Below, piece after piece: positions 1-64,000 of a DNA stretch of 64,000 bases. The stretch is from an uncultured Pseudomonadota bacterium. Its GTDB lineage: Bacteria > Oederibacteriota > Muellerivitia > Muellerivitales > Muellerivitaceae. The notes beneath the pieces were generated by a model. That model was not told where the DNA came from. It did not search any database and was given only the letters and a program-made list of their open reading frames with translations. The stretch lies in assembly GCA_963770835.1 (NCBI GenBank), contig CAVYRH010000008.1, forward strand, positions 64,001-128,000, written 5' to 3'. Every line of letters starts with the position of its first letter. Position 1 is the stretch's first letter. The position numbers and the translations under genes were made by a program.

Positions 1-1204
1 CGTCGTAAGCTTCCAGCGAATAGGCCTGCTTGAAGTCATATTCCAGTTTCCAGCCGTCCCCGGCCGAGGCCAAGGGTAGGTAATAGGTGGCCATGTCCTC
101 AAGGTTCCCCGTCTTCCGGTCATAGAGCATCACCTGGAAGCCGGGATTGTTGAAGCGCACGGGGCTCACCGCCGGCGTAATATGGGTGAAAAATACGGGT
201 TTTCCGCCCCGGTCCCGCACCACGCGGAAGTCGTCCATATGGGTGTGCCCGCAGAATTCCCCGTCGATCAGGTCCCGGTAGGGTGCCAACAGGTTGAGGA
301 AGGGCCAAAGGTAGCTATCGCTATAGAAGGTGTGCTGGGGTTTGGTGCGGTCCTCGTGCTCCGAGGCGTTTCGGCCATGGACGCCGGGCGGCATATGGGT
401 AACCAGCGTGACTCGTTCCTGGTTGGCCCGGGCCTGCTGGAGGACACTGGCCAGCCATTCCATCTCCTCCTTGCTGATGTCCATGGTGGTGCTGCATGCG
501 GGGGCGTATTTCTTGGACCAGGAAACGTCGTTGAAGACCACGAAACGGCGGCCCTTCAAGGTGGGATGGGACACCGAATAATACCCGCCTTCGAGGAAAG
601 TCTTCACCGCGGCCGGGTCGTTCGCCACGGTCGTCCATTCCTTCGCCAGGGTGGAAAGGAAGGCCGTCCCCTGGATGAGCCCCCCGTAATCGTCGCAGTC
701 GGAGTCGTTGTTCCCCAGGCAGAAGTAGACCGGCTTGCCGGGGAAGGCGTCCTGGATGCAGCGGCTCACGAAAACCACTGTTTTCAGGGCGAAATCCTGG
801 TAGGCCTTTTCGCCACCGTGGGCACCGGGATTGAAGTCGACCCTGAACCCGTGGGAAAGATAGTCTCCGTTGACCAAAACGTAGTCGTAATCCCCCAGTT
901 GGGCCGCCTCGGCCAGGAAGGACTTGAATAAGGGGTAGTTGGTGTCCTTGCCGTAAGTGGAGAAAACCGTCTGGGGCGAAGACTCAAAAATGGATTTCCA
1001 CTGGTCCACCGGCGCCGCCGCCAGCTGTTTCACGATTGCCGGGTCGGCGTAGGGGTCAAAATGGATGTCCGACATCAGTAGAAAAGTTCCCTTGCTTCCG
1101 GATGGCTGCCAAGGCAGGCCTTCGGCTCCCCAAGCCGGTGCGCCAAACAAGGACAAGCCAACCAAGACAGCCACAAGGGATAGAAACCTCCGGGCGAAGT
1201 TCAT
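1..1204 (-). pseudogene. Secreted calcineurin-like metallophosphoesterase (acid sphingomyelinase/endopolyphosphatase-like); frameshifted, runs off window start
   Basis: Manual minus-strand translation: ATG at 1204 with signal peptide MNFARRFLSLVAVLVGLSLFG, then motifs SDIHFDP, NGDYLSH, LGNNDSD, HMPPG, GHTHMDDF, TPAVSP..NNPGF. Frame changes are needed near ~1100, ~930, ~110 and ~55; probably sequencing indels. Confidence 0.8.
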
Positions 1205-1230
1205 TTTCAAGTTCCTTTCAAGCGGGGTAT

Positions 1231-1264
1231 AAAAAAATCCCGGGTGGAAACCCACCCGGGATTT
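1231..1264 (-). terminator. Intrinsic terminator after the large lipoprotein gene
   Basis: ATCCCGGGTGG-aaac-CCACCCGGGAT stem with an adjacent A7 run (U-tract on minus strand). Confidence 0.8.
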
Positions 1265-1287
1265 GGATTAGCGCCCTTCGCTATTTC

Positions 1288-4200
1288 TCAATAGGTGTTG
1301 GTGTCGTCAAACGAAATCGTCAGGTTGTTGGCGACATCCGTCAAGGCAAAGCTGGAGTTGAAGTAGTAGGGGTCGCCCGGCTGGATGATATCCCCGTTCC
1401 CTGAGGCGCCAACGTAAGCGTAAAAGGCCAGGACGGCGACCGAGCCGGTGGAACAGGGGCCGGGGAAACCCGTGGCCCCAAAGGGAATCACGTCCGTGTG
1501 AGCGCCGTTGGTGGAGTAGCTGTTTGCATCCACCGGGGTGCAGCTGGAGCAGGTTACGCTTCCCGAGGCACCAGTCAAGGTCGTCCCGGTCGGCCACATC
1601 TCCACCACCAGTTGGCGGCAGCCATCCACCGCCCCCTTGGTGCCGTTATAGTTCACCGTCCCGGAAAGGCCAGCAGCCTTGTTAGTATCGTCAAAGCTTC
1701 CGTTGATCCCTGTTTGGGGCGGCATCAAGGCTGTCCAGGCCGAAATGTTGCAGGAAGGCCCGCCCGTCTGGTAGGCATAGACCGAGTCGCCCACGTGGGG
1801 TATCCCGTAGGTGACCCCGTCGCCATAGGCGTTGTACCAGAAGATCGTGTAGTAGCTGGTCGAGGCATTCTGGCCGTCAATGGTATAGGAGCTGTTGTTG
1901 GAGGTCAGGAAAGTGAACGATGGGGTGCCGCCCCCATTGCCCGCGACGACCGCGACTCCCAGGGGATTGGTGGAGTTGACCGTTCCCAAACCGGAATAAT
2001 TGACCGTCCCGCTGAAGCTGTTCCCGTTGTTGACGGGCGTGGCCGTGGGCGTACTGCTGGCGCAAAGGGTGGGAGTGCCCGTAGGGGTGCCCGTCGGCGA
2101 ACTAGTCGGGGTTTTGGTGGGGGTGAATGTTTTGGTGGGCACGGTGGTAGGCACCGTTCCCGTCCAACCCGCACTGCCGTTGGCGCAAACCGCAAGGGGG
2201 GCCGGATCGCCCGAAATGCCTCCCACGAGGACAAAAGCGGATTTTGGAACATTCCCGTCGGCCACCCAGTTGGAGGGGTTTACTACCGCACCGAGGCTGC
2301 TCTGGCAGCTGTTGAGAACGGCGTTTTGGTTGCCGACCTGGTAATCCCCGCTCAGGCCATCTGCGTTCCACAAACCGGACAGGTCAATGGAGGTCGTGGA
2401 ATCGAGAAGGGGTGGAAGGTAGGAATCCCAATAGTTCACCACCGAGCCGGTGGAAAGCCAGCTGTCCGGCCCAAAGATCAACGCGCCCAGGTATTGGGTC
2501 ACCCCCCCGCTCACGGAAAAGGCCAAAACCTTCTCGCCCTCGCCGTTCCCGTTGAGGATAAGGAAGGAGGTGTTCCCGCTTCCCGATCCGGTGGCATTTG
2601 TGATATTGGTCAGGGTCCCTCCCTGGAGCTTATCGTTGTCATTCGTGGTTTTGGCGATGACCACCGGGACATAAGCCCCCAAGCCCGTGGTCGGGGCGGT
2701 ATAAGTGATGATCCCCTCAGTCACGCCGTTTCCGGCGAAATTCGGATCCGGACCCGCGTAACTCACCAGGCCCCCCGCAATGTTGTCATATGAGTCGTTG
2801 GTGAAATAAATGGTCGTGCCGGCGGCCAAACCGTTCGGGGCGACGAAGCCAAACTCGCTTCCGCCATCGTAGATGATGCCGGTGAAAGCGATGCTACCCG
2901 GGCCCAATGGCACCGCAGTATTTGTGACTGTTGCGGTCGGGGAGTTGGTGGGCGTGGAAGAAGGCGTGAAGGTTACGGCCGGGGTGTTGGTGATGGTGGA
3001 GGTTGGCGAATCCGTCGGGCTCAAGGTGGCGGTATCCGTCGGGCTGTCCGTTGGCGTATCGGTCAGGGTTCCCGCCGGGGTTGAGGTGGGTGTGGGTGTA
3101 GTAGCCCCAGCCCAAGTATTACTGGCGACGACCGTAACTCCGTGGGACAGCAAGGCGCCCACTTTATTACTCGTCACGTCGGCGGTTTGGGGGGCTGTCG
3201 GCCCGATCACCGTGTAAGGGTCTCCAACCTGGATGGGCTGGAACGGCTCGTTCGATAACCCCGTCGCCTGGGTGGGGTCCAGATAGAGCAGGACATAAAC
3301 CGAGGAACTTGAATTCAAGTCCTTCATGCACGAAACATTCATGTTACCCGTCGTAAAAGATCCCCAATCGTTCGTCGGGGTCTGGTTGGAGGGCCCGGTC
3401 CCATAGACCTGCGGGTCGTTCATGAAAACCTGCGCCCAGAAGTAATAGGGTGTACTACCGATGGTGACTGCGTCGGTCCCGGACAAAGTTAAAAGGGCGC
3501 CCCCCGTCGTCAAGGAGGCTTGGGGTTTCCCCGAGAACCCCACGTCGCTGTAGGTGTCGTTCATGTTGATCGTGACGCTAGCCCCACCAGAGGAGAGATT
3601 GATAGCTGTCGCTTGGGTGCCGTTAGCATCCGCCCAGGCATAGTTGACCGCACCGTTGTAGTTGCTGTTGACAATGCCGTTGTACATGCCGGAGGGTGCC
3701 CCCACGACGGGGTTGTTTTTCGGGATGGGAAAGGCTTGCCCGGCGCCGGTCAAGTTCGCGTCCGCGCCGACGTAATAGGTCCCTTGGGCCAGGGAAAGGG
3801 TAACCGAAGCGGGGCCGGGAGGAATGGCCGACCAAGTGCTGCCCACCTGGACGACCGTCAGAGGGGCGGACACGAAGCTGGGATCGGTGGAGACCTGAAC
3901 ATCATAGACGCTGGTTCCAACCGCCCCCAAAGAGCCAGTGTAGTTCACTGTAATGACGAGGCTTGTATTGCCGGTCGGGGTGGGCGTCGCGGTGGCCGTG
4001 CTGGTCCTGGTATTGGTGGGTGAACTGGTCGCCGAGCTGGTCAGTGTCGCCGTCGGGGTGTTCGTAACGGTGGAAGTAGCGCTAAGGGTGGGCGTGGAAG
4101 TGGGAGTCGAGCTGTTGGCGGGGACATTTGTGGAAGTGGGGGTGGCTGTGGCCGAGGAAGTTGCGGTCTTCGTCGGCGAATTGGTCGGAGTCAACGTTGA

Positions 4201-4422
4201 AGTCGATCCGGCTGTGTTCGTGGCCGAACTGGTAGGGGTTAGTGTGGCCGTGGAGGTCGGGGTCGTGCTCCCGGAAACCGGGGTGTTGGTGGCCGTATTG
4301 GCGGGCGGGTTGGGGGAAGTGGGGGCGTTTTTCGCCGGACAAGCGGGGAGAAGAAGGGCGGACGCCAAAAGGAGCATTCCAAATAACAAATTCCGTCCAG
4401 CATAAAATTTCAATTCCATCAC
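1288..4422 (-). CDS. Large surface lipoprotein with Thr/Pro linkers and repeated beta-rich modules
   Basis: Lipobox-like LLLPAC; three TP-rich linkers; recurring TVNYxG...(V/P)GD(P/S) modules; central domain paralogous to 4529..5644. Confidence 0.85.
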   Translation of the reverse strand: MMELKFYAGRNLLFGMLLLASALLLPACPAKNAPTSPNPPANTATNTPVSGSTTPTSTATLTPTSSATNTAGSTSTLTPTNSPTKTATSSATATPTSTNVPANSSTPTSTPTLSATSTVTNTPTATLTSSATSSPTNTRTSTATATPTPTGNTSLVITVNYTGSLGAVGTSVYDVQVSTDPSFVSAPLTVVQVGSTWSAIPPGPASVTLSLAQGTYYVGADANLTGAGQAFPIPKNNPVVGAPSGMYNGIVNSNYNGAVNYAWADANGTQATAINLSSGGASVTINMNDTYSDVGFSGKPQASLTTGGALLTLSGTDAVTIGSTPYYFWAQVFMNDPQVYGTGPSNQTPTNDWGSFTTGNMNVSCMKDLNSSSSVYVLLYLDPTQATGLSNEPFQPIQVGDPYTVIGPTAPQTADVTSNKVGALLSHGVTVVASNTWAGATTPTPTSTPAGTLTDTPTDSPTDTATLSPTDSPTSTITNTPAVTFTPSSTPTNSPTATVTNTAVPLGPGSIAFTGIIYDGGSEFGFVAPNGLAAGTTIYFTNDSYDNIAGGLVSYAGPDPNFAGNGVTEGIITYTAPTTGLGAYVPVVIAKTTNDNDKLQGGTLTNITNATGSGSGNTSFLILNGNGEGEKVLAFSVSGGVTQYLGALIFGPDSWLSTGSVVNYWDSYLPPLLDSTTSIDLSGLWNADGLSGDYQVGNQNAVLNSCQSSLGAVVNPSNWVADGNVPKSAFVLVGGISGDPAPLAVCANGSAGWTGTVPTTVPTKTFTPTKTPTSSPTGTPTGTPTLCASSTPTATPVNNGNSFSGTVNYSGLGTVNSTNPLGVAVVAGNGGGTPSFTFLTSNNSSYTIDGQNASTSYYTIFWYNAYGDGVTYGIPHVGDSVYAYQTGGPSCNISAWTALMPPQTGINGSFDDTNKAAGLSGTVNYNGTKGAVDGCRQLVVEMWPTGTTLTGASGSVTCSSCTPVDANSYSTNGAHTDVIPFGATGFPGPCSTGSVAVLAFYAYVGASGNGDIIQPGDPYYFNSSFALTDVANNLTISFDDTNTY

Positions 4423-4474
4423 CCACCTCCGATTAAATTTCCTACTTGCTGTTTTTATTCAATTTGAAAAAACC

Positions 4475-4506
4475 AAAAGCACCGGGCCTTTTCAACCCGG
4501 TGCATT
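4475..4506 (-). terminator. Probable terminator hairpin
   Basis: GCACCGGG...CCCGGTGC preceded by an A run on the + strand. Confidence 0.6.
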
Positions 4507-4528
4507 AAATTCTTTACGGCTCAAAGCC

Positions 4529-5644
4529 TCAAGGCAGGCTTCCGGTGAAGCCTCCGCCCGACGGGCAAGGCGACACGGCGATTCCCGGGTTCAACTGAGC
4601 GGCGCTCTTGCCCACGTTACCGTCAGCAGTCCAAGTACCACTCACGATGGCCGATAGGCTGGTTTGACAGCCGGCCACCACCGCATTGTCGTTTTCGTCG
4701 GCCACCGGTGTGTCATTGTTCAAATTGTCGTTGTTCCAAAGGGTCGATAGGTCGATGGCGTCGGTGCCGCTGGTTAAAGCCGACGGTAGGTAGGAATCCC
4801 AGAAGGCTGGCCCGGTCGCTGAGACGGCCCCGCCTATGGTGATGTTGGCACTAGGGTTGATGGAACCGGTAGTCTGCCAACTATCGGGCCCGAAGATCAC
4901 CCCGGCGAGCCAGTCGGTGACGCCGGCCGAGGGCACCGCGAAGGCCAGGATCTTATGCCCGTTCCCATTGTGGTTGTTCACCAACCATGAGGTTCCCGTA
5001 GTGACTCCATATCCGCCGGAAACGCCGGCGACGGTGCCGCCCTGGAGCTGCTGGGTTTCGTCCTTTGGGTTGCCGATGACAACCTGCTTATAAGCGGAAA
5101 GCCCCGAACCACCCACGGTATAGGAAATGACTCCTTCCACAATCGTCAAACCGTTGCCGGCGCCATCGTCGCAACAATTGAAGCTCTCATTGACTAATCC
5201 GGTGACCGAGGCGTCGTAGGATTCATTGGTAAAATAAATCACTTGGCCTGGACCGATAAGGGTGGTAGCGACGAATGCGACCTCACTGTTGCCGTTGTAG
5301 GTCAGCCCCGTGAAAGCGATGTCGCCGGGGTTCTGGCCCGCCAGGTTGGTGGCCGTGGGCGTCGCGGAAGCCGTCGGGGTCGAGGTGTAACCGTTCAAAT
5401 TTGTCGCCGTGGGCGTCGGGGTAGTGGTGGGGGTCGAGGTATAACCGTTAAGATTCGTCGGCGTGCTCGTGGGGGTGAACATGGGCGTATGGGTGAAGGT
5501 CGGCGTGTTAGTGGGAGCGGGGACGGGGGAAATGATCTTCGCGTTGCACGACACCAGGGCCAGGGTTCCCGCCAGGGAGCCGGCCGCCATGAGGAGGGCG
5601 GCGATTGCGCCGAAAGCCGGTTTTTGGGGCATTCTATTCATCAT
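4529..5644 (-). CDS. Lipoprotein with TP repeats and a GDIAFTG-type beta domain
   Basis: Lipobox LVSC; duplicated TNLNGYTSTPT; shares IAFTG/YFTN.SYD/IFGPDSW/WDSYLP/W.ADGNV.KSA motifs with the 1044-aa protein. Confidence 0.85.
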   Translation of the reverse strand: MMNRMPQKPAFGAIAALLMAAGSLAGTLALVSCNAKIISPVPAPTNTPTFTHTPMFTPTSTPTNLNGYTSTPTTTPTPTATNLNGYTSTPTASATPTATNLAGQNPGDIAFTGLTYNGNSEVAFVATTLIGPGQVIYFTNESYDASVTGLVNESFNCCDDGAGNGLTIVEGVISYTVGGSGLSAYKQVVIGNPKDETQQLQGGTVAGVSGGYGVTTGTSWLVNNHNGNGHKILAFAVPSAGVTDWLAGVIFGPDSWQTTGSINPSANITIGGAVSATGPAFWDSYLPSALTSGTDAIDLSTLWNNDNLNNDTPVADENDNAVVAGCQTSLSAIVSGTWTADGNVGKSAAQLNPGIAVSPCPSGGGFTGSLP

Positions 5645-5713
5645 TTTTTGTCTCCTTAAGGATTAATCATTTTGTATTCAGCCTAAGCCCGGCGCGTTCG
5701 AAAGCGGCGTCCT

Positions 5714-7510
5714 TTACATAATCAGGGCGACGCGAGCCACCATGATTTGTTCGGAATTCTTGGCGGTGCCCCAATAATTCGGGGAATTTCCGCCGGAACA
5801 ATCCGTTTCCTCCCCGTCGCACATGAACTTGAAATTCTCGTTCAGCCACCAATTGAATCCGATCCCGTAGGACATTGCCTGTTGGTAACCCGTGGCCAAG
5901 GGGCCGACCGACGACGGGGCCCAGGAAATGCCGTAACCCGATTGGAAGGACTTGGCGTCGAGGTAACTGCAATGGACGCGGCCCACCAGTTCCAGGGCGC
6001 CCCATTTACCCTCGGCGGGGTTGAAGGGGTTATCCACCTGGGCACCCTCAAAACCGGCCTTTCCGCCGATAACCCACTGGACTTCCGCCAGCCAGGCTTG
6101 GTTGTCCAGTTGCACCGGGGCGATGGGCACTCCGCCGCTCACCGTGGCCGGGATGTTGCCGTTGTTGGCGCCGATCACGCTTTGGATGGAATCCACGTGT
6201 TCGCCCAGGAACCCAAAGGGGCCGTTGTAATAGTAGCCTTGAAAATCAATGTGGTAAAAGGAGCCGTCCGGAACCATGTTTCCCGAATAAAGCGCGATGG
6301 TGTTCCCCCCGATGGAGGTGGCGACACCCGCCCAGGGCGTGTTGTTCAAGTTGCCTCCCTCAAAAAAGCCAATGCCGCTGGTATGGGAGGTGTAAAACTT
6401 GGAGTTGCTGGTCGGGCCGAAAGTTTCGTTGTCCACCGAGGCGCCGCCCCCGATGCCGAGGCCCTTCAGCCATTCATCATCCGTCTTCTCCCAGGGCGTG
6501 AAAAATACACGGGCGGTCAAGGCCTTCATGTCGTAGGCTGGCTTGATAGGCCCGGTGGCGGAGGATTCGTTGTCCTGCTGGCCGTTGGCAATTTCCAGGA
6601 CGTAGTCCACGAAATGGTTGTATTCCCCGTCAACTTCGGCCCCGATGTCCTTGTTGACCGTGAAGTTGGCGATCATGGAAGCTTCCACGAAGGGCAGGTC
6701 GGCGGCCGGTTGGAGCCCTTCCAGGCTCAAGGGATTGCTGAACTTCCCAAATTGAAGGTTGAAAAGCTTATCGAATTTCGCGACCGCGTAAAAATGGTAA
6801 AGGCCGATCGAATCCCCGTAGGACTTGTTGCTCTCCAGTCCGATGGCCAGGGCGTACATCTTGTCGAAGGAGGCCCGGAAATCGAGATGGGCCTTCTTGG
6901 GGACGAAACCGTTCGTGTCGTCGCCGCCGCCGTTATTGGCATTGTGGGCCCCGTTGCCGTTGACGTAGTTAAAAACGGTCTGGCCCTGGCTGTTGACGTT
7001 GAAGCTTTGGTTGTTGATGTCCAGGTCGGTCCAGACGTAGCCCCCCAGCCGGAACTCCGCGTCCCCTTGGGGATTGGAGAAGGAAAGGTAGCGGCTTTCC
7101 GAGTACATGTATTCGTTGGTGTCGTTGAACTTGATTTCATTCAAGTGGACGCCGGGTTGGTAAGGCTGAGTGCCGGCGGCCCCTCCCGGCCCGACCATGT
7201 CTTGGGGATTCGGGGTCGTGGTGGCGGTAGCGGGAGTGGCTGCGGCAGCTTTCTGGGCCGTCATTTCATCTTCCAGTGCCTTCAGCCGCGTTTCTAAATC
7301 CCGGTTCTTTTCCTCGAGGTTTTTCAATTCCGCTTTGGTGCCGAGGGGCTTAGTGGAGGCCGGTGCCGGGGTGGTATCGGTGGATTCGGAAACTGTTGTG
7401 GCCGCGGGTGTTTCCTGCGCTGTTTGATCCTGAGCCAAAACCAGCTTTACGCCTGAAAAACTTAGCAAAGCGACAGCCAGAGACAATCCAACAGTTTTCC
7501 TCAATTTCAC
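5714..7510 (-). CDS. Phosphate-selective porin OprO/OprP family
   Basis: Signal peptide, coiled coil, FRLGGYVWTD, GKFSNPLSLEGLQ, GFLGE, GKWGALELVGR, GFNWWLN. Confidence 0.85.
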   Translation of the reverse strand: MKLRKTVGLSLAVALLSFSGVKLVLAQDQTAQETPAATTVSESTDTTPAPASTKPLGTKAELKNLEEKNRDLETRLKALEDEMTAQKAAAATPATATTTPNPQDMVGPGGAAGTQPYQPGVHLNEIKFNDTNEYMYSESRYLSFSNPQGDAEFRLGGYVWTDLDINNQSFNVNSQGQTVFNYVNGNGAHNANNGGGDDTNGFVPKKAHLDFRASFDKMYALAIGLESNKSYGDSIGLYHFYAVAKFDKLFNLQFGKFSNPLSLEGLQPAADLPFVEASMIANFTVNKDIGAEVDGEYNHFVDYVLEIANGQQDNESSATGPIKPAYDMKALTARVFFTPWEKTDDEWLKGLGIGGGASVDNETFGPTSNSKFYTSHTSGIGFFEGGNLNNTPWAGVATSIGGNTIALYSGNMVPDGSFYHIDFQGYYYNGPFGFLGEHVDSIQSVIGANNGNIPATVSGGVPIAPVQLDNQAWLAEVQWVIGGKAGFEGAQVDNPFNPAEGKWGALELVGRVHCSYLDAKSFQSGYGISWAPSSVGPLATGYQQAMSYGIGFNWWLNENFKFMCDGEETDCSGGNSPNYWGTAKNSEQIMVARVALIM

Positions 7511-8025
7511 TGTTTTCCCCTTAATAAATTTTTGAAACGTCTCCGAGGTTCTTTTTCTCTTCCACCTGGTAGGTTGATTTAAAAAGTATGCGTAACCCCG
7601 ATATCCATTTCCGCCAAGGGCGTAAATGGAATTCAGTAAGGCTTCGTCTTTCCAAAAGGCTTGTGATGTTGAATTTCCAAAAAGCGGGACAAAAAGATTT
7701 CCTGACTAAATGCTGTTTGGAAAGTTGCGGGATTATTGAGGTTGAATGTTTCTTGGGAAAACATTCAAAGTTAATTTTCAGTTAAAGGGAAAACGAGATC
7801 GCGATCTACATTTTCGAAAACTCGATCAAGTTTTGGCGGGTGTCAAAAAGTTTTTTCAAAAAAACTGTAACAAAATTTATTTTCTTCACAATCAATTTAG
7901 AAGTTACGGTTTTGTAAAACAATTTAGAGTTAGGTCGCAAAGACGGGGTTTGCCCCTTCAGCCATAGTCTTTAACTGGGGCAAACCATGATTTATCCGCT
8001 TCTGAAAAACGCCCATGATTTTGTA

Positions 8026-9591
8026 TTATTTAATGTGAATGACTTTACCGCCATCCGTGCCGGTTTTCTCCGCAAACCGTAAATCCTTGGGTTCGGGCTT
8101 TTCGAAGGCCACCGGTGTGGCGGTGGGTGAAGACGCCGGTTGTGCCGCTTGCGTTTTCATTTTAGGTCCGGCCTTGGATGACCCCTTCACCATATCCGCT
8201 AGTTGTTGGGAAACAGTTCTGAGATTTTCAGCTTTCTGGGTGAGGCCCCTTCCCAATATCGCCGCCTTTTCGGCGACGGCGCTGTTCCGGAAAGCATCCC
8301 TTTCGGCTTGGTTGACGGTGCCGTGAATTTCCTGCAAGCCGCGCAGTTGGATATCCGCGCCTTCCTCCATCACCGACAAGAGCCCCTCGACCTTGCCGGC
8401 CTTTTCCCTGGCCAGGGAAACGGCCTTGGCCGTATCCTCGCTCAAACGAAGCCCGTCGGAGGCTTGCCGGGTGTTTTCCGTGACCATTTTGGAGGTTTCC
8501 CTCGCCACCTGGGCGCATCGCTGGGAGAGGTTGCGGATTTCCTCCACCACCAGCACGAATTCCTTGCCTTGTTCCCCGGCCCGCACCGCTTCCACGCCCG
8601 CGTTCAAGGCCAGGATGTTGGTTTGGAAGGCGATCTCCTCGATGGTTTTGACCACCTGGAAGACCTTTTCGGCGCTTTGACCCATGTTTTTGACCTGGTC
8701 CATCACCCGTTGGGCCGCTTCCCCGCTGACGGAAAGCGCGGATTTGGTTTCATCGATCAGGTTTCTCGCCCGCGCCGTTTCCTGGCTCTTATGCTGGGCC
8801 ATGGATACCATTTGCTCCGAGGCGCTCCCAGTTTTTTGGAGCTGGCTGGCCGATTCCGTCAGGCTCCCGTTGAGCTGGGACGTGGCAGCCGAAACCTGCC
8901 CCCCCAAGTCAGCCACTTCCCTCACCTCACTCTCCCATCCGAGGGCCGACAAGCCCAGTGGGCGAAGGGCCCCATTGGCCATCCAAACCCCCGCGGCCAA
9001 GCCCAGGAGAAGCAGGATCACCACCGCCGCCGCCATAAAATTGTAGCTGCCAGTAAAACCCTTCTCCGCTTGGTCCACCGCGTCCTGGCCGGCCTTTTCA
9101 TTCAAGTCCTCCAATTTGCGGATATTATCCGTGATGGGTGTAATGGAAGGGTACATCACACTGGTGGCTTGGATTTCCAACTGACGCGCGTCCTTGTTTC
9201 TTAAAGCCACCGTCAAATCCTCCATGAAATGCTTGTTCATCGTAATGCTGGTATCCACGATGGAGGCGAGGTACTTCTCATCCTTCGTCTTGTCCATGTC
9301 CATATAAGCTTTCCAATTTTCATCAGCCGATTTTTCAGCGTCCTCCACTATTTTAGTGCTGTCTTCCCACGCCCATCCCACTTCCACGCGGGCCCTTTGG
9401 ACCGCAGCGATGGTATCGAGACCGAAAGCATCCGAAACTTTTTTCAAGTGGTAAACAGCCAGCCCGCTGTCATAAACCTTGGCCTGGTTATCGAAGACCA
9501 ACCGGGAGGATTGAAGGCACAGGATTCCGATGGCCAGGGCCGTCAACCCCATGAGAATCACGCTGAGGAACAACCGGTTTTGTAGTTTCAT
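8026..9591 (-). CDS. Methyl-accepting chemotaxis protein (two TMs, four-helix sensor)
   Basis: IEEIAFQTNILALNAGVEAVRAGEQGK hairpin-tip signature; two hydrophobic helices flanking a helical periplasmic domain. Confidence 0.92.
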   Translation of the reverse strand: MKLQNRLFLSVILMGLTALAIGILCLQSSRLVFDNQAKVYDSGLAVYHLKKVSDAFGLDTIAAVQRARVEVGWAWEDSTKIVEDAEKSADENWKAYMDMDKTKDEKYLASIVDTSITMNKHFMEDLTVALRNKDARQLEIQATSVMYPSITPITDNIRKLEDLNEKAGQDAVDQAEKGFTGSYNFMAAAVVILLLLGLAAGVWMANGALRPLGLSALGWESEVREVADLGGQVSAATSQLNGSLTESASQLQKTGSASEQMVSMAQHKSQETARARNLIDETKSALSVSGEAAQRVMDQVKNMGQSAEKVFQVVKTIEEIAFQTNILALNAGVEAVRAGEQGKEFVLVVEEIRNLSQRCAQVARETSKMVTENTRQASDGLRLSEDTAKAVSLAREKAGKVEGLLSVMEEGADIQLRGLQEIHGTVNQAERDAFRNSAVAEKAAILGRGLTQKAENLRTVSQQLADMVKGSSKAGPKMKTQAAQPASSPTATPVAFEKPEPKDLRFAEKTGTDGGKVIHIK

Positions 9592-9609
9592 TTTCCACTC
9601 CTTTTAAAT

Positions 9610-9695
9610 CAGTTCGCGGTTTACAGTTCACAGTTGGCGGCAAAACGCCTTGCCGTTAAACCTGCGGACTGCGAACTGTCGACTGCCAACTGCCG
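9610..9695. repeat. Inverted pair of degenerate heptamer tandem repeats
   Basis: CAGTTCG/CGGTTTA/CAGTTCA/CAGTTGG facing GGACTGC/GAACTGT/CGACTGC/CAACTGC. Confidence 0.6.
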
Positions 9696-9698
9696 TTA

Positions 9699-10178
9699 TC
9701 AGCTCGCCTTGTCCTTTAGGGCCAATTCCCTTTCCCCTGGAAATTCTGCTTTTAATATTTCCCTCACATTCAAAACATAAACCGGTTCGTCGTTGGAATC
9801 GAAAACAGCCCGGATAAATTTGGACGGCATTTCGGTGAAAGAAGCCGGCGCGGCCCGCAGGTTTCCCAAGGGGACATTGACCAAATCCATCACTTGATCC
9901 ACCCAGAGTGCCACCAATCGGTTGCGGTCCCCGCCAGGAGCCTGTATCGCGATGAAGGAATTAATTCCCTCCATCACCGCCGGAGAAAACCCGAGCCTTT
10001 GCCGCAAGTCCAGGACCCGGGCAACCTTCCCCCGGACCTGCAGGAAGGCTCCGGATTCGCCTTCCACCGAAAGGGGTTTCCATTCCGTCCCCGCCACTAT
10101 CTCCCGGATTTCCAGGGCGTCGATGGAACATGAGAATCCGTTGATCCGAAACACAATCCCGTTGAAATCTTTTTCCAT
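9699..10178 (-). CDS. cheW: Chemotaxis coupling protein CheW (divergent)
   Basis: IREIV, LQVRGKVARVLDLRQRLG, ALWVDQV, VLNVREIL; lies between cheA and the MCP gene. Confidence 0.85.
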   Translation of the reverse strand: MEKDFNGIVFRINGFSCSIDALEIREIVAGTEWKPLSVEGESGAFLQVRGKVARVLDLRQRLGFSPAVMEGINSFIAIQAPGGDRNRLVALWVDQVMDLVNVPLGNLRAAPASFTEMPSKFIRAVFDSNDEPVYVLNVREILKAEFPGERELALKDKAS

Positions 10179-10234
10179 GGACCTTTCCTCCCAAAGAACG
10201 GCTTTTGATCAATTCTTACCGGCAGCCAATATTT

Positions 10235-12247
10235 TTACGCTTGAACGAATTGCCTCGTATCCAGCACCCAAACCACCTTGCCGTCTGGCAAAAGCGCCTC
10301 CTCGCGGACGCCCGCCTTTCCGGTATTTTCCGGGCCATTTTTGCGCACCAGCACTTGCTGTTTGCCGTGGACCTCGTCCACCCGCACGCGAAACCGGTTG
10401 GCACCGGATTCCACATAAACCGAAAACTTCGGACTGTCCTCGTCCTTGCTTTCACCCAACCACTGGCCCAGGTCCACCGTGGGCGCGGTTGTGTCCTCCG
10501 GGGTTTCCCTTTCCGCGCCCGGGGGGGCCGGATGGGTGATTTTGCGGACCTGGGACAGGGGCAGGAGGCAGTGTTTCCCCGCCGCCTCCACGACCCAGCC
10601 CTCGATCAAGGCTTGGCTGCGCGGGACTTTGAGGGTGAATTTGCAACCCTGGCCGGGCTTGCTCTGCACGCGGATGGAACCGTAAAGATCCTCTAACTGT
10701 GATTCCACCTGGTCCAGGCCCTGGCCACGGCCTTCCCCGGGGCCGCTCAGGGTGGTCAAGCCGGGCTTAAAAATCATTTCCATCACGCGGGTAGGGGAGG
10801 CCTTTTCATCCTCCAGGATTCCGAGCTCCCGCCCCCTCTGCCGCAGTTTTTCCAGGCTCAAACCCCGTCCATCATCCTCCAGCTCAAGGACAACAGCTCC
10901 CCCTTGCTGGGAGGCCTTGATTTTGATCATGCCCTCGGGCGGTTTCCCGGCCCGGATTCTTTCCCCCGGCGGCTCGATACCGTGGTCCACGGCGTTTTGG
11001 ATCAGTTGGGAAAGCGGGCCGGCCAGCCGCGGCAACAACAGCCTGTCCACTTCGATATCGGTGCTTTCCACCGACAGGTAGACCGTCTTGCCCGCCATTT
11101 GGGAAAAGCGCGCCAGTTCCCAGGACAGGCGCTCAAAGAGGGGCCGCAACGGAACCATGCGCAGGGAAAGAAGGGTGTCCCGCATTTGCCGGGTGATCTT
11201 GCCGATATGGGCCGCTTCGGCCGCGTTTTTCCCCTTCAGGTTTTGGGCCAGGGCCTCTTCCAGGAAGGAGGATTGGGAAAACATCAAATCACCCATCAAT
11301 TCCAGCAACAGGTTCATTTGGTCATCGCGCACCCCTTCCCCGCCGTCAAATAGCGGCGGAACGGGGGAAACGGGCGCTTGGGGTCCGGCTAACGGAACCG
11401 CTTCCGGTCCCGGCGCTGGAGGAGGGGAAGTTTTTAAACCGGGGCCGGCGCTTGATGGGGCCGGGAGCAGCCAAGCTTGCAATTCTTCCAGGACAGGGGT
11501 CGCATCCCATACCTCCACATATTCCTTTGGAAGCCCCCGGGCGATACGGTCCACCTGGGACCGGCAGGACCCCAGGGCCTTCAAAAAGACATCGAGATGG
11601 GGGGCTGCGGGTTCCGCCCCTCCCCTCAGGAATGGCTCCAAAACCATTTCCGTCGCCTGGCAAAGGCGTCGCATCTGAAGGAAGCCCAGGAAGCCCCACT
11701 GGCCCGTCAGCACGTGGAACAACTGGTAAACCTGCTGGAGGTCCGCCTTTTGCTTGGAGCTTAAGAGGAGAAGATTGGACTGAATACCCGAAAGGAAGGT
11801 GGGAGCTTCTTGGAGAAATAATTGAAAGAGCCCTTGGTCCTCCGGGCGGATATAAAGGCTTTCCTTGGCGCCCGCGGCCTCCTCCCGGGAGGCTTTCGGG
11901 GAAAGCGACAGTGGGGGCGCGTCCGTTTCCTTTTCCAGTTCCCCCTTTTGCTCTTTTTCCAGGAGGCGGTGGGCCTGCAACAAGGCCCGCAAAAGCTGCT
12001 CCATGGCCTTGGCGGCGGGGAGCCCCGATTTCAGTTCCTTCACTAAATCCTGGGCCTGTTGGTGAAAGGAGCCGCTCCATTCCCCGCAGGATTTGCGTGC
12101 CCGGGAGGTCCAGGCCTCGAAGGCACGGGCCAATTCCAGGGCCGAGTCCGGGTCCTTTACATTGGCTTGGACGGCCTTACGGCTGAGGCCATTCAAATCA
12201 CTCGAAAGTTGCCCGTAAGCTTGGGGTTGGAGGGTTTCCACCGGCAT
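10235..12247 (-). CDS. cheA: Chemotaxis histidine kinase CheA
   Basis: Hpt FHVLTG...GFLGF, LRMVP, NAVDHGIEPP, DDGRG, IFKPGLTT, GRGQGLD, C-terminal CheW-like domain. Confidence 0.9.
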   Translation of the reverse strand: MPVETLQPQAYGQLSSDLNGLSRKAVQANVKDPDSALELARAFEAWTSRARKSCGEWSGSFHQQAQDLVKELKSGLPAAKAMEQLLRALLQAHRLLEKEQKGELEKETDAPPLSLSPKASREEAAGAKESLYIRPEDQGLFQLFLQEAPTFLSGIQSNLLLLSSKQKADLQQVYQLFHVLTGQWGFLGFLQMRRLCQATEMVLEPFLRGGAEPAAPHLDVFLKALGSCRSQVDRIARGLPKEYVEVWDATPVLEELQAWLLPAPSSAGPGLKTSPPPAPGPEAVPLAGPQAPVSPVPPLFDGGEGVRDDQMNLLLELMGDLMFSQSSFLEEALAQNLKGKNAAEAAHIGKITRQMRDTLLSLRMVPLRPLFERLSWELARFSQMAGKTVYLSVESTDIEVDRLLLPRLAGPLSQLIQNAVDHGIEPPGERIRAGKPPEGMIKIKASQQGGAVVLELEDDGRGLSLEKLRQRGRELGILEDEKASPTRVMEMIFKPGLTTLSGPGEGRGQGLDQVESQLEDLYGSIRVQSKPGQGCKFTLKVPRSQALIEGWVVEAAGKHCLLPLSQVRKITHPAPPGAERETPEDTTAPTVDLGQWLGESKDEDSPKFSVYVESGANRFRVRVDEVHGKQQVLVRKNGPENTGKAGVREEALLPDGKVVWVLDTRQFVQA

Positions 12248-12481
12248 TTTTGGCCTCCAGGGTTATTGGAAAAAGATCGTTTTTATCCGATCAACTTTTT
12301 TATTGAGGAAGAATCGTCGAAAGTTATTAGACTGCCGGACTTCGACGAAAGTTTTTCTTGGATGAAACAGGAATGTTAATTAAAGGGAAAGTTGGGAAAA
12401 GAAGATTGACAAAAACCAATCCCTTGGAAAATTTGTAGGATAACTGACCGAAAAATCGGTTTGACTGTTTCTCCCGAAAAT

Positions 12482-12508
12482 AAAAAAGCCCGGAAATTTC
12501 CGGGCTTC
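12482..12508 (-). terminator. Intrinsic terminator after phoU
   Basis: AAGCCCGGA-aatt-TCCGGGCTT with an A6 run. Confidence 0.8.
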
Positions 12509-12511
12509 CAC

Positions 12512-12546
12512 CATTCAAAATTTAAAATTCATAATTCAAAATTGCC
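12512..12546. repeat. Heptamer tandem repeat (AATTCAA-like)
   Basis: cattcaa aatttaa aattcat aattcaa aattgcc. Confidence 0.7.
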
Positions 12547-12549
12547 GCA

Positions 12550-13206
12550 CTATCCGCGCCGGTGGCGAATGTCCTTTCCTTTCACCATGTAAATGACATC
12601 CTCGGCCACGTTGGTGGCGTGGTCCGCGATGCGTTCCAGGTAGCGGGAGACCAGGATAAGGTCCAGGGCCCGCTTGATATTGGCCCGGTCCTCCAGCATA
12701 TAGCTGATGAGCTCCCGGATGATTTGGTCGTTCAGGTTGTCCACCTCGTCGTCCCGCTCGCAGACCTTCTTGGCGGCGTCGGCGTCCCGGTTCACCAGCG
12801 AATCCAGCGAAACCTTCACCATTTCCTGGGCGATGGAGGCCATGTGGGGGATGTCGATGAAGGGCTTCAAGGGGGCCACTTCGTTAAGGTCAGGGCCCGC
12901 TCGGCGATATTGACGGCCAAGTCCCCCATGCGTTCCAGGTCCGAATTGATCTTCATGGCGCTGGTGATGAAGCGCATATCCCCCGCCATGGGCTGGTGCA
13001 GGGCCAAGAGCCGGTGGCAGATCTCGTCCACTTCGATTTCAAGATCATTGATGTCCCGGTCGCTTTGGATGACCTGCCGGGCCAGTTTCGAATCCCGGTC
13101 CACGAGGGATTTCATGGCCAGGCGGATGGCCTCCTCCACCTTGCTGCCCATCAGCAGGATTTTCTCCTTCAAGACCGGCTAATTCTTCGTCGAAAGATAT
13201 TTGCAT
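12550..13206 (-). pseudogene. phoU: Phosphate signalling protein PhoU, split by two compensating frameshifts
   Basis: MQISFDEELA / LKEKILLMGSKVEE...DLERMGDLAVNIA / PLKPFIDIP...YLERIADHATNVAE in successive frames. The 657-nt span equals 219 codons; shifts near 13175 and 12885. Confidence 0.9.
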
Positions 13207-13255
13207 GGTCTTCCCTTCCGTGGTTCCCATAACATTTCCCATTTTAGCCCGTTTT

Positions 13256-14134
13256 TCAGCCGAAACGGCCTGTGATGTAATCTTCCGTCAATTTATTTTC
13301 CGGATTGGTGAACATCTTCTCCGTGGCGTCGTACTCGATCAATTTGCCGTTCAGCATGAAGGCGGTCTTTTGCGAAACGCGGGCCGCCTGTTGCATGTTA
13401 TGGGTGACGATGATGATGGTGTAGTTCTGCCGCAACTCGTGGATCAATTCCTCGATCTTGGTCGTGGAAATGGGGTCCAGGGCCGAGCAGGGCTCGTCCA
13501 TCAAAAGCACTTCCAGCTCGATGGCCAGGGCGCGGGCGATGCAAAGCCTCTGTTGTTGGCCGCCCGAAAGGGCCCCTCCCGCCTTTTGCAGGGAATCCTT
13601 CACTTCCTCCCAAAGGGCCGCCTTTCGGAGGCTCTTTTCCACCACCTCTTCCAGTACCTTCTTGTCCCTCATGCCGTTCAACCGTAGGCCGACAGCCACG
13701 TTGTCAAAAATGGAAAGGGTGGGAAAGGGCGTGGGTTTTTGGAACACCATACCGACGCGCCGGCGGACCACTACCGGGTCCATGCGGGGGTCGAAAATGC
13801 TGCCATCTTCGAGGAAAATATCGCCCGCGAACTTGGAACCGGGGACCGTCTCGTGCATGCGGTTGAAACAGCGGATGAGGGTAGATTTGCCGCACCCCGA
13901 GGGGCCGATAATGGCCGTCACTTCCTTCTCATGGATGGTCATGTTCACGTCATAGAGGGCCTGCTTGGTGCCGAACCAGGCGCAGACGCCTTCGGCCTTC
14001 ATTTTTAAACGGGCCTCGCCCGGGGCGGTTTCCTGGTGTGCCACTTCGATTTTGCGGACCTCTCCCCTGGATTCCTGGTTTTCCACTTTTTTCGTTTCCT
14101 TTTTTTGGCCTTTTTCCTTTATTTCATCGATCAT
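13256..14134 (-). CDS. pstB: Phosphate ABC transporter ATP-binding protein
   Basis: [41 protein letters not shown]. Start moved to ATG 14134 (AGAGG RBS) because the longer ORF begins inside a repeat. Confidence 0.95.
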
Positions 14135-14155
14135 GGGACCCATCCTCTGAACACC

Positions 14156-14252
14156 AATTTTTAATTCTGAATTCTTAATTTTCAATTGCGGAAACTTTGG
14201 CTTCGCCAAAGTTCACATCAATTCAAAATTCAACATTTAGAATTCAAAATTT
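14156..14252. repeat. Heptamer tandem repeats between pstA and pstB
   Basis: aattttt aattctg aattctt aattttc ... aattcaa aattcaa catttag aattcaa. Confidence 0.7.
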
Positions 14253-14263
14253 CCTTTCTCTTT

Positions 14264-15118
14264 TTATCGAAGCAGGCTTCTCGGGTTCTTGAAAAACAGT
14301 TTGGCGCCCAAATTTACAGATAAAACCAGCATCAATAAAACCAGGGCCCCCGTCCAAGCCTGTCGGTGCCAATCGTCATATGGTGAAATCGCGTAAGTGA
14401 AAACTTGGACGGTCAAAGAAGCCGTTGGTTCAAAAATACTCTTTGACCAAAATGAGTTGCCAAAAGAAGTGAACAAAAGGGGCGCGGTTTCACCCGAAAC
14501 ACGGGCAATAGAGAGCAACACTCCCGTAAGGATTCCATTTTTAGCGGTCTTAATCACGATATTCAAGATGGTTTTCCATTGGGGAATCCCCAAGGCCCAG
14601 GAAGCTTCCCGAAGTGAATGAGGAACCATTTTCACGAGTTCCTCGGTGGTGCGGCACACGATCGGGATCATCATGAAACCCAAGGCCACGCCCCCCGCAA
14701 GGGCCGAGAAATGCCCCATCGTCTTGACCAAAAGGCCATAAGCAACGATGCCCGTCGCGATGGATGGCACCCCCGAAAGAACATCCGCCGTAAAACGGAC
14801 CAGCCAGGCGAATTGGCTCTTTTTCCCGTATTCGGACAGATATACCCCCGCGAATATCCCCACCGGCAGCCCCACGCAGCAGGAAATGAGAACGATGGTG
14901 ATCGTTCCCACCAAGGCGTTGGCCATTCCGCCCCCAACTACCCCTACCGGGGTGGGAAGGTGGATGAAAAAGCCCGGCCCCAATTCCTTGATCCCCTGTA
15001 TAAAAACGTACCAAAGTACGCTTACAAGCGGAATGACGGCCAAAAGGGCAGCTAATCCACAGAGGGTCACCATCAAACGGTCGATGAAAAACCGGCGGGT
15101 TTGGAAACCTAATTTCAT
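14264..15118 (-). CDS. pstA: Phosphate ABC transporter permease PstA
   Basis: GGMANALVG, LSGVPSIATG, LREASWALG, ARVSGETAPLLFT; start MKLGFQ just after the pstC stop. Confidence 0.95.
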   Translation of the reverse strand: MKLGFQTRRFFIDRLMVTLCGLAALLAVIPLVSVLWYVFIQGIKELGPGFFIHLPTPVGVVGGGMANALVGTITIVLISCCVGLPVGIFAGVYLSEYGKKSQFAWLVRFTADVLSGVPSIATGIVAYGLLVKTMGHFSALAGGVALGFMMIPIVCRTTEELVKMVPHSLREASWALGIPQWKTILNIVIKTAKNGILTGVLLSIARVSGETAPLLFTSFGNSFWSKSIFEPTASLTVQVFTYAISPYDDWHRQAWTGALVLLMLVLSVNLGAKLFFKNPRSLLR

Positions 15119-15123
15119 TAATT

Positions 15124-16245
15124 TTAACCTTTTGAGAATTTTCGGGTCGTCGCCCAAACAAGAAGATGGGCCGCGATATTCAGCACCAAAGTTATGGCCA
15201 TCAACAAAAGGCCGATTTCGGAGAGCGCCGCCAGGTAGACGTCCCCATTGGCCTCGGTGAATTCGTTGGCGATCACGCTGGCCATACTGTGGGCCCCCGC
15301 CAGGAGGTTGGCCGAAACCTGCGGGTTGTTGCCGATGACCATGGTGACCGCCATGGTTTCCCCCAAGGCGCGGCCAAGGGCCAGCATGATGGCCCCCACT
15401 ACGCCCGGCCTCGAAATCTGGAGGACCGACAGGTTCATCGTCTCCCAGCTCGTTGCGCCAAGGGCCCGGGCTGATTCGCGGTAACTGTTGGGAACCGCCT
15501 CGAAGACTTCCCGGCTGATGGCCGTGATCGTGGGCAGGATCATGATGGAAAGGATCACCCCCGCCGTGAAAAGGGAAAGGCCTGTTGTGGGACCCTGGAA
15601 AAAAGGCATCTTCAGCGTGCCCACATAGATACCAACGCACAAACCGATGAATACCGAAAGAAAGGTCCCAGGAAGTCCCTTGACAAACCTTCCCAACAAG
15701 GCGTTCGACAAGAAAATAACCGTTATGCCGGTTAATAACCCAACAAAGGTGCCCCCTGCTTTAATTAGGATGGGGTCCACATTCACCCGCATTAAGGGCG
15801 CCAAGACAAACATTCCCCACAGTCCATAGACCACGCTGGGAATGGCCGCTAAGGTCTCCACCAAAAAAGCCACCGGGTCGCGGAATTTTTGGGGGGCCAA
15901 CTCCGTCAAGAAAAGGGAAATCCCAAGTCCCAGGGGCGTGGCAATTAAAAGGGCCAAGAAGGAGGAGACGATTGTGCCGTAAATAAAAGGGACCGCGCCG
16001 AATACATTCTTGATGGGGTCCCAATCAGAAGTTACTAAAAAGGACCAGCCAAATGCCTTGATGGAAGCCTGGGAGGTCAGGTAAAGGCTCCCCGCCGTCA
16101 CGAACGCCAACAACAAAACCATGGATGCGAAGAAAATCGTCATCCCTTTAAAAAGCCTGTCCCCAAACCCATAAGAAAAAAAGGAGAGAGCCGGTCTCCC
16201 GGCTCCCTCGTTCCGAACCAAATTTTCCTCAGTCGCTAAGCTCAA
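15124..16245 (-). CDS. pstC: Phosphate ABC transporter permease PstC
   Basis: WDP...FGAVPFIYGT, LAAIPSVVYGLWG, LGRALGETMAVTMVIGN. Confidence 0.95.
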   Translation of the reverse strand: MSLATEENLVRNEGAGRPALSFFSYGFGDRLFKGMTIFFASMVLLLAFVTAGSLYLTSQASIKAFGWSFLVTSDWDPIKNVFGAVPFIYGTIVSSFLALLIATPLGLGISLFLTELAPQKFRDPVAFLVETLAAIPSVVYGLWGMFVLAPLMRVNVDPILIKAGGTFVGLLTGITVIFLSNALLGRFVKGLPGTFLSVFIGLCVGIYVGTLKMPFFQGPTTGLSLFTAGVILSIMILPTITAISREVFEAVPNSYRESARALGATSWETMNLSVLQISRPGVVGAIMLALGRALGETMAVTMVIGNNPQVSANLLAGAHSMASVIANEFTEANGDVYLAALSEIGLLLMAITLVLNIAAHLLVWATTRKFSKG

Positions 16246-16267
16246 AGATCACCTGCATCCTTCTGAA

Positions 16268-17299
16268 TTAGTACTTAATTTCGCTAACCTTCGCGCTGAT
16301 CTTTTCGATTAAGGAATCCGGCAAAGGCGCGTAGAAAAGGTCCTTGGCCATGGGTTCGCCGGTGGAATAAATCCACTTCAGCATGTCCACGATGGCCTTG
16401 CCCTTCACGGGGTCAGCGTAACTGGGCTGGACCAGGAGCCAGGTAAATCCGCTGATCGGATAAGCATTCTCACCGGAAGCGTTGGTGATCATGATCTTGA
16501 AATCAGCGGGCATCTTTCTCAAGGCTCCGGCGGCGGCTGCGGTCGTGGATTCAACCGAGGGATCCACGAAGTTACCGGCTTTGTTTTGCAATTTGGCGAA
16601 GGTCATGTTGTTCTGCATGGCATAAGCCAACTCCACATAACCGATGGTTCCGGGAATCTGCTTCACCAGACCCGCCACACCTTCGTTGCCCTTGCCGCCC
16701 ACGCCAACGGGCCACTTGACGGCCTTGCCCCAACCCGCGGCAGAGGCCCATTTCGCGCTGACCTTCGTCAAATAGTTGGTGAAGATATTGGTCGTTCCGC
16801 TTCCATCCGACCGATGGGCCACGGTAATGGCCAGGTCCGGAAAGGTCATGTCCGGATTCAAGGCTTTAATTTTGGGGTCATTCCAATTGGTGATATCACC
16901 CAAATAAATGCCGGCCAAGACTTCAGGCGACAGCTTCAAACCCGTAGCCACTCCTGGAACGTTGTACACAATCGGTTCAGAACCGATCACCGTCGGGAGA
17001 TGGATGACTTTCCCCCCGACCTTCGCGGTTTCGTCGTCGGTTAAGAAGGCATCCGAAGCGCCGAAGTCCACGGTCTTCGCGGTGAATTGCTGGACACCAC
17101 CGCCGGAACCGATGGACTGGTAGTTGACTTGCACCCCAGTCGATTTGTTGTACTCATAGAACCACTTGGAATAGACCGGGTAGGGGAAAGTAGCCCCGGC
17201 CCCGTTGAGGGCGACAGTACCGGCGGCATTCGCCAGTCCCGTTCCCGCGAAGGCGGCCGCCATAAGGGCGCCCGTCATGATTTTTTTCAGGCTGTTCAT
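16268..17299 (-). CDS. pstS: Phosphate ABC transporter substrate-binding protein
   Basis: GAGATFPYP, YQSIGSGGG, DFGASD, RSDGSGTT, GKGNEGVA, YPISGFTW. Confidence 0.97.
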   Translation of the reverse strand: MNSLKKIMTGALMAAAFAGTGLANAAGTVALNGAGATFPYPVYSKWFYEYNKSTGVQVNYQSIGSGGGVQQFTAKTVDFGASDAFLTDDETAKVGGKVIHLPTVIGSEPIVYNVPGVATGLKLSPEVLAGIYLGDITNWNDPKIKALNPDMTFPDLAITVAHRSDGSGTTNIFTNYLTKVSAKWASAAGWGKAVKWPVGVGGKGNEGVAGLVKQIPGTIGYVELAYAMQNNMTFAKLQNKAGNFVDPSVESTTAAAAGALRKMPADFKIMITNASGENAYPISGFTWLLVQPSYADPVKGKAIVDMLKWIYSTGEPMAKDLFYAPLPDSLIEKISAKVSEIKY

Positions 17300-17352
17300 C
17301 TTGAAACTCCTCTTTAGGCTGATTGATTTTAAGCTTTTGCCAAAACTTCAAA

Positions 17353-17370
17353 TGTTACGGTTGCGTTAAC
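17353..17370 (-). promoter_or_regulatory. Pho-box-like direct repeat upstream of pstS
   Basis: Minus strand GTTAACGCAACCGTAACA; half-sites 11 bp apart. Confidence 0.7.
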
Positions 17371-17454
17371 TAACAGAGGTGCCAAAACTGCTTTTCAAAC
17401 CACTTTTCAGGTAATTTTCGGGGGTTTTAAACCGAAAGGTTTAAAACCTAACCT

Positions 17455-17488
17455 TAACTCAAAACTCAACACTCAGAACTCAAAACTT
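17455..17488. repeat. Heptamer tandem repeat (AACTCAA-like)
   Basis: aactcaa aactcaa cactcag aactcaa aactt. Confidence 0.7.
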
Positions 17489-17672
17489 TTCTTTCAGTTG
17501 AGAAGCGGAGGAAGGGGCCAACCCGGTTCCCTGACTACCGGGCGGCCCCCTAGGAAGGCCTCAACACATCATGAAACAATTCCTCCGAATTGTTTTATGA
17601 CTCGGCAGGATGCCAAACTTCAAAAGCTCCTTTAACAGCCTGCCTGAACCAAAACTCCACTGGAGTTTTGGT

Positions 17673-19097
17673 TTAGAAACGGTACCAGGTGGAAAGCTGC
17701 AGGCGGTTATCCGTCCCCTCTGTTCCGTTCACATAGTGCGTCATGAAGGTGGCGTATTCCAAGGCCACGCGGGTGTTCTTGGAAAGGTCCTGCATGACGT
17801 TGACGAAGTAGTTGCTGTCGTCGTTGTAACCTGTGCCTGTGTGAGCAAAAGTGGCACCCAATTGGGTAAGGCTGGCGTTGGTCAAGAAAACTTCGCCATA
17901 GCCGGCGGTCAAGATCGTACCCACGCTCTTCGGCAAGGTAATCTGGATCTGGCCGTTGTAGCTTTGGAGGATGAGGGGCTTCAATCCGCCATTGAACGCC
18001 GCCACCGCGCCGTCATCCGTTTCGGTGTTAGCGCCGTAGGTCGGGGCAGGTTTCACGAAGGAGCCGATTGCGGTGGCTCCGCCGAAACCGCCGCCGTTGA
18101 AGGGCAGGGTGTCGCCCGCGCCGTAGGTGTATTCACCTGTCAGCACGATGCTGGGGTCATCCTTGCCTTCAGCCGCCGGAATAACCGGGATCAGGATATC
18201 GGCCGCCATGGCGCTGGCCCAGATGCTTTGATTCAAAAGGTCCGGGTTGGTTCCCAGTCCGTTGCCCCACACATAAAGGGCGTTGCGGCCCGAGATTCCA
18301 AGGCTCAAGGGCATCAGTTTGTCGGCCCCGGTGGCGGAGCAGAAATAGCCCTTCATGTCATTGAACAAGAACCGGAGACCCGCCAACTGGGTCGGGACCT
18401 GGGAAATGTCCTGGTCCGGCTTTTCCGCGGAAATATCCGCTTGGAGCTGGAATCCGGAGGCATCGCCGAAGGTCTTCTGGATGCGCAATTGGGGAATCCG
18501 TTCGTATAGTGTGGCCATCACGGGAGATTCCGCGACGGTCGCCAAGGTGTAGTCCATGTTCCAGCCGAATAATGTCCACCATTGCCCGGCCAAAATTTCC
18601 CATCCATCGTTCTGGTCCGCTTCCACATAGGCATGGCGCAAACGGAGGGTCGGCTGGGTGTAGAACTTATATTCGTTGTCCCCCACCGTGTTGCCGTTGT
18701 TGATGCCCAGGAAGTCCGTTTCGATGTAGCCCTTGAAAGCCCAATCGGACGCGGTTTCCTTGGCCAGAAGGTCAATCCGGGAGTTACGCAGGGAAAACTG
18801 GGTCATACCGTTGCTCCCCGCGAAGTTATAAGGCTTCCCCTGGATAGCGATGCTCCCATCTCCAACGGTTTCTTGGAGTGACTGGGTGCTGTCGTTAATG
18901 TAGTCCGCTTGGGCGAACCCGTGAATCTCAACCGAGGGTCCCTTGCTCGCCAAATCATTGACCTGTTTCGTCAATGCGCCAATGGCGGTATTTACATCCT
19001 CTTGCGCATCCGTGCTTGCTTCATCGGCGAACGCCGCGCTGTTCAGGGCAACCAGCGATCCGGCCATCACCAAAGCCAATAACCAAGACCGTTTCAT
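17673..19097 (-). CDS. Outer-membrane porin, DcaP-like
   Basis: Signal peptide, short coiled coil, RNSRI, GYIETDF, LRLRHAYV, GQWWTLF, C-terminal WYRF. Confidence 0.75.
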   Translation of the reverse strand: MKRSWLLALVMAGSLVALNSAAFADEASTDAQEDVNTAIGALTKQVNDLASKGPSVEIHGFAQADYINDSTQSLQETVGDGSIAIQGKPYNFAGSNGMTQFSLRNSRIDLLAKETASDWAFKGYIETDFLGINNGNTVGDNEYKFYTQPTLRLRHAYVEADQNDGWEILAGQWWTLFGWNMDYTLATVAESPVMATLYERIPQLRIQKTFGDASGFQLQADISAEKPDQDISQVPTQLAGLRFLFNDMKGYFCSATGADKLMPLSLGISGRNALYVWGNGLGTNPDLLNQSIWASAMAADILIPVIPAAEGKDDPSIVLTGEYTYGAGDTLPFNGGGFGGATAIGSFVKPAPTYGANTETDDGAVAAFNGGLKPLILQSYNGQIQITLPKSVGTILTAGYGEVFLTNASLTQLGATFAHTGTGYNDDSNYFVNVMQDLSKNTRVALEYATFMTHYVNGTEGTDNRLQLSTWYRF

Positions 19098-19256
19098 AGC
19101 TTCTCCTTAACCAGTTTTTTTAACTTCTTCCCCCCGATTCGGGTTCCTCGGTTTTCAACATCAAACGGCAAAGTGTCGCAGGGTAAACTAAAACCCGAAT
19201 CGGAAGAAATTCGTGCGGAACTCTACAGGTGGGGGTGGCGCGAAACATTTCATCAA

Positions 19257-19274
19257 TGTTAAATACCGGTTAAC
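19257..19274 (-). promoter_or_regulatory. Pho-box-like direct repeat upstream of the porin gene
   Basis: Minus strand GTTAACCGGTATTTAACA; 11-bp period. Confidence 0.7.
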
Positions 19275-19413
19275 TTTGGCCTGGTTTTAACACGTTAATT
19301 TGTCGATATTTGAGGAGCTACCTTTGTTTTCCAGCAAAAAAAGAAACTAAATTAAGTAGAAGCCGTTATTTAATTTTATGGAACTAAGTATTCGACACAC
19401 CAAGATAAAAAAA

Positions 19414-19508
19414 CCCCTCGCCCCTTGAGGGAGAGGGTAGGGTGAGGGGTGAATTTTGCTTGTCAAAACCACCCTCATCCCGTCCTTCTCCCCTCAAGGG
19501 AGAAGGGG
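19414..19508. repeat. REP-like inverted pair (CCCTCACCCnnnCCTCTCCCnnnGGGAGAGGG type)
   Basis: cccctcgccccttgagggagagggtagggtgagggg facing ccctcatcccgtccttctcccctcaagggagaagggg. Confidence 0.75.
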
Positions 19509-19609
19509 AAACGAACGGCAATAAGCCATTACCTCAGAAATGTATGTGAAGGAAATAGTTCTGTAATTTTATCCGCCAAGGGGATTTAGTGTTTTGAAGG
19601 AGGGCCTTC

Positions 19610-20344
19610 ATGAAAAGCAACCTACTGCGGTGGTCAGGCTTCATCACAATCTCGGGGTTACTCCTAGTCAGTCCCGCCTACGCCCAAACTACTTCTTCTT
19701 CCCTACCGGTTTTCCAAGGACCAGCTTGGGGCACCCCGTTGGATGATTTCAAGGCTTCAAAAGGATCCAAGTTGACCTATTCGACGGAACGCATGGAAGC
19801 CCGGGCCTTGGATTTTATCCTTACGGATTTCCACCCGGTAGATAAGGATGATCCCGACCGAGCCCCCAAGTTTGCCCCCCAAACCACCGCCGGGGACAGC
19901 ATCCTTTATATTTTTTATGATGGGAAACTCTGTGCCGCCTCCGTGGCTCTGGCGCTTCCCGATGTCATGGACAAATTCCACCAATTGAATTCGCAATACA
20001 AAAAAGCCGGATATTACACCCAGAGGGCCTCAACCGGTTTCTATGGGTACCACGGTTCGCAAACCGTCTTCTTCCACCATTTCCTCTACGTCCAAGACTC
20101 TTCCACCACGATCGATTTTGTGAAGGTGACGGGCTATTACGACGACGCCATGTATTATGGGAAATCAGGCTTTGACGCGGTCCAAACCGAGGAAGGTGAA
20201 TTAATGGCGGGCTACTTGGTTTATGTTTCGGCGGATTACCTGAAGGGCCCCAACGCTTATACCGATTGGCTGGAAAACCGCAAAAATGCTTCCCCGCCCC
20301 AAGTTGATCCCATCCAGCGGTTCAAATGCAGTATTGAGCATTAA
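19610..20344 (+). CDS. Exported hypothetical protein
   Basis: AAGGAGG RBS, signal peptide ending AYA; no family recognised. Confidence 0.75.
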   Translation: MKSNLLRWSGFITISGLLLVSPAYAQTTSSSLPVFQGPAWGTPLDDFKASKGSKLTYSTERMEARALDFILTDFHPVDKDDPDRAPKFAPQTTAGDSILYIFYDGKLCAASVALALPDVMDKFHQLNSQYKKAGYYTQRASTGFYGYHGSQTVFFHHFLYVQDSSTTIDFVKVTGYYDDAMYYGKSGFDAVQTEEGELMAGYLVYVSADYLKGPNAYTDWLENRKNASPPQVDPIQRFKCSIEH

Positions 20345-20595
20345 TTAAATTCCCCTTTGAACAAGCCCCTGCGGACGACTTCAACAATTCAAACATGGGA
20401 GAGGGAAAATTCGAATAGCGGCGGCAGGTTTTGAGAACCGTTGGACGACGAAATTTGAATTTAAATCGCGGCATTTCACGACGGATTGGGAGGAATTACC
20501 GGTTGCGAAAGCTTCGTAAAACCAAAGTTTAAAATTTTAGCCCCTTCGTTGCGTTTAAGGAACTTTTGCCATCATTGGCTTATACGCTTGGTTCT

Positions 20596-21492
20596 TTAGG
20601 CTGATCGCATCTCCCGGTTTAAAATCCCAGCCTTCCAGATGTCCGAATTCAAGACTCTTATGGGGCGCAGGGAAAAATTGAAGGCTTTGCTGACGGCAAG
20701 GTTTGGATTGGTGAAAACGGCAACAAACTTAAGCTTATGACTGGAAAGATTTTCGAACTTAGCCACTAAGCCGCCGCTTAAAAGTGCGTTTCGGTAATTG
20801 ATGGTGATCGGGAGTTTGGGGCGGTTATCCACCACGATTGTGGGCTTGTTTTCCACGTGTTTTGGCGGGTGCGGATGAAACATGCCCCATAACCCAACAA
20901 ACATTAAAATAACAATAATCCCTTTAACCTTTGGCGAAAGTTTGGAAAACCAATAAAAAATCCACCCGAAAACTTTATCCCTTTGAAGTAATTCCCATAC
21001 TCGAGAAAACCCGTCCATTTGTTTTTTTCGATTATCAGGCACAACATTTGTGAGGGATGGAGGGGATAAAGCGCTCTCTTCTTTCACCAGATGAAGCAAA
21101 TGATTCTCTACAATTAATTTTTCCAGTTCCAAACCATCGATCAACCTAACATTTTTTTCGAGTAGTTTCACATAATCGTGGGCACCTTTTGAAAATGATG
21201 AAGTGGTGACAAAGACACCCGTTACCGCCCTTTTACCGTGCAAAGCCCCAACGAATTTCTGGATCTCAGGGCGGCCTACGACTGTAGAGTCCCATTTCTT
21301 GGCCTGGAAGTAGACATCTCCCAATCGCAGTTTGTCCATGCGGATCCACCCATCAACGCCTCCGTCCCCGGTCTGTCCAGTTACTTCCCCCTCAATGCTG
21401 TTCTGTATGTTTTTGAGGAATTCCAAGACAAAAACTTCGAATTCTTGAGGTGAATGGCGTTTTAAGCGCTGCAGAATACTTAAACTTTCCAA
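20596..21492 (-). CDS. Mrr-type restriction endonuclease domain with C-terminal membrane anchor
   Basis: SPQEFE, GDGGVDG, YFQAKKW, VGRPEIQKFVGAL, GVFVTTSSFS, LIDG; then hydrophobic GIIVILMFVGLWGMF. Confidence 0.85.
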   Translation of the reverse strand: MESLSILQRLKRHSPQEFEVFVLEFLKNIQNSIEGEVTGQTGDGGVDGWIRMDKLRLGDVYFQAKKWDSTVVGRPEIQKFVGALHGKRAVTGVFVTTSSFSKGAHDYVKLLEKNVRLIDGLELEKLIVENHLLHLVKEESALSPPSLTNVVPDNRKKQMDGFSRVWELLQRDKVFGWIFYWFSKLSPKVKGIIVILMFVGLWGMFHPHPPKHVENKPTIVVDNRPKLPITINYRNALLSGGLVAKFENLSSHKLKFVAVFTNPNLAVSKAFNFSLRPIRVLNSDIWKAGILNREMRSA

Positions 21493-21669
21493 AATACTCT
21501 CCAGACTCTAGACGGATTGAAATGAGTTACTCGTAGTAAAGAAAGGTGCCCGGCCTCCATTTTCCATTTCGGGGCAAGCCCTCTTGATAGGTTCTGATTC
21601 TAACCCTTCCCCCGGTAATCAAGGAGCTCAACCTAATCCATTGTTCGAATTTTCAAACTTCCGTCCCCA

Positions 21670-23694
21670 TTAAAACGGTAATAATTTCTTGACGGCTTCA
21701 TCCGCGGCAGCGTTAACCCCTTGGCTGGCCGCTTTATTGAGCGCCTTGCCCACCATGTCCTCCCCTTGCGCCTTCGTAGGCGCTTGCGTTGCTACCACCA
21801 TCACGGTCACCGCTTTTTCGGACAATCCGGAGGGCGGGGCGGAGTTGTGCCCGGCGGGTAAAAGCCCCAGCTTCCCCACCAAGAACTTTTTACCGGCACC
21901 ATGCAAAACCTCCACCCTCAAGGCCACGGGCTGGGTGGTCAGTAGCAGCTCCGGCCTCTCCGGGCCGCCTTTCGCGGTAATAACCCCATGGGCCTGGTAA
22001 ACATCCGCTTGGGCCCCCACGCTTAAACAGGTGACGGATTCGGCCAACTGGAATCTTTGGATGAGGTGCCCGACGCCTATTTCCCCTATTTTATCATCCG
22101 GGTAAAAGTCCCGGTCAAAAGCATCCTTGGCGGTGCGCGTCATCGAGTGAATTATGTACTCATGCCAATCGATTATATTGTCGGGGTCAGGCATGAAGGC
22201 CTTTAGCAGGAATTGCCTCACGAATAAAGTTTCCGGGGACAACGAACGGCTGGGTATGACAGCCTGTGCGGGAGCTTCTACCGCTCCCCCGGTGCCATTC
22301 ATCGCTGTACCTTGGCTTTGGGGGGCCGAAATCGCTTCGGTTTCGGCACTCGGCTGGCCAACTTGTGGTTGGCTGCCAGGGCCGGGTGGCAGGTGGGCGG
22401 GATTGGGCATCACCTGTCCGGAATGGACAATACGGTAGGCCGCACGGGTCAACAACCGGCTGGCCATGCTTATAAGATAGCTTCCCACAATTAAAAAGAG
22501 GAACAGGGTGAAGACGATGGCCCAACCCAGGTTCTTGACACCCATGCGTTGGACCCCGGCGGTGGTTTTATTGAAGATGTGGGTGAACCACCGGGGAAAG
22601 AAACGGTTCAGGATATGGGCGGGGATGTGCTTGATCTGCTTCCAAAGAATTAAGCCAGCGACCTGAGATGCCCCTGAAGTGAGGGGGCTTGGTGTTGTGG
22701 GAGCCGGCATGGGTATCGGGGCGGTCGTAACGGCAGAACCTTCCTGGCCTTGGAGCGTTCTCTTGGCGGCCATGGCGGCGTTCCAGGCCTGGTGCCCATC
22801 CTGGATGGCCATATGAACCTCATAACCTCCCCCTCTCTTATATTTGACCTTGAACCCCGGCCCTAACTGGGGCCAATAGGCGGCATAAGGGTCTTCCGGG
22901 GTGTCTTTGGGATCCTTGGCCCCAAAGTCCTCGGGCTGGTTCCCTTTTTGGACCCATTCGACCAGCTTCTTGGCCTTTTGCTCGGTCAAATGCAGGGCCA
23001 GGACCACTTTGAGGGCTCTTTCGACCAAAAGCGGATCTTTTAGATTGGCTAAGGTCAGCAAAACATATTCGGTTATCTGATAGCTAGGTTTTGAGGTATC
23101 AGGGGGGACGTCATTTTGCTCCCCAACGGGCTCTGGGGTGGCCAGACTCTGGCCACCCCCCTCCCCCTTCGTGTCTTGCAAGTCGAGGTTCTTTTCAATT
23201 AATTCCCTGGCTGAAAGGTTAAGGGTTCCCAACACCTTCATCGCATTGTAGATTTTCGCCCTGGAAATCCCTAAGCGTCCGGCCAACTTCCTTTGGGAGG
23301 GCACCTCTTGGGCCTTAGCCTCCTCCTCAATAGCCAAATCCCAGTCCCACCAGTCCATTTCCTCCGAATCATTGTCCATGAGGGCGGCCAGGTGGGTCTC
23401 GGAGGGGGGTATAACCAGGACGATGCAGTCCAGGGTCGCCAAACCAGCCAGCTTGGCCCCGGCCAGGCGCCGGTGGCCCCCGATGAGCATGTACTCGTAG
23501 CCGGGGTTGAGGGCTATTTCTTCGGGAGTCAGGGGCCGGACCTTTGCGGGGGTTTGTTGGCCCATGTCTTTAAGGGAGTCGGCCATTTCCTGGATGGACC
23601 CCGGCTTAAAGCGCCGGCGTGGCTGGTGGGGGTTCGGCATGATCTTCTCAAGCGGGATTTGGACGATAACGGGTGCGGGCATAAGGGCCTCCAA
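21670..23694 (-). CDS. ParB/RepB/Spo0J-domain protein with a TM helix and extracytoplasmic C-terminal domain
   Basis: PNPHQPRRRF, GQQTP, IGGHRRL, HTH SQRKLAGRLGISRAKI; TM WAIVFTLFLFLIVGSYLI. Confidence 0.85.
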   Translation of the reverse strand: MEALMPAPVIVQIPLEKIMPNPHQPRRRFKPGSIQEMADSLKDMGQQTPAKVRPLTPEEIALNPGYEYMLIGGHRRLAGAKLAGLATLDCIVLVIPPSETHLAALMDNDSEEMDWWDWDLAIEEEAKAQEVPSQRKLAGRLGISRAKIYNAMKVLGTLNLSARELIEKNLDLQDTKGEGGGQSLATPEPVGEQNDVPPDTSKPSYQITEYVLLTLANLKDPLLVERALKVVLALHLTEQKAKKLVEWVQKGNQPEDFGAKDPKDTPEDPYAAYWPQLGPGFKVKYKRGGGYEVHMAIQDGHQAWNAAMAAKRTLQGQEGSAVTTAPIPMPAPTTPSPLTSGASQVAGLILWKQIKHIPAHILNRFFPRWFTHIFNKTTAGVQRMGVKNLGWAIVFTLFLFLIVGSYLISMASRLLTRAAYRIVHSGQVMPNPAHLPPGPGSQPQVGQPSAETEAISAPQSQGTAMNGTGGAVEAPAQAVIPSRSLSPETLFVRQFLLKAFMPDPDNIIDWHEYIIHSMTRTAKDAFDRDFYPDDKIGEIGVGHLIQRFQLAESVTCLSVGAQADVYQAHGVITAKGGPERPELLLTTQPVALRVEVLHGAGKKFLVGKLGLLPAGHNSAPPSGLSEKAVTVMVVATQAPTKAQGEDMVGKALNKAASQGVNAAADEAVKKLLPF

Positions 23695-23763
23695 AGAACT
23701 GCATATTTAAACTGGGGTTGACCCCATCGCGCAGGCGGCCAACCTCAAATTGGCCAGCCAAGT

Positions 23764-23786
23764 GCCGAAGCCGATTCGGCTTCGGC
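23764..23786. promoter_or_regulatory. Perfect 11-bp inverted repeat upstream of the ParB-like gene
   Basis: GCCGAAGCCGA-T-TCGGCTTCGGC; function inferred. Confidence 0.5.
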
Positions 23787-24032
23787 CAATGACGGATCAA
23801 CCAAAACCAGATTGGAAAAAGATAATCACGGAAGTTGGGGCCCGTCAATTTTGAATTTTATTTTTAGTGATTTTTAGGCGGGAGTACGGCTGGTTTGCAC
23901 TTATTTTGTCACGAAATACGGCCAACCCCTGGGTGGAATGAGCCTTTGGGCGTATAGATCGGCCCCATTCGACAAGCCCATGGCAAGCCGTCGTGGCCAA
24001 GACCCCAGGGGGGGGAAGGCTTCTGGCTGGCT

Positions 24033-24452
24033 TTAACGGATAACGGTGCCGATCCCGGCTTTGAACTGGGTCAGTCTTTTGAGGATTTCATCGCGGACTT
24101 CCCGGAAACTTTGGAGTTTTTCTTCGTCGCTGTTTTTTCCAACGCCCGGATCAGGCAAGCCCCAATGAAGGCGTTCCGCTTTCCCCAGGAAAACAGGACA
24201 GACTTCCTCGGCGCAAAGGGTGATGACGGTGTCCACGGTTGCCGGGTCGATCTCATCCACCGATTTGGAACGGTTGCCGGAAATATCAATTCCCATTTCC
24301 GCCAAGGCCTTAATGGCGAAAGGGTTTACAACGGAAGGTTTGGAACCGGCGCTTTGGATGAAGGCCTCGTTCCCATATAGGCTTTTCGCCAACCCCTCGG
24401 CCATTTGGCTCCTGGCGGAGTTAGCCACGCAAAGAAAAAGAATTTTCCTCAT
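24033..24452 (-). CDS. arsC: Thioredoxin-type (LMW-PTPase fold) arsenate reductase
   Basis: [34 protein letters not shown]. Confidence 0.92.
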
Positions 24453-24456
24453 CTTT

Positions 24457-25557
24457 TCATTTCTCCTTATCGAACCAACCCTTGGTATTTGTACAGATGG
24501 AACAAACGGACAGCATGACCGGCACCTCCACCAGGACCCCCACCACCGTGGCTAAGGCGGCTCCGCTTCCGGGGCCGTACAGCGCTATGGCGGTGGCCAC
24601 CGCCAATTCAAAGAAGTTCGATGCCCCGATGAGGGCCCCGGGGGCGGCCACCGGATAGGGCACCCGAAAAAGCTTCATCAAACCATAGGCAAGCCCCGCG
24701 TTGAAGTAAACCTGGACCAGGATGGGAATGGCGATCAAAAACACATCCAGCCACCTGCCGGTGATGTTCTCCGCTTGGAAGGCGAAAATCAGGACCAGGG
24801 TGGCCAACAAGGCCAAAATAGTTATAGGGTGAAAAACCGGGAGGAACTTCCCGTTGAACCATTTCGCCCCCTTGTTCCGGATGAGGAACCAGCGGCTGGC
24901 GGCGCCCAAGGCAAGGGGAATGACCACGAAAATAAGAACCGAGTAGAGGAGGACTTGGAACGGCACTTCCAGGCCCGAGGCTCCCGACACCAGGAACCGG
25001 ACAATGGGGGCAAAGGCCACCAGCATGATGAGGTCGTTGACCGATACCTGGACCAGCGTATAGGCGGCGTCCCCGCCCGCCAAATAGGACCACACGAAAA
25101 CCATGGCGGTGCAGGGCGCGGCGGCCAGGATGATCAGGCCCGCCAAATATTGGTTCGCCATTTCCGGCCCCAAGAAAGGCGCGAAAAACACCTTCAAGAA
25201 AACCCACCCGAATAATGCCATGGAAAAAGGCTTGACCAGCCAATTGACGAAGAAGGTCACCAAGAGGCCCTTGGGCCTCTTTCCAACCCCCTTGAGGGAG
25301 GCGAAATCGATCTTCAGCATCATCGGGTAGATCATCAACCATATGAGAATGGCGATGGGAATGTTGATATGGCTTCCGGTTCCAAACTCCATGCCTTGCA
25401 ACGAAGTGACGAGTTGCGGAAGCAACTTGCCGATCAGGATTCCCAAGCCCATGCAAAGTACGACCCAAAGGGTGAGATAGCGTTCGAAGACGTTCATTTT
25501 GGACGATAGGCCCTGGGCGGCTATATCACGCCCGCTTGCCTTGCCTTTTTCCGTCAA
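24457..25557 (-). CDS. acr3: ACR3 arsenite efflux transporter
   Basis: [53 protein letters not shown]. Start either TTG 25557 overlapping the arsM stop or ATG 25497. Confidence 0.95.
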
Positions 25558-26402
25558 GGTTTTCCACCCCAAACCGTCACGCTGAATATGCCTGCGCCCT
25601 TTGATTCCAAATCCCGAAGCTCGTTATCCGATACGTATTTCAAGAGAATTTCCCTGGGAACTTCCACCCGGCGTTCTTTTTGAACCCTTATATCCTTAAA
25701 ACCCGCTTTTTGGATCATTTCAAGGTATTCGGACCGCAGGACCGCGCCCGATACGCAACCCACGTAAAGCTCGGCTTGGGAACGAAGTTGCGGGGGTAAT
25801 TCCGCGCCCAAAACAATATCCGAAACGTTGAAATGGGCGCCGGGTTTAAGCACCCTGAATATTTCCCCGAAGGCCTTGGTTTTATCGGGAACCAAATTGA
25901 GGACGCAATTGCTGATGACCACATCCACGGAGTTATCGGCCACGGGAAGGGACTCGATTTCTCCGAATTTGAAATCGACGTTGGAGTATCCGAGTTTTTG
26001 GCTGTTCACCTTTGCTTTTTCGATCATTTGTGGGGTCATATCCACGCCCGTCACCCGGCCCCTGTCCCCGACAATGCGCCGGGCCACGAAGGCGTCATTC
26101 CCCGCCCCGCTACCCAGGTCGAGGACATGGTCGCCTTCCTTAATCCCCGCCAATTCGGTGGGCAGGCCGCAACCCAGGCCCAAGTCCGCCTCGGGTTGGT
26201 AACCCGGCAACTTGGCATAATCCTCCCCGATAAAACTGTAAGAAAATCCGCCCTTTGACTCGCCGCCCCCGCAACAGGAAGAGGCGGTTTTGGATTCTTC
26301 CATTCCACAACAGGAGGTGGGGTTGGAGGATTCGGCGATTTTGCCGTATCTTTCCCTGACAGCGGATTTGATTTTTTCGGATTCAACGTGATTTTTTTTC
26401 AT
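25554..26402 (-). CDS. arsM: Arsenite S-adenosylmethionine methyltransferase
   Basis: SCCG twice, LGLGCGLP, VLDLGSGAG, ISNCVLNL, YVGCVSGA. Confidence 0.93.
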   Translation of the reverse strand: MKKNHVESEKIKSAVRERYGKIAESSNPTSCCGMEESKTASSCCGGGESKGGFSYSFIGEDYAKLPGYQPEADLGLGCGLPTELAGIKEGDHVLDLGSGAGNDAFVARRIVGDRGRVTGVDMTPQMIEKAKVNSQKLGYSNVDFKFGEIESLPVADNSVDVVISNCVLNLVPDKTKAFGEIFRVLKPGAHFNVSDIVLGAELPPQLRSQAELYVGCVSGAVLRSEYLEMIQKAGFKDIRVQKERRVEVPREILLKYVSDNELRDLESKGAGIFSVTVWGGKP

Positions 26403-26422
26403 TACAAATACCTCCGCAAATT

Positions 26423-26863
26423 TTATCCCTTGGACTCGGCAATGGCGGGGAAACCCTTCTCGGCGACTTCCTTGAACTTCACAACAATCGCATCCCTCAC
26501 CCTGCGGAATTCCGCCAGGATTTCCGGCGTTTCCTCCTCGGTTTGAGGCGGATCGTCAAAGGGCCAGTAGAGCCGCCTAGATACGCCGGGGAAAATGGGG
26601 CAGCGTTTGTCGGCATCCGAACAGACGGTGATGATGTAGCCGAAGTAATCCCCCAGGAAATCAACTACGTCTTTCGAGAATTGGTCCGAAATATCGATCC
26701 CGATCTCCCTCATGACCTTAATGGCGTTTTTGTTGACATGAGTGGGTTCCAACCCCGCGCTTTCGACGATGAATTTTCCCTTTCCGTAATGTTTCAAGAC
26801 CCCTTCAGCCATTTGCGACCGGCAGGAATTCTTCGTGCATAGAATTAAAACTTTCTGGGCCAT
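26423..26863 (-). CDS. arsC: Second thioredoxin-type arsenate reductase
   Basis: CTKNSCRSQMAEG, VCSDADKRCP, WPFDDP; AAGGAGG RBS before ATG 26863. Confidence 0.92.
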   Translation of the reverse strand: MAQKVLILCTKNSCRSQMAEGVLKHYGKGKFIVESAGLEPTHVNKNAIKVMREIGIDISDQFSKDVVDFLGDYFGYIITVCSDADKRCPIFPGVSRRLYWPFDDPPQTEEETPEILAEFRRVRDAIVVKFKEVAEKGFPAIAESKG

Positions 26864-26873
26864 GACAGCCTCC

Positions 26874-27254
26874 TTAACTCTTTTTCTTCTCCACCCATCC
26901 ACTTAAAACCGTCTTTAACTTTTTCTTCATCCCCTGGATTTCCCTGATTTTTTCCTCGAACTCGTTGACTTTCGCGGTGAACAAATCAACCGTCAGGTCA
27001 CAGCAGGGTTCCAGGCCCTTATCCCCGCAACACATGATCTTTTTGATTTCCTTGAGCGTCAGCCCCATCTCCTGGGCTTTGCGGATGAAAACCAATTGGT
27101 CCACCGCCTCGGGGGGATAAATTCTGAAACCGCCTCCACTCCGTGTCGCTGGTTTTAACAACTCTTCTTTTTCGTAATAGCGGATGGTGTCGATGGATAT
27201 CCCGCTTTTCTTTGAAACTTCCCCTATTTGAAGGGTTGCTTTGTTGTTTTTCAT
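26874..27254 (-). CDS. MerR-family transcriptional regulator with two vicinal Cys pairs
   Basis: IGEVSKKSGISIDTIRYYEKEELL, FIRKAQEMGLTLKEI, MCCGDKGLEPCCD; start ATG 27254. Confidence 0.92.
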   Translation of the reverse strand: MKNNKATLQIGEVSKKSGISIDTIRYYEKEELLKPATRSGGGFRIYPPEAVDQLVFIRKAQEMGLTLKEIKKIMCCGDKGLEPCCDLTVDLFTAKVNEFEEKIREIQGMKKKLKTVLSGWVEKKKS

Positions 27255-27272
27255 TTTCCGCTCCAGGTTGTA

Positions 27273-27304
27273 AGTATAAATGCTGGAGTATACTCCAGGG
27301 TCAA
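27273..27304 (-). promoter_or_regulatory. MerR-type promoter with long spacer and palindromic operator
   Basis: TTGACC-(20 bp)-TATACT; the spacer holds the perfect palindrome CTGGAGTATACTCCAG (27283-27298). Confidence 0.9.
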
Positions 27305-27576
27305 GGGCCATTTTGCGTGGGTTTTTAAAGGGGTTGGGGCAAAGCCCCGGGGGGAGCGGGTGCACCCAGGCGAGGTCTGGGTACGGCACTTTGAGGATTA
27401 ACTCCAATATGGCGAAAAGTGCCGTGCCGAGGATCACCGACGGTAACCGAAGCCCACCTTCGCCAAACATCGCTACCGCTTGGCTTCTTCAGGCAGGCAA
27501 GGAGAAGGCGTTCCCCAAAAATTCTTTGGGCCTTTATTCGGATTATGGGTGGATGGTTTTATTAAACTTCCAACAC

Positions 27577-29238
27577 CTAAAGCCCATTCGGGTAAACCCG
27601 TAAATAAGCGAGATAACCGCCGGGAAGGTTCCGGACCTTGAACCCGTTCTGCGAAAGCACCCGGTTCGCGTAATAGGACCTCTGCCCCACGCGGCAATAA
27701 ACCCAGATTTCCTTATCCATCGGCAGTTCCCCTAATCGGCCCCGCAGCTCATTTAAAGGAATATTGACCGCCCCCGGCACATGCGCCGCGCCGAACTCCC
27801 CGGGGTCACGGACATCCAGGAGGACCCTGGGGGTATCCTGCCGGAGGGCTTCCCAATCCACCAATTCCAGGTCGCCCCGCATGACGTTGGAAGCGATCAT
27901 CCCGGCCACGTTGACCGGGTCCTTGGCGGCCCCAAATTGGGGCGCGTAACATAATTCGGCTTCCTCCAAATCGTAAACGGTGGCCCCCATTTGGATGGCC
28001 ATGGCGGCCACATCCACCCTTTTTTCCGCCCCCTCCTCGCCCACCGCCTGGAAACCCAGGACCTTCCCGTCCCGCCGGTCGAACAAAAGCTTGATGAAAA
28101 TAGGTTTGGCATCCGGGTAATAGGCCGCGTGGTGTCCCGGATGCAGGTAGACCTTGCCGTAGTCCTTGAACCCCGAGGCTTTGAGGGATTTTTCGTTCTC
28201 GCCGGTCATGGCGGCGGTCAGGCCGAAAAGCCCGCAAACGGCCGTGCCTTGCGTGCCCCGGAACTTCCTGGGTTTCCCGGCCAGGACATCCGCCGCGATC
28301 CTTCCCTGCCGGTTGGCGGGGCCGGCCAATGGAATCAGCATCGTCCTTCCCAGGGGGACGGATTTGATTTCCACCGCGTCGCCCACGGCGAAAATGGCGG
28401 GGTCGTTGGTGCGCATTTTATCGTCCACGTGGATGCCGCCCAGGGGGCCCAATTCCAGCCCCGCGCTTTTCGCCAGGGTGGTTTCGGGCCGGACCCCTAT
28501 CGACAAAATGACCATCCCCACCGTCAAGGAAACCCCGGATTTGGTTTTGACTGTGATCCCCCGGGGGTTCGCCTCAAATGAGGCGGCCCCGTCGTTGAGG
28601 CGCAGGTCCACTCCCTTTTGCCTCAAGTGTTCGTGGATGGGTTCCGCCATTTCGGGGTCCAGCGGGGGAATGACTTGGGAACTCAGTTCCAAAACCGAGA
28701 CTTGGAGCCCCTTGTGGACCAGGTTCTCGGCCATCTCCAGCCCCACTAGGCCGCCCCCCACCACCAGGGCGGTTTTGACGTTCTTTTCCCGGATCCAATC
28801 CCGGATGTGCCGGGAATCGGGAATGCTCCGCAAGGTGAAAAGGCCCGGCAGGTCGATTCCCGGCAGGGGTGGTTTGATGGGGTTGGCCCCCGGCGACAGC
28901 ACCAAGGCGTCGTAGGATTCGGTATAAACCCTTCCGTTGGGAAGGTCCTTCAGGGAAAGTTCTTTCTTGGAACGGTCGATGGAGAGGACCTCGGTCTCGA
29001 CTTTGACGTGGATATTGAACCTGTCCCGGAATAGGTCGGGGGTGGCCACCAAAAGCTTTTTCTCTTCGGTGATCACCTCACCCACGTAATAAGGCAGGCC
29101 GCAATTGGCAAAGGAGACGTATTTCCCGCGGTCAATGAGGAGGATTTCCAAATCCTCCCTTTGGCGCCGCAACCGGGCCGCGCAGGATGCCCCGCCCGCC
29201 ACGCCCCCCACGATGACTACTTTCCTGAGGTTATCCAT
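27577..29238 (-). CDS. CoA-disulfide/persulfide reductase with C-terminal rhodanese domain
   Basis: GGVAGGAS, SFANCGLPY, GGGLVGLEMAE, ELCYAP, LLDVR, YCRVGQRS. Confidence 0.93.
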   Translation of the reverse strand: MDNLRKVVIVGGVAGGASCAARLRRQREDLEILLIDRGKYVSFANCGLPYYVGEVITEEKKLLVATPDLFRDRFNIHVKVETEVLSIDRSKKELSLKDLPNGRVYTESYDALVLSPGANPIKPPLPGIDLPGLFTLRSIPDSRHIRDWIREKNVKTALVVGGGLVGLEMAENLVHKGLQVSVLELSSQVIPPLDPEMAEPIHEHLRQKGVDLRLNDGAASFEANPRGITVKTKSGVSLTVGMVILSIGVRPETTLAKSAGLELGPLGGIHVDDKMRTNDPAIFAVGDAVEIKSVPLGRTMLIPLAGPANRQGRIAADVLAGKPRKFRGTQGTAVCGLFGLTAAMTGENEKSLKASGFKDYGKVYLHPGHHAAYYPDAKPIFIKLLFDRRDGKVLGFQAVGEEGAEKRVDVAAMAIQMGATVYDLEEAELCYAPQFGAAKDPVNVAGMIASNVMRGDLELVDWEALRQDTPRVLLDVRDPGEFGAAHVPGAVNIPLNELRGRLGELPMDKEIWVYCRVGQRSYYANRVLSQNGFKVRNLPGGYLAYLRVYPNGL

Positions 29239-29274
29239 AGGACTCCTTGGTTTCAAAAACGGCCCCTCGGATGG

Positions 29275-29646
29275 TTATTTTGTTTCCACCGGAAGTCCGC
29301 AACGGCTCCAGGCCATGAGGCCTCCCGCGATTTGGGCCGCATCCGCGAATCCGTTGCTCTTCAGCATCCCTAAAGCCATGCCGCTGCGGTTTCCGCTTCG
29401 GCAGTAAACAATGAGGGGTTTGTTCTTGTCCATTTCTCCCAGGCGGTTCCCCAATTCTTGCAGGGGAATGAGCCTGGAACCGGCGATGCGGCCCTGCCGG
29501 TTTTCATCCGGTGTCCGCACATCCACCAATTGAGGCGGCTGTTTTCCATTCAACCGTTGATGGGCCTCTTGCGGCGTCAGGTTGGCGGACGGGTCGGAAG
29601 GACCCATCCCCAAGATGAATTTGACCATTGTAAGAAAAGTTCCCAT
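29275..29646 (-). CDS. Rhodanese-like sulfurtransferase
   Basis: LVDVRTPDE, YCRSGNRS, GGLMAW. Confidence 0.9.
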   Translation of the reverse strand: MGTFLTMVKFILGMGPSDPSANLTPQEAHQRLNGKQPPQLVDVRTPDENRQGRIAGSRLIPLQELGNRLGEMDKNKPLIVYCRSGNRSGMALGMLKSNGFADAAQIAGGLMAWSRCGLPVETK

Positions 29647-29683
29647 AAATACTCCTTGTTGTTGTTTTTAAAGCCCAGCCAAT

Positions 29684-29875
29684 TTACTTCTTGAAGGTGT
29701 TGATCTTAAAAGGCAGCCACAAGGGACAAAACCGGAAGGTTGCAGTCAAGATAGGTGCCAGCGAAATCACCCATAGGACATAACGTGCCGTCCCCCCCGC
29801 GAAGATTCCCGCGATGACCAGCGCCGCCGCTATCCCATAACGAACCGCCCGTTCGATGTTTCCGACGTTTTTCAT
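29684..29875 (-). CDS. YgaP/DUF2892 small membrane protein
   Basis: KNVGNIERAVR...FCPLW..FKINT. Confidence 0.85.
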   Translation of the reverse strand: MKNVGNIERAVRYGIAAALVIAGIFAGGTARYVLWVISLAPILTATFRFCPLWLPFKINTFKK

Positions 29876-29888
29876 GTGTTTCTCCTTT

Positions 29889-30044
29889 TTACGAATGGCT
29901 GATCAACAAACCCATGGCCACCCCGTAAAAGGTGCTGATCAATGGATTCGACGTGATGGGGCAGGCTCCCGTCGAGCAGCCCACCAAGCGGTAATAACCG
30001 AAGCCCAAAAGGCCCCCGAGGACGGCCGCGATGACGCTATGCAT
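29889..30044 (-). CDS. DUF6132-like small membrane protein
   Basis: GGLLGFGYYRLVGCSTGACPITSNP; GGGAGG RBS. Confidence 0.8.
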   Translation of the reverse strand: MHSVIAAVLGGLLGFGYYRLVGCSTGACPITSNPLISTFYGVAMGLLISHS

Positions 30045-30068
30045 AAGCTTCCTCCCTTTTATTTGTTT

Positions 30069-30084
30069 ATAAGTATTTTCTAAT
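30069..30084. promoter_or_regulatory. Second candidate ArsR-family operator
   Basis: ATAAG-N6-CTAAT followed by ATAGT, matching the site at 30412-30427. Confidence 0.55.
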
Positions 30085-30105
30085 ATAGTTTTCCAAAAAA
30101 AGGGG

Positions 30106-30390
30106 TCATTCCTCACAGAAGACCTCTTTCATCAGGGCCATCAGTTTCAGCATCTTGGGATTGGTGATGGTGTAATAGATCATGTTCCCTTCCCGGCGCG
30201 TGGTCACCAGGTTGCGGAAGCGCATCTGGAAAAGGTGCTGGGAAACGTTGGATTGGCTGGTGCCGAGGGCTTCGGTGAGTTCCTGGACGTTTTTTTCACC
30301 CTCCGCCAGCAGGGCCAATACGGTCAGCCGGAAAGGATGGGCGATGGCCTTAATGCAATCGGCTGATTTTTTGATGTGGGCTGTTTTCAT
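30106..30390 (-). CDS. ArsR/SmtB-family repressor, probably persulfide-sensing (BigR/SqrR-like)
   Basis: KAIAHPFRL, EKNVQEL, SQSNVSQHL, C-terminal FC; heads the sulfurtransferase cluster. Confidence 0.85.
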   Translation of the reverse strand: MKTAHIKKSADCIKAIAHPFRLTVLALLAEGEKNVQELTEALGTSQSNVSQHLFQMRFRNLVTTRREGNMIYYTITNPKMLKLMALMKEVFCEE

Positions 30391-30411
30391 TTTCCGAACC
30401 TCTATATCTAC

Positions 30412-30427
30412 ATTAGATAATACTAAT
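30412..30427. promoter_or_regulatory. Candidate ArsR-family operator
   Basis: Palindrome ATTAG-N6-CTAAT just upstream of the repressor start. Confidence 0.6.
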
Positions 30428-30675
30428 ATAGTAATTGAAGTCAAGTGCTTTTTGGGGAACTCTAGGACAATCTCGGGGTGACTTTTCAGATGCAATAAGG
30501 CTGTGAAAAATGAAATCCCCTTTGTCTACCTCATCTCCCCGTCGCGGACAATAGTTTTTTCAAAACCCTTTTTAAGAAATAATTAGTGAACCACTTTGTG
30601 TCTGCCTACCTTTTTTGTACCGGCAAAACCACATGGCATTTATTATGAACCCCGCACTAGCATGGATGATTTGGC

Positions 30676-31269
30676 CTATAAAACGAAAAAGCTGAGGCCC
30701 GCCTGAATGGGAACAAAAATCGCCGGATTGTCTGAGGAAGCCAGGCCGCCTTGCGAGACGAAATCCAGATCCATCCTGGCCTGAACGAAAAAACCTGCCA
30801 CGTCGGCCACTCGCACGAGCACCCCTATTCCCGGGGACATTAAAAAATCAGGTTCACTATTGGAATGCTCGACGCCCGCTGGGGACGACAGGTTCGTGGT
30901 ATTAACCGCGACCCCCGCCCCCCAAAAAAGGTAAGGGTGCACCGGGCTTTCAAGGAGGTTGTACCGCGCCACCACCATCAACGGCACATATGAGAAACTC
31001 TCGGTGGTTCCAGGCGCCGGATTTTTGAGGTTATAGACGTAATTGCCCGCATCCAGGGATAGGCTAAAATCGGTGGTGAACCGGTAACCAACAAGAATAT
31101 CCCAACCGTACCCCCAGTTGAACGCCTGGGAGGAGTTGGGGCTTGTGGGGACCGAGAAACTTCCATCCACCGACTCAATCCATTGTTTGTCGGGTGCCAA
31201 GTCGGCTTGGGCCCAAAGGGTTGAAATCGGAACCACTAAACCGAATGCGATTAAGCATAAAGTTTTCAT
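30676..31269 (-). CDS. Small outer-membrane beta-barrel protein
   Basis: Signal peptide; GYRF, HPYLFWGAGV, alternating strands; GGAGG RBS. Confidence 0.8.
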   Translation of the reverse strand: MKTLCLIAFGLVVPISTLWAQADLAPDKQWIESVDGSFSVPTSPNSSQAFNWGYGWDILVGYRFTTDFSLSLDAGNYVYNLKNPAPGTTESFSYVPLMVVARYNLLESPVHPYLFWGAGVAVNTTNLSSPAGVEHSNSEPDFLMSPGIGVLVRVADVAGFFVQARMDLDFVSQGGLASSDNPAIFVPIQAGLSFFVL

Positions 31270-31362
31270 TTTTCCTCCCATTGGAAAATAGTAACCTGTT
31301 CCCATGGCTGTTCGCAGATGGGGAACGAAGTTGGCAAGCTTCCTGCCTTGTCCCTGGAAACT

Positions 31363-32514
31363 TCAACCGGTCGGTTGCCTTTTGGCTTCCAGGAGTTGCC
31401 GGTACCACTGAAGGTGCAGGTTGACCCAGGGGCCCAGGCTGAAACGCAAGGCCATAGGGCGGCTTTCGCGGCGGAACCGCGCCGTTAGGGCTTTCGATTT
31501 CAAAACCCGCGCTAGGACGCGGGCCCATTCGCCGGGATTATCCGTGTCCAGGACGATCCCGCCGCGGGCTTCACCGGGCCCCCTTTCCAATATCTCCGCG
31601 ACGCCTCCGCCCCGCCGGGCCACAACCGGACGGCCGCAGGCAAGCGCCTCGGCCACCGCCATGCCGAAGGATTCGGCCCGGGCCATGTGGACCGCCACGT
31701 CCAGGCCCGATAGGAACCCGGGGACGTCTTGGACCCTTCCCTCATAAACAACGGCTTTTTCCAAACCCAACTTGCTTCGCAAGGCCATCAGGCGGTCATG
31801 GAACCACGCCTCATCCGGTGAGTAATTTCCCGCGATCCTGAACCGCGCCCTAGGCCTTTTCGCCAGGAGTTTGGAGGCAGCACGCAGGAAAAGCTCATGC
31901 CCCTTTCCGGGCGTGATCCGGGCCACCATGCCGATGACTTCTTGGCCCTCCCAGCCCCAGGCTTTCCGGTGCCGCTTGCGGGCTTCCGGATCGGCGTGGA
32001 AACGCCGGGTGTCCACCGGCGCGAAGGCCGTCCTCACCTTCTCAGGATCAACGGGGCAGGTCTCGATCACGTTCCGCCGGATAAAATCGGAGCAGGCCAA
32101 AAGGAGGTCCACCCGCCGGTAAAGCCAACGGTGGAGAAAATCCTTTTTCAGGATGGAGGAAGCGACGTGTTTAGAGAGGACCAGGGGGCCCTTCCAGCCC
32201 TCCAAGGCCAGGGCGGGCACTACCGTCGATAAATCCCTTGAGTGGTGGAGATGGATGAGGTCCGGCGGGTCTTTCCGCAACGCTTGGCGGAACCTCCAGA
32301 TGCCGAGCGGGTGAAAATGCCCGCTGAAGTGGAACGGCCCGGGGGAAAGCCCCCCCTCCACCGCCTTTCGCCCCAAAAACGAATCCGGATCGGCCCACAC
32401 CGAGACTTGTTGGCCCTTTTCCCGCAAGCCGGGGGCCAGCATCAACGGGACCAATTCCATCCCTCCTTCCCCGAGGGAGGAAACGGCCTGGACGATGCGC
32501 AGGTGGCTGTTCAT
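31363..32514 (-). CDS. Glycosyltransferase family 4
   Basis: GGME, VARITPGKGH, ESFGMAVAEALACGRPVVA; start approximate. Confidence 0.9.
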   Translation of the reverse strand: MNSHLRIVQAVSSLGEGGMELVPLMLAPGLREKGQQVSVWADPDSFLGRKAVEGGLSPGPFHFSGHFHPLGIWRFRQALRKDPPDLIHLHHSRDLSTVVPALALEGWKGPLVLSKHVASSILKKDFLHRWLYRRVDLLLACSDFIRRNVIETCPVDPEKVRTAFAPVDTRRFHADPEARKRHRKAWGWEGQEVIGMVARITPGKGHELFLRAASKLLAKRPRARFRIAGNYSPDEAWFHDRLMALRSKLGLEKAVVYEGRVQDVPGFLSGLDVAVHMARAESFGMAVAEALACGRPVVARRGGGVAEILERGPGEARGGIVLDTDNPGEWARVLARVLKSKALTARFRRESRPMALRFSLGPWVNLHLQWYRQLLEAKRQPTG

Positions 32515-32661
32515 TTTCGAGTTTGTTCCCCTTAGGTGCGATATCCCATATTTAATTAAACGGCATTTGGGCCCGCCCATAGGTGTGGCAGGCCGGACCC
32601 TTATTCAAGTCTGCCGTTTCCAATTTACACGCCGGGGCGGGGCCGGATCAATCGCCCGGCG

Positions 32662-32940
32662 TTATTCGCCGGATGCCCGTTGAAAAAACTCCTGGACATC
32701 CCGGCAGGCCTCTTCCGCGTCATCCCCTTGGAAGGTGAATTCCAATTCCGCCCCCTTGCCCGCCCCGAGCGAGACCAACCCAACGATGCTCTTGGCGTTC
32801 GCCCATTTGTAACCGTTACGGACGGCAATCTCGCATTGATACCGGTTCGCGATAAGGGCCAGGTTGGGCGCGGACCTCAAATGGGGGCCCCGGGAACCTT
32901 GAACGATGATCTTTTCGACGATTTCCACGCGGTTCCTCAC
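32662..32940 (-). CDS. HPr-family protein (His15 and Ser46 equivalents present)
   Basis: GPHLRSA, NAKSIVGLVSLGAGKG, GDDAEEA. Confidence 0.88.
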   Translation of the reverse strand: MRNRVEIVEKIIVQGSRGPHLRSAPNLALIANRYQCEIAVRNGYKWANAKSIVGLVSLGAGKGAELEFTFQGDDAEEACRDVQEFFQRASGE

Positions 32941-33010
32941 GAGCCCGGTTTACGGCCCATTCCCAAAACCAGGCCTCTTTTGCGCGCTTCGCCGCCGGTG
33001 GGATGGCTTT

Positions 33011-33193
33011 TCATTTGTTTCCTTCCCATTTCCGGGCCGAAGTTTCCTGGAGGTGAAGCCCGTTTTCCTTCTGGTCCATCAGGAAACAATCGGTGCAATC
33101 CAGGATATGGTCGGCGATGATTTCCCTTTCTTGCGCCGGCAATTTTCCGAGGATGTAGGCCTTGTATTTCTTTTTAACTTGTTCACAGTTCAT
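33011..33193 (-). CDS. Stand-alone zf-HC2 (zinc anti-sigma) domain protein
   Basis: MNCEQV....AYILGKL...HILDCTDC; overlaps the upstream stop (ATGA); GGAGG RBS; no TM. Confidence 0.8.
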   Translation of the reverse strand: MNCEQVKKKYKAYILGKLPAQEREIIADHILDCTDCFLMDQKENGLHLQETSARKWEGNK

Positions 33194-33507
33194 GAAACAC
33201 CTCCGTTTTTAAACTGGACCCTTCCTTCTTTCGGGGCCGATGCGCTTTGGGTGATAAACCGGCTTATGCTGGAATCCCGGATGGACTTGAGGGCTTCCTC
33301 CTCGTCGATTCCATCGAGGCCCACTTCCACCCTCCACAAATCGGGGCGGATGCGGGACAGCACCTCCAGTAATTTCTTCCCGTCGATCTTAATTTCATCG
33401 TCATGGATGCTGATGTGGCAGTGAACCTCCCGGGCGATGCGGACTATGTCGGTCAAGGCCCAGGCGGGGAGCCCCGGTTTATTTTGGAGCGTTATTTTTT
33501 TTGACAT
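33190..33507 (-). CDS. Degenerate HPr-fold protein lacking both phosphorylation sites
   Basis: KKITLQNKPGLPAW (His replaced by Pro), IDGKKLL (Ser replaced by Lys), GIDEEEAL. Confidence 0.7.
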   Translation of the reverse strand: MSKKITLQNKPGLPAWALTDIVRIAREVHCHISIHDDEIKIDGKKLLEVLSRIRPDLWRVEVGLDGIDEEEALKSIRDSSISRFITQSASAPKEGRVQFKNGGVS

Positions 33508-33569
33508 TTTTTCCTCTTTTCCATGTTGGGGTTGGGAACGCGTCCGCGGATAGTTTCTTCCGGACGCGC

Positions 33570-33598
33570 AAAGAAAGGATCATCCCGGTGGATGACCC
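33570..33598 (-). terminator. Terminator/attenuator-like hairpin 17 nt after LRI ORF A
   Basis: Minus strand GGGTCATCC-ACCG-GGATGATCC-TTTCTTT. Confidence 0.6.
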
Positions 33599-33615
33599 GG
33601 ATTTCGGAAAAAATC

Positions 33616-33972
33616 TCAGATTCGCAGGGGAATGGGGACGGTCGATGGAAAAGCCGTTCTTCCAAAAGAGGCGGGAGCCGCTTGTGCCGTCACGCGGAAA
33701 GCGAAAACGGAAAATGGGGAATTGGGAGACAATCGGGCGCAAGGCTTGAAATTGTTGAATTTATTCCCGGCTTGAAGGGATTGGCAGTTGAGCTGGCTTA
33801 AAAACCTCTTGCCGAAAGCCTGGCGGTTGGAACGGCGGAGGGTGTCTTGGGCGCCGTAATTACCGTTGGCGCGGACCATCACCATGGCCAGTTCCCGGCA
33901 GGCCAGGGGAAGCAGGGCGGCGGCCACGAGGAAAGCCAATAGGTTTTTCCGGGAAGAGGTTAACTTCGGCAT
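33616..33972 (-). CDS. LRI-stop small membrane-targeted protein A (candidate leader/arrest peptide)
   Basis: 118 aa; hydrophobic N-terminus with PLACRE; ends PLRI-TGA; AGGGAGG RBS; close paralog of 35554..35910. Confidence 0.8.
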   Translation of the reverse strand: MPKLTSSRKNLLAFLVAAALLPLACRELAMVMVRANGNYGAQDTLRRSNRQAFGKRFLSQLNCQSLQAGNKFNNFKPCARLSPNSPFSVFAFRVTAQAAPASFGRTAFPSTVPIPLRI

Positions 33973-34036
33973 ATTTTCAAACCGTCCCTCCCTAAAAGGT
34001 GGAAGCCCCGGGGTGCGCCCGGCCGTGAGGCGCCGG

Positions 34037-35290
34037 TCATCCGGCCGCCATCGCTTTCACCGGTTTCCCGTTCGCCTGGAAGGCCTCCACCGATCCGTCT
34101 CGAAGGGTCAAGAGGACCTTTAAGCCCTTCCCCGACCCGGTGAACCGGACTCCTTTCACGCCGGTATCCAGGAAGAGGGGCTTGCCCCCGGTTTCCAGCA
34201 AAAAGGCGTCCCTTGTATCGCCGACCAGCTTCACCGTGCGGCTGTTGTCGTCGCTCTGGAAGAGAATCTCACCGGCGGCTTCTTTGGGGGCGGTATAGCT
34301 GGGGGTTTCGCCGGAACGGTTATAGGGCCCCGGCCCGCCCTGGGCCTGCGGTTCCTCGCCGTTATCCAGGGGCGGGTTGTTGTAACCGCCGTCACTGTTC
34401 GAAGGCACATATTGGCCGTTTTCATTGATATAAACCGTGTTGGTCGCGGGGTTGGGCCAGTTCCAGCACCCATTGTCCCAATAGTCCCAATTGCCGTACC
34501 AGGGGTCGTTCCACCAAAACTGGCCGCCATAATACTGGGTCCAAAAGCAGCCGCCGCCGCCGTACCAGCCGTACCAGTTGCAGCCGAACCCGTCGCAATA
34601 ATTGCAATAGTTCCACCCGTTGTAGCTATGCCAGAAGTATTGGTTGCGGTTGTTTTCGGCGGTACGGTTGAACCCGTTGAGCTGGGACTTGAAGTTCCGG
34701 TCCCCGGTAATGGAGTTCATTTGGTTGCGCACGAAGCCGGAGTTCATCTGGCGGGGCGAGAAGGCCGAGCCCGAAAGGCGCTGGCCGTAGGGGCCCCGGG
34801 AGGGCATCCGCGCCGAGGAACGCTGCATATTCCCCGGGAAGGACCGGCCGTTGGAGCGCCCGGTGAGGGAATTCCGGTTGAAGAACTGGGAACCCATGGA
34901 ACGGTTCCCGTTGAAGTTATTGCCGCGATAGTTCCGGTTGAAGCCGTTGGTGTTTCCATAAGCCCGGTTGAAAGACTGGTTCCGTCCTCCCCAAAAGCCC
35001 CGGTTGCCCCGGAAAGAAGACCCGTAATAGGAACGGGAACTTCCCCGGTAAAAGTTCCCAAAACCCCGGTTGCCGCCGCTGAAGCCCCCTCGAAAACCGC
35101 CTCCCCAGCCGCCATGGCCGCTCCAGGTGGAGTTGCCGTCGCTGAAACCCCCTCCGCCGCCACGGCTGCCGCCGCTGAAGCCCCCTCCGCCGCCCCCACG
35201 GCCGCCGCCCCCGCCCCCTCCGCCATGGGATGGCAAGGCCGCCGCCGGAAGCAACAAGGTCAGGGAAAAGATGAAGATTAGTTTTTTCAT
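34037..35290 (-). CDS. Secreted Gly/Arg/Asn-rich protein with Trp/Tyr/Cys-rich domain (paralog 1)
   Basis: Signal peptide, poly-G/RGG tract, WHSYNGWNYCNY...FWTQYY.G.FWW.DPWYGNWDYW, C-terminal DAFL...KPLFLDT domain. Confidence 0.85.
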   Translation of the reverse strand: MKKLIFIFSLTLLLPAAALPSHGGGGGGGGRGGGGGGFSGGSRGGGGGFSDGNSTWSGHGGWGGGFRGGFSGGNRGFGNFYRGSSRSYYGSSFRGNRGFWGGRNQSFNRAYGNTNGFNRNYRGNNFNGNRSMGSQFFNRNSLTGRSNGRSFPGNMQRSSARMPSRGPYGQRLSGSAFSPRQMNSGFVRNQMNSITGDRNFKSQLNGFNRTAENNRNQYFWHSYNGWNYCNYCDGFGCNWYGWYGGGGCFWTQYYGGQFWWNDPWYGNWDYWDNGCWNWPNPATNTVYINENGQYVPSNSDGGYNNPPLDNGEEPQAQGGPGPYNRSGETPSYTAPKEAAGEILFQSDDNSRTVKLVGDTRDAFLLETGGKPLFLDTGVKGVRFTGSGKGLKVLLTLRDGSVEAFQANGKPVKAMAAG

Positions 35291-35349
35291 GTCGCACCGC
35301 CTAAAGGATTCGGGCCCTTCGTACCGTTCGGCCCCAATCCCACCTCTTA

Positions 35350-35383
35350 CTGTTTGGACGTTCCAGCCTGTAAAAATAATTCC
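35350..35383 (-). promoter_or_regulatory. ECF-sigma-like promoter
   Basis: GGAATT-N17-CGTCCAAACAG upstream of Gly-rich paralog 1. Confidence 0.6.
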
Positions 35384-35468
35384 GCCTTAAACCCGCCCTT
35401 CTGGATTCGGAAAATTTTATTTTTGGATCTCACGGATTTTTTCGGTTTGTTTAAAAATCACTTCATCG

Positions 35469-35527
35469 AAAAGGGGAGACGCGGAATGATCCCTTGAAAA
35501 AAACACGGACAAGGAATCATCCGCGTC
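35469..35527 (-). terminator. Long hairpin after LRI ORF B
   Basis: GACGCGGATGATTCCTTG...CAAGGGATCATTCCGCGTC then TCCCCTTTT. Confidence 0.55.
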
Positions 35528-35553
35528 GGGCAATCAGTATTTCGGGGGAATTC

Positions 35554-35910
35554 TCAGATTCGTAACGGGGTAAGAACAGCGGCTGGAAAAGCCCCTTCCC
35601 CGAAAGCGGCGGGAGCCGCCTTTGCCGTGACCAACTCGGCAGAAAGGGACAAGGGGGTACGGGGGGAGAACCCGGTGCAAGGCTTGAAATTCGTGAATTT
35701 GTTCCCGGCTTGGAGGGATTGATTGTTGAGCTGGCTCAAAAACCTTTTGCCGAAGCACTGGCGGTTGGACTGGCGCAAATTATCTTGGGTGCTGTAACCG
35801 GCGTTGGAGCGGATAAGCACCATGACCAGCTCCCGGCAGGCCAGGGGGGGCAGCACGGAAAGGACTATTAAAACCAGCAGGTTTTTTTGAAAACCCGTTA
35901 ACTTCGTCAT
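35554..35910 (-). CDS. LRI-stop small membrane-targeted protein B
   Basis: 118 aa; PLACREL, FGKRFLSQLN.QSLQAGNKF.NFKPC shared with A; ends PLRI-TGA. Confidence 0.8.
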   Translation of the reverse strand: MTKLTGFQKNLLVLIVLSVLPPLACRELVMVLIRSNAGYSTQDNLRQSNRQCFGKRFLSQLNNQSLQAGNKFTNFKPCTGFSPRTPLSLSAELVTAKAAPAAFGEGAFPAAVLTPLRI

Positions 35911-36140
35911 GATTTAACCCTACTCTTCCGCCCGGTAAGTTTCAAGGCCACTCCCGCGCGGCGGGCCACTCGAGACCACAAGTCGAGTGGGGTGGTTGCC
36001 CGCGCAAATTTATTAAGAAATCTGTAGAAAAGGCCGAAGAAAGGCCTGATTGGCATGAACTGCCGGTTGTGAAAGCTTCTTTACAATGGGCCATAATCTA
36101 AAGGCCGGGCCTCTTTATTCCGAAAGGAATCGGGGCGGAT

Positions 36141-36821
36141 TTAGTGCGGCGCGCAATAAAGCACCTGGGTCGCGAGGCAGGTGCCGCAGGTGTCATAGGC
36201 GCAGCCCAGGTAGGCGGCCCAAGAAAAGGCCCCCTCCATCAGGCTTGCCTTGGATTCGCAGTCGGTGAGCACGGTGGAGCAGGGCCCCTCGCAGGCGGAT
36301 TGCAGGGAACTTTTCATGCAGGACCAAAAGCCGTGGACGGCCTGCGTCTGGTAACCCGCCGGGGTCTTGACTGCGGTAAATTCCTTGACCATCAAGGGAT
36401 CCCGGTCCTGGGCGACCTCGAGCGCCCGGTAGGTGTTGACCCCGTCCGAGAGGTATTCCAGCGCGGCCGCGTCCGGGGACCCCACTTGGTCCAGGTCGTA
36501 AACGCGCCACGTCATGGTGACGGCCTTCCCGTCGCGGGTGACCGTCCCCCCCACGCCCCAGTCCCCGTTGGACCAGCGGCTGGTGAGGGTGTAACCCATG
36601 GACGCCGCACCCGCGACCAGGGCTTTCCAGGCGTCATCCAACGCCATCATGGTCGTATAATCGCTTTTCAACTCATCCAGCCCAAGGGTTTGCAACGGCC
36701 CATTCCCGCCCGATTGCGCGCAAGCTTGGGACGCAACCCACAGGGCGAACACCGCTCCCCATGCCCAAAAGGATGCCCCCTTCGCGGGGCCGCGACAGCT
36801 TCTGCGTTTAATGAAATCCAT
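36141..36821 (-). CDS. Secreted protein with an 8-Cys C-terminal domain
   Basis: AAGGAGG RBS; signal-like segment; C-terminal FWSC...C...C...C...C...C..C...C. Confidence 0.8.
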   Translation of the reverse strand: MDFIKRRSCRGPAKGASFWAWGAVFALWVASQACAQSGGNGPLQTLGLDELKSDYTTMMALDDAWKALVAGAASMGYTLTSRWSNGDWGVGGTVTRDGKAVTMTWRVYDLDQVGSPDAAALEYLSDGVNTYRALEVAQDRDPLMVKEFTAVKTPAGYQTQAVHGFWSCMKSSLQSACEGPCSTVLTDCESKASLMEGAFSWAAYLGCAYDTCGTCLATQVLYCAPH

Positions 36822-37152
36822 GGCGAACCTCCTTGGCTCAAAGTCTACTTTTATTGGACACCCGCGAATTCCGGGAATTCAAGGCGGTGCATGCGGAAAG
36901 AGGGCCGCCTTCGGAACGTTCTTCCCATGTTTATTGAATCGGCTTATGAGAATTAGGCTGACGCCTTTTCGACACGGGTCGAAGCGCGGGCGGGAAGCCA
37001 AGCGAATGGGTATGAGTGGCCCGGCCATGAAACTGGCGGCCCCACACCCCTTGTGGGGCTGTTTCATACCATAACCCAGGGTTATCTTCCGGACGGGGGC
37101 CGGGTTTCAACTGTCTTAAAAAGGCAAATCTCCTTATGTTTAACCCAATTGC

Positions 37153-37186
37153 GTAACCTTTGCGGCCCATCGGCCGTCTAAAATAG
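37153..37186 (+). promoter_or_regulatory. ECF-sigma-like promoter
   Basis: GTAACC-N16-CGTCTAAAATAG, followed by AAGGA RBS and ATG 37205. Confidence 0.65.
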
Positions 37187-37204
37187 GCAAAAGGAACGGT
37201 ATTA

Positions 37205-37561
37205 ATGGTACTGCAACCCCAAAACCGAGCCCAAACCCAACCCTCTTTTTTTAAAGCCGGGGCCGCTTTCCTCGTCTTCATCATCACCTTCTTATCCTTT
37301 GTTCCGGGCGGGTCCATCTCGCTTAAAGTTTCCACTATTTCCCATTCAAGCATCCCATCCACCGGCCACTGGCGGGCCAGCCGGCGCATTTATCCCAACC
37401 AGCAGGCCTCCAGCAAATCCGCAGTGGAAGTTCCCTTCAACTTCTATCCGCCCCAAACCTCCCCGGAAAGGATTTTCCGGGTGGCGCAAGACCGCAATGC
37501 CGCCGTTCCCCCTTTGAACCGCCGTTCCCCCGCCGTGCTTTTCTCCGTCTTACGCATTTAA
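37205..37561 (+). CDS. LRI-stop small membrane-targeted protein D
   Basis: 118 aa; TM AAFLVFIITFLSFV; ends VLRI-TAA; followed by a C/T-rich spacer. Confidence 0.7.
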   Translation: MVLQPQNRAQTQPSFFKAGAAFLVFIITFLSFVPGGSISLKVSTISHSSIPSTGHWRASRRIYPNQQASSKSAVEVPFNFYPPQTSPERIFRVAQDRNAAVPPLNRRSPAVLFSVLRI

Positions 37562-37661
37562 TCTAACCCGCCGTTCCCCCGGGCATTTAAAAACCGCCCA
37601 CCCCTTGTTTCCGATTTTCCGTTTTTAAACATTTTAATTTTTACAACTGAAGGAGAAACCC

Positions 37662-37835
37662 ATGCGATGGAAAGAAATACTGATCGGCGCCGGCATTTAC
37701 CTGTTGGTCATCCTGTCGGGTTACGAAGTCCCTTTTTTCATCCATCTTGTTAAAGCCCATTGCCAAACTCTTATCGCGTTCGGAAAAGAAGAACGAGCGG
37801 TTTGGCGTTTCGCGGTTCACAGCTTCGGGCTTTAA
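37662..37835 (+). CDS. 57-aa membrane peptide (below the ORF-track cut-off)
   Basis: AAGGAGA RBS; MRWKEILIGAGIYLLVILSGYEVPFFIHLVKAHCQ...HSFGL-TAA. Confidence 0.65.
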   Translation: MRWKEILIGAGIYLLVILSGYEVPFFIHLVKAHCQTLIAFGKEERAVWRFAVHSFGL

Positions 37836-37905
37836 CCTCGGGCTAAAAAAACCAACCTACAACGCGGCCGGCCCCTTAGGAGCCGCCGCCAGAAAGGAAA
37901 AAAAC

Positions 37906-38559
37906 ATGAATTTTTATATCTCAATCTCCCAGCTGATCCAAGCCGCCGAGGGCCTGGAAAAAAACCTGAGTCTCCTGGCCGAAAGGGCTTTCCGGGTCTG
38001 TCCCCGGGATGCCCGCGCAAACCGGGATCTTCTGGGGCAATGCGCGGAGCAAGTGGGGGCAGCCAGGGAAACCTTGGGAAAGAAGGTCCTCCTCAGCAAG
38101 ACGGCGCTGCGCCACGCGGCCATGCTTTCCCAAATTTTCGGCCTTTGCTTCCGCCGGATGGTTCTCCTGGGGTCCACCGTGGCGGGCATCGAAAAGGAGG
38201 ATGGGGAATACGCCCAAACCGTCCTGTATTTATTCTCAGGAGCCCACCGCCACTTTGTCCTGTTCCAGGAAACCCTGGCCAAGCTGACTTGCGTTCCCCT
38301 GGCATTGGAATTTCAGCCTCCCGCGGATCAAACGGAAAGCGCCATGGGTGTTTTCCAGCGGGAGGAATCCTACCGCCGGGAGATGCTGGGCCTTTTGGAA
38401 AAAGCCCTCGAGCTTTTCAACGAGGAGCGGGAATTGTATGACTCGTTCCAATCGATCAGGCAGGATCTTTTGGAAGCGAAGCGAAAAACGAGGCGGCTCT
38501 TAATCGTCCAGGCGGCTCCCAAAGCCGTCCCGCCTTCGCCGGTATTGGCGCGGAGCTGA
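37906..38559 (+). CDS. Helical hypothetical protein, possibly degenerate ferritin-like
   Basis: AAAGGA RBS before ATG 37906; all-alpha pattern with HRHF...ETL and EESY; fold is a guess. Confidence 0.65.
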   Translation: MNFYISISQLIQAAEGLEKNLSLLAERAFRVCPRDARANRDLLGQCAEQVGAARETLGKKVLLSKTALRHAAMLSQIFGLCFRRMVLLGSTVAGIEKEDGEYAQTVLYLFSGAHRHFVLFQETLAKLTCVPLALEFQPPADQTESAMGVFQREESYRREMLGLLEKALELFNEERELYDSFQSIRQDLLEAKRKTRRLLIVQAAPKAVPPSPVLARS

Positions 38560-38609
38560 CGAGCCGTCTGTCCCTGAAGTGGTCGTGAAGTGAAGAAATT
38601 TATGTATGA

Positions 38610-38660
38610 AAAAACGGCGCCCCGGGATGTGGAATCCATCCCAAGGCGCCGTTTCCTTTT
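38610..38660. terminator. Bidirectional terminator between convergent genes
   Basis: AAACGGCGCC..GGGATG...CATCCC..GGCGCCGTTT. Confidence 0.75.
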
Positions 38661-38672
38661 AACCCTCCGAAA

Positions 38673-38933
38673 TTAAGCAGGGGTCTTCACCGCCAGATCC
38701 ACCAGTAGTGCCATGATGGCTTCCCGGGCATCCCCTCCCTCGGCGGTGATTTCGAGATTGTTACCCTTGGCGGCAAGCAAACCGATGATTTCGACGAAAC
38801 TTTTGGCGTCGACAACCACCTTTCCTTTTTGAATCTGTATTCGGGATTTAAACCGGGATGCGGTCTTTTGAAACTCCGACAACGTCCTTATTTGAAACTT
38901 AGATGGGTGTGGAATAGTGACTTTTTTAACCAT
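38673..38933 (-). CDS. Crh-like HPr paralog (Gln at the His15 position, Ser46 kept)
   Basis: KKVTIPHPSKFQIR, VDAKSF, LEITAEGGDAREA; AAGGAG RBS. Confidence 0.85.
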   Translation of the reverse strand: MVKKVTIPHPSKFQIRTLSEFQKTASRFKSRIQIQKGKVVVDAKSFVEIIGLLAAKGNNLEITAEGGDAREAIMALLVDLAVKTPA

Positions 38934-39058
38934 TGGGAGGCTCCTTTATTGAGTCTTTTTATTTGGATTTTTCGCGTAACACGCATGGGAAACGGCATAA
39001 AAATACACTAGTGCGGGGTTTGTCCGCGGAACATCAGCCACTCAATTTTGGGGAAGCC

Positions 39059-39430
39059 TCAAATGCGCAAGGGAGGAGCGGAACAACTGGGATGAACTGG
39101 TACAAACCGTGGATTAAATAAGGCGCCGTTTTTTTCATCCCCTTCCGGATTGGTGGGTTTTAAGGAAACCCTTGAATCCGAATAAGGCCTAGGGGGATTG
39201 TGGAATTTTGAATCGAATTCTTTGGCTTGGGCGTCAAGTAAATGAATCAGGGTTTTTCCAAAACGCCGGCCTTGGCCGGTGTTGGAAAAAGAAGCTTGTG
39301 AAAATAAGCGGGGACAGTGAAGGCTCAAGCTGAGAAGCTGCCGGCAGGCAAAGGGCATCAGGGTCGCCGCCAGGAGACCCGTTAGGAGAGTACGCCGTAA
39401 AAACACCCATCGTCCCATCCAGACACCCAT
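39059..39430 (-). CDS. LRI-stop small membrane-targeted protein C
   Basis: 123 aa; PFACRQL, FGK, KF.N shared with A/B; ends PLRI-TGA. Confidence 0.75.
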   Translation of the reverse strand: MGVWMGRWVFLRRTLLTGLLAATLMPFACRQLLSLSLHCPRLFSQASFSNTGQGRRFGKTLIHLLDAQAKEFDSKFHNPPRPYSDSRVSLKPTNPEGDEKNGALFNPRFVPVHPSCSAPPLRI

Positions 39431-39476
39431 CCTGCTTTACCCTTTTGTGGGAGCATTCATCAAAATAGTTTTCGAC

Positions 39477-40763
39477 TCACGTTTTCACGCTGCCGGCCGG
39501 TGTACCGTCCGAATTGAAAGTCTCAAAAGTGCCGTCCTTGAAGATCAATAAAATCTTCGTCGGCCCGGTGCCGGTACTGGAAAATTTCACTTCCTGTACG
39601 TTGGTATCCAGGTAAACCGGCTTGCCGGAGGCTTTTGAGTTATTCAGGTCATAAAGAAAAGCGTCTCCTGTGGCCGAAACCGCCACCTTGACCTTTCCAT
39701 CCTGGCTCACAAAATCAATTGGTTCGTTGGAGGCGTTCGCGGCGGAACCGTTGGGCTCGATATTGTTCGTTAGCTTTTGTTCCTGGTTGTCCCCGTAAAC
39801 CGGGCCGCCGTAATCATCTTGGTTGTAGGCTGAGGAGCCGTTGCCGTTGCCGGCGGAACCGCCGGCGTTGCCGTCGCCCTGGGCCGGAGTATATTGGCCG
39901 TTGTTGTAGACGTAAACGTTCGTGGTCTCGGGGTTCTGCCACCACCAGTTATTACCGTACCAATAGTCCCAGTTTCCATACCAGGGGTCGTACCACCACC
40001 AATTGCCGGCGTAATACTGGCTCCAGAAGAACCCCCCGCCGCAGTTCCAGCCCCACCAGCAATTTCCGAAGCGGTCGTAGTAGTTGCAATAGTTATAGCC
40101 GTTCCAAGAGTGCCATAAATATTGGTTGGTCCTTCCGGCGATCGGGGTGGTGGCGGCGACTTTGGCCATGAAATTCCGGTTACCCGCGATGGCGGCCATT
40201 TGGGTCCGAATCGCGGGGCTGTTCATTCCGCGAGGGGAAACCACAGAAGAAGAAAAAGACCGGCCTGCGGGCCCTTGGCTGGGCAGCCCCGGCGCGGAAT
40301 GACTGAGATTGTGAGAAAGCATCGCCGAGGAAGACAGCGGCCGGGGAATGCTGGTCACTCCCATGCGTTGCAGGTTCTGCGGAACGACATTGGAATGATA
40401 AGTGTTGGAGCCGTTGTAACGGGAATTCGTGGAGAAATTGAAATGGTGGAAGGTCCCGCTTCCCTGGTAGGACCCATTGCCGCGGTAGCCGCGGTTGTAA
40501 TTGTAGGTGCGGCCTGAGGACCGGTAATAGGCCCTTCCATTGGAATAGTGTTGACCGTGATACACGGTGTCGTTGGAAGTGTTGGAACCGGTGGACCCTC
40601 CACCGCCGCCAGCATTACCGCCACCGCCACCCCCTCCGCTGTAACCACCACCGCCGCCGGCGTTGCCGCCACCGCCGCCCCCGGACAATCCCTCGTTATG
40701 GGCCCAAACCAACCCGTAAGGAATCAATGCCAGGATCACTACCACCATTATTGTCTTTTTCAT
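39477..40763 (-). CDS. Secreted Gly/Asn-rich protein with Trp/Tyr/Cys-rich domain (paralog 2)
   Basis: Same architecture as 34037..35290; WHSWNGYNYCNY...DPWYGNWDYW; DAFL...KPVYLDT; GGAGG RBS. Confidence 0.85.
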   Translation of the reverse strand: MKKTIMVVVILALIPYGLVWAHNEGLSGGGGGGNAGGGGGYSGGGGGGGNAGGGGGSTGSNTSNDTVYHGQHYSNGRAYYRSSGRTYNYNRGYRGNGSYQGSGTFHHFNFSTNSRYNGSNTYHSNVVPQNLQRMGVTSIPRPLSSSAMLSHNLSHSAPGLPSQGPAGRSFSSSVVSPRGMNSPAIRTQMAAIAGNRNFMAKVAATTPIAGRTNQYLWHSWNGYNYCNYYDRFGNCWWGWNCGGGFFWSQYYAGNWWWYDPWYGNWDYWYGNNWWWQNPETTNVYVYNNGQYTPAQGDGNAGGSAGNGNGSSAYNQDDYGGPVYGDNQEQKLTNNIEPNGSAANASNEPIDFVSQDGKVKVAVSATGDAFLYDLNNSKASGKPVYLDTNVQEVKFSSTGTGPTKILLIFKDGTFETFNSDGTPAGSVKT

Positions 40764-40816
40764 GAAACCACCTCCGGTAAAGCCTTCCCCACGCCGTCTA
40801 CTTTGAAATCCTTACA

Positions 40817-40850
40817 CTATTTTGACGTTTCAAAGGGGTAAAAAGGTCCC
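40817..40850 (-). promoter_or_regulatory. ECF-sigma-like promoter
   Basis: GGGACC-N17-CGTCAAAATAG; same spacing and TTTTTAC spacer as the 35350-35383 site. Confidence 0.6.
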
Positions 40851-40940
40851 TGCCTAAGGGGCATAACAACAATCCGTCCCTCGAAACGCCGGTTTTAACC
40901 ATCCAACCAACACTCAATCCTCTGAAAATCGAATATATAC

Positions 40941-41615
40941 TCAATTTTCAGTTTCTTCGGAAATGATCCCCTCCGCCGCATCCAATAATCTCAAGGGCTC
41001 AACACACAAGGGATAATCCGTATCGAAAAAAGCGCATCGGATGATCCCTTGGGAGCTGATTCCGTATATCGCCGGAACCGGAAGGACATAAAGGGTGTTG
41101 CCCGTGTATTCCCTTAAATGAATCCCCGCCCTTCGAAGAGTTTTCGGGTTGATCTGGAAAGCCAATCCGAACCTTCTCGTGACATCCATAATTCTATCGC
41201 AAAACAAGGGAAAGTTGAGGTGGTCCCGGTCCTCCGTCTCCTGGAGCTTTGCGGGTTCATCCGGCGAAACGGCGAGGACTTGGAATCCAAGACGGGCCAG
41301 GCGGGGCTCAATCCCGGCTAATTGCTCCAACTGTTCATTCGCGAAAGGAGACCATCCTCCCTGGTAAAAGAGGATGAAAGTACTCTTCCCGCGAACCAAT
41401 CCCTCGAAATCCACCGCTTTCCCATCAGTGGACCTTAAAGTCCCGAAAGGCAGGTCATCCCCGACGCCAAGTGGAACTACGGACTGGGGGCTATGGGCAA
41501 TCATCTTTTTCGGCTCCACCCCGCCCCACATTCCATCTCCATCCCTTGCCAGGGCCCCGTTGGCCACGCCCATGAAAACGAAAAGGAAGCAGGCCGTATA
41601 AATTTTTATTTTCAT
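40941..41615 (-). CDS. Exported AhpC/TSA (peroxiredoxin-like) protein lacking CxxC
   Basis: VGDDLP, FYQGGWSPFANEQL, VLAVSPD, LPVPA. Confidence 0.85.
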   Translation of the reverse strand: MKIKIYTACFLFVFMGVANGALARDGDGMWGGVEPKKMIAHSPQSVVPLGVGDDLPFGTLRSTDGKAVDFEGLVRGKSTFILFYQGGWSPFANEQLEQLAGIEPRLARLGFQVLAVSPDEPAKLQETEDRDHLNFPLFCDRIMDVTRRFGLAFQINPKTLRRAGIHLREYTGNTLYVLPVPAIYGISSQGIIRCAFFDTDYPLCVEPLRLLDAAEGIISEETEN

Positions 41616-41716
41616 CCCAACCTCCCGGCCCCCGGACGAACCCGGCGTCGTTCCCCAAACCCTCCATTATTCATATTCAAAATCCGAACAATCTGTTTCA
41701 ACCCTGTCCGCTTTAG

Positions 41717-43198
41717 TTATTTTACCGCGTCGGACGTTCCGCCCCCTAAAAGGTACTTCTCCCCCATCGCCGATAAAAGTTGCGTTTTAGCCTCGGCCGT
41801 TTGAAGGCCGACGTTCACCATGTCTTTCAAGGCCTGCTGAAGGTCCGAAAGGGGCCCCAGGAAGGCCAGGTATCTCTGGCGGGCCAGGGCCGCGGCCTTT
41901 TGAGCCTGATCCTGTTCCACCGACAAGGTTGCCAGGTCCTCGCGGGCCTCTTGCATTTGTTCCAGGTAGCGGACGTTTAAGTCGTCCAAAACCAGCTGGT
42001 CGGCGGAAACCTCTGCTTGCCGGGCCTGAGTCTCCGCCCGCGCCGCCTTTTCCTGGGCGTCGATGCGGAAGCCCTCGAAAATCGGCAGGCTGACACCCAC
42101 GAACAAGGAATAGTCCTGGGAGCCCACCAGGCGGGTATCGCTTAAATAGCCGGCGCCCCCGGCCACCTCCAAAACCGGGAGGTTCTCGGCGGAATACTGG
42201 GCAGTCGTCTCGTTGGCGGATTTGGTTTCCAATTCCGCTCCCGCCACCAGGGGATTCATCCCCGGCACCGTCAGGTTCGCCAGGTCCGCTTCCGACAACT
42301 CGGAGGGCGCGGGGCAGGAAATGCCCTTGGCGTCCAGCCCCGTCAAGAGAGCCAGGCGTTCCAGGGTTGCTTGGTACTGGCGGTTGAAGTCCGAGGCCTT
42401 CATGGCCGCGTCGGCCAACTGGTCGTCGATCAAATAGCCCTGCACTTGCGAGTACTGGCCGTTACGGACGAACCGAGCCACGGTGGTCTTGATGCCGGTG
42501 AGTTCATCGGCCAGGGCCTGCCACGCGTCCCGCTCCCCCCTTTGCCGCACCGCCTCCAGGTAAAGGCCCAGGGCATGTTCGTCCACCAGCTCAGCCTGGA
42601 ATTTCGTCCTTTGCCGGCTGGCGTCGTATTCGTAGTGGGCGGCGGACGACTGGTGCCAGATGGATAAGTCCAGGAGATCCCATTTGGCGTAGGCCCCGGC
42701 GGCGGCGCCCTGGCGGTAAGGAGAGGCCACCAGGCCTGGAAAACTGTTCAATCCGGAAGTGCCGAAACCCGAGGCCGATCCCGGGAAGCCGGTGGAATCC
42801 ACCGCATCAGCCCCCAGGTCCGGGTAAAAGCCCGAATCCGCGACCCGGGAGAATTCCCGGGCTTCGTTTTCGCGCGACGCGACGGCCTGGAGGGCGGGGC
42901 TTGTTTTTTCCGCCAGGCGCATGGCTTCGCCCAGGGTCAGGACTTTCCCAGGATTCTCCTGTGCGGTGGCAATCAACGGCAAAAGCAAAAAGAAGATTCC
43001 ACCGCCAAGACGCCAAGACGCCAAGAAAAATCTTTTCTTAAAAAACACACAATATCTAAAAACATGGTTTCGAAAAAATTCAACAAGGGATTCTGTTTTA
43101 GTTTTGAATTTTCGCCTCTCTTGGCGTCTTGGCGTCTCGTGCTTTTTACTGCCCTTGGCCGAAGGCCAATGGGTGGCGGTAGCTGTTGTCTTTCTCAC
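41717..43198 (-). CDS. TolC-family outer-membrane factor
   Basis: LTLGEAMRLA, FYPDL, NLPVL, GVSLPIFEG, ARQRY..G; overlaps the RND stop (GTGA); start uncertain. Confidence 0.85.
   Translation of the reverse strand: MRKTTATATHWPSAKGSKKHETPRRQERRKFKTKTESLVEFFRNHVFRYCVFFKKRFFLASWRLGGGIFFLLLPLIATAQENPGKVLTLGEAMRLAEKTSPALQAVASRENEAREFSRVADSGFYPDLGADAVDSTGFPGSASGFGTSGLNSFPGLVASPYRQGAAAGAYAKWDLLDLSIWHQSSAAHYEYDASRQRTKFQAELVDEHALGLYLEAVRQRGERDAWQALADELTGIKTTVARFVRNGQYSQVQGYLIDDQLADAAMKASDFNRQYQATLERLALLTGLDAKGISCPAPSELSEADLANLTVPGMNPLVAGAELETKSANETTAQYSAENLPVLEVAGGAGYLSDTRLVGSQDYSLFVGVSLPIFEGFRIDAQEKAARAETQARQAEVSADQLVLDDLNVRYLEQMQEAREDLATLSVEQDQAQKAAALARQRYLAFLGPLSDLQQALKDMVNVGLQTAEAKTQLLSAMGEKYLLGGGTSDAVK
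43003..43141. repeat. Inverted octamer repeats (CGCCAAGA)n inside the 5' end of the TolC ORF
   Basis: CGCCAAGA x3 at 43003-43026 facing TCTTGGCG x2 at 43119-43134 across an AT-rich spacer. Confidence 0.75.
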
Positions 43199-46100
43199 TT
43201 CGAATCCTCCTTGTAGTAGGCGCTGTGGGGATCCTGGGGATCCAAGGACGCCGTGTGTGCGGCCTTATTCTGGTGCCAAAGGGCGTAAATGACCGGCATA
43301 ATCAGAAGCGTCGTGACCGTGGAGCCGCAAAGGCCCCCAATAACCCCCCGGGCCAGGGGCGCGCTTTGCTGGCCGCTGTCGGAGAGGCCCAGCGCCATGG
43401 GAATCATGCCCACCACCATGGCGATGGCCGTCATCAAAACCGGCCTCAGGCGGCTTTGGGCCCCGTACATGGAAGCCTCCCAGGAATGCCATCCCGCCAG
43501 CCGCGTCATATCCGCGAAAGTTACCAGGAGGATCGAGTTGGAAACCGACACTCCCACGGCCATGATGGTTCCCATGAAGGATTCGATATTCAGGGTCGAA
43601 CCCGTGAGGTAAAGAAGGGTCAAGGCCCCCGTGAGAACCGCCGGGACGTTGGAAAGAATGATGAGCGAGATGGGAAAGGACTCGAAGGTACCCGAAAGCA
43701 GCAGCAGCATGACCACCACCGCGAATAGCAGGCCGGCCGAAAGCCCTACAGTCATTTGTTGGAGGGTGGCCATCTGTCCCCGCACGTAGATCTGGACTTC
43801 CTTAGGCGCCGAGCGGCGAATAGGCTCCAGTACTTTATCCAAGGCCTCCGACGCGTGCCCCATGTCCAGCTTCCATAGATTACCGGTCACGCTGGCCATG
43901 CGGGCCATGTTGTAACGGTCGTATTCGGCCACTTCGGTGCCCGGTTTCACTTGGGCGAAGGTGTCCAAGGGCAAGGAGCCCTCGTTGACAGGGATAGGCA
44001 TTTTTTCCAGGTCCCCGACGGAATGAATGTCCCGTTCCGGCACTTCCACCTGCACTTGGTAATTCACGCCGTCCTTAGGGTCTTCCCAGTAATTCAACAG
44101 GGTGAAACGGCTGGACGAAGTCACGGGCACGAGGGCCCTGCCCACGTCGGTGACGTGCACGCCCCGGATACCCGCCTTTCGGCGGTTCACGTCCACGTCC
44201 AGGGTGGGGTATTCCCACGGCTGGCCGTATTGAAGGTCCCGGACGGAGGGGAGCGAGGCGGCCAGCGCCTGCTGGATTTGGGCGGCCACCTGCCGGTCGT
44301 GGTCCAGGTTTTGGCCGTTCACGTCCACCTCCACCTGCGTGGGCGAACCCTCGCTCATGACCTTGTCAATGAGCCCGCTGGCCTCGAAGGAAACCTCCAC
44401 GTCGGGCAGTTCCCGCTTGAAGACCGTCCTCAGTTTTTCCGCCAGTTCGGCGGTATTGACCTTGGACTCCTTTTTAAAAGCCACCTGGAGAACGGCCTCT
44501 TGGGGTCCGGAGGTCCAAAGGAAAATGGTGTTGATGGCGTATTGGGTGGGCTGGATCCCCACATAAGCCAATGTGGTACGCAAGCTATCGGCCCCTGCGG
44601 CCTGTTTGATGAGGTCAATAGCCTTGAGCAGGATTTGCTCGGTCTTGTCGATATGGGTTCCGGTGGGCGCGCGCAGGCGGATTTGAAGCTCATGGCTTTC
44701 CACTTTCGGGAAGATTTCCCGCCCGACACGGCTTCCCACGGTGAGGATCACGGCGGCCGCCAACAAGCCATAGCCTCCAATGAACAACCACCGCTTTTTG
44801 AAGATAAACTCCAGGAGCTTGCCGTGGACCCGTTTCATCTTACTGATTACCGTGTTTTTCCCAGGCGCATGGCCCTTTTCCTTTTCCAAAAGCCAAGTTG
44901 CCAGGATGGGCACCAGGGTCATGGAAAGGAAAAAGGCCCAGATGATGGAAAACCCGACCGCGAGCGTCAACGGCACAAAAAGGGCCTTGGTGATTCCCCC
45001 CATGAAAAAGGCGGGGATGAACACGGCCACGATGCAAAGCATGGTCACCAGGGCGGGGCTGAAAATCTCGCTGGCGCCGTTCAAGGCCGCCTCGGGCAGC
45101 CTTTCCCCCTTTTCCATGCGCACGTGGATGTTTTCAATCGTGACGGTCGACTCGTCCACCAGAATGCCGATGGCCAAGGCCAGGCCTCCCAGGGTCATGA
45201 TATTGATGGTCTGGCCGGCGGCCTTGAGGCTGGCAATAGCGCCCATGACAGCCAAGGGAATATTGATGATCACGATGAGGGCGCTGCGCCAGTCACCCAG
45301 GAACAAGAGGACCATCAGCCCCGTCAGCAAGGCCCCCATGGCCCCCTCAAAGGCCAGGGAGGAGATGGAGTCCTTGACGGCGCCCGATTGGTCGAATTCG
45401 TAGCTTATTTTGATGTCGTCCGGCAGGACATTCTGGAACATAGGAAGGTGGTCCTTGACGTCCTTCACCACCGCGAGCGTCGAAGCGTCGGCGCGCTTCA
45501 AAACCGGAAGGTAGATGGTCCTTTTGCCGTTCAAGAGGGCGTAGCCCACCTGGATGTCGGTGGCGTCCTCCACGGTCCCGACGTCCCCGATGAAAACCGT
45601 CGGGTAAGTCCCCAGGCGGATGGGAACCTGGAGCAGCTCGTTGATGTCCCGGACGATGGAATTCATGGGCACGGCGGGATACATATCGCCGATCCTGACG
45701 TTCCCCGCCGGCTCGATCTGGTTGGATTTGGCCAGGGCCTGCACCACGTCCTCCGGGGAAAGGTTGTAGGCCTGGAGCTTCTTGGGATCCACCCGAATGA
45801 CGATGGACCGGGGGCTGGAACCGAAGGAGTCCGAAACCAAAAGGCCAGGCAGTGTGGCCACCATCGGGCGGACATAGTTGAGGGCGTAATCCTCGACCTG
45901 GCCCAAGGGGCGGGTTTCGCTGGAGAAAACCAGGTCCCCCACGGGCAGGTTGCCGCTGTCAAAGCGCAGGAGAAGGGGCGGAAGCGTCCCGGTCGGCATG
46001 TTCTTGAGGGCGCGCATGGAGCGGGACACCGCCTCGCCCATGGCCGCGGACATGTCGGTGTCCGGGTAAAACTCCAGCTTGACCAGGGTCATGCTCCCGA

Positions 46101-46404
46101 TGCTCTTGGAGGTGATGTTCCGGATACCGTTGACGTAGGAAAACTGTTTCTCGAAGTTATAAGCGATGAAACTCTCCATTTGGGCCGGATCCAGCCCGCC
46201 ATAAGGTTCCACCACGTAGATCTGGGGCGTGCCCAAGTGGGGAAAGATATCGAACTGCATGTTGAGAAGGGACCAGGCGGCCCCCAGGGCCACGGCCGCG
46301 GCCAGGACCATGATGGTGATGGGGCGGCGCATGGCCAGCTTGACCATCCAGACACGCAGGACGCGTTGGATCATCAACTTTTGAAGGTTCTTAAGGGTCG
46401 TCAT
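43195..46404 (-). CDS. RND efflux permease (AcrB/AcrD/AcrF family), paralog 2
   Basis: NIPLA, NIMTLGGLALAIGILVDE, LFVPL, RLRPVLMT, QQSAPLARGVIGGL. Confidence 0.95.
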   Translation of the reverse strand: MTTLKNLQKLMIQRVLRVWMVKLAMRRPITIMVLAAAVALGAAWSLLNMQFDIFPHLGTPQIYVVEPYGGLDPAQMESFIAYNFEKQFSYVNGIRNITSKSIGSMTLVKLEFYPDTDMSAAMGEAVSRSMRALKNMPTGTLPPLLLRFDSGNLPVGDLVFSSETRPLGQVEDYALNYVRPMVATLPGLLVSDSFGSSPRSIVIRVDPKKLQAYNLSPEDVVQALAKSNQIEPAGNVRIGDMYPAVPMNSIVRDINELLQVPIRLGTYPTVFIGDVGTVEDATDIQVGYALLNGKRTIYLPVLKRADASTLAVVKDVKDHLPMFQNVLPDDIKISYEFDQSGAVKDSISSLAFEGAMGALLTGLMVLLFLGDWRSALIVIINIPLAVMGAIASLKAAGQTINIMTLGGLALAIGILVDESTVTIENIHVRMEKGERLPEAALNGASEIFSPALVTMLCIVAVFIPAFFMGGITKALFVPLTLAVGFSIIWAFFLSMTLVPILATWLLEKEKGHAPGKNTVISKMKRVHGKLLEFIFKKRWLFIGGYGLLAAAVILTVGSRVGREIFPKVESHELQIRLRAPTGTHIDKTEQILLKAIDLIKQAAGADSLRTTLAYVGIQPTQYAINTIFLWTSGPQEAVLQVAFKKESKVNTAELAEKLRTVFKRELPDVEVSFEASGLIDKVMSEGSPTQVEVDVNGQNLDHDRQVAAQIQQALAASLPSVRDLQYGQPWEYPTLDVDVNRRKAGIRGVHVTDVGRALVPVTSSSRFTLLNYWEDPKDGVNYQVQVEVPERDIHSVGDLEKMPIPVNEGSLPLDTFAQVKPGTEVAEYDRYNMARMASVTGNLWKLDMGHASEALDKVLEPIRRSAPKEVQIYVRGQMATLQQMTVGLSAGLLFAVVVMLLLLSGTFESFPISLIILSNVPAVLTGALTLLYLTGSTLNIESFMGTIMAVGVSVSNSILLVTFADMTRLAGWHSWEASMYGAQSRLRPVLMTAIAMVVGMIPMALGLSDSGQQSAPLARGVIGGLCGSTVTTLLIMPVIYALWHQNKAAHTASLDPQDPHSAYYKEDSK

Positions 46405-46471
46405 GGGTGCACTTCCTTTCCCCGCCGGGGAACGCCCGACCGGAGGTTGGATGGGAAAAACCCACCCTTTC

Positions 46472-49400
46472 TCACTTCAACCGGCCCTCGTAAAAGGCGC
46501 TTTGGGGATCGATCGGGTCCAACGACGCCGTGTGGGTAGGTTTCTCATGGTGAACGATGGCATAGATGACCGGCATGATGAGCAACGTGGTGATAGTCGA
46601 ACCCAGTAGCCCCCCGATGACCGCCCGGGCCAGGGGCGCGCTCTGCTGGCCGCTTTCGGAAAGCCCCAGGGCCATGGGGATCATGCCCACGATCATAGCG
46701 ATGGCCGTCATCAAAACCGGCCTCAAGCGGCTATGGGCCCCATGAACGGCAGCCTTCCAGGAATGGACGCCCGATCGCCGCGTCAGGTCCGCGAAGGTCA
46801 CCAGCAGGATCGAATTGGAAACCGATACTCCGACGGCCATGATGGTCCCCATGAAGGATTCGATATTCAAGGTCGAGCCGGTGAGGTAAAGAAGCGCGAG
46901 GGCCCCGGTGAGGACCGCCGGAACGTTGGAAACCACGATGGCGGCAATTGGGAAAGATTCGAAACTTCCCGCCAAAAGCAGGAGGATGACGATGATGGCG
47001 AAGAGCAACCCCGCCGAGAGGCCACCCACCATGGTATCCAGACTCTTAACCTGGCCCTGTACCCGAATTTGGGTTCCCCGCGGCAGGCCTTCCCGGATGG
47101 GTTTCAAGGCTTTTTCGATTTTTTGATCGGCGTGGCCCAAGTCGATGCCGAAAAGATTGCTTGTGACGGTGGCCATGCGCAGCATGTTGTACCGGTCGTA
47201 TTCCGCCACGGCGGTCACGGGTTGGACCTCCGCGAAATTGTCCAACGGCAGGGATGCGCCGTTGAAGGAGATCGGAACCTTTTTCAACTGGTCGACGGAG
47301 GTGACCAGGTTTTGGGGGACCTCAACCTGCACCTGGTAATTGATGCCGCTATGGGTGTCTTCCCAGAAATTCAAAAGCGAGAAGCGGCTGGAGGAAGTGA
47401 CGGGGATGAGGGACCGCCCGATGTCCGCCACCTGCACGCCGCGCAAGCCCGCCTTCCGGCGGTCCACTTGCACCTCGACGGCCGGATAATCGAAAGGTTG
47501 GCCGTACTGGATATCCCTTAAACCCGGAATTCCCTCCAGTGCCTGTTTCACCCGGGCCGCCACTTGCCGGTCGGCGTCCAAGTCGTGCCCGCTCACGGCG
47601 ATTTCAATGGGTTTGGGTGAGCCCTCGCTCATGACCTTGTCCACCATACCGCTGGCCTCAAAGGAAATTTCCACCCCCGGCAATTGCTGTTGGAAAAGGG
47701 GCCTTAACTTTTCCTGCAGTTGGGCGGTCGATATCTTGGAATCCCCCTTCAGCTGTACCTGCAGGCTCGCCTCTTGGGGGCCGGAAGTCCAAAGGAAGAT
47801 GGAATTGATTGCGTATTGGGTAGGCTGGGTGCCCACGTAGCCCAAGGTCGTTTCCACGTTGTCCGCCCCAGCGGCTTGCTTGATAAGATCAATCACTTTA
47901 AGCGTGATCCGCTCGGTTTCGTCGATGGCGGTGCCGGTCGGGGCCCGGACCCGCAAGGCCAATTGGTGGCTATCCACCTGGGGAAAGATTTCCCGTCCGA
48001 TGAGGGTTCCCAGGCCCAAAATTGTGAGGACGGCCACGATAATATAGAGCCCTTGAAAGGGCCATCGGTACCGGTAAATGAATTCAAGGATGCGGCCATG
48101 GGCCCGCCGCAGCTTTTCAATGAAAGGCTCCTTCTCATCCTTGCCTTGGGACTTTTTCGCGCGTTGCCCGTGGCCTTGGGGCAAAAGCCAGGTAGCCAGG
48201 ATCGGCACGATGGTCATGGAAAGAAAAAAGGCCCAGATGATGGAAAAGCCGACCGCCAGGGTCAGTGGCACGAAAAGGGCCTTGGCCATACCGCCCATGA
48301 AGAAGGCGGGAATGAAAACCGCCAGGATGCACAACATGATGAGGAAAGCCGGGCGGAAAATTTCGCTGGCGCCGTTGATGGCGGCGGTGGCCAGGTTTTC
48401 ACCTTTCTCCAGGCGCACGTGGATGTTTTCGATGGTGATGGCGCTTTCGTCCACCAAAATGCCGATGGCCAAAGCGAGTCCACCCAGGGTCATGATATTG
48501 ATGGTCTGGCCCGCGATCTTCAGGCTGAAAATGGCCCCCATGACAGCCAAGGGGATGTTGATGATGACAATGAGGGCGCTTCGCCAGTCGCCTAGGAACA
48601 ACAGGACCATGAGCCCGGTCAGGAGGGCCCCCATCGCCCCCTCAAAGGCCAGGGAGCTGATGGAGTTCTTGACCGCGCCCGATTGGTCGAATTCGTACTG
48701 GACTTCGATGTCCTTCGGCAAAACGCTTTTGAAGAGCGGGATGCTGTTCTTGACCTCGTTGACCACCGTCAAAGTGGAAGCGTCCGAGTGCTTGGTGACC
48801 GGCAGATAGATGGTTCGCTTGCCATTCAAGAGGGCGTAGCCCACCTGGATGTCGGTGGAATCGGAAACCGTGGCGATGTCTTTGAGGAAAACCGTGGGAT
48901 AGGTCCCCAGCCGGATGGGCACGGTCAAGAGTTCGTCGATCTTTTCCACAATGGAATTCATGGGCACCAGGGGGTACTGGGTGCCGATTTCCAAGTTGCC
49001 GGCGGGTACAATCAAGTTGGATTTTGCCAGGGCCACCGCCACATCCTCGGGCGAAAGGCTGAACTGGCTCAGTTTACGTGGATCCACGTTGATCACGATC
49101 GTGCGGGGGGATGAGCCGAAGGGGTTGGGCGCCAAGATCCCGGGCAAGGTGGCCAACAGGGGTCTGACGTAATTGAGGGCGTAGTCCTCAATATCCCCTA
49201 GGTTGCGGCCGGGACTGGAGAAGACCAAATCGCCCACCGGCAAACTTCCGCTATCAAAGCGCAAGATGAGCGGCGGCAAGGTGCCCGCCGGCATGTTCTT
49301 CAAGGCCCGGCTGGAATAAGCCACCACTTCCGCCATGGCCGCGGCCATGTTAGTTCCGGCGTGGAATCGCAGCTTAATGATCGAAGTCTGGGCGATGCTC

Positions 49401-49705
49401 TTGGATTCGATATGCTCAATACCGTTGACATAGAAGAATTGGCTTTCGAAGTTATAGGTGAGGAAACTTTCCACCTGGGCCGGACTTAAGCCACCGTAAG
49501 GCTCCACCACGAAAATTTGGGGCGTACCCAAATCCGGGAAGATATCGAACTGCATGTTAAAAAGTGCCGAAAGGGCTCCCAGCGCGATGGCGATACAAAG
49601 CACCACCATGGTGATCGGGCGGCGCATTGCCAATTCCACGAGCTTCACCCGAAAGACACCCGCAAGGCTTTTGTTCTTATCATTCAATCGTTTTTTTAAA
49701 GGCAT
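46472..49705 (-). CDS. RND efflux permease (AcrB/AcrD/AcrF family), paralog 1
   Basis: Same motifs; long stretches identical to paralog 2. Confidence 0.95.
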   Translation of the reverse strand: MPLKKRLNDKNKSLAGVFRVKLVELAMRRPITMVVLCIAIALGALSALFNMQFDIFPDLGTPQIFVVEPYGGLSPAQVESFLTYNFESQFFYVNGIEHIESKSIAQTSIIKLRFHAGTNMAAAMAEVVAYSSRALKNMPAGTLPPLILRFDSGSLPVGDLVFSSPGRNLGDIEDYALNYVRPLLATLPGILAPNPFGSSPRTIVINVDPRKLSQFSLSPEDVAVALAKSNLIVPAGNLEIGTQYPLVPMNSIVEKIDELLTVPIRLGTYPTVFLKDIATVSDSTDIQVGYALLNGKRTIYLPVTKHSDASTLTVVNEVKNSIPLFKSVLPKDIEVQYEFDQSGAVKNSISSLAFEGAMGALLTGLMVLLFLGDWRSALIVIINIPLAVMGAIFSLKIAGQTINIMTLGGLALAIGILVDESAITIENIHVRLEKGENLATAAINGASEIFRPAFLIMLCILAVFIPAFFMGGMAKALFVPLTLAVGFSIIWAFFLSMTIVPILATWLLPQGHGQRAKKSQGKDEKEPFIEKLRRAHGRILEFIYRYRWPFQGLYIIVAVLTILGLGTLIGREIFPQVDSHQLALRVRAPTGTAIDETERITLKVIDLIKQAAGADNVETTLGYVGTQPTQYAINSIFLWTSGPQEASLQVQLKGDSKISTAQLQEKLRPLFQQQLPGVEISFEASGMVDKVMSEGSPKPIEIAVSGHDLDADRQVAARVKQALEGIPGLRDIQYGQPFDYPAVEVQVDRRKAGLRGVQVADIGRSLIPVTSSSRFSLLNFWEDTHSGINYQVQVEVPQNLVTSVDQLKKVPISFNGASLPLDNFAEVQPVTAVAEYDRYNMLRMATVTSNLFGIDLGHADQKIEKALKPIREGLPRGTQIRVQGQVKSLDTMVGGLSAGLLFAIIVILLLLAGSFESFPIAAIVVSNVPAVLTGALALLYLTGSTLNIESFMGTIMAVGVSVSNSILLVTFADLTRRSGVHSWKAAVHGAHSRLRPVLMTAIAMIVGMIPMALGLSESGQQSAPLARAVIGGLLGSTITTLLIMPVIYAIVHHEKPTHTASLDPIDPQSAFYEGRLK

Positions 49706-49949
49706 TTTCTCCCTCAGTATTTGGCCTTTGAAAGGTCCTTTTTAAACAGCTCCATTATTTTTTACGTTTATTCCTAATATTTTGTCCGTTCACGGGTGGA
49801 AAAGCCAAGTCCCGGAAACGTAGAAATGGCGCCTCGCCTTGCGCCTTCCCATCCTAAAACGGCGGCAAACTTCAAGGTTTTGGCGTTATGGGTCCTGGAG
49901 TCCATGGACATTCCATGGACGTCAACAGATCCCTTTATCGTTGGAAATT

Positions 49950-50294
49950 TTAAATTCTTAAAATGCGGAAACTAGGAGGAAGAACGAGGCAAGAGACAGC
50001 TATGGGGCCTGGCCTCAGTGATCGAAGGCCAGGGACAAAAAGCGAATCCTTTGAAATACCTAACCAAACATTCAGGAGACAAAAACCGCGTTTCTCGGTT
50101 TTTTCAAAGGAACTGCGGTAATGGAGGCCTCCCGTGGTCGAATGAACATTGGCGAAAGGGGCTGCCTCCGTAATGGATGCTCCCGTTTTCGGAAACAAAG
50201 AATCCGCCCGATTGGTCAGGCTGGGCCGCAAAGACAAAAGGACAAGGCCGAGGGCCAAGGCCGTTTGGAAAATGATTTTCACCGTGTTTTTCAT
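49950..50294 (-). CDS. LRI-stop small membrane-targeted protein E, leader of the RND operon
   Basis: 114 aa; hydrophobic IIFQTALALGLVLLSL; ends ILRI-TAA; 244 nt upstream of the first RND gene. Confidence 0.7.
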   Translation of the reverse strand: MKNTVKIIFQTALALGLVLLSLRPSLTNRADSLFPKTGASITEAAPFANVHSTTGGLHYRSSFEKTEKRGFCLLNVWLGISKDSLFVPGLRSLRPGPIAVSCLVLPPSFRILRI

Positions 50295-50425
50295 CGGTAA
50301 TAATTATGGGGGGTCCTGAATTTTTTTTCAAGACGTCTGTCCGAAAGCTGATCTTCCATAAATAACTTCCGGGCTTCCAGAATGGGTTTCGAGGGATTCA
50401 AGGCAAAAACCAGGGGTACAGCGGC

Positions 50426-50674
50426 TTAAGAAAACAGCCTGAGCGCCTTTTTCCTTAAAATCCATTCATCCAAAAGATCAAGCGACTCTTCCTGGGTTTT
50501 GCCCACCATTGCCTTCTTGAGCCACCTAAAACCCAAGACATCATTCAAGAAACTTCTCTTTTTCGGCCGTCTTACGGTGCTGCCAACCTTGTTTCGCCTG
50601 GATGAGGTTGATTTGGCCGTGGATTTAGTTGAAACCCTTTTGGCCGGTTTGACGGCCAGTATGGCTTTTTTCAT
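50426..50674 (-). CDS. Small basic hypothetical protein
   Basis: GAGG RBS; Lys/Arg/Ser-rich N-terminus; follows the PAP2 gene. Confidence 0.55.
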   Translation of the reverse strand: MKKAILAVKPAKRVSTKSTAKSTSSRRNKVGSTVRRPKKRSFLNDVLGFRWLKKAMVGKTQEESLDLLDEWILRKKALRLFS

Positions 50675-50689
50675 TTAAGGCCTCGGATT

Positions 50690-51235
50690 TCAAAAATTCA
50701 ATTGGAAGGCGTAGTGGAGGAATAATAACCCGCTTTGGGCGCTGAAAATTCCCAAGCACATTCCAGCCAGGACATCCGTGGGATAATGCACCCCCAGGTA
50801 AATCCTGGAAAAACCGACCAGCATGGCCCAAAGCAAAGCAGGGGCAATCAAAGCCGGGAATGCCATTGAAACCAGCGTGGCCATCAGGAAGGCCGCCGCC
50901 GTATGGCCCGAGGGAAAGCTGAATTCATCCGGCGGCACGATCAGGCACTGGATGCCTTGAATCCTCATGAAAGGCCTGGGGCGCTTGATGTTTTTCTTTA
51001 ATAGATAGTAAAGGCTCAGCTCGACGGCGAAAGCCACGAGCCCCGCCGCCACAAAGGGCAGGGTACGGGAGTCGATCAGGGCCCAAAGAAGACCCATCAA
51101 AGCGCAGGAATAGCTTTCCGCGCTACGCGATAGGACGTAAAAAAACCTTGTCCAGGATTTCCGGTCCGCGTCACCGAAAATTTTCCCGAACAACCGGACA
51201 TCCCATTGGGTCACTTGTTGAATAAGGCTGGCCAT
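50690..51235 (-). CDS. PAP2-family membrane phosphatase
   Basis: KKNIKRPRP, SFPSGH, SRIYLGVHYPTDVLAG. Confidence 0.93.
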   Translation of the reverse strand: MASLIQQVTQWDVRLFGKIFGDADRKSWTRFFYVLSRSAESYSCALMGLLWALIDSRTLPFVAAGLVAFAVELSLYYLLKKNIKRPRPFMRIQGIQCLIVPPDEFSFPSGHTAAAFLMATLVSMAFPALIAPALLWAMLVGFSRIYLGVHYPTDVLAGMCLGIFSAQSGLLFLHYAFQLNF

Positions 51236-51282
51236 AACTATCCTTTCAGGGCCCTTAAGGTAAGAGAACCCTGTTTCGCTCG

Positions 51283-51300
51283 TGTAAATCCGCCATTAAG
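51283..51300 (-). promoter_or_regulatory. Pho-box-like repeat upstream of PAP2
   Basis: Minus strand CTTAATGGCGGATTTACA; 11-bp period, degenerate. Confidence 0.45.
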
Positions 51301-51497
51301 CTTCAGCAAAACCCGAAAAGGCTCAAAAACCCTTGAGAAACAGGAAATTTAACATTAGAAACCGTTCCTAAAAGGCTAAAAACTGTTAAAATAAGCCCCT
51401 TTTTGGGCCCTTGTCATCGTTGAAAAGAATGCCCCTACGGTTTTTCACCAATTTTTGGCAGCTATAGGCCACCTAACATTCATTCGATTGGAGTTCC

Positions 51498-53011
51498 ATG
51501 CCTACTCTTTGCGCTATTGACGTCGGCTCCAACGCCATGAGGCTGGCTATCGGCTTCATGGACCATAACCGCAAGCTCCACGTCGTAGAGGACCTGCGCG
51601 AGCCCGTTCGCTTGGGTTTGGACGTCTTCACCAAGGGTTCCATTTCGAAGGAAACCACTCGACGTTCCATCGAGGCTTTTAAGCGGTTCAAGGAAGTCAT
51701 CGAACAGCACCACGTCCTGAAAATCCGGGCGGTGGCCACCAGCGCCTTGCGGGAAGCCCAAAACCGCGACGCTTTCATCAAGAAGATCCATCCAGGCCAC
51801 AGGCATCGAGCTGAAGACCATCACGGCCGAGGAAGAGGCCCTGCTGGTCTACCTGGCGGTTTCCAAGAAAATCCCCCTGGAATCAAAGACCGCGATGCTG
51901 GTGGACATCGGCGGTGGCAGCGTGGAAATCACCTTGGCGCGAAACGGCAAGATCCTGGCCACCGAGAGCTTCCAGATGGGCGCCGTACGTCTCCTGCAGG
52001 TATTGGAGCGCCAAAAATACGGTGAGAAAAAGTTCAATCTCATGGTGCAGGAATACGTGGAGGCCGCCCGCAAGCGCTTCAACCAGAAACTTGCCGGGGC
52101 GAAAATCGAACTGTGCGTGGGCACGGGCGGGAACCTGGACGCCCTCCTGCTGCTCAAGGACCAGTTGCTGCACAAAAAGGACACCAGCTTCGTCACCCGC
52201 CTTGAACTGCAGTCCATCCTGGCCCGGGTGCGTAAATATTCCTACGACGACCGCATCACCAAGCTGGGCCTGCGGCCCGACCGCGCGGACGTCATCATCC
52301 CCGCCGCCACCGCCCTTTTGCAAATCCTGGAAGTCAGCCGGTCGAGCCGGGTTTATATCCCCAATGTGGGCGTCAAGGAAGGCCTCCTGATCGACATGGT
52401 TTCCGAGCTCTTGACCGGAGGCCCGCCACTTCACCGGGACGAGGTATTGAACTCCATCCGACGCACAGGCGAGAAATATTCCTACGACGAGGCCCATGCT
52501 GAAACCGTGGCCCGGCTGTCCCTCCAGCTTTTTGACAAAACCCGGAATCTCCACCGTCTTGGAGACGACAACAAGCTCATCCTGGAGGCTGCGGCCCGCC
52601 TGCACGACATCGGCCAGTTCATCAGTTACGCCGCCCATCACAAACATTCCTATTACCTCATCAAGGCCTCCCAGCTCATCGGCTTGAGCCCGGAACAAGT
52701 GGAGCTGGTTGCCAACATCTCGCGCTATCACCGAAAGGCCATGCCCAAAGCCACCCATGAGAGCTACCGACTCCTCCAGCCGAGGGAAAAGCTGACGGTC
52801 TGCAAGCTGGCCGCCCTTTTGCGGCTGGCCGACGCCATGGACCACGATCATTCCAGCCGCGTACAAGATTTCAGCATCCAGTACAAGAGGCCCCATTTCT
52901 CTGTCAAAATGACGGGCCAAGGTGATTTGCTTTTGGAACGTTGGGCGCTTGTTGAAAAAGTGCGACCTCTTCGAAAAGGTCTTCAAGATGAAGTTCAACG
53001 TCAAAAGTTAA
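51498..53011 (+). pseudogene. ppx: Exopolyphosphatase Ppx/GppA, frameshifted
   Basis: AIDVGSNAMRL, ATSALREA, DIGGGSVE, RADVIIP, LHDIG. Shift near 51790; a second near 52950 restores KKCDLFEKVF..TAA(53011). Confidence 0.9.
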
Positions 53012-53056
53012 CGGCAGTGGAACAACAACGTTTCTGATCAAGCGAAGGAGTTATTC

Positions 53057-53752
53057 ATGTCAAAAGTAAAGGTCAGCAAAGAAATTGAGGGAAAGCTCGT
53101 CGCCGTGGAGGGGCTGGACGGATCGGGCAAATCCACCCAGATCCGGCTCCTGAAGCGCTGGTTGGAGTTGGAAGGCTATAAGGTCTTCTTCACGGAGTGG
53201 AACTCCTCCGACTTGGTGAAAAAGGCCACCCGAAAGGGCAAAAAAAAGAAGCTCCTGACACCCACCACCTTCTCCCTTATCCACGCCACCGATTTTGCCG
53301 ACCGTTATGAGCGCCAGATCCTGCCCCTTTTAAAAGGGGGTTACGTTGTGTTGGCGGACCGTTACGTTTACACCGCCTTCGCCCGCGACTCGGTGCGCGG
53401 CTGCGACCGGGACTGGCTGAGAAAGCTTTACCGTTTCGCCCGCAAACCCGACATCACCTTTTTCTTCGAGCTGCCCCTGGAGGTGGCCTTGGGGAGGATA
53501 TTGGAGGGCCGGCCCGCCCTCAAATATCACGAAGCCGGCATGGACCTGGGGTTTTCCAAGGACCCTTATGAGTCCTTCAGGGTTTTTCAGGGAAAGATCT
53601 ACGAGGAATACGGCCGCATCTTCAAGGAATTTCCGGCCGAGCGTATCAACGCTTGCGACCCTTCCGAGGGGCAGCAAGCCCGGATGCGGGAAACCGTGCG
53701 AAGGCTTATCGACTTGAAAAAGTTCAAATTGAAACGGGGGATGAAAGTATGA
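53057..53752 (+). CDS. Thymidylate-kinase-like protein 1
   Basis: EGLDGSGKSTQ, HATDFADR, VLADRY. Confidence 0.9.
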   Translation: MSKVKVSKEIEGKLVAVEGLDGSGKSTQIRLLKRWLELEGYKVFFTEWNSSDLVKKATRKGKKKKLLTPTTFSLIHATDFADRYERQILPLLKGGYVVLADRYVYTAFARDSVRGCDRDWLRKLYRFARKPDITFFFELPLEVALGRILEGRPALKYHEAGMDLGFSKDPYESFRVFQGKIYEEYGRIFKEFPAERINACDPSEGQQARMRETVRRLIDLKKFKLKRGMKV

Positions 53753-54576
53753 AACCCAAACGTTTTTATGGCAAGGGGCTTCCCAATGTCGACCCCACCC
53801 AGTTGATGGGGACCTTGATCGTCATCGAGGGTTCCGATGGCGCAGGGCGGTCCACCCAGATCGACTTTCTTTTGAACTGGCTGGAGCGTAAAGGCTATCC
53901 CACAGTACTCGTTGGCTTGAAACGCTCTGAGTTGGTGGGAGAAGCCTTGGCCGAGGCCATGCAGGGGAATACCCTCAACGCTATTACCTTGAACCTGTTC
54001 TATGCCACCGATTTCGCCGACCAATTGGAGCGAGTCATCATCCCAGCGCTAAAAGCCGGCTTCGTAGTCTTGGCCGACCGCTATATCTATACCCTCATGG
54101 CCCGAGACATCGTCCGGGGCTCCTCCATGGAATGGCTTAAGGAAATCTACGGCTTCGCCCTCGTTCCCGACGCCGTCTTCTACCTGAACACCAGTCCCAA
54201 GATCCTGGCGGAGCGGAATTTCCAGAAACGCGGATATCTCGATTACTGGGAATCGGGAATGGATATCCAACGGGTGGGGGGTATGTATGACAACTTCATT
54301 AAATACCAGAACCGCCTGCACAAGGTTTTCCAGGTCCTCCAGAGGGAATACAGCTTTTACAGCATCCAGGGGAGCCGTCCCGCCTTTTCCATCGCCAAGG
54401 AAATCCGGGGTCGGGTGGAAAAAATCCTGACCGCCATCGGGGAAAAAACCGTTGAAAAAGCTTTGGAAAAAAGCCCTTCCATCCCGGCCAAGGAGCCTGT
54501 TTCGGCAGCCATGGAAAAACCCGCTCCTGAGCCGGTCCAGGAAAAAACAAACGGAGCCGACAAGCCTAAGGCTTAA
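53749..54576 (+). CDS. Thymidylate-kinase-like protein 2 (P-loop Lys to Arg)
   Basis: ATGA overlap; EGSDGAGRSTQ, YATDFADQ, VLADRY. Confidence 0.9.
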   Translation: MKPKRFYGKGLPNVDPTQLMGTLIVIEGSDGAGRSTQIDFLLNWLERKGYPTVLVGLKRSELVGEALAEAMQGNTLNAITLNLFYATDFADQLERVIIPALKAGFVVLADRYIYTLMARDIVRGSSMEWLKEIYGFALVPDAVFYLNTSPKILAERNFQKRGYLDYWESGMDIQRVGGMYDNFIKYQNRLHKVFQVLQREYSFYSIQGSRPAFSIAKEIRGRVEKILTAIGEKTVEKALEKSPSIPAKEPVSAAMEKPAPEPVQEKTNGADKPKA

Positions 54577-54599
54577 AACGGGCCGTCACGAGAACCGGT

Positions 54600-55127
54600 T
54601 TAGCCAGCCAGAAACATCCTGAAAAAAGCCAGGTAATGCTTGTATTGAAGATACATGAGTTCGAAGAGGGCGTCGTGGAGTTCGTAATTGGTCCCTCCTC
54701 CCAGCCGGGAAAGGACCTCCTTCACGCAATAATAGCGGGGCCCGGGGCCCGAACCTTGGGGATCTATCGTGTCCTTCCAAAACCGTTGCAAATCTCCGAC
54801 GATTTTCATTACTTCCTCCCGCAGTCCCTCGATTTCGTCTTTCCCTTTCAGTTGAATCAAATCCTGGTTGCGGAAGGATTCCAGGATGTAGTCCCGTGTA
54901 ACGGCTTTGCGTTCTTCCTCTGAAAGTTTTTGGACAACGAAGTCGGCCTTCAAGGTTTGGACCAGGTTGCAGGTACTGAGCGCCATGACGAGTTTGAGGA
55001 CGTCCTTGGGCGGCGCGGAGAAGGGGTGTTTCTTTTGTTTCAGGATGCCCAGGTTCTCGTCCAGACCGGTATTTTTGATGATCTGCCGGGCAACCACAAG
55101 GCTGTTGAACTTTTTGTCGAAGAACAT
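54600..55127 (-). CDS. Hypothetical helical protein
   Basis: 175-aa ORF with protein-like composition, downstream of phoR. Confidence 0.65.
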   Translation of the reverse strand: MFFDKKFNSLVVARQIIKNTGLDENLGILKQKKHPFSAPPKDVLKLVMALSTCNLVQTLKADFVVQKLSEEERKAVTRDYILESFRNQDLIQLKGKDEIEGLREEVMKIVGDLQRFWKDTIDPQGSGPGPRYYCVKEVLSRLGGGTNYELHDALFELMYLQYKHYLAFFRMFLAG

Positions 55128-55213
55128 GGATGCCTATCCTACCAAATAAAGCGCCCTTGGAAGTAGGCCAGCTGGGGGAAAAACATGTTGGAAAATTTGA
55201 GGCTCCGGACCTG

Positions 55214-56539
55214 CTAGGAAACACCCGGGAGGGCCACGGTGAAAGTACTTCCCTTCCCTTCCTCGCTGGCTAGGAAAACCTCGCCGTTCATCTTCTCCAC
55301 CAAGTGCTTCACGATGGAAAGTCCCAGACCCGTGCCGCCCGCTTCGCGGCTGCGGGACACATCCACCCGGAAAAACCGCTCGAATACCCGCGATTGGGCT
55401 TCCTTGGGGATACCGATGCCATGGTCCTCAACGGCAATCTCCACTTTACCGTCCTCCCGAATCTTGGCCCCCAGCAGGATTTCGCTCTTTTGCGGCGAAT
55501 ACTTGACCGCGTTATCCAGCAAATTTTCCAGGACGTGGAAAAGGCCCTCCCGGTGGGCTGTCGCCTTGGTGCCCGGGGGAATCTCCTGCTGGAGGACGAT
55601 CCCCTTGGCTTCCAGCTTAGCCTTCAATAGTTCGACCGCCTGCTGCGCGACATCCGCCACTTCAACCGTTTCCAGGGAGTTAATGTACATACCGCTTTCG
55701 ATGCGGCCCAGTTCCAGGACGTCCGAAATGAGGGCGTTCAACCGCTGGGCTTGGTCCGAAATTTTCTGGAGAAACTGTCCCCGGTTCTTCTTATCGTCGA
55801 TGGCGCCCGAAAGTAGGGTTTCCACGTAGCCTAGGACCGCCGTCAAAGGTGTCTTCAACTCGTGGGAAACATTGGCCACGAACTCGGTGCGCATGCGCAT
55901 GAGGCGCTTGAAAGGGGTGATGTCGGAAAGAACCACGATCTGCCCCAGGAGATGCTCCCGTTCCACGCGGATGGCGGCCACGCTGACCGCGAAAGTCTTT
56001 TCCTCGCGGCCCAAGGTAAAGTCGATTTCACCGCTGGAAAGATTCTCTCGCTTGGATCGGGCCAAAAGATCCGCCAAAACCGGATTTCGAACCACTTCGA
56101 GGTAGTGGCGCCCCAGGGTTCCCTTCTCCGCTGTGCCTAATATCTTCTCGCCCATGGGATTCATGAGAACGATTCGGTCGGCCTGGTTGAGCAGCAGCAC
56201 GCCTTCCCCCATACTATTCAAAACGACGTTCAGCATAGATTCGTTGGACCCCAGCCTCTCCAGCATTTCCTCGAAGTTGCGGCCGGGAATGAAAACATCC
56301 CTATTGTCCTCCGCAGGGGAAATTGAGGGGTCGGGCTGAACAGGGGATAGGGATTCCTTTTTACTGTTGGGGGAAGGGTTTTCCCCCAATAGAAGACGTG
56401 CACATCCCAAACCCAAGAAAATCCCGGACAATACGAAAAACGGATCTTTCCAAGCGGTTAAGTTCAGTCCGAGGAAAAAGAACCCCACGGCAAAGACGGC
56501 CCCTAGGACCGCCCAAAGGAGACGGGAATTTGGTTTCAT
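55214..56539 (-). CDS. phoR: Phosphate regulon sensor kinase
   Basis: Two TMs, PAS (MGEGVLLL), FVANVSHELKTPLT, NLLDNAVKY, FFRVDVSRSREAGGTGLGLSIVKH. Confidence 0.92.
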   Translation of the reverse strand: MKPNSRLLWAVLGAVFAVGFFFLGLNLTAWKDPFFVLSGIFLGLGCARLLLGENPSPNSKKESLSPVQPDPSISPAEDNRDVFIPGRNFEEMLERLGSNESMLNVVLNSMGEGVLLLNQADRIVLMNPMGEKILGTAEKGTLGRHYLEVVRNPVLADLLARSKRENLSSGEIDFTLGREEKTFAVSVAAIRVEREHLLGQIVVLSDITPFKRLMRMRTEFVANVSHELKTPLTAVLGYVETLLSGAIDDKKNRGQFLQKISDQAQRLNALISDVLELGRIESGMYINSLETVEVADVAQQAVELLKAKLEAKGIVLQQEIPPGTKATAHREGLFHVLENLLDNAVKYSPQKSEILLGAKIREDGKVEIAVEDHGIGIPKEAQSRVFERFFRVDVSRSREAGGTGLGLSIVKHLVEKMNGEVFLASEEGKGSTFTVALPGVS

Positions 56540-56640
56540 TAAAGAATTTCCGGAGAAGTTTTGAGTCGCATAGTTTTTAGGCAGGAACAGGCTTGGACCC
56601 CAAGCTTTTTCTATTAAGCCGAAAAGGCGAACTCAAATCC

Positions 56641-57330
56641 TTAAGATGTCGCTTCCTCTTTGAAGAGGTAGCCATAGCCCTTGACGGTCTGGATGTGCTT
56701 GTCGTAAGCGCCCAACTTTTCCCTCAAGCGCCTCACGTGGACGTCCACCGTGCGGGTCGTACCGAAATAATCATAACCCCAAACGTTGTTTAAGAGAACG
56801 TCCCGGGAGAGGACCCGTCCCGAGTGGGTGAGGAAATAATCCAAAAGCTCGAATTCCTTGGCGGTCAGGTCTAATTTCTGCGATTTCAGGATCACCTCGT
56901 GCTTGGCCCGGTTGAGGGTCAAATCCTTGAACTTTTGAACCGCCTCGCCTTCCTGTGCCTTGCTGAAACGCCTCAACACAGCCCGCACCCGTGCTAAAAG
57001 TTCCTTCACCGAAAAGGGTTTGGTCACGTAATCATCGGCCCCCAATTCCAGCCCCACGATCTTATCCGATTCTTCGCCTTTGGCCGTCAACATCACAACG
57101 GGAATGTGGTTGGTTTTAGGGTTGGCCTTCAAGGTCTTGCAGACGGTAAGGCCGTCCACCTTCGGAAGCATCAAGTCCAGCAGCACCAAGTCCGGCATCT
57201 TATCCGGGATTTTTTTGAGGGCCGTTTCGCCGTCCATTTCGGAAAGAACGCGGTATCCGTCTTTTTCAAGGTTATAGGTCAAAAGCTCCACCAGGTCCTT
57301 CTCGTCCTCAACAACAAAAATCTGTTTCAT
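56641..57330 (-). CDS. phoB: Phosphate regulon response regulator (OmpR family)
   Basis: VVEDE, LLDLMLP, LTAKGEESD, GADDYVTKPF, RTVDVHVRRLREKL; upstream of phoR. Confidence 0.92.
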   Translation of the reverse strand: MKQIFVVEDEKDLVELLTYNLEKDGYRVLSEMDGETALKKIPDKMPDLVLLDLMLPKVDGLTVCKTLKANPKTNHIPVVMLTAKGEESDKIVGLELGADDYVTKPFSVKELLARVRAVLRRFSKAQEGEAVQKFKDLTLNRAKHEVILKSQKLDLTAKEFELLDYFLTHSGRVLSRDVLLNNVWGYDYFGTTRTVDVHVRRLREKLGAYDKHIQTVKGYGYLFKEEATS

Positions 57331-57391
57331 GATTTTTCCTTAAAACTCTCACTCAATTCCGGGGGATTATAACGAAGGCTTCCAGAGGTGA

Positions 57392-57409
57392 TGTTAAACC
57401 GGTGTTAAA
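57392..57409 (-). promoter_or_regulatory. Pho box upstream of phoB
   Basis: Minus strand TTTAACA-CCGG-TTTAACA, a perfect 11-bp-period direct repeat. Confidence 0.8.
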
Positions 57410-57551
57410 CCAATTTACATAACATAAAAGAAATAACGGGAACTCAATGAAGTTAAAACCGGGCCCACAATTAACTCCTTATTTACCCTTTCTTCAAATC
57501 ACCGGGCTTTGTCATCCCTATCTTACACCCAAAAAAGTGAGGAGTTGCCCA

Positions 57552-57947
57552 ATGGAACGAATCATGATCATCGACTCCGATATCAGGCAAATGCAGGAAT
57601 TAAACCATGGTCTTTCCGAGAATTACCAAATTTTGAATTGCAGCCGGGGTTCCAAAGCCATGGATTTGTTCAAACTGTACATTCCTTCGGCCTTGGTGTT
57701 GGATCCCGCCACTCCCGAACTAAACGCCCGGGAGTTTATCCATCAGGTTCGATCCCTGCCCGCCGGTTGGCGCTTGCCGATCCTTGCCTTGACCCGCATT
57801 ACCACCCTGCGGCGCATCGAGGAAAGCTTCGACTGGGGGGTAGATATGATCTTTTCCAAGCCATGTTCCGGAGAAAGGGTCAAAAAAAAGCTGGCGGAAT
57901 GTTTTTCTGGGGTGCAAAGGCACGAGGAATTGGCGGGAGTGGACTGA
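57552..57947 (+). CDS. Single-domain response regulator
   Basis: GAGGAG RBS; IMIIDSD, LVLD, LALT, FSKP. Confidence 0.85.
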   Translation: MERIMIIDSDIRQMQELNHGLSENYQILNCSRGSKAMDLFKLYIPSALVLDPATPELNAREFIHQVRSLPAGWRLPILALTRITTLRRIEESFDWGVDMIFSKPCSGERVKKKLAECFSGVQRHEELAGVD

Positions 57948-58032
57948 AGGCTCAAGTCTGGAAACCGACGTTTTTTGAGGCTGCACAACCTTTGACCTAG
58001 TAAAAAGCCGAGTTTCGGTCAAAACGCCTCTT

Positions 58033-58060
58033 TTTAACCTGGATTTAACTATCATTTGAC
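58033..58060 (+). promoter_or_regulatory. Triple Pho-box-like repeat upstream of the PHP gene
   Basis: TTTAAC (58033), TTTAAC (58044), TTTGAC (58055). Confidence 0.75.
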
Positions 58061-58098
58061 TTTTAACTTACAAGAGGTCATTACACTCAGGTTCCGGA

Positions 58099-58809
58099 AT
58101 GGCCAAAGCTGACTTACACCTCCACACCGACTTTTCCGATGGGCTTCATGCCCCCCGCCAAGTGGTTCAAGCCGCCTCGAAAGCTGGTCTCCCCATCATT
58201 GCCGTCACCGACCACGACACCATGGAAGGTGCCTTGCGCGCCCATGAATACTCCCTCCGCCGGCCTGATTTGGGCGTTCAGGTCATCCTGGGTGAGGAAG
58301 TCAGCACCCTCAACGGGCACGTTATCGGGCTTTTCCTCAAAAAATTCATTCCGGCGCGTCTTTCGGCGAAACGCACGGTAGATCTCATCCACCACCAAGG
58401 CGGCGTCGCAATCCTGGCCCATCCTTTCCATGTATATACAGGCAAACATTCCGACCACGCAAGGGCAGTTGATTTGCTTTCTGAAATCCCTTTCGACGGC
58501 ATGGAGACCATCAATCACGGGGACGCTCTTTCCTTCTGGAGCAATAAAAAAGCCCGAAAAATCATCGGCCAGCACCGTTTGGCGGCCATCGGTTGCAGTG
58601 ACGCGCATAATTCCCGCTTCATCGGCATGGGTTACACCGAATTCGACGGAAGGACGGCGGAAGATTTGCGGGCCGCTATCCTGACCCGTCGCACCCAGGC
58701 TCGTTACAACCGTTCCTGGAAAATCAACGACATCCTGGTCCATCTCAGGGATGCCGCTCCCGTCTTGAGCCGCTACTCCAAAAAAATGGCGACCGTCTCC
58801 ACCAGCTGA
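58099..58809 (+). CDS. PHP-family metallophosphoesterase
   Basis: DLHLHTDFSDG, TDHD, GEEVST, AHPF, SDAH. Confidence 0.92.
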   Translation: MAKADLHLHTDFSDGLHAPRQVVQAASKAGLPIIAVTDHDTMEGALRAHEYSLRRPDLGVQVILGEEVSTLNGHVIGLFLKKFIPARLSAKRTVDLIHHQGGVAILAHPFHVYTGKHSDHARAVDLLSEIPFDGMETINHGDALSFWSNKKARKIIGQHRLAAIGCSDAHNSRFIGMGYTEFDGRTAEDLRAAILTRRTQARYNRSWKINDILVHLRDAAPVLSRYSKKMATVSTS

Positions 58810-58813
58810 AAAT

Positions 58814-58925
58814 CAATTTCGAATTATGAATGTTAAACTTTGAATGATGGTCATTTTCTTCCGGTTTTTTTCGGAAGAAAAATTTTCCTAAATTCAAAAT
58901 TAAGAATTCAGAATTAAAAACTCCG
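58814..58925. repeat. Inverted heptamer repeats between convergent genes
   Basis: aatttcg aattatg aatgtta aactttg ... aattcaa aattaag aattcag aattaaa. Confidence 0.65.
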
Positions 58926-58940
58926 CCGTCTTTGCGGGAA

Positions 58941-59669
58941 TTACCAGTGTTGGCATTGTTCCTTCAAAGCGTTGTAATTTTCAGGTGTATCCAACTTAGC
59001 CTGTTCGGTCTGCACCGCGTCCTTGAACTGGTCGAAGGGCGGGTCCAGAACCCCAGATACAATTTCGCTGATCCTCTTTTTTCCCTCCGGAATCGATTCC
59101 ACCACGATGGGGCTGGAAACCAGAGGAATTCCCTGGGCTTGCCCCAAAGCTTCCTGAAAAACCTTTTGGTATTGCTCGTAGACCCGTCGGTGGACGGCGA
59201 CATGCTGGTTTTCATGGTCCAGGGTCACCTGGTATTCACAGCTCCCCTCCGGGTAAGCGTTGGTCACGTAAACGTTGAGGGTGTCATAAGTGAATTCCAC
59301 CCTGAGGTTCTCGACCCACATCTTGTACTCGGATTTGAACCATTTTTTGGACCAATTGACCTCATAGAGGGTTCCCGACGAATATCCGGCCTGGGTCAGC
59401 CCGTAAACGTGATAATGTTCCGCTTCCGCGCTGCTTTCGCTCAATTGTTCGATCTGGGCCGTATTAAGGTTATGGGAATAAACCGGGTCCGGAAAATGGA
59501 AGATGAACTGAACGCCGGCAGATCCCCCACCTCCCGAGTCCACAAGGGCATCCCTCGGGGTACCCTCCTTCTCAATGGACTGGGAATCGCTTTTCCAGTC
59601 GTAATACATCCACCCAAAGAATGGGAGAAGAAGCAGGACGATCAATAGGGCGAAAAGCCTGTTATTCAT
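58941..59669 (-). CDS. Membrane-anchored protein with HExxH motif (DUF922-like putative Zn peptidase)
   Basis: N-terminal TM; GLT, CEYQVTLDHENQH. Confidence 0.7.
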   Translation of the reverse strand: MNNRLFALLIVLLLLPFFGWMYYDWKSDSQSIEKEGTPRDALVDSGGGGSAGVQFIFHFPDPVYSHNLNTAQIEQLSESSAEAEHYHVYGLTQAGYSSGTLYEVNWSKKWFKSEYKMWVENLRVEFTYDTLNVYVTNAYPEGSCEYQVTLDHENQHVAVHRRVYEQYQKVFQEALGQAQGIPLVSSPIVVESIPEGKKRISEIVSGVLDPPFDQFKDAVQTEQAKLDTPENYNALKEQCQHW

Positions 59670-59867
59670 GACATTAGCTTACCAAAGTTTGAGGCACAGA
59701 GGAGGCAGGGCGTAAGGAAGGTAAAAACAAATAATCGGATAGGTCAATGGCGCCCCTACTAGAAAAGTAAATCGGAAATAGGGTACGCCATCTGGTTTTC
59801 CCATCGTTGAAGATATTTTTATTTTGCCTTACTCTGTGTCCTCCGTGAACTCTGTGGTGAAAGGGCT

Positions 59868-60839
59868 TTGTTGTCCGAAGAAACAGTCCTGCAATCCAAG
59901 GTCCCGGCCCCCATGGCTGGAAATATCCTGATCGATTATCTCTCCCAACGGTTCCGCTACCAAACGAAAGACGCTTGGTTGGATTTGATTCGTTCGGGAA
60001 AAGTCACCGTCAATGGGAACCAGGCGTCCCCGGCCCTTCCCCTTAAAAAAGGCGACCGGGTGGCCTATTCGGTAGTCCTCCGGGAGCCGCCCATTGACCC
60101 GAATATCCAAATCCTCCACGAGGAGGAATCCTTCCTGGTGGCCTCAAAGCCCGGCCAGCTCCCCTCTCACGCCGACGGGAACTTCATCAAGAACACCCTC
60201 ATCTACTTACTGACCCAAATGCTTCGGGACAAGGGTTGGAAAGGGGACGTGCGCCTAGTCCACCGCTTGGACCGGGAAACCAGCGGGCTCATGGTGGTGG
60301 CAAAAAATAGGGCCGCCCACTTGAAGCTTGTGCGCCAATTCGAGCAGGGGTCGGTTGAAAAGGAATATAGGGCCGTGTCGAAAGGGCGGATGGAGGAGAA
60401 GACCTTCGAGGTCACCGGTGCCATTGGCCGGGACCCCGAAAGCCAGATTTCGGTGCGTCAAAAGGTGGTCCCCGCGGGGACCCCTTTTTCCAAGCCCGCC
60501 TTGACCCTTTTTGAAAAGCTGGCGGACTTAAAAGACGCCACCTTGCTCAAGTGCATCCCCAAAACGGGCCGAACCAACCAGATTCGCGTCCATTTGGACT
60601 CCATCGGCCATCCTATTGTGGGGGACAAGCTCTACGGCAGGACTGACGGGGAATTCCTGGAATTCATTAAGCATGTGAAAGCCGGAGGCGACCCCGCTTT
60701 TGTGGGTCACGCGGAAACACCCCGCCACCTTTTGCACGCCTCCAAACTTTCCTTCGCCCACCCCGAAACGGGCGAACTCCTCAGCTTTGAGGCTGAAATA
60801 CCGGAAGATATGAAAAAGTTCGTTAAAAGCAATGCCTGA
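59868..60839 (+). CDS. RluA-family pseudouridine synthase with S4 domain
   Basis: KPGQLPSH, VHRLDRETSG, TGRTNQIRVH, HPIVGDKLYG. Confidence 0.95.
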   Translation: MLSEETVLQSKVPAPMAGNILIDYLSQRFRYQTKDAWLDLIRSGKVTVNGNQASPALPLKKGDRVAYSVVLREPPIDPNIQILHEEESFLVASKPGQLPSHADGNFIKNTLIYLLTQMLRDKGWKGDVRLVHRLDRETSGLMVVAKNRAAHLKLVRQFEQGSVEKEYRAVSKGRMEEKTFEVTGAIGRDPESQISVRQKVVPAGTPFSKPALTLFEKLADLKDATLLKCIPKTGRTNQIRVHLDSIGHPIVGDKLYGRTDGEFLEFIKHVKAGGDPAFVGHAETPRHLLHASKLSFAHPETGELLSFEAEIPEDMKKFVKSNA

Positions 60840-60873
60840 TCCAAAAAGATGAACCGGTTTGTTTAAGGGCGTT

Positions 60874-61662
60874 TCAAAATTTTAGGGACATCTCAGCGCC
60901 AGGAAACATATGTTGAGGGGAGTCGTTTAAGAGGGTGAGGTGCATATTAAAATTATTGGAAGAACGCATTTGATAAGCCAATTCCCCATTGATATCGGCC
61001 GACGAAAGCGGCGCGTCGATGACTGACCAGAGATAACACCCGCCAATAGTTAACACCTCCAAATAATCAAGCCCTCGATCGTTATAAGAGGAACTGTTGA
61101 GACCGAAAGAGCCCAATATTCCAGCGTCCTGAATTACACCCTTAATAACTTCATTTTCGGTGCCATTGTAATATTGCCCTAGTCCAGGAACCACCGCTGA
61201 CATTAAAAGTGAAAGAAAAGGAGACTTCCTTCCTTCCGCGCCGTAATGAGTGCCGGGATTCATTCCTATTGGAAGCGGCTTCTCCTGGAGCAGATCCTTG
61301 TTTATCTGATCCGAGGAAAGGGGGGCGTCTACGAAAGACCAAACCCAGGAACCGAAAGCAAGACCGATACCCAAGACACCTGCGGCAGAAACACCCCCCG
61401 GCTTGGTAAACAATCCATTAGAACCGCCGGTAAAGGAATTGACTCCCTCCGCCTCCGCTATAACCGCGCCACCGATAAAACCCCCGTCTTGAAAAATACC
61501 CTTGATCACCTCAGCATCGGTTCCGTTGTAATATTGCCCCACGCCGGGCAACGCTATGGACAGCACGCAGGAAAGAGCCGGATTTTTTCTGTCTTGCCCC
61601 CAAACCATATCCCCCGGCAAACCCAGCAAAACAACCAATAGAAAAAAAGCTTTCATTTTCAT
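60874..61662 (-). CDS. Exported protein with internally duplicated PG(V/L)GQYYNG domain
   Basis: RK.P.LS...S...PG.GQYYNGT..EVIKG..QD and WS..DAPLSS..IN each occur twice. Confidence 0.8.
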   Translation of the reverse strand: MKMKAFFLLVVLLGLPGDMVWGQDRKNPALSCVLSIALPGVGQYYNGTDAEVIKGIFQDGGFIGGAVIAEAEGVNSFTGGSNGLFTKPGGVSAAGVLGIGLAFGSWVWSFVDAPLSSDQINKDLLQEKPLPIGMNPGTHYGAEGRKSPFLSLLMSAVVPGLGQYYNGTENEVIKGVIQDAGILGSFGLNSSSYNDRGLDYLEVLTIGGCYLWSVIDAPLSSADINGELAYQMRSSNNFNMHLTLLNDSPQHMFPGAEMSLKF

Positions 61663-61757
61663 TTAAATACCCTCACGCATAAAACCGGTAGCCGGCCCGC
61701 TTCACAGCAATTCGCTAAGAACGACATAAAATGATTATACGGCCGGAACCAAAAAAA

Positions 61758-62540
61758 TCATTTTCTAAGAACAGCAACCATGTTCCCATCCTCGACGTCA
61801 AAAGCCTCAAAATATTCCATTTTTTTAAAGCCTATTTTCCCCGCAAAACGCTTGAGGTTTTTCCGGTTAAAGAGATGGAGATGTTCCCTGGGTTTCAAGG
61901 CTCCCCATTTTTCCTTCAACTCAACAGCCTTGGCATTGTCCGTATCCGGTGTTTGGAGCAAAAGGATACCGCCGGGCTTCAAGATGCGGTAAATATGACC
62001 CATTTCACGCGTGGGATCCTCGAAATGCTCGATCACATCGATGGCCGTAACGGCGTCGAACATCCCATCCCCCATTTTCCCCTGGGCCTCGGAGAAATTA
62101 GAAGAATGTATTTGTCCCGCATATTGGGGAAATCGGCGTTTGAAAGGCAGGGTCAATTCCGGGACCAGTTCCACTCCGGACACATCCCAGCCATGGGCAA
62201 TCGCCGCCGCCAGCAGGAATCCCTTGTTGCAGCCGATGTCGAGAAAAACAGGCCGGGTGTTCCGGGGGGCGTTGGAAAGGACCCGATCGAATATTCGGTT
62301 GGCCCGTTCCATGGATTGCCGGAAATGGCGGGCTCCCTCGAAACTTCGGAAGGGCATCAACAACTTGCGCCGCAATGATTTCCAAAACCCGCCGTCGTAT
62401 GAGCTGTAAAGTTGGTCTGCGGTCTCGATTTTATCCACGTAAACCAAGCCGCATTCCAGGCATTTCAAGTATTCGTGCGAGCCCACCTTCGCGTAAACCT
62501 TTCCTGTCCCTCCACATAGAAAACAATCACGTCGATCCAT
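61758..62540 (-). CDS. Class I SAM-dependent methyltransferase
   Basis: CxxC twice, LDIGCNKG, DVIEHFEDP, LKPGG. Confidence 0.9.
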   Translation of the reverse strand: MDRRDCFLCGGTGKVYAKVGSHEYLKCLECGLVYVDKIETADQLYSSYDGGFWKSLRRKLLMPFRSFEGARHFRQSMERANRIFDRVLSNAPRNTRPVFLDIGCNKGFLLAAAIAHGWDVSGVELVPELTLPFKRRFPQYAGQIHSSNFSEAQGKMGDGMFDAVTAIDVIEHFEDPTREMGHIYRILKPGGILLLQTPDTDNAKAVELKEKWGALKPREHLHLFNRKNLKRFAGKIGFKKMEYFEAFDVEDGNMVAVLRK

Positions 62541-62543
62541 GCC

Positions 62544-63506
62544 TCACAGACCCATCATGAATTGGAATGTCTTGTCGGACCAATCCCTCAAGTGCTCATG
62601 CCCGTAGTCGGGATAAATGGCCGTCTGCTTGGGGGCCTTGATGTTATTGAAGGCGGCGAACTGGGTGGAGGGGGGACAGATCGAATCCAGGAGGGTAATA
62701 GCCATCAGGGTCTGCGCCTGGATACGGGGCGCCAGGTGATGAACGTCGATGTAACCCAATTGGGTGAAAATCTCCTTTTCCCTTTCATGCAGGGGGTCAA
62801 AACTCCGGAAGTAATACCGCAATTCCTCATAAGCGTCCTTGTCCAAATCCATGTCCCAAACCCTTTGGTAGTCGGAAAGGAAGGGATAGCAGGGTGCGAT
62901 CCGCTTGATCCTGGGTTCCAAAGCCGCGCAGGCCAGCGTCAAGCCGCCGCCTTGGCTCCCACCCATGGCTCCCACCCGTTTGGGGTCCACTCCCGGCAGG
63001 TCCATGATAATACGGGCCATTTGGGCCGTATCCAGGAACAACTGGCGGAAAAGAAGCTTGTCCGGGTTTTCCCCCAGGCCGCGGATGATGTGCCCCCTCA
63101 AGGTCGACCCCTGAACCCCGCCCTTTTCCTCGGAATACCCACCCTGGCCGCGGCAGTCTAGGGCCGCCACCGTGAACCCCTCGGCCACGTAACCCAGCTT
63201 CTCGCTCCAATCGCCCGAGGACATACTGTAGCCGTGGAAAATCAGGAGGGCCGGCCCGGACTTGGAAATTTTTTTGGGCCGCAGGAGTTTGGCGTGGATT
63301 TTGGCTCCGCCTACGCCCGACCAATAAAGGTCGAAAAAATCCGCGTAGGATACTTGGATGGTCTTGTTGGGTTTCATTTCGACATTGGGTTCAACCGCCC
63401 GCATTTCCTTCAGGGCCTTATCCCAATAAGCGTCAAAATCTTTGGGCTTGGGATTAATCCCCTTGTAGGCTTTCAGCTTGGCCAGGGGCATATCCAGAAG
63501 TGGCAT
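62544..63506 (-). CDS. Acetyl xylan esterase / cephalosporin-C deacetylase (CE7)
   Basis: PKDFDAYW, FHGY, RGQ, GGSQGG, DSICPPSTQFA, YGHE. Confidence 0.93.
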   Translation of the reverse strand: MPLLDMPLAKLKAYKGINPKPKDFDAYWDKALKEMRAVEPNVEMKPNKTIQVSYADFFDLYWSGVGGAKIHAKLLRPKKISKSGPALLIFHGYSMSSGDWSEKLGYVAEGFTVAALDCRGQGGYSEEKGGVQGSTLRGHIIRGLGENPDKLLFRQLFLDTAQMARIIMDLPGVDPKRVGAMGGSQGGGLTLACAALEPRIKRIAPCYPFLSDYQRVWDMDLDKDAYEELRYYFRSFDPLHEREKEIFTQLGYIDVHHLAPRIQAQTLMAITLLDSICPPSTQFAAFNNIKAPKQTAIYPDYGHEHLRDWSDKTFQFMMGL

Positions 63507-63555
63507 CGTCGGCTCCTTTAGAAAAAATCCACCGTAAAGCTATTGGCTCAACTCG

Positions 63556-64000
63556 TTAAAGACTCTTATCCTGTTGTTCCCAAAGGGTGATCCCCCCCAG
63601 GATACCCGCATCATTCGAGACGGCTTTCGTGTTGGGGTCCAGCTTGAAGTCAATATTACGGGCATTCCCTCCGCCGATATAAACCCGGTCGGGGTTCAAG
63701 AGCGTGTTCAACAGCTCCAGGGCGTGTTGCACCCGTTTGTTCCACTTCTTTTTTCCCTTTTTCTTGAGGACCTTGTCCCCGATGTATTCGTTGTAGGTCT
63801 TGTTGTCCCAGGCGGGGTGTTGGGCCAATTCCATTCGTTGCATCAATTCCCCGTTCCGGAAAAGGGCCGTCCCCACCCCGGTGCCCAGCGTCACCACCAA
63901 CTCCACGCCCTTGCCGCCGATGACCGCCGTTCCCTGCATATCGGCGTCGTTCAGGATGCGCACGGGCTTGCCCCAACGGTCCCCCAAAGTCTTGGCCAAT
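63556..64000 (-). CDS. ROK-family sugar kinase, polyphosphate-glucokinase-like (5' partial)
   Basis: LNDADMQG, TLGTGVGTA, ELAQ, IGGGNA, NDAGILGG. Confidence 0.85.
   Translation of the reverse strand, partial: LAKTLGDRWGKPVRILNDADMQGTAVIGGKGVELVVTLGTGVGTALFRNGELMQRMELAQHPAWDNKTYNEYIGDKVLKKKGKKKWNKRVQHALELLNTLLNPDRVYIGGGNARNIDFKLDPNTKAVSNDAGILGGITLWEQQDKSL

Follow-up and report, generated by a model that had tools for sequence, protein, structure and literature searches.

Five small open reading frames in the 64,000-nt window (the whole stretch of DNA analysed here) end in Leu-Arg-Ile directly followed by a stop codon, which raises the question whether this shared ending acts on the ribosome that translates it. 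All five (A-E, Table 1) were found where the initial annotation had placed them, with lengths of 114-123 aa and an LRI-stop end, and each is followed by a gene on the same strand, at distances of 108 (A), 263 (B), 125 (C), 100 (D) and 244 nt (E). Our analysis suggests that the LRI ORFs are probably cis-acting leaders: a ribosome stalling on the LRI-stop of such an ORF would turn on the gene behind it.

Table 1. Features of the LRI loci. Positions refer to the window, except where a contig (C) is named.
Feature	Position	Strand	Remarks
Candidate leader A	33616..33972	(-)	118 aa, AB subfamily, ends PIPLRI (CTG CGA ATC TGA); upstream of His15-less HPr paralog
Predicted anti-SD arm of A	33603..33614	(-)	+2..+13 past stop; predicted partner RBS 33508-33522; folding: 3.9 paired nt, masking frees RBS by 4.8 kcal/mol
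Intergenic hairpin behind A	33568..33598	(-)	ahead of U-rich tract and GCG; resembles terminator or pause site
HPr-fold gene behind A	33190..33507	(-)	His15 position is Pro
Candidate leader B	35554..35910	(-)	118 aa, ends LTPLRI (TTA CGA ATC TGA); 64% identity to A
Promoter-like site of B	35917..35945	(-)	TTGAAA-17-TAGGGT, ends 6 nt before ATG; leaderless arrangement
Gly-rich secreted protein gene behind B	34037..35290	(-)	without Pfam/NCBIfam family; anti-SD coupling not predicted
Candidate leader D	37205..37561	(+)	118 aa, ends SVLRI (TTA CGC ATT TAA)
Pyrimidine arm in last codons of D	37538..37546	(+)	predicted partner RBS 37649-37658; folding: masking frees RBS by 4.1 kcal/mol; nothing pairs past stop
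Membrane peptide gene behind D	37662..37835	(+)	57 aa
Candidate leader C	39059..39430	(-)	123 aa from first ATG, ends PPLRI (TTG CGC ATT TGA); distant paralog of A/B
Predicted anti-SD arm of C	39041..39058	(-)	predicted partner 38939-38953 over RBS; folding: 4.0 paired nt, 1.5 kcal/mol
HPr-fold gene behind C	38673..38933	(-)	His15 position is Gln
Candidate leader E	49950..50294	(-)	114 aa, ends RILRI (TTA AGA ATT TAA); upstream of AcrB-AcrB-TolC operon; no predicted post-stop anti-SD
Sigma-70-like site of E	50303..50331	(-)	TTGAAA-17-CATAAT, 8 nt before ATG; consensus match only
RND operon behind E	41717..49705	(-)	two AcrB-family genes and outer-membrane efflux gene
LRI copy beyond window	C4:756040
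LRI copy beyond window	C8:132478
LRI copy beyond window	C8:173571
LRI copy beyond window	C26:396413

Among the 286 ORFs of the genome that are 85-165 aa long, carry an N-terminal hydrophobic stretch and do not overlap long ORFs, nine end in LRI-stop, whereas 0.054 were expected from the internal frequency of LRI (Poisson 1e-17). One tripeptide ending, AGG (14 ORFs, not inspected), was commoner; the next after LRI occurred three times. The nine LRI ORFs are hydrophobic and 111-123 aa long, and five of them lie in the window. In relatives the ending is kept in six subfamilies with little sequence in common. The 54 family ORFs were collected by their LRI ending, so its presence in 54/54 is by selection. 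Homologs matched only short of the C-terminus, a set not biased by the motif, ended in LRI in eight of nine cases, and the ninth was broken. Orthologs of A in relatives have the C-terminus PLRI, and the one ortholog of D (in genome G001) ends in VLRI and precedes the same membrane peptide gene. As had been noted for A-E, the LRI codons vary while the peptide is constant: each of the six Leu and of the six Arg codons occurs among the 54 ORFs, and ATA is absent (0/54). Their stops are UGA (40) and UAA (14) but never UAG, compared with 676, 812 and 278, respectively; a UAG stop occurs in distant relatives.

The family ORFs are 108-123 aa long. The hydrophobic 15-aa stretch scored 1.9-2.7 in all nine genome copies, and the hydrophobic segment is separated from the C-terminal end by 81-98 aa. 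Distances from the subfamily motif to the end are confined to 51-53 (49/49), 53-55 (36/38) or 48-53 residues (16/16), and the linker is hypervariable. B is predicted to be mostly unfolded: its AlphaFold model, of low confidence (pLDDT 62, pTM 0.23), has helices at 5-37 and 50-70 and disorder at 74-106. A conserved Cys/His metal-binding motif is absent from A-E and from five of the six LRI subfamilies; it is present in the Cys subfamily, beyond the window. Interpretation of the peptides as lipoproteins was rejected, as many homologs have Gly, Phe or Val in place of the Cys that follows the hydrophobic segment.

In all 54 cases the next gene is on the same strand at a distance of 80-268 nt; the co-orientation baseline (71.5%) and the gap control rest on a crude set of genes of at least 150 aa and are given for description only. 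The products encoded behind the nine copies, together with 39 proteins scanned, were HPr, AcrB, TolC, YtkA-like, IS1595-like or without family. No sec or yidC gene follows any of the nine, so the proposed monitoring of Sec/YidC in the manner of SecM and MifM is not supported. All 17 close TolC orthologs had an LRI ORF upstream; 16 of these ORFs were whole, and one was truncated at the end of its contig. In other lineages the slot before TolC/cusCBA operons is occupied by ORFs with QAPP, RPP, LQI or F/L/W-R/L-x ends. In a TolC-anchored sample from another phylum (around G099) an LRI-type ORF was found within 1.5 kb in 0/20 and an HPP-type ORF in 1/20 cases. Of eight regions with plasmid cus operons, two carried a leader with a hydrophobic end, two a truncated leader and one a PP-type leader; for the other three the annotation showed none. 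Search for the HPr paralog across the genome collection returned four loci, one of them useful.

The mRNA between leader and gene was analysed by folding prediction. Predicted pairing with the ribosome-binding site (RBS) peaked at +2..+13 after the stop codon, with 0.27-0.42 per base (110 control gene pairs gave 0.02-0.04), and almost none fell on the LRI codons. Masking of a footprint of -17..+10 freed the RBS by >3 kcal/mol in 21/49 LRI cases vs 1/100 controls. The control starts were chosen by the same SD rule, three LRI starts were hand-corrected, and kin among the LRI ORFs are not independent. In 31 ORFs de-replicated below 40% identity, the RBS paired with its own arm at -9.6, with swapped arms at -7.35 +/- 0.42 (0/20000 permutations) and with shuffled arms at -6.2. 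By subfamily, the anti-SD signal was obtained for Cys 12/18, RPVV 4/5, C-like 3/13, E-like 2/8, AB 1/8 and D 0/2, and for non-Cys members together in 10/36 cases vs 4/90 controls. Two subfamilies show the predicted pairing strongly; among the five ORFs of the window it is uneven, being clear for A, weak for C, dependent on a coding arm for D, and not predicted for B and E. For B and E the likely alternative is a Rho-dependent readout as in CruR: G is scarce at silent sites of the final codons, and Rho is encoded in the genome. For the intergenic GCG motif behind A, a hairpin-pause geometry could not be established. TAnnnT was found 11-14 nt before the start in 23/53 LRI ORFs vs 59/952, suggesting that the leaders often have a leaderless promoter; a promoter/terminator scan of the region as a whole stayed at shuffle level (9 vs 8.2 and 41 vs 32.3).

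These observations can be accommodated in the following scheme. The N-terminal hydrophobic segment would target the nascent chain to the membrane. With no ribosome at the stop codon, the 12 nt past the stop would pair with the downstream RBS and keep the gene off; a ribosome at the stop would occupy the arm region, uncover the RBS and turn the gene on. In this position the subfamily motif, 50-55 residues back, would be just outside the tunnel and translocon, and its state may set the duration of the stall. That state could be metal binding in the Cys subfamily, which precedes cusCBA-like operons, and folding, a partner or plain pulling force in the others.

Four other readings were weighed. 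The ORFs could be cis leaders in which the ribosome pauses at a Pro/Ser-rich element at -11..-9 (CutF-like, EF-P-sensitive), LRI being a tag for degradation of the released peptide by a PDZ protease. CutF itself was not detected in vivo, and its degradation is assumed (PMC9973294). P or S is found at -10 in 47/54 and at -9 in 43/54 LRI ORFs, and PP occurs in the last 15 residues of 16/18 Cys members (at -10/-9); there the last Cys is ~47 residues from PP, so near to the 45 of CruR that the stall of the Cys subfamily could sit at PP. However, PP is present in only 6/36 and missing in 30/36 non-Cys members (of the five ORFs of the window, C and E carry PP near the C-terminus; A, B and D do not), while LRI is invariant, and a tail protease does not explain the absence of UAG and ATA. 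Moreover, the ribosome footprint is too small to reach +2..+13 from 9-10 codons before the stop, and such a ribosome would leave the pairing peak uncovered. We regard this reading as unlikely. Translational coupling without true arrest, in which terminating ribosomes open the helix briefly and LRI with its rare codons merely slows termination or serves as a degron, would be compatible with the post-stop arm, which suits any ribosome at the stop. It also fits the over-use of TTA (15/31) and AGA (18/31 de-replicated ORFs), which is partly a nucleotide-level constraint, and the finding that 4/2647 ordinary genes end in LRI (0.58 expected), from which LRI-stop alone appears to be tolerated. It leaves unexplained why the amino acids are strictly invariant whichever synonymous codons are used, why motif and anchor lie at fixed distances from the end, and why QAPP/RPP can take the same slot, and is distinctly unlikely.

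A hydrophobic-x-hydrophobic tail is the form that activates PDZ proteases, and LRI conforms to it. The ORFs might accordingly encode exported peptides that signal in trans to an HtrA-type PDZ protease, for which MucE with AlgW is a precedent; small size, export, the invariant tail and the predicted unfolded state of B would be in keeping with this. Such peptides would need neither a fixed place before a co-oriented gene nor an anti-SD arm or a fixed spacer, and nine divergent copies, each heading a different operon, make this role very unlikely. The PDZ-degron alternative considered in the initial annotation is weakened. Finally, TTAAGA is the most frequent Leu-Arg spelling (19/54), as if a DNA or RNA site (near TTAAGAATYTGA) were conserved and LRI its by-product; with 18 different spellings, all synonymous and in frame at the end of length-conserved ORFs, this is highly improbable.

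The proposed arrest at the LRI-stop has parallels in known systems. CutF (Rhodobacter capsulatus), CruR (Bordetella pertussis) and the DUF2946/CutF-like leaders share with the LRI ORFs a size of ~120 aa, an N-terminal export signal and the first place in the operon (PMC9973294, bioRxiv 10.1101/2025.02.05.636593 and PMC9426467). In CutF/CruR, too, the distance from a conserved motif to a C-terminal motif is fixed (motif-to-motif spacing in CruR, PMC9426467), and their readouts, an SD-masking stem in CutF and a C>G bubble in CruR, can be likened to those proposed for the LRI leaders. The CutF-like rule (shorter than 150 aa, with a signal segment and at most 1000 nt to the next same-strand gene) fits the LRI ORFs, and the Cys-rich subfamily passes the CutF-like filter; outer-membrane efflux genes are the most frequent neighbours of CutF-like leaders (PMC9973294 for both). 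The LRI leaders differ from CutF/CruR in the invariant LRI directly at the stop, in having no PF11162 match, in the absence of RAPP-type motifs (RAPP, RGPP, HAPP, QAPP, RAGP, LAGP, RAPG and LPPP: 0/54 in the last 25 residues) and, in most non-Cys members, of PP. Moreover, in the five subfamilies without a metal motif the next gene encodes an HPr paralog, AcrB, a membrane peptide or a Gly-rich protein. The stop-abutting arrest peptides (NSP-stop, NAP-stop, DGMK-stop and CliM of C. difficile) likewise have a short motif at the stop, an N-terminal targeting segment and a conserved spacer, and in CliM a stem masks the downstream SD, as predicted for part of the LRI leaders. They precede secA, secDF or yidC and occur once or twice per genome, whereas the LRI leaders have an unrelated motif, no sec gene downstream and up to nine copies. 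SecM, MifM, VemP and ApdA/ApdP arrest elongation at Pro-containing or acidic motifs. They resemble the LRI leaders in anchor, spacer and C-terminal motif and in the anti-SD coupling predicted for part of these, but serve feedback on the protein-export machinery. TnaC and PepNL (PMC11890864) arrest, like the proposed leaders, at an RF2-read UGA stop, and PepNL uses a terminal Ile; both are short and cytoplasmic, without a targeting segment, and under small-molecule control.

Sequence searches of Pfam, NCBIfam and PDB assigned the LRI peptides to no family. PF11162 matched neither the five ORFs of the window nor 19 Cys members; two RAPP ORFs of the same genome matched it weakly, below the cut-off. 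Peptide and genome scans for HYC_CC_PP (NF047658) and DUF6769 (PF20558) gave no match, as did the control for NF047658; DUF6769 came up solely as a language-model look-alike. Beyond the family, the LRI profile found weak partial matches in long frames (not inspected) in 2/68 other genomes of the phylum, and the Cys profile 0/3 in unrelated genomes. LRI was not found as an arrest signal in the literature searched. Of the original proposal, the cis arrest leader with an LRI-stop motif is retained on the basis of peptide-level invariance, fixed spacers, the place at the transcript head, the post-stop anti-SD arm and slot exchange with known arrest motifs. Besides the Sec/YidC monitor, the claim of a new class is not supported, since signal-bearing stop-codon arrest peptides and, before efflux and uptake genes, metal-sensing leaders (CutF, CruR) had been published; the LRI-stop form is a variant that we did not find described.

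Published screens were confined to regions ahead of sec/yidC genes or to RAPP-like motifs, or they demanded PP near the end (PMC9973294 for the last). A proline-independent stop-codon motif that occurs as many as nine times in a genome, ahead of unrelated operons, would escape all three and would reveal arrest leaders as a general regulatory cassette. LRI offers a brief motif open to testing, along with predictions of the stall site and of helix mutants. It also suggests where a stall site has been overlooked, namely in the many Cys-rich, hydrophobic-ended leaders before heavy-metal pumps. Tentatively, at slightly less than even chances, LRI-stop may represent, in this lineage, an undescribed but widespread class of leaders that arrest at termination independently of proline (F/L/W-R/L-x-stop). 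Motif and anti-SD arm would then be a transferable output unit to which different sensor segments have been joined. Before cusCBA-like pumps, in many lineages, these would be Cys-rich; this family would in addition have Cys-free sensors that link the state of membrane or translocon to His15-less HPr paralogs and to AcrB pumps.

The five ORFs A, B, C, D and E (starting at 33616, 35554, 39059, 37205 and 49950), their last codons and how far each lies from the next gene were found in the window sequence as described in the initial annotation. The genome scan it had suggested yielded 18 LRI-ending ORFs of at least 40 aa, nine of which (111-123 aa) carry an N-terminal hydrophobic segment. LRI terminates 9 of the 286 hydrophobic ORFs of 85-165 aa in the genome, compared with 0.054 expected. 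None of the peptides matched a family in Pfam or NCBIfam scans.

Homologs of B, C and E were recovered from 41 related genomes by single-protein searches. Nine homologs were matched only over a part ending before the C-terminus; eight of these end in LRI, and the ninth, the C ortholog of a close relative, is interrupted by stops. In a profile built from 25 LRI peptides only L, R and I are invariant, and a Pro behind the hydrophobic segment is nearly so. Searched against 99 genomes of the phylum, the profile gave 64 matches (25 training rows, 31 inspected matches and 8 further partial matches). All inspected matches end in LRI (30/31) except the same broken C ortholog. New proteins from profile searches of protein collections had LRI ends in 42/44 and 31/33 cases, rates biased towards the motif because the search profiles contain LRI. 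With TolC added as anchor, LRI ORFs were present in 22 of the 30 other genomes of the family. Six subfamilies (Cys, RPVV, C-like, E-like, AB and D) could be distinguished through internal motifs. Downstream of them lie HPr paralogs, AcrB, TolC, small proteins of the membrane or secreted type, and IS1595-like ORFs.

Every synonymous codon of Leu and of Arg (six each) is used among the 54 ORFs from the collected loci, which upholds the earlier claim of conservation at the peptide level; that the conserved element is a nucleic-acid site is hardly credible. The Ile codon is ATC (32) or ATT (22), never ATA, and the stops are TGA 40, TAA 14 and TAG 0, versus 676, 812 and 278 in the genome.

The slot before cusCBA-like operons was surveyed with TolC as anchor. 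An LRI ORF lay upstream of 17/17 close TolC orthologs. At more distant loci the leaders ended in LRI (G013), SPPVLKITQLQI (G025, a genome of another family), FRPPLQLI and PFAQAPPA, and 7 of the 11 loci read had no leader upstream. In a CusA-anchored metagenome survey the upstream DNA was long enough at 32 of 80 loci, and 15 of these contained a small hydrophobic ORF, mostly Cys-bearing, ending in LRI (3), FRI, LRC, FLI (2), LLI, WLI, FLL (2), LLL, FLT, FLN or PPRQL. Several have an anti-SD stretch (predicted to pair with the next ribosome-binding site) behind the stop, three use TAG, and none of the 14 scanned matched a family. Methylobacter and Methylomonas plasmids carry ORFs ending FCTLLN and FCTFLN before TolC. 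No LRI-type ORF was found upstream at 20 loci sampled from another phylum.

Between the best hydrophobic window and the C-terminus lie 81-98 residues, mostly 92-94. The large subfamilies each carry a characteristic motif that ends at a set distance from the C-terminus: 51-53 residues for the last-Cys motif (49/49) and, searched within 40-70, 53-55 for a QLNxQ-like motif (36/38) and 48-53 for RxSF (16/16). The intervening ~50 residues vary freely in sequence, are nearly constant in length and are predicted, with low model confidence, to be disordered. S, F and P are favoured at -11 to -9, and a hydrophobic residue or Pro usually occupies -5 and -4.

In 23/53 ORFs, versus 59/952 control genes, TAnnnT occurs 11-14 nt ahead of the start (exactly at -12 in 21), and TTG is found at -35/-36 in 25; by this placement many LRI leaders appear to open leaderless mRNAs. 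Behind the leader stop, the first 20 nt are pyrimidine-rich and out-pair other offsets with the downstream ribosome-binding site. Predicted pairing per base is 0.27-0.42 at +2..+13 and 0.01-0.03 at -7..-2, compared with 0.02-0.04 in 110 control pairs. When a ribosome has a stop codon in the A-site, roughly the next 10 nt lie under it. In folding predictions masking of -17..+10 made the binding site cheaper to open, by a mean of 3.3 kcal/mol versus -0.07 in controls, and by more than 3 kcal/mol at 21/49 loci versus 1/100 controls (five loci with gaps above 200 nt were left out). In these mRNA tests D substituted for one locus lacking downstream DNA, and three start positions were adjusted manually. 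Among 31 de-replicated ORFs (<40% identity) arm pairing was -9.6 for own, -7.35 for swapped and -6.2 for shuffled arms and -6.6 for controls; no swapped set reached the own-arm value in 20000 permutations.

The anti-SD signal is uneven (Cys 12/18, RPVV 4/5, C-like 3/13, E-like 2/8, AB 1/8, D 0/2), with 10/36 in non-Cys members versus 4/90 controls. Predicted masking gains in the window were 4.8 (A), 1.5 (C), 0.4 (E) and -0.6 kcal/mol (B), and 4.1 kcal/mol for D, whose pairing arm lies within the final codons. B and E have no predicted helix. The last 14 leader codons are C-rich and G-poor (silent-site G 0.12 versus 0.24), resembling the C>G bubble of CruR, and the genome encodes Rho. Spacers behind LRI stops carry, at +34..+82, a hairpin and behind it a U-rich tract and YYGCGY (32/54 versus 42/878 controls), possibly an RNA polymerase pause site.

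Coordinates of features in the window and at related loci
Feature	Location	Strand	Remarks
HPr	window 32662-32940		retains His15
HPr-fold paralogs directly behind LRI leaders	window 33190-33507, 38673-38933; L033:2729-2983		
Spacer hairpin example	window 33568-33598	-	hairpin, U-rich tract, YYGCGY
Gly-rich secreted paralogs	window 34037-35290, 39477-40763	-	common Trp/Tyr/Cys-rich segment
Conserved 216-aa protein	window 37909-38559	+	starts MNFY
AcrB-family genes (two, tandem), then TolC	window 41717-49705	-	no membrane-fusion gene among them
Ppx/GppA-like gene (by eye)	window 51498-53037	+	appears split, frames 51498-52025 and 51895-53037
Other leader-like ORFs, window genome (G000)	C19:405841-406137, C26:877573-877863, C7:72985-73356		
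Long genes with LRI end, G000	C2:227147-229339, C4:281423, C8:156843, C11:24236		
Broken C ortholog, G001	L091:3175-3507		
140-150 aa ORFs behind two LRI leaders	L061:905-1354, L076:3234-3653		

His15, the phospho-site, is missing in 6/7 aligned HPr-fold paralogs behind LRI leaders. The Gly-rich paralogs belong to no family; in relatives they again stand next to LRI leaders. The 216-aa protein adjoins HPr and zf-HC2 genes in relatives and had no match in Pfam, NCBIfam or PDB. The 140-150 aa ORFs are similar to the zinc ribbon at the N-terminus of IS1595 transposases, one with a weak Pfam match. Two of the three other leader-like ORFs end in RAPP plus four residues, match DUF2946 weakly and lie ahead of a TonB-type receptor gene and an operon for metal uptake; the third is Cys-rich with PPP.

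Arrest at a stop codon is described for NSP-stop, NAP-stop and DGMK-stop (PMC10987492) and for C. difficile CliM, with a stem masking the SD (PMC13183943); PepNL (PMC11890864), CutF and a list of 5,334 CutF-like proteins for which PP was a condition (PMC9973294; bioRxiv 10.1101/2025.02.05.636593), RAPP/RGPP leaders before many genes (PMC12992588) and, in a preprint, LudP are also treated. "LRI" as a motif is absent from the main text of those of these sources in which it was looked for, its sole occurrence being an author's name; a whole-word search of the PMC10987492 supplement is blind to LRI ending a longer sequence. No literature on the motif was found in a search with most subscription literature outside its range. 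Cys-rich relatives may be present in the CutF-like list and logos (PMC9973294). LRI leaders differ from CutF, CruR and the known stop-codon arrest peptides in that no sec gene lies downstream, RAPP and DUF2946 are lacking and PP is mostly absent. With no sec gene behind any of the nine copies, the proposed Sec/YidC link was not borne out.

We infer stalling, the direction of control and sensing as follows. The ribosome would arrest or pause long at LRI-stop and keep the anti-SD arm of the predicted helix single-stranded, or alternatively shield a Rho site, so that the next gene is expressed; the dwell time would depend on anchor engagement and on what state the motif 50-55 residues before the end is in. 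This reading, in which the stall turns the next gene on, is probably correct. Three findings count against it. B and E lack the predicted helix. Four ordinary genes of the genome end in LRI versus 0.58 expected; in three the Ile codon is ATA, unseen among leaders. The 730-aa one has ATC and an anti-SD-like stretch after its stop. The Cys subfamily has PP at a CruR-like distance from the last Cys. Stalling at prolines with LRI as a degron is unlikely. Slightly less likely still is translational coupling without arrest, and a MucE-like ligand acting in trans is improbable.

The LRI ORFs are real and conserved, and most likely constitute a family of regulatory leaders that would act in the manner of CutF, CruR and the peptides that arrest at a stop codon.
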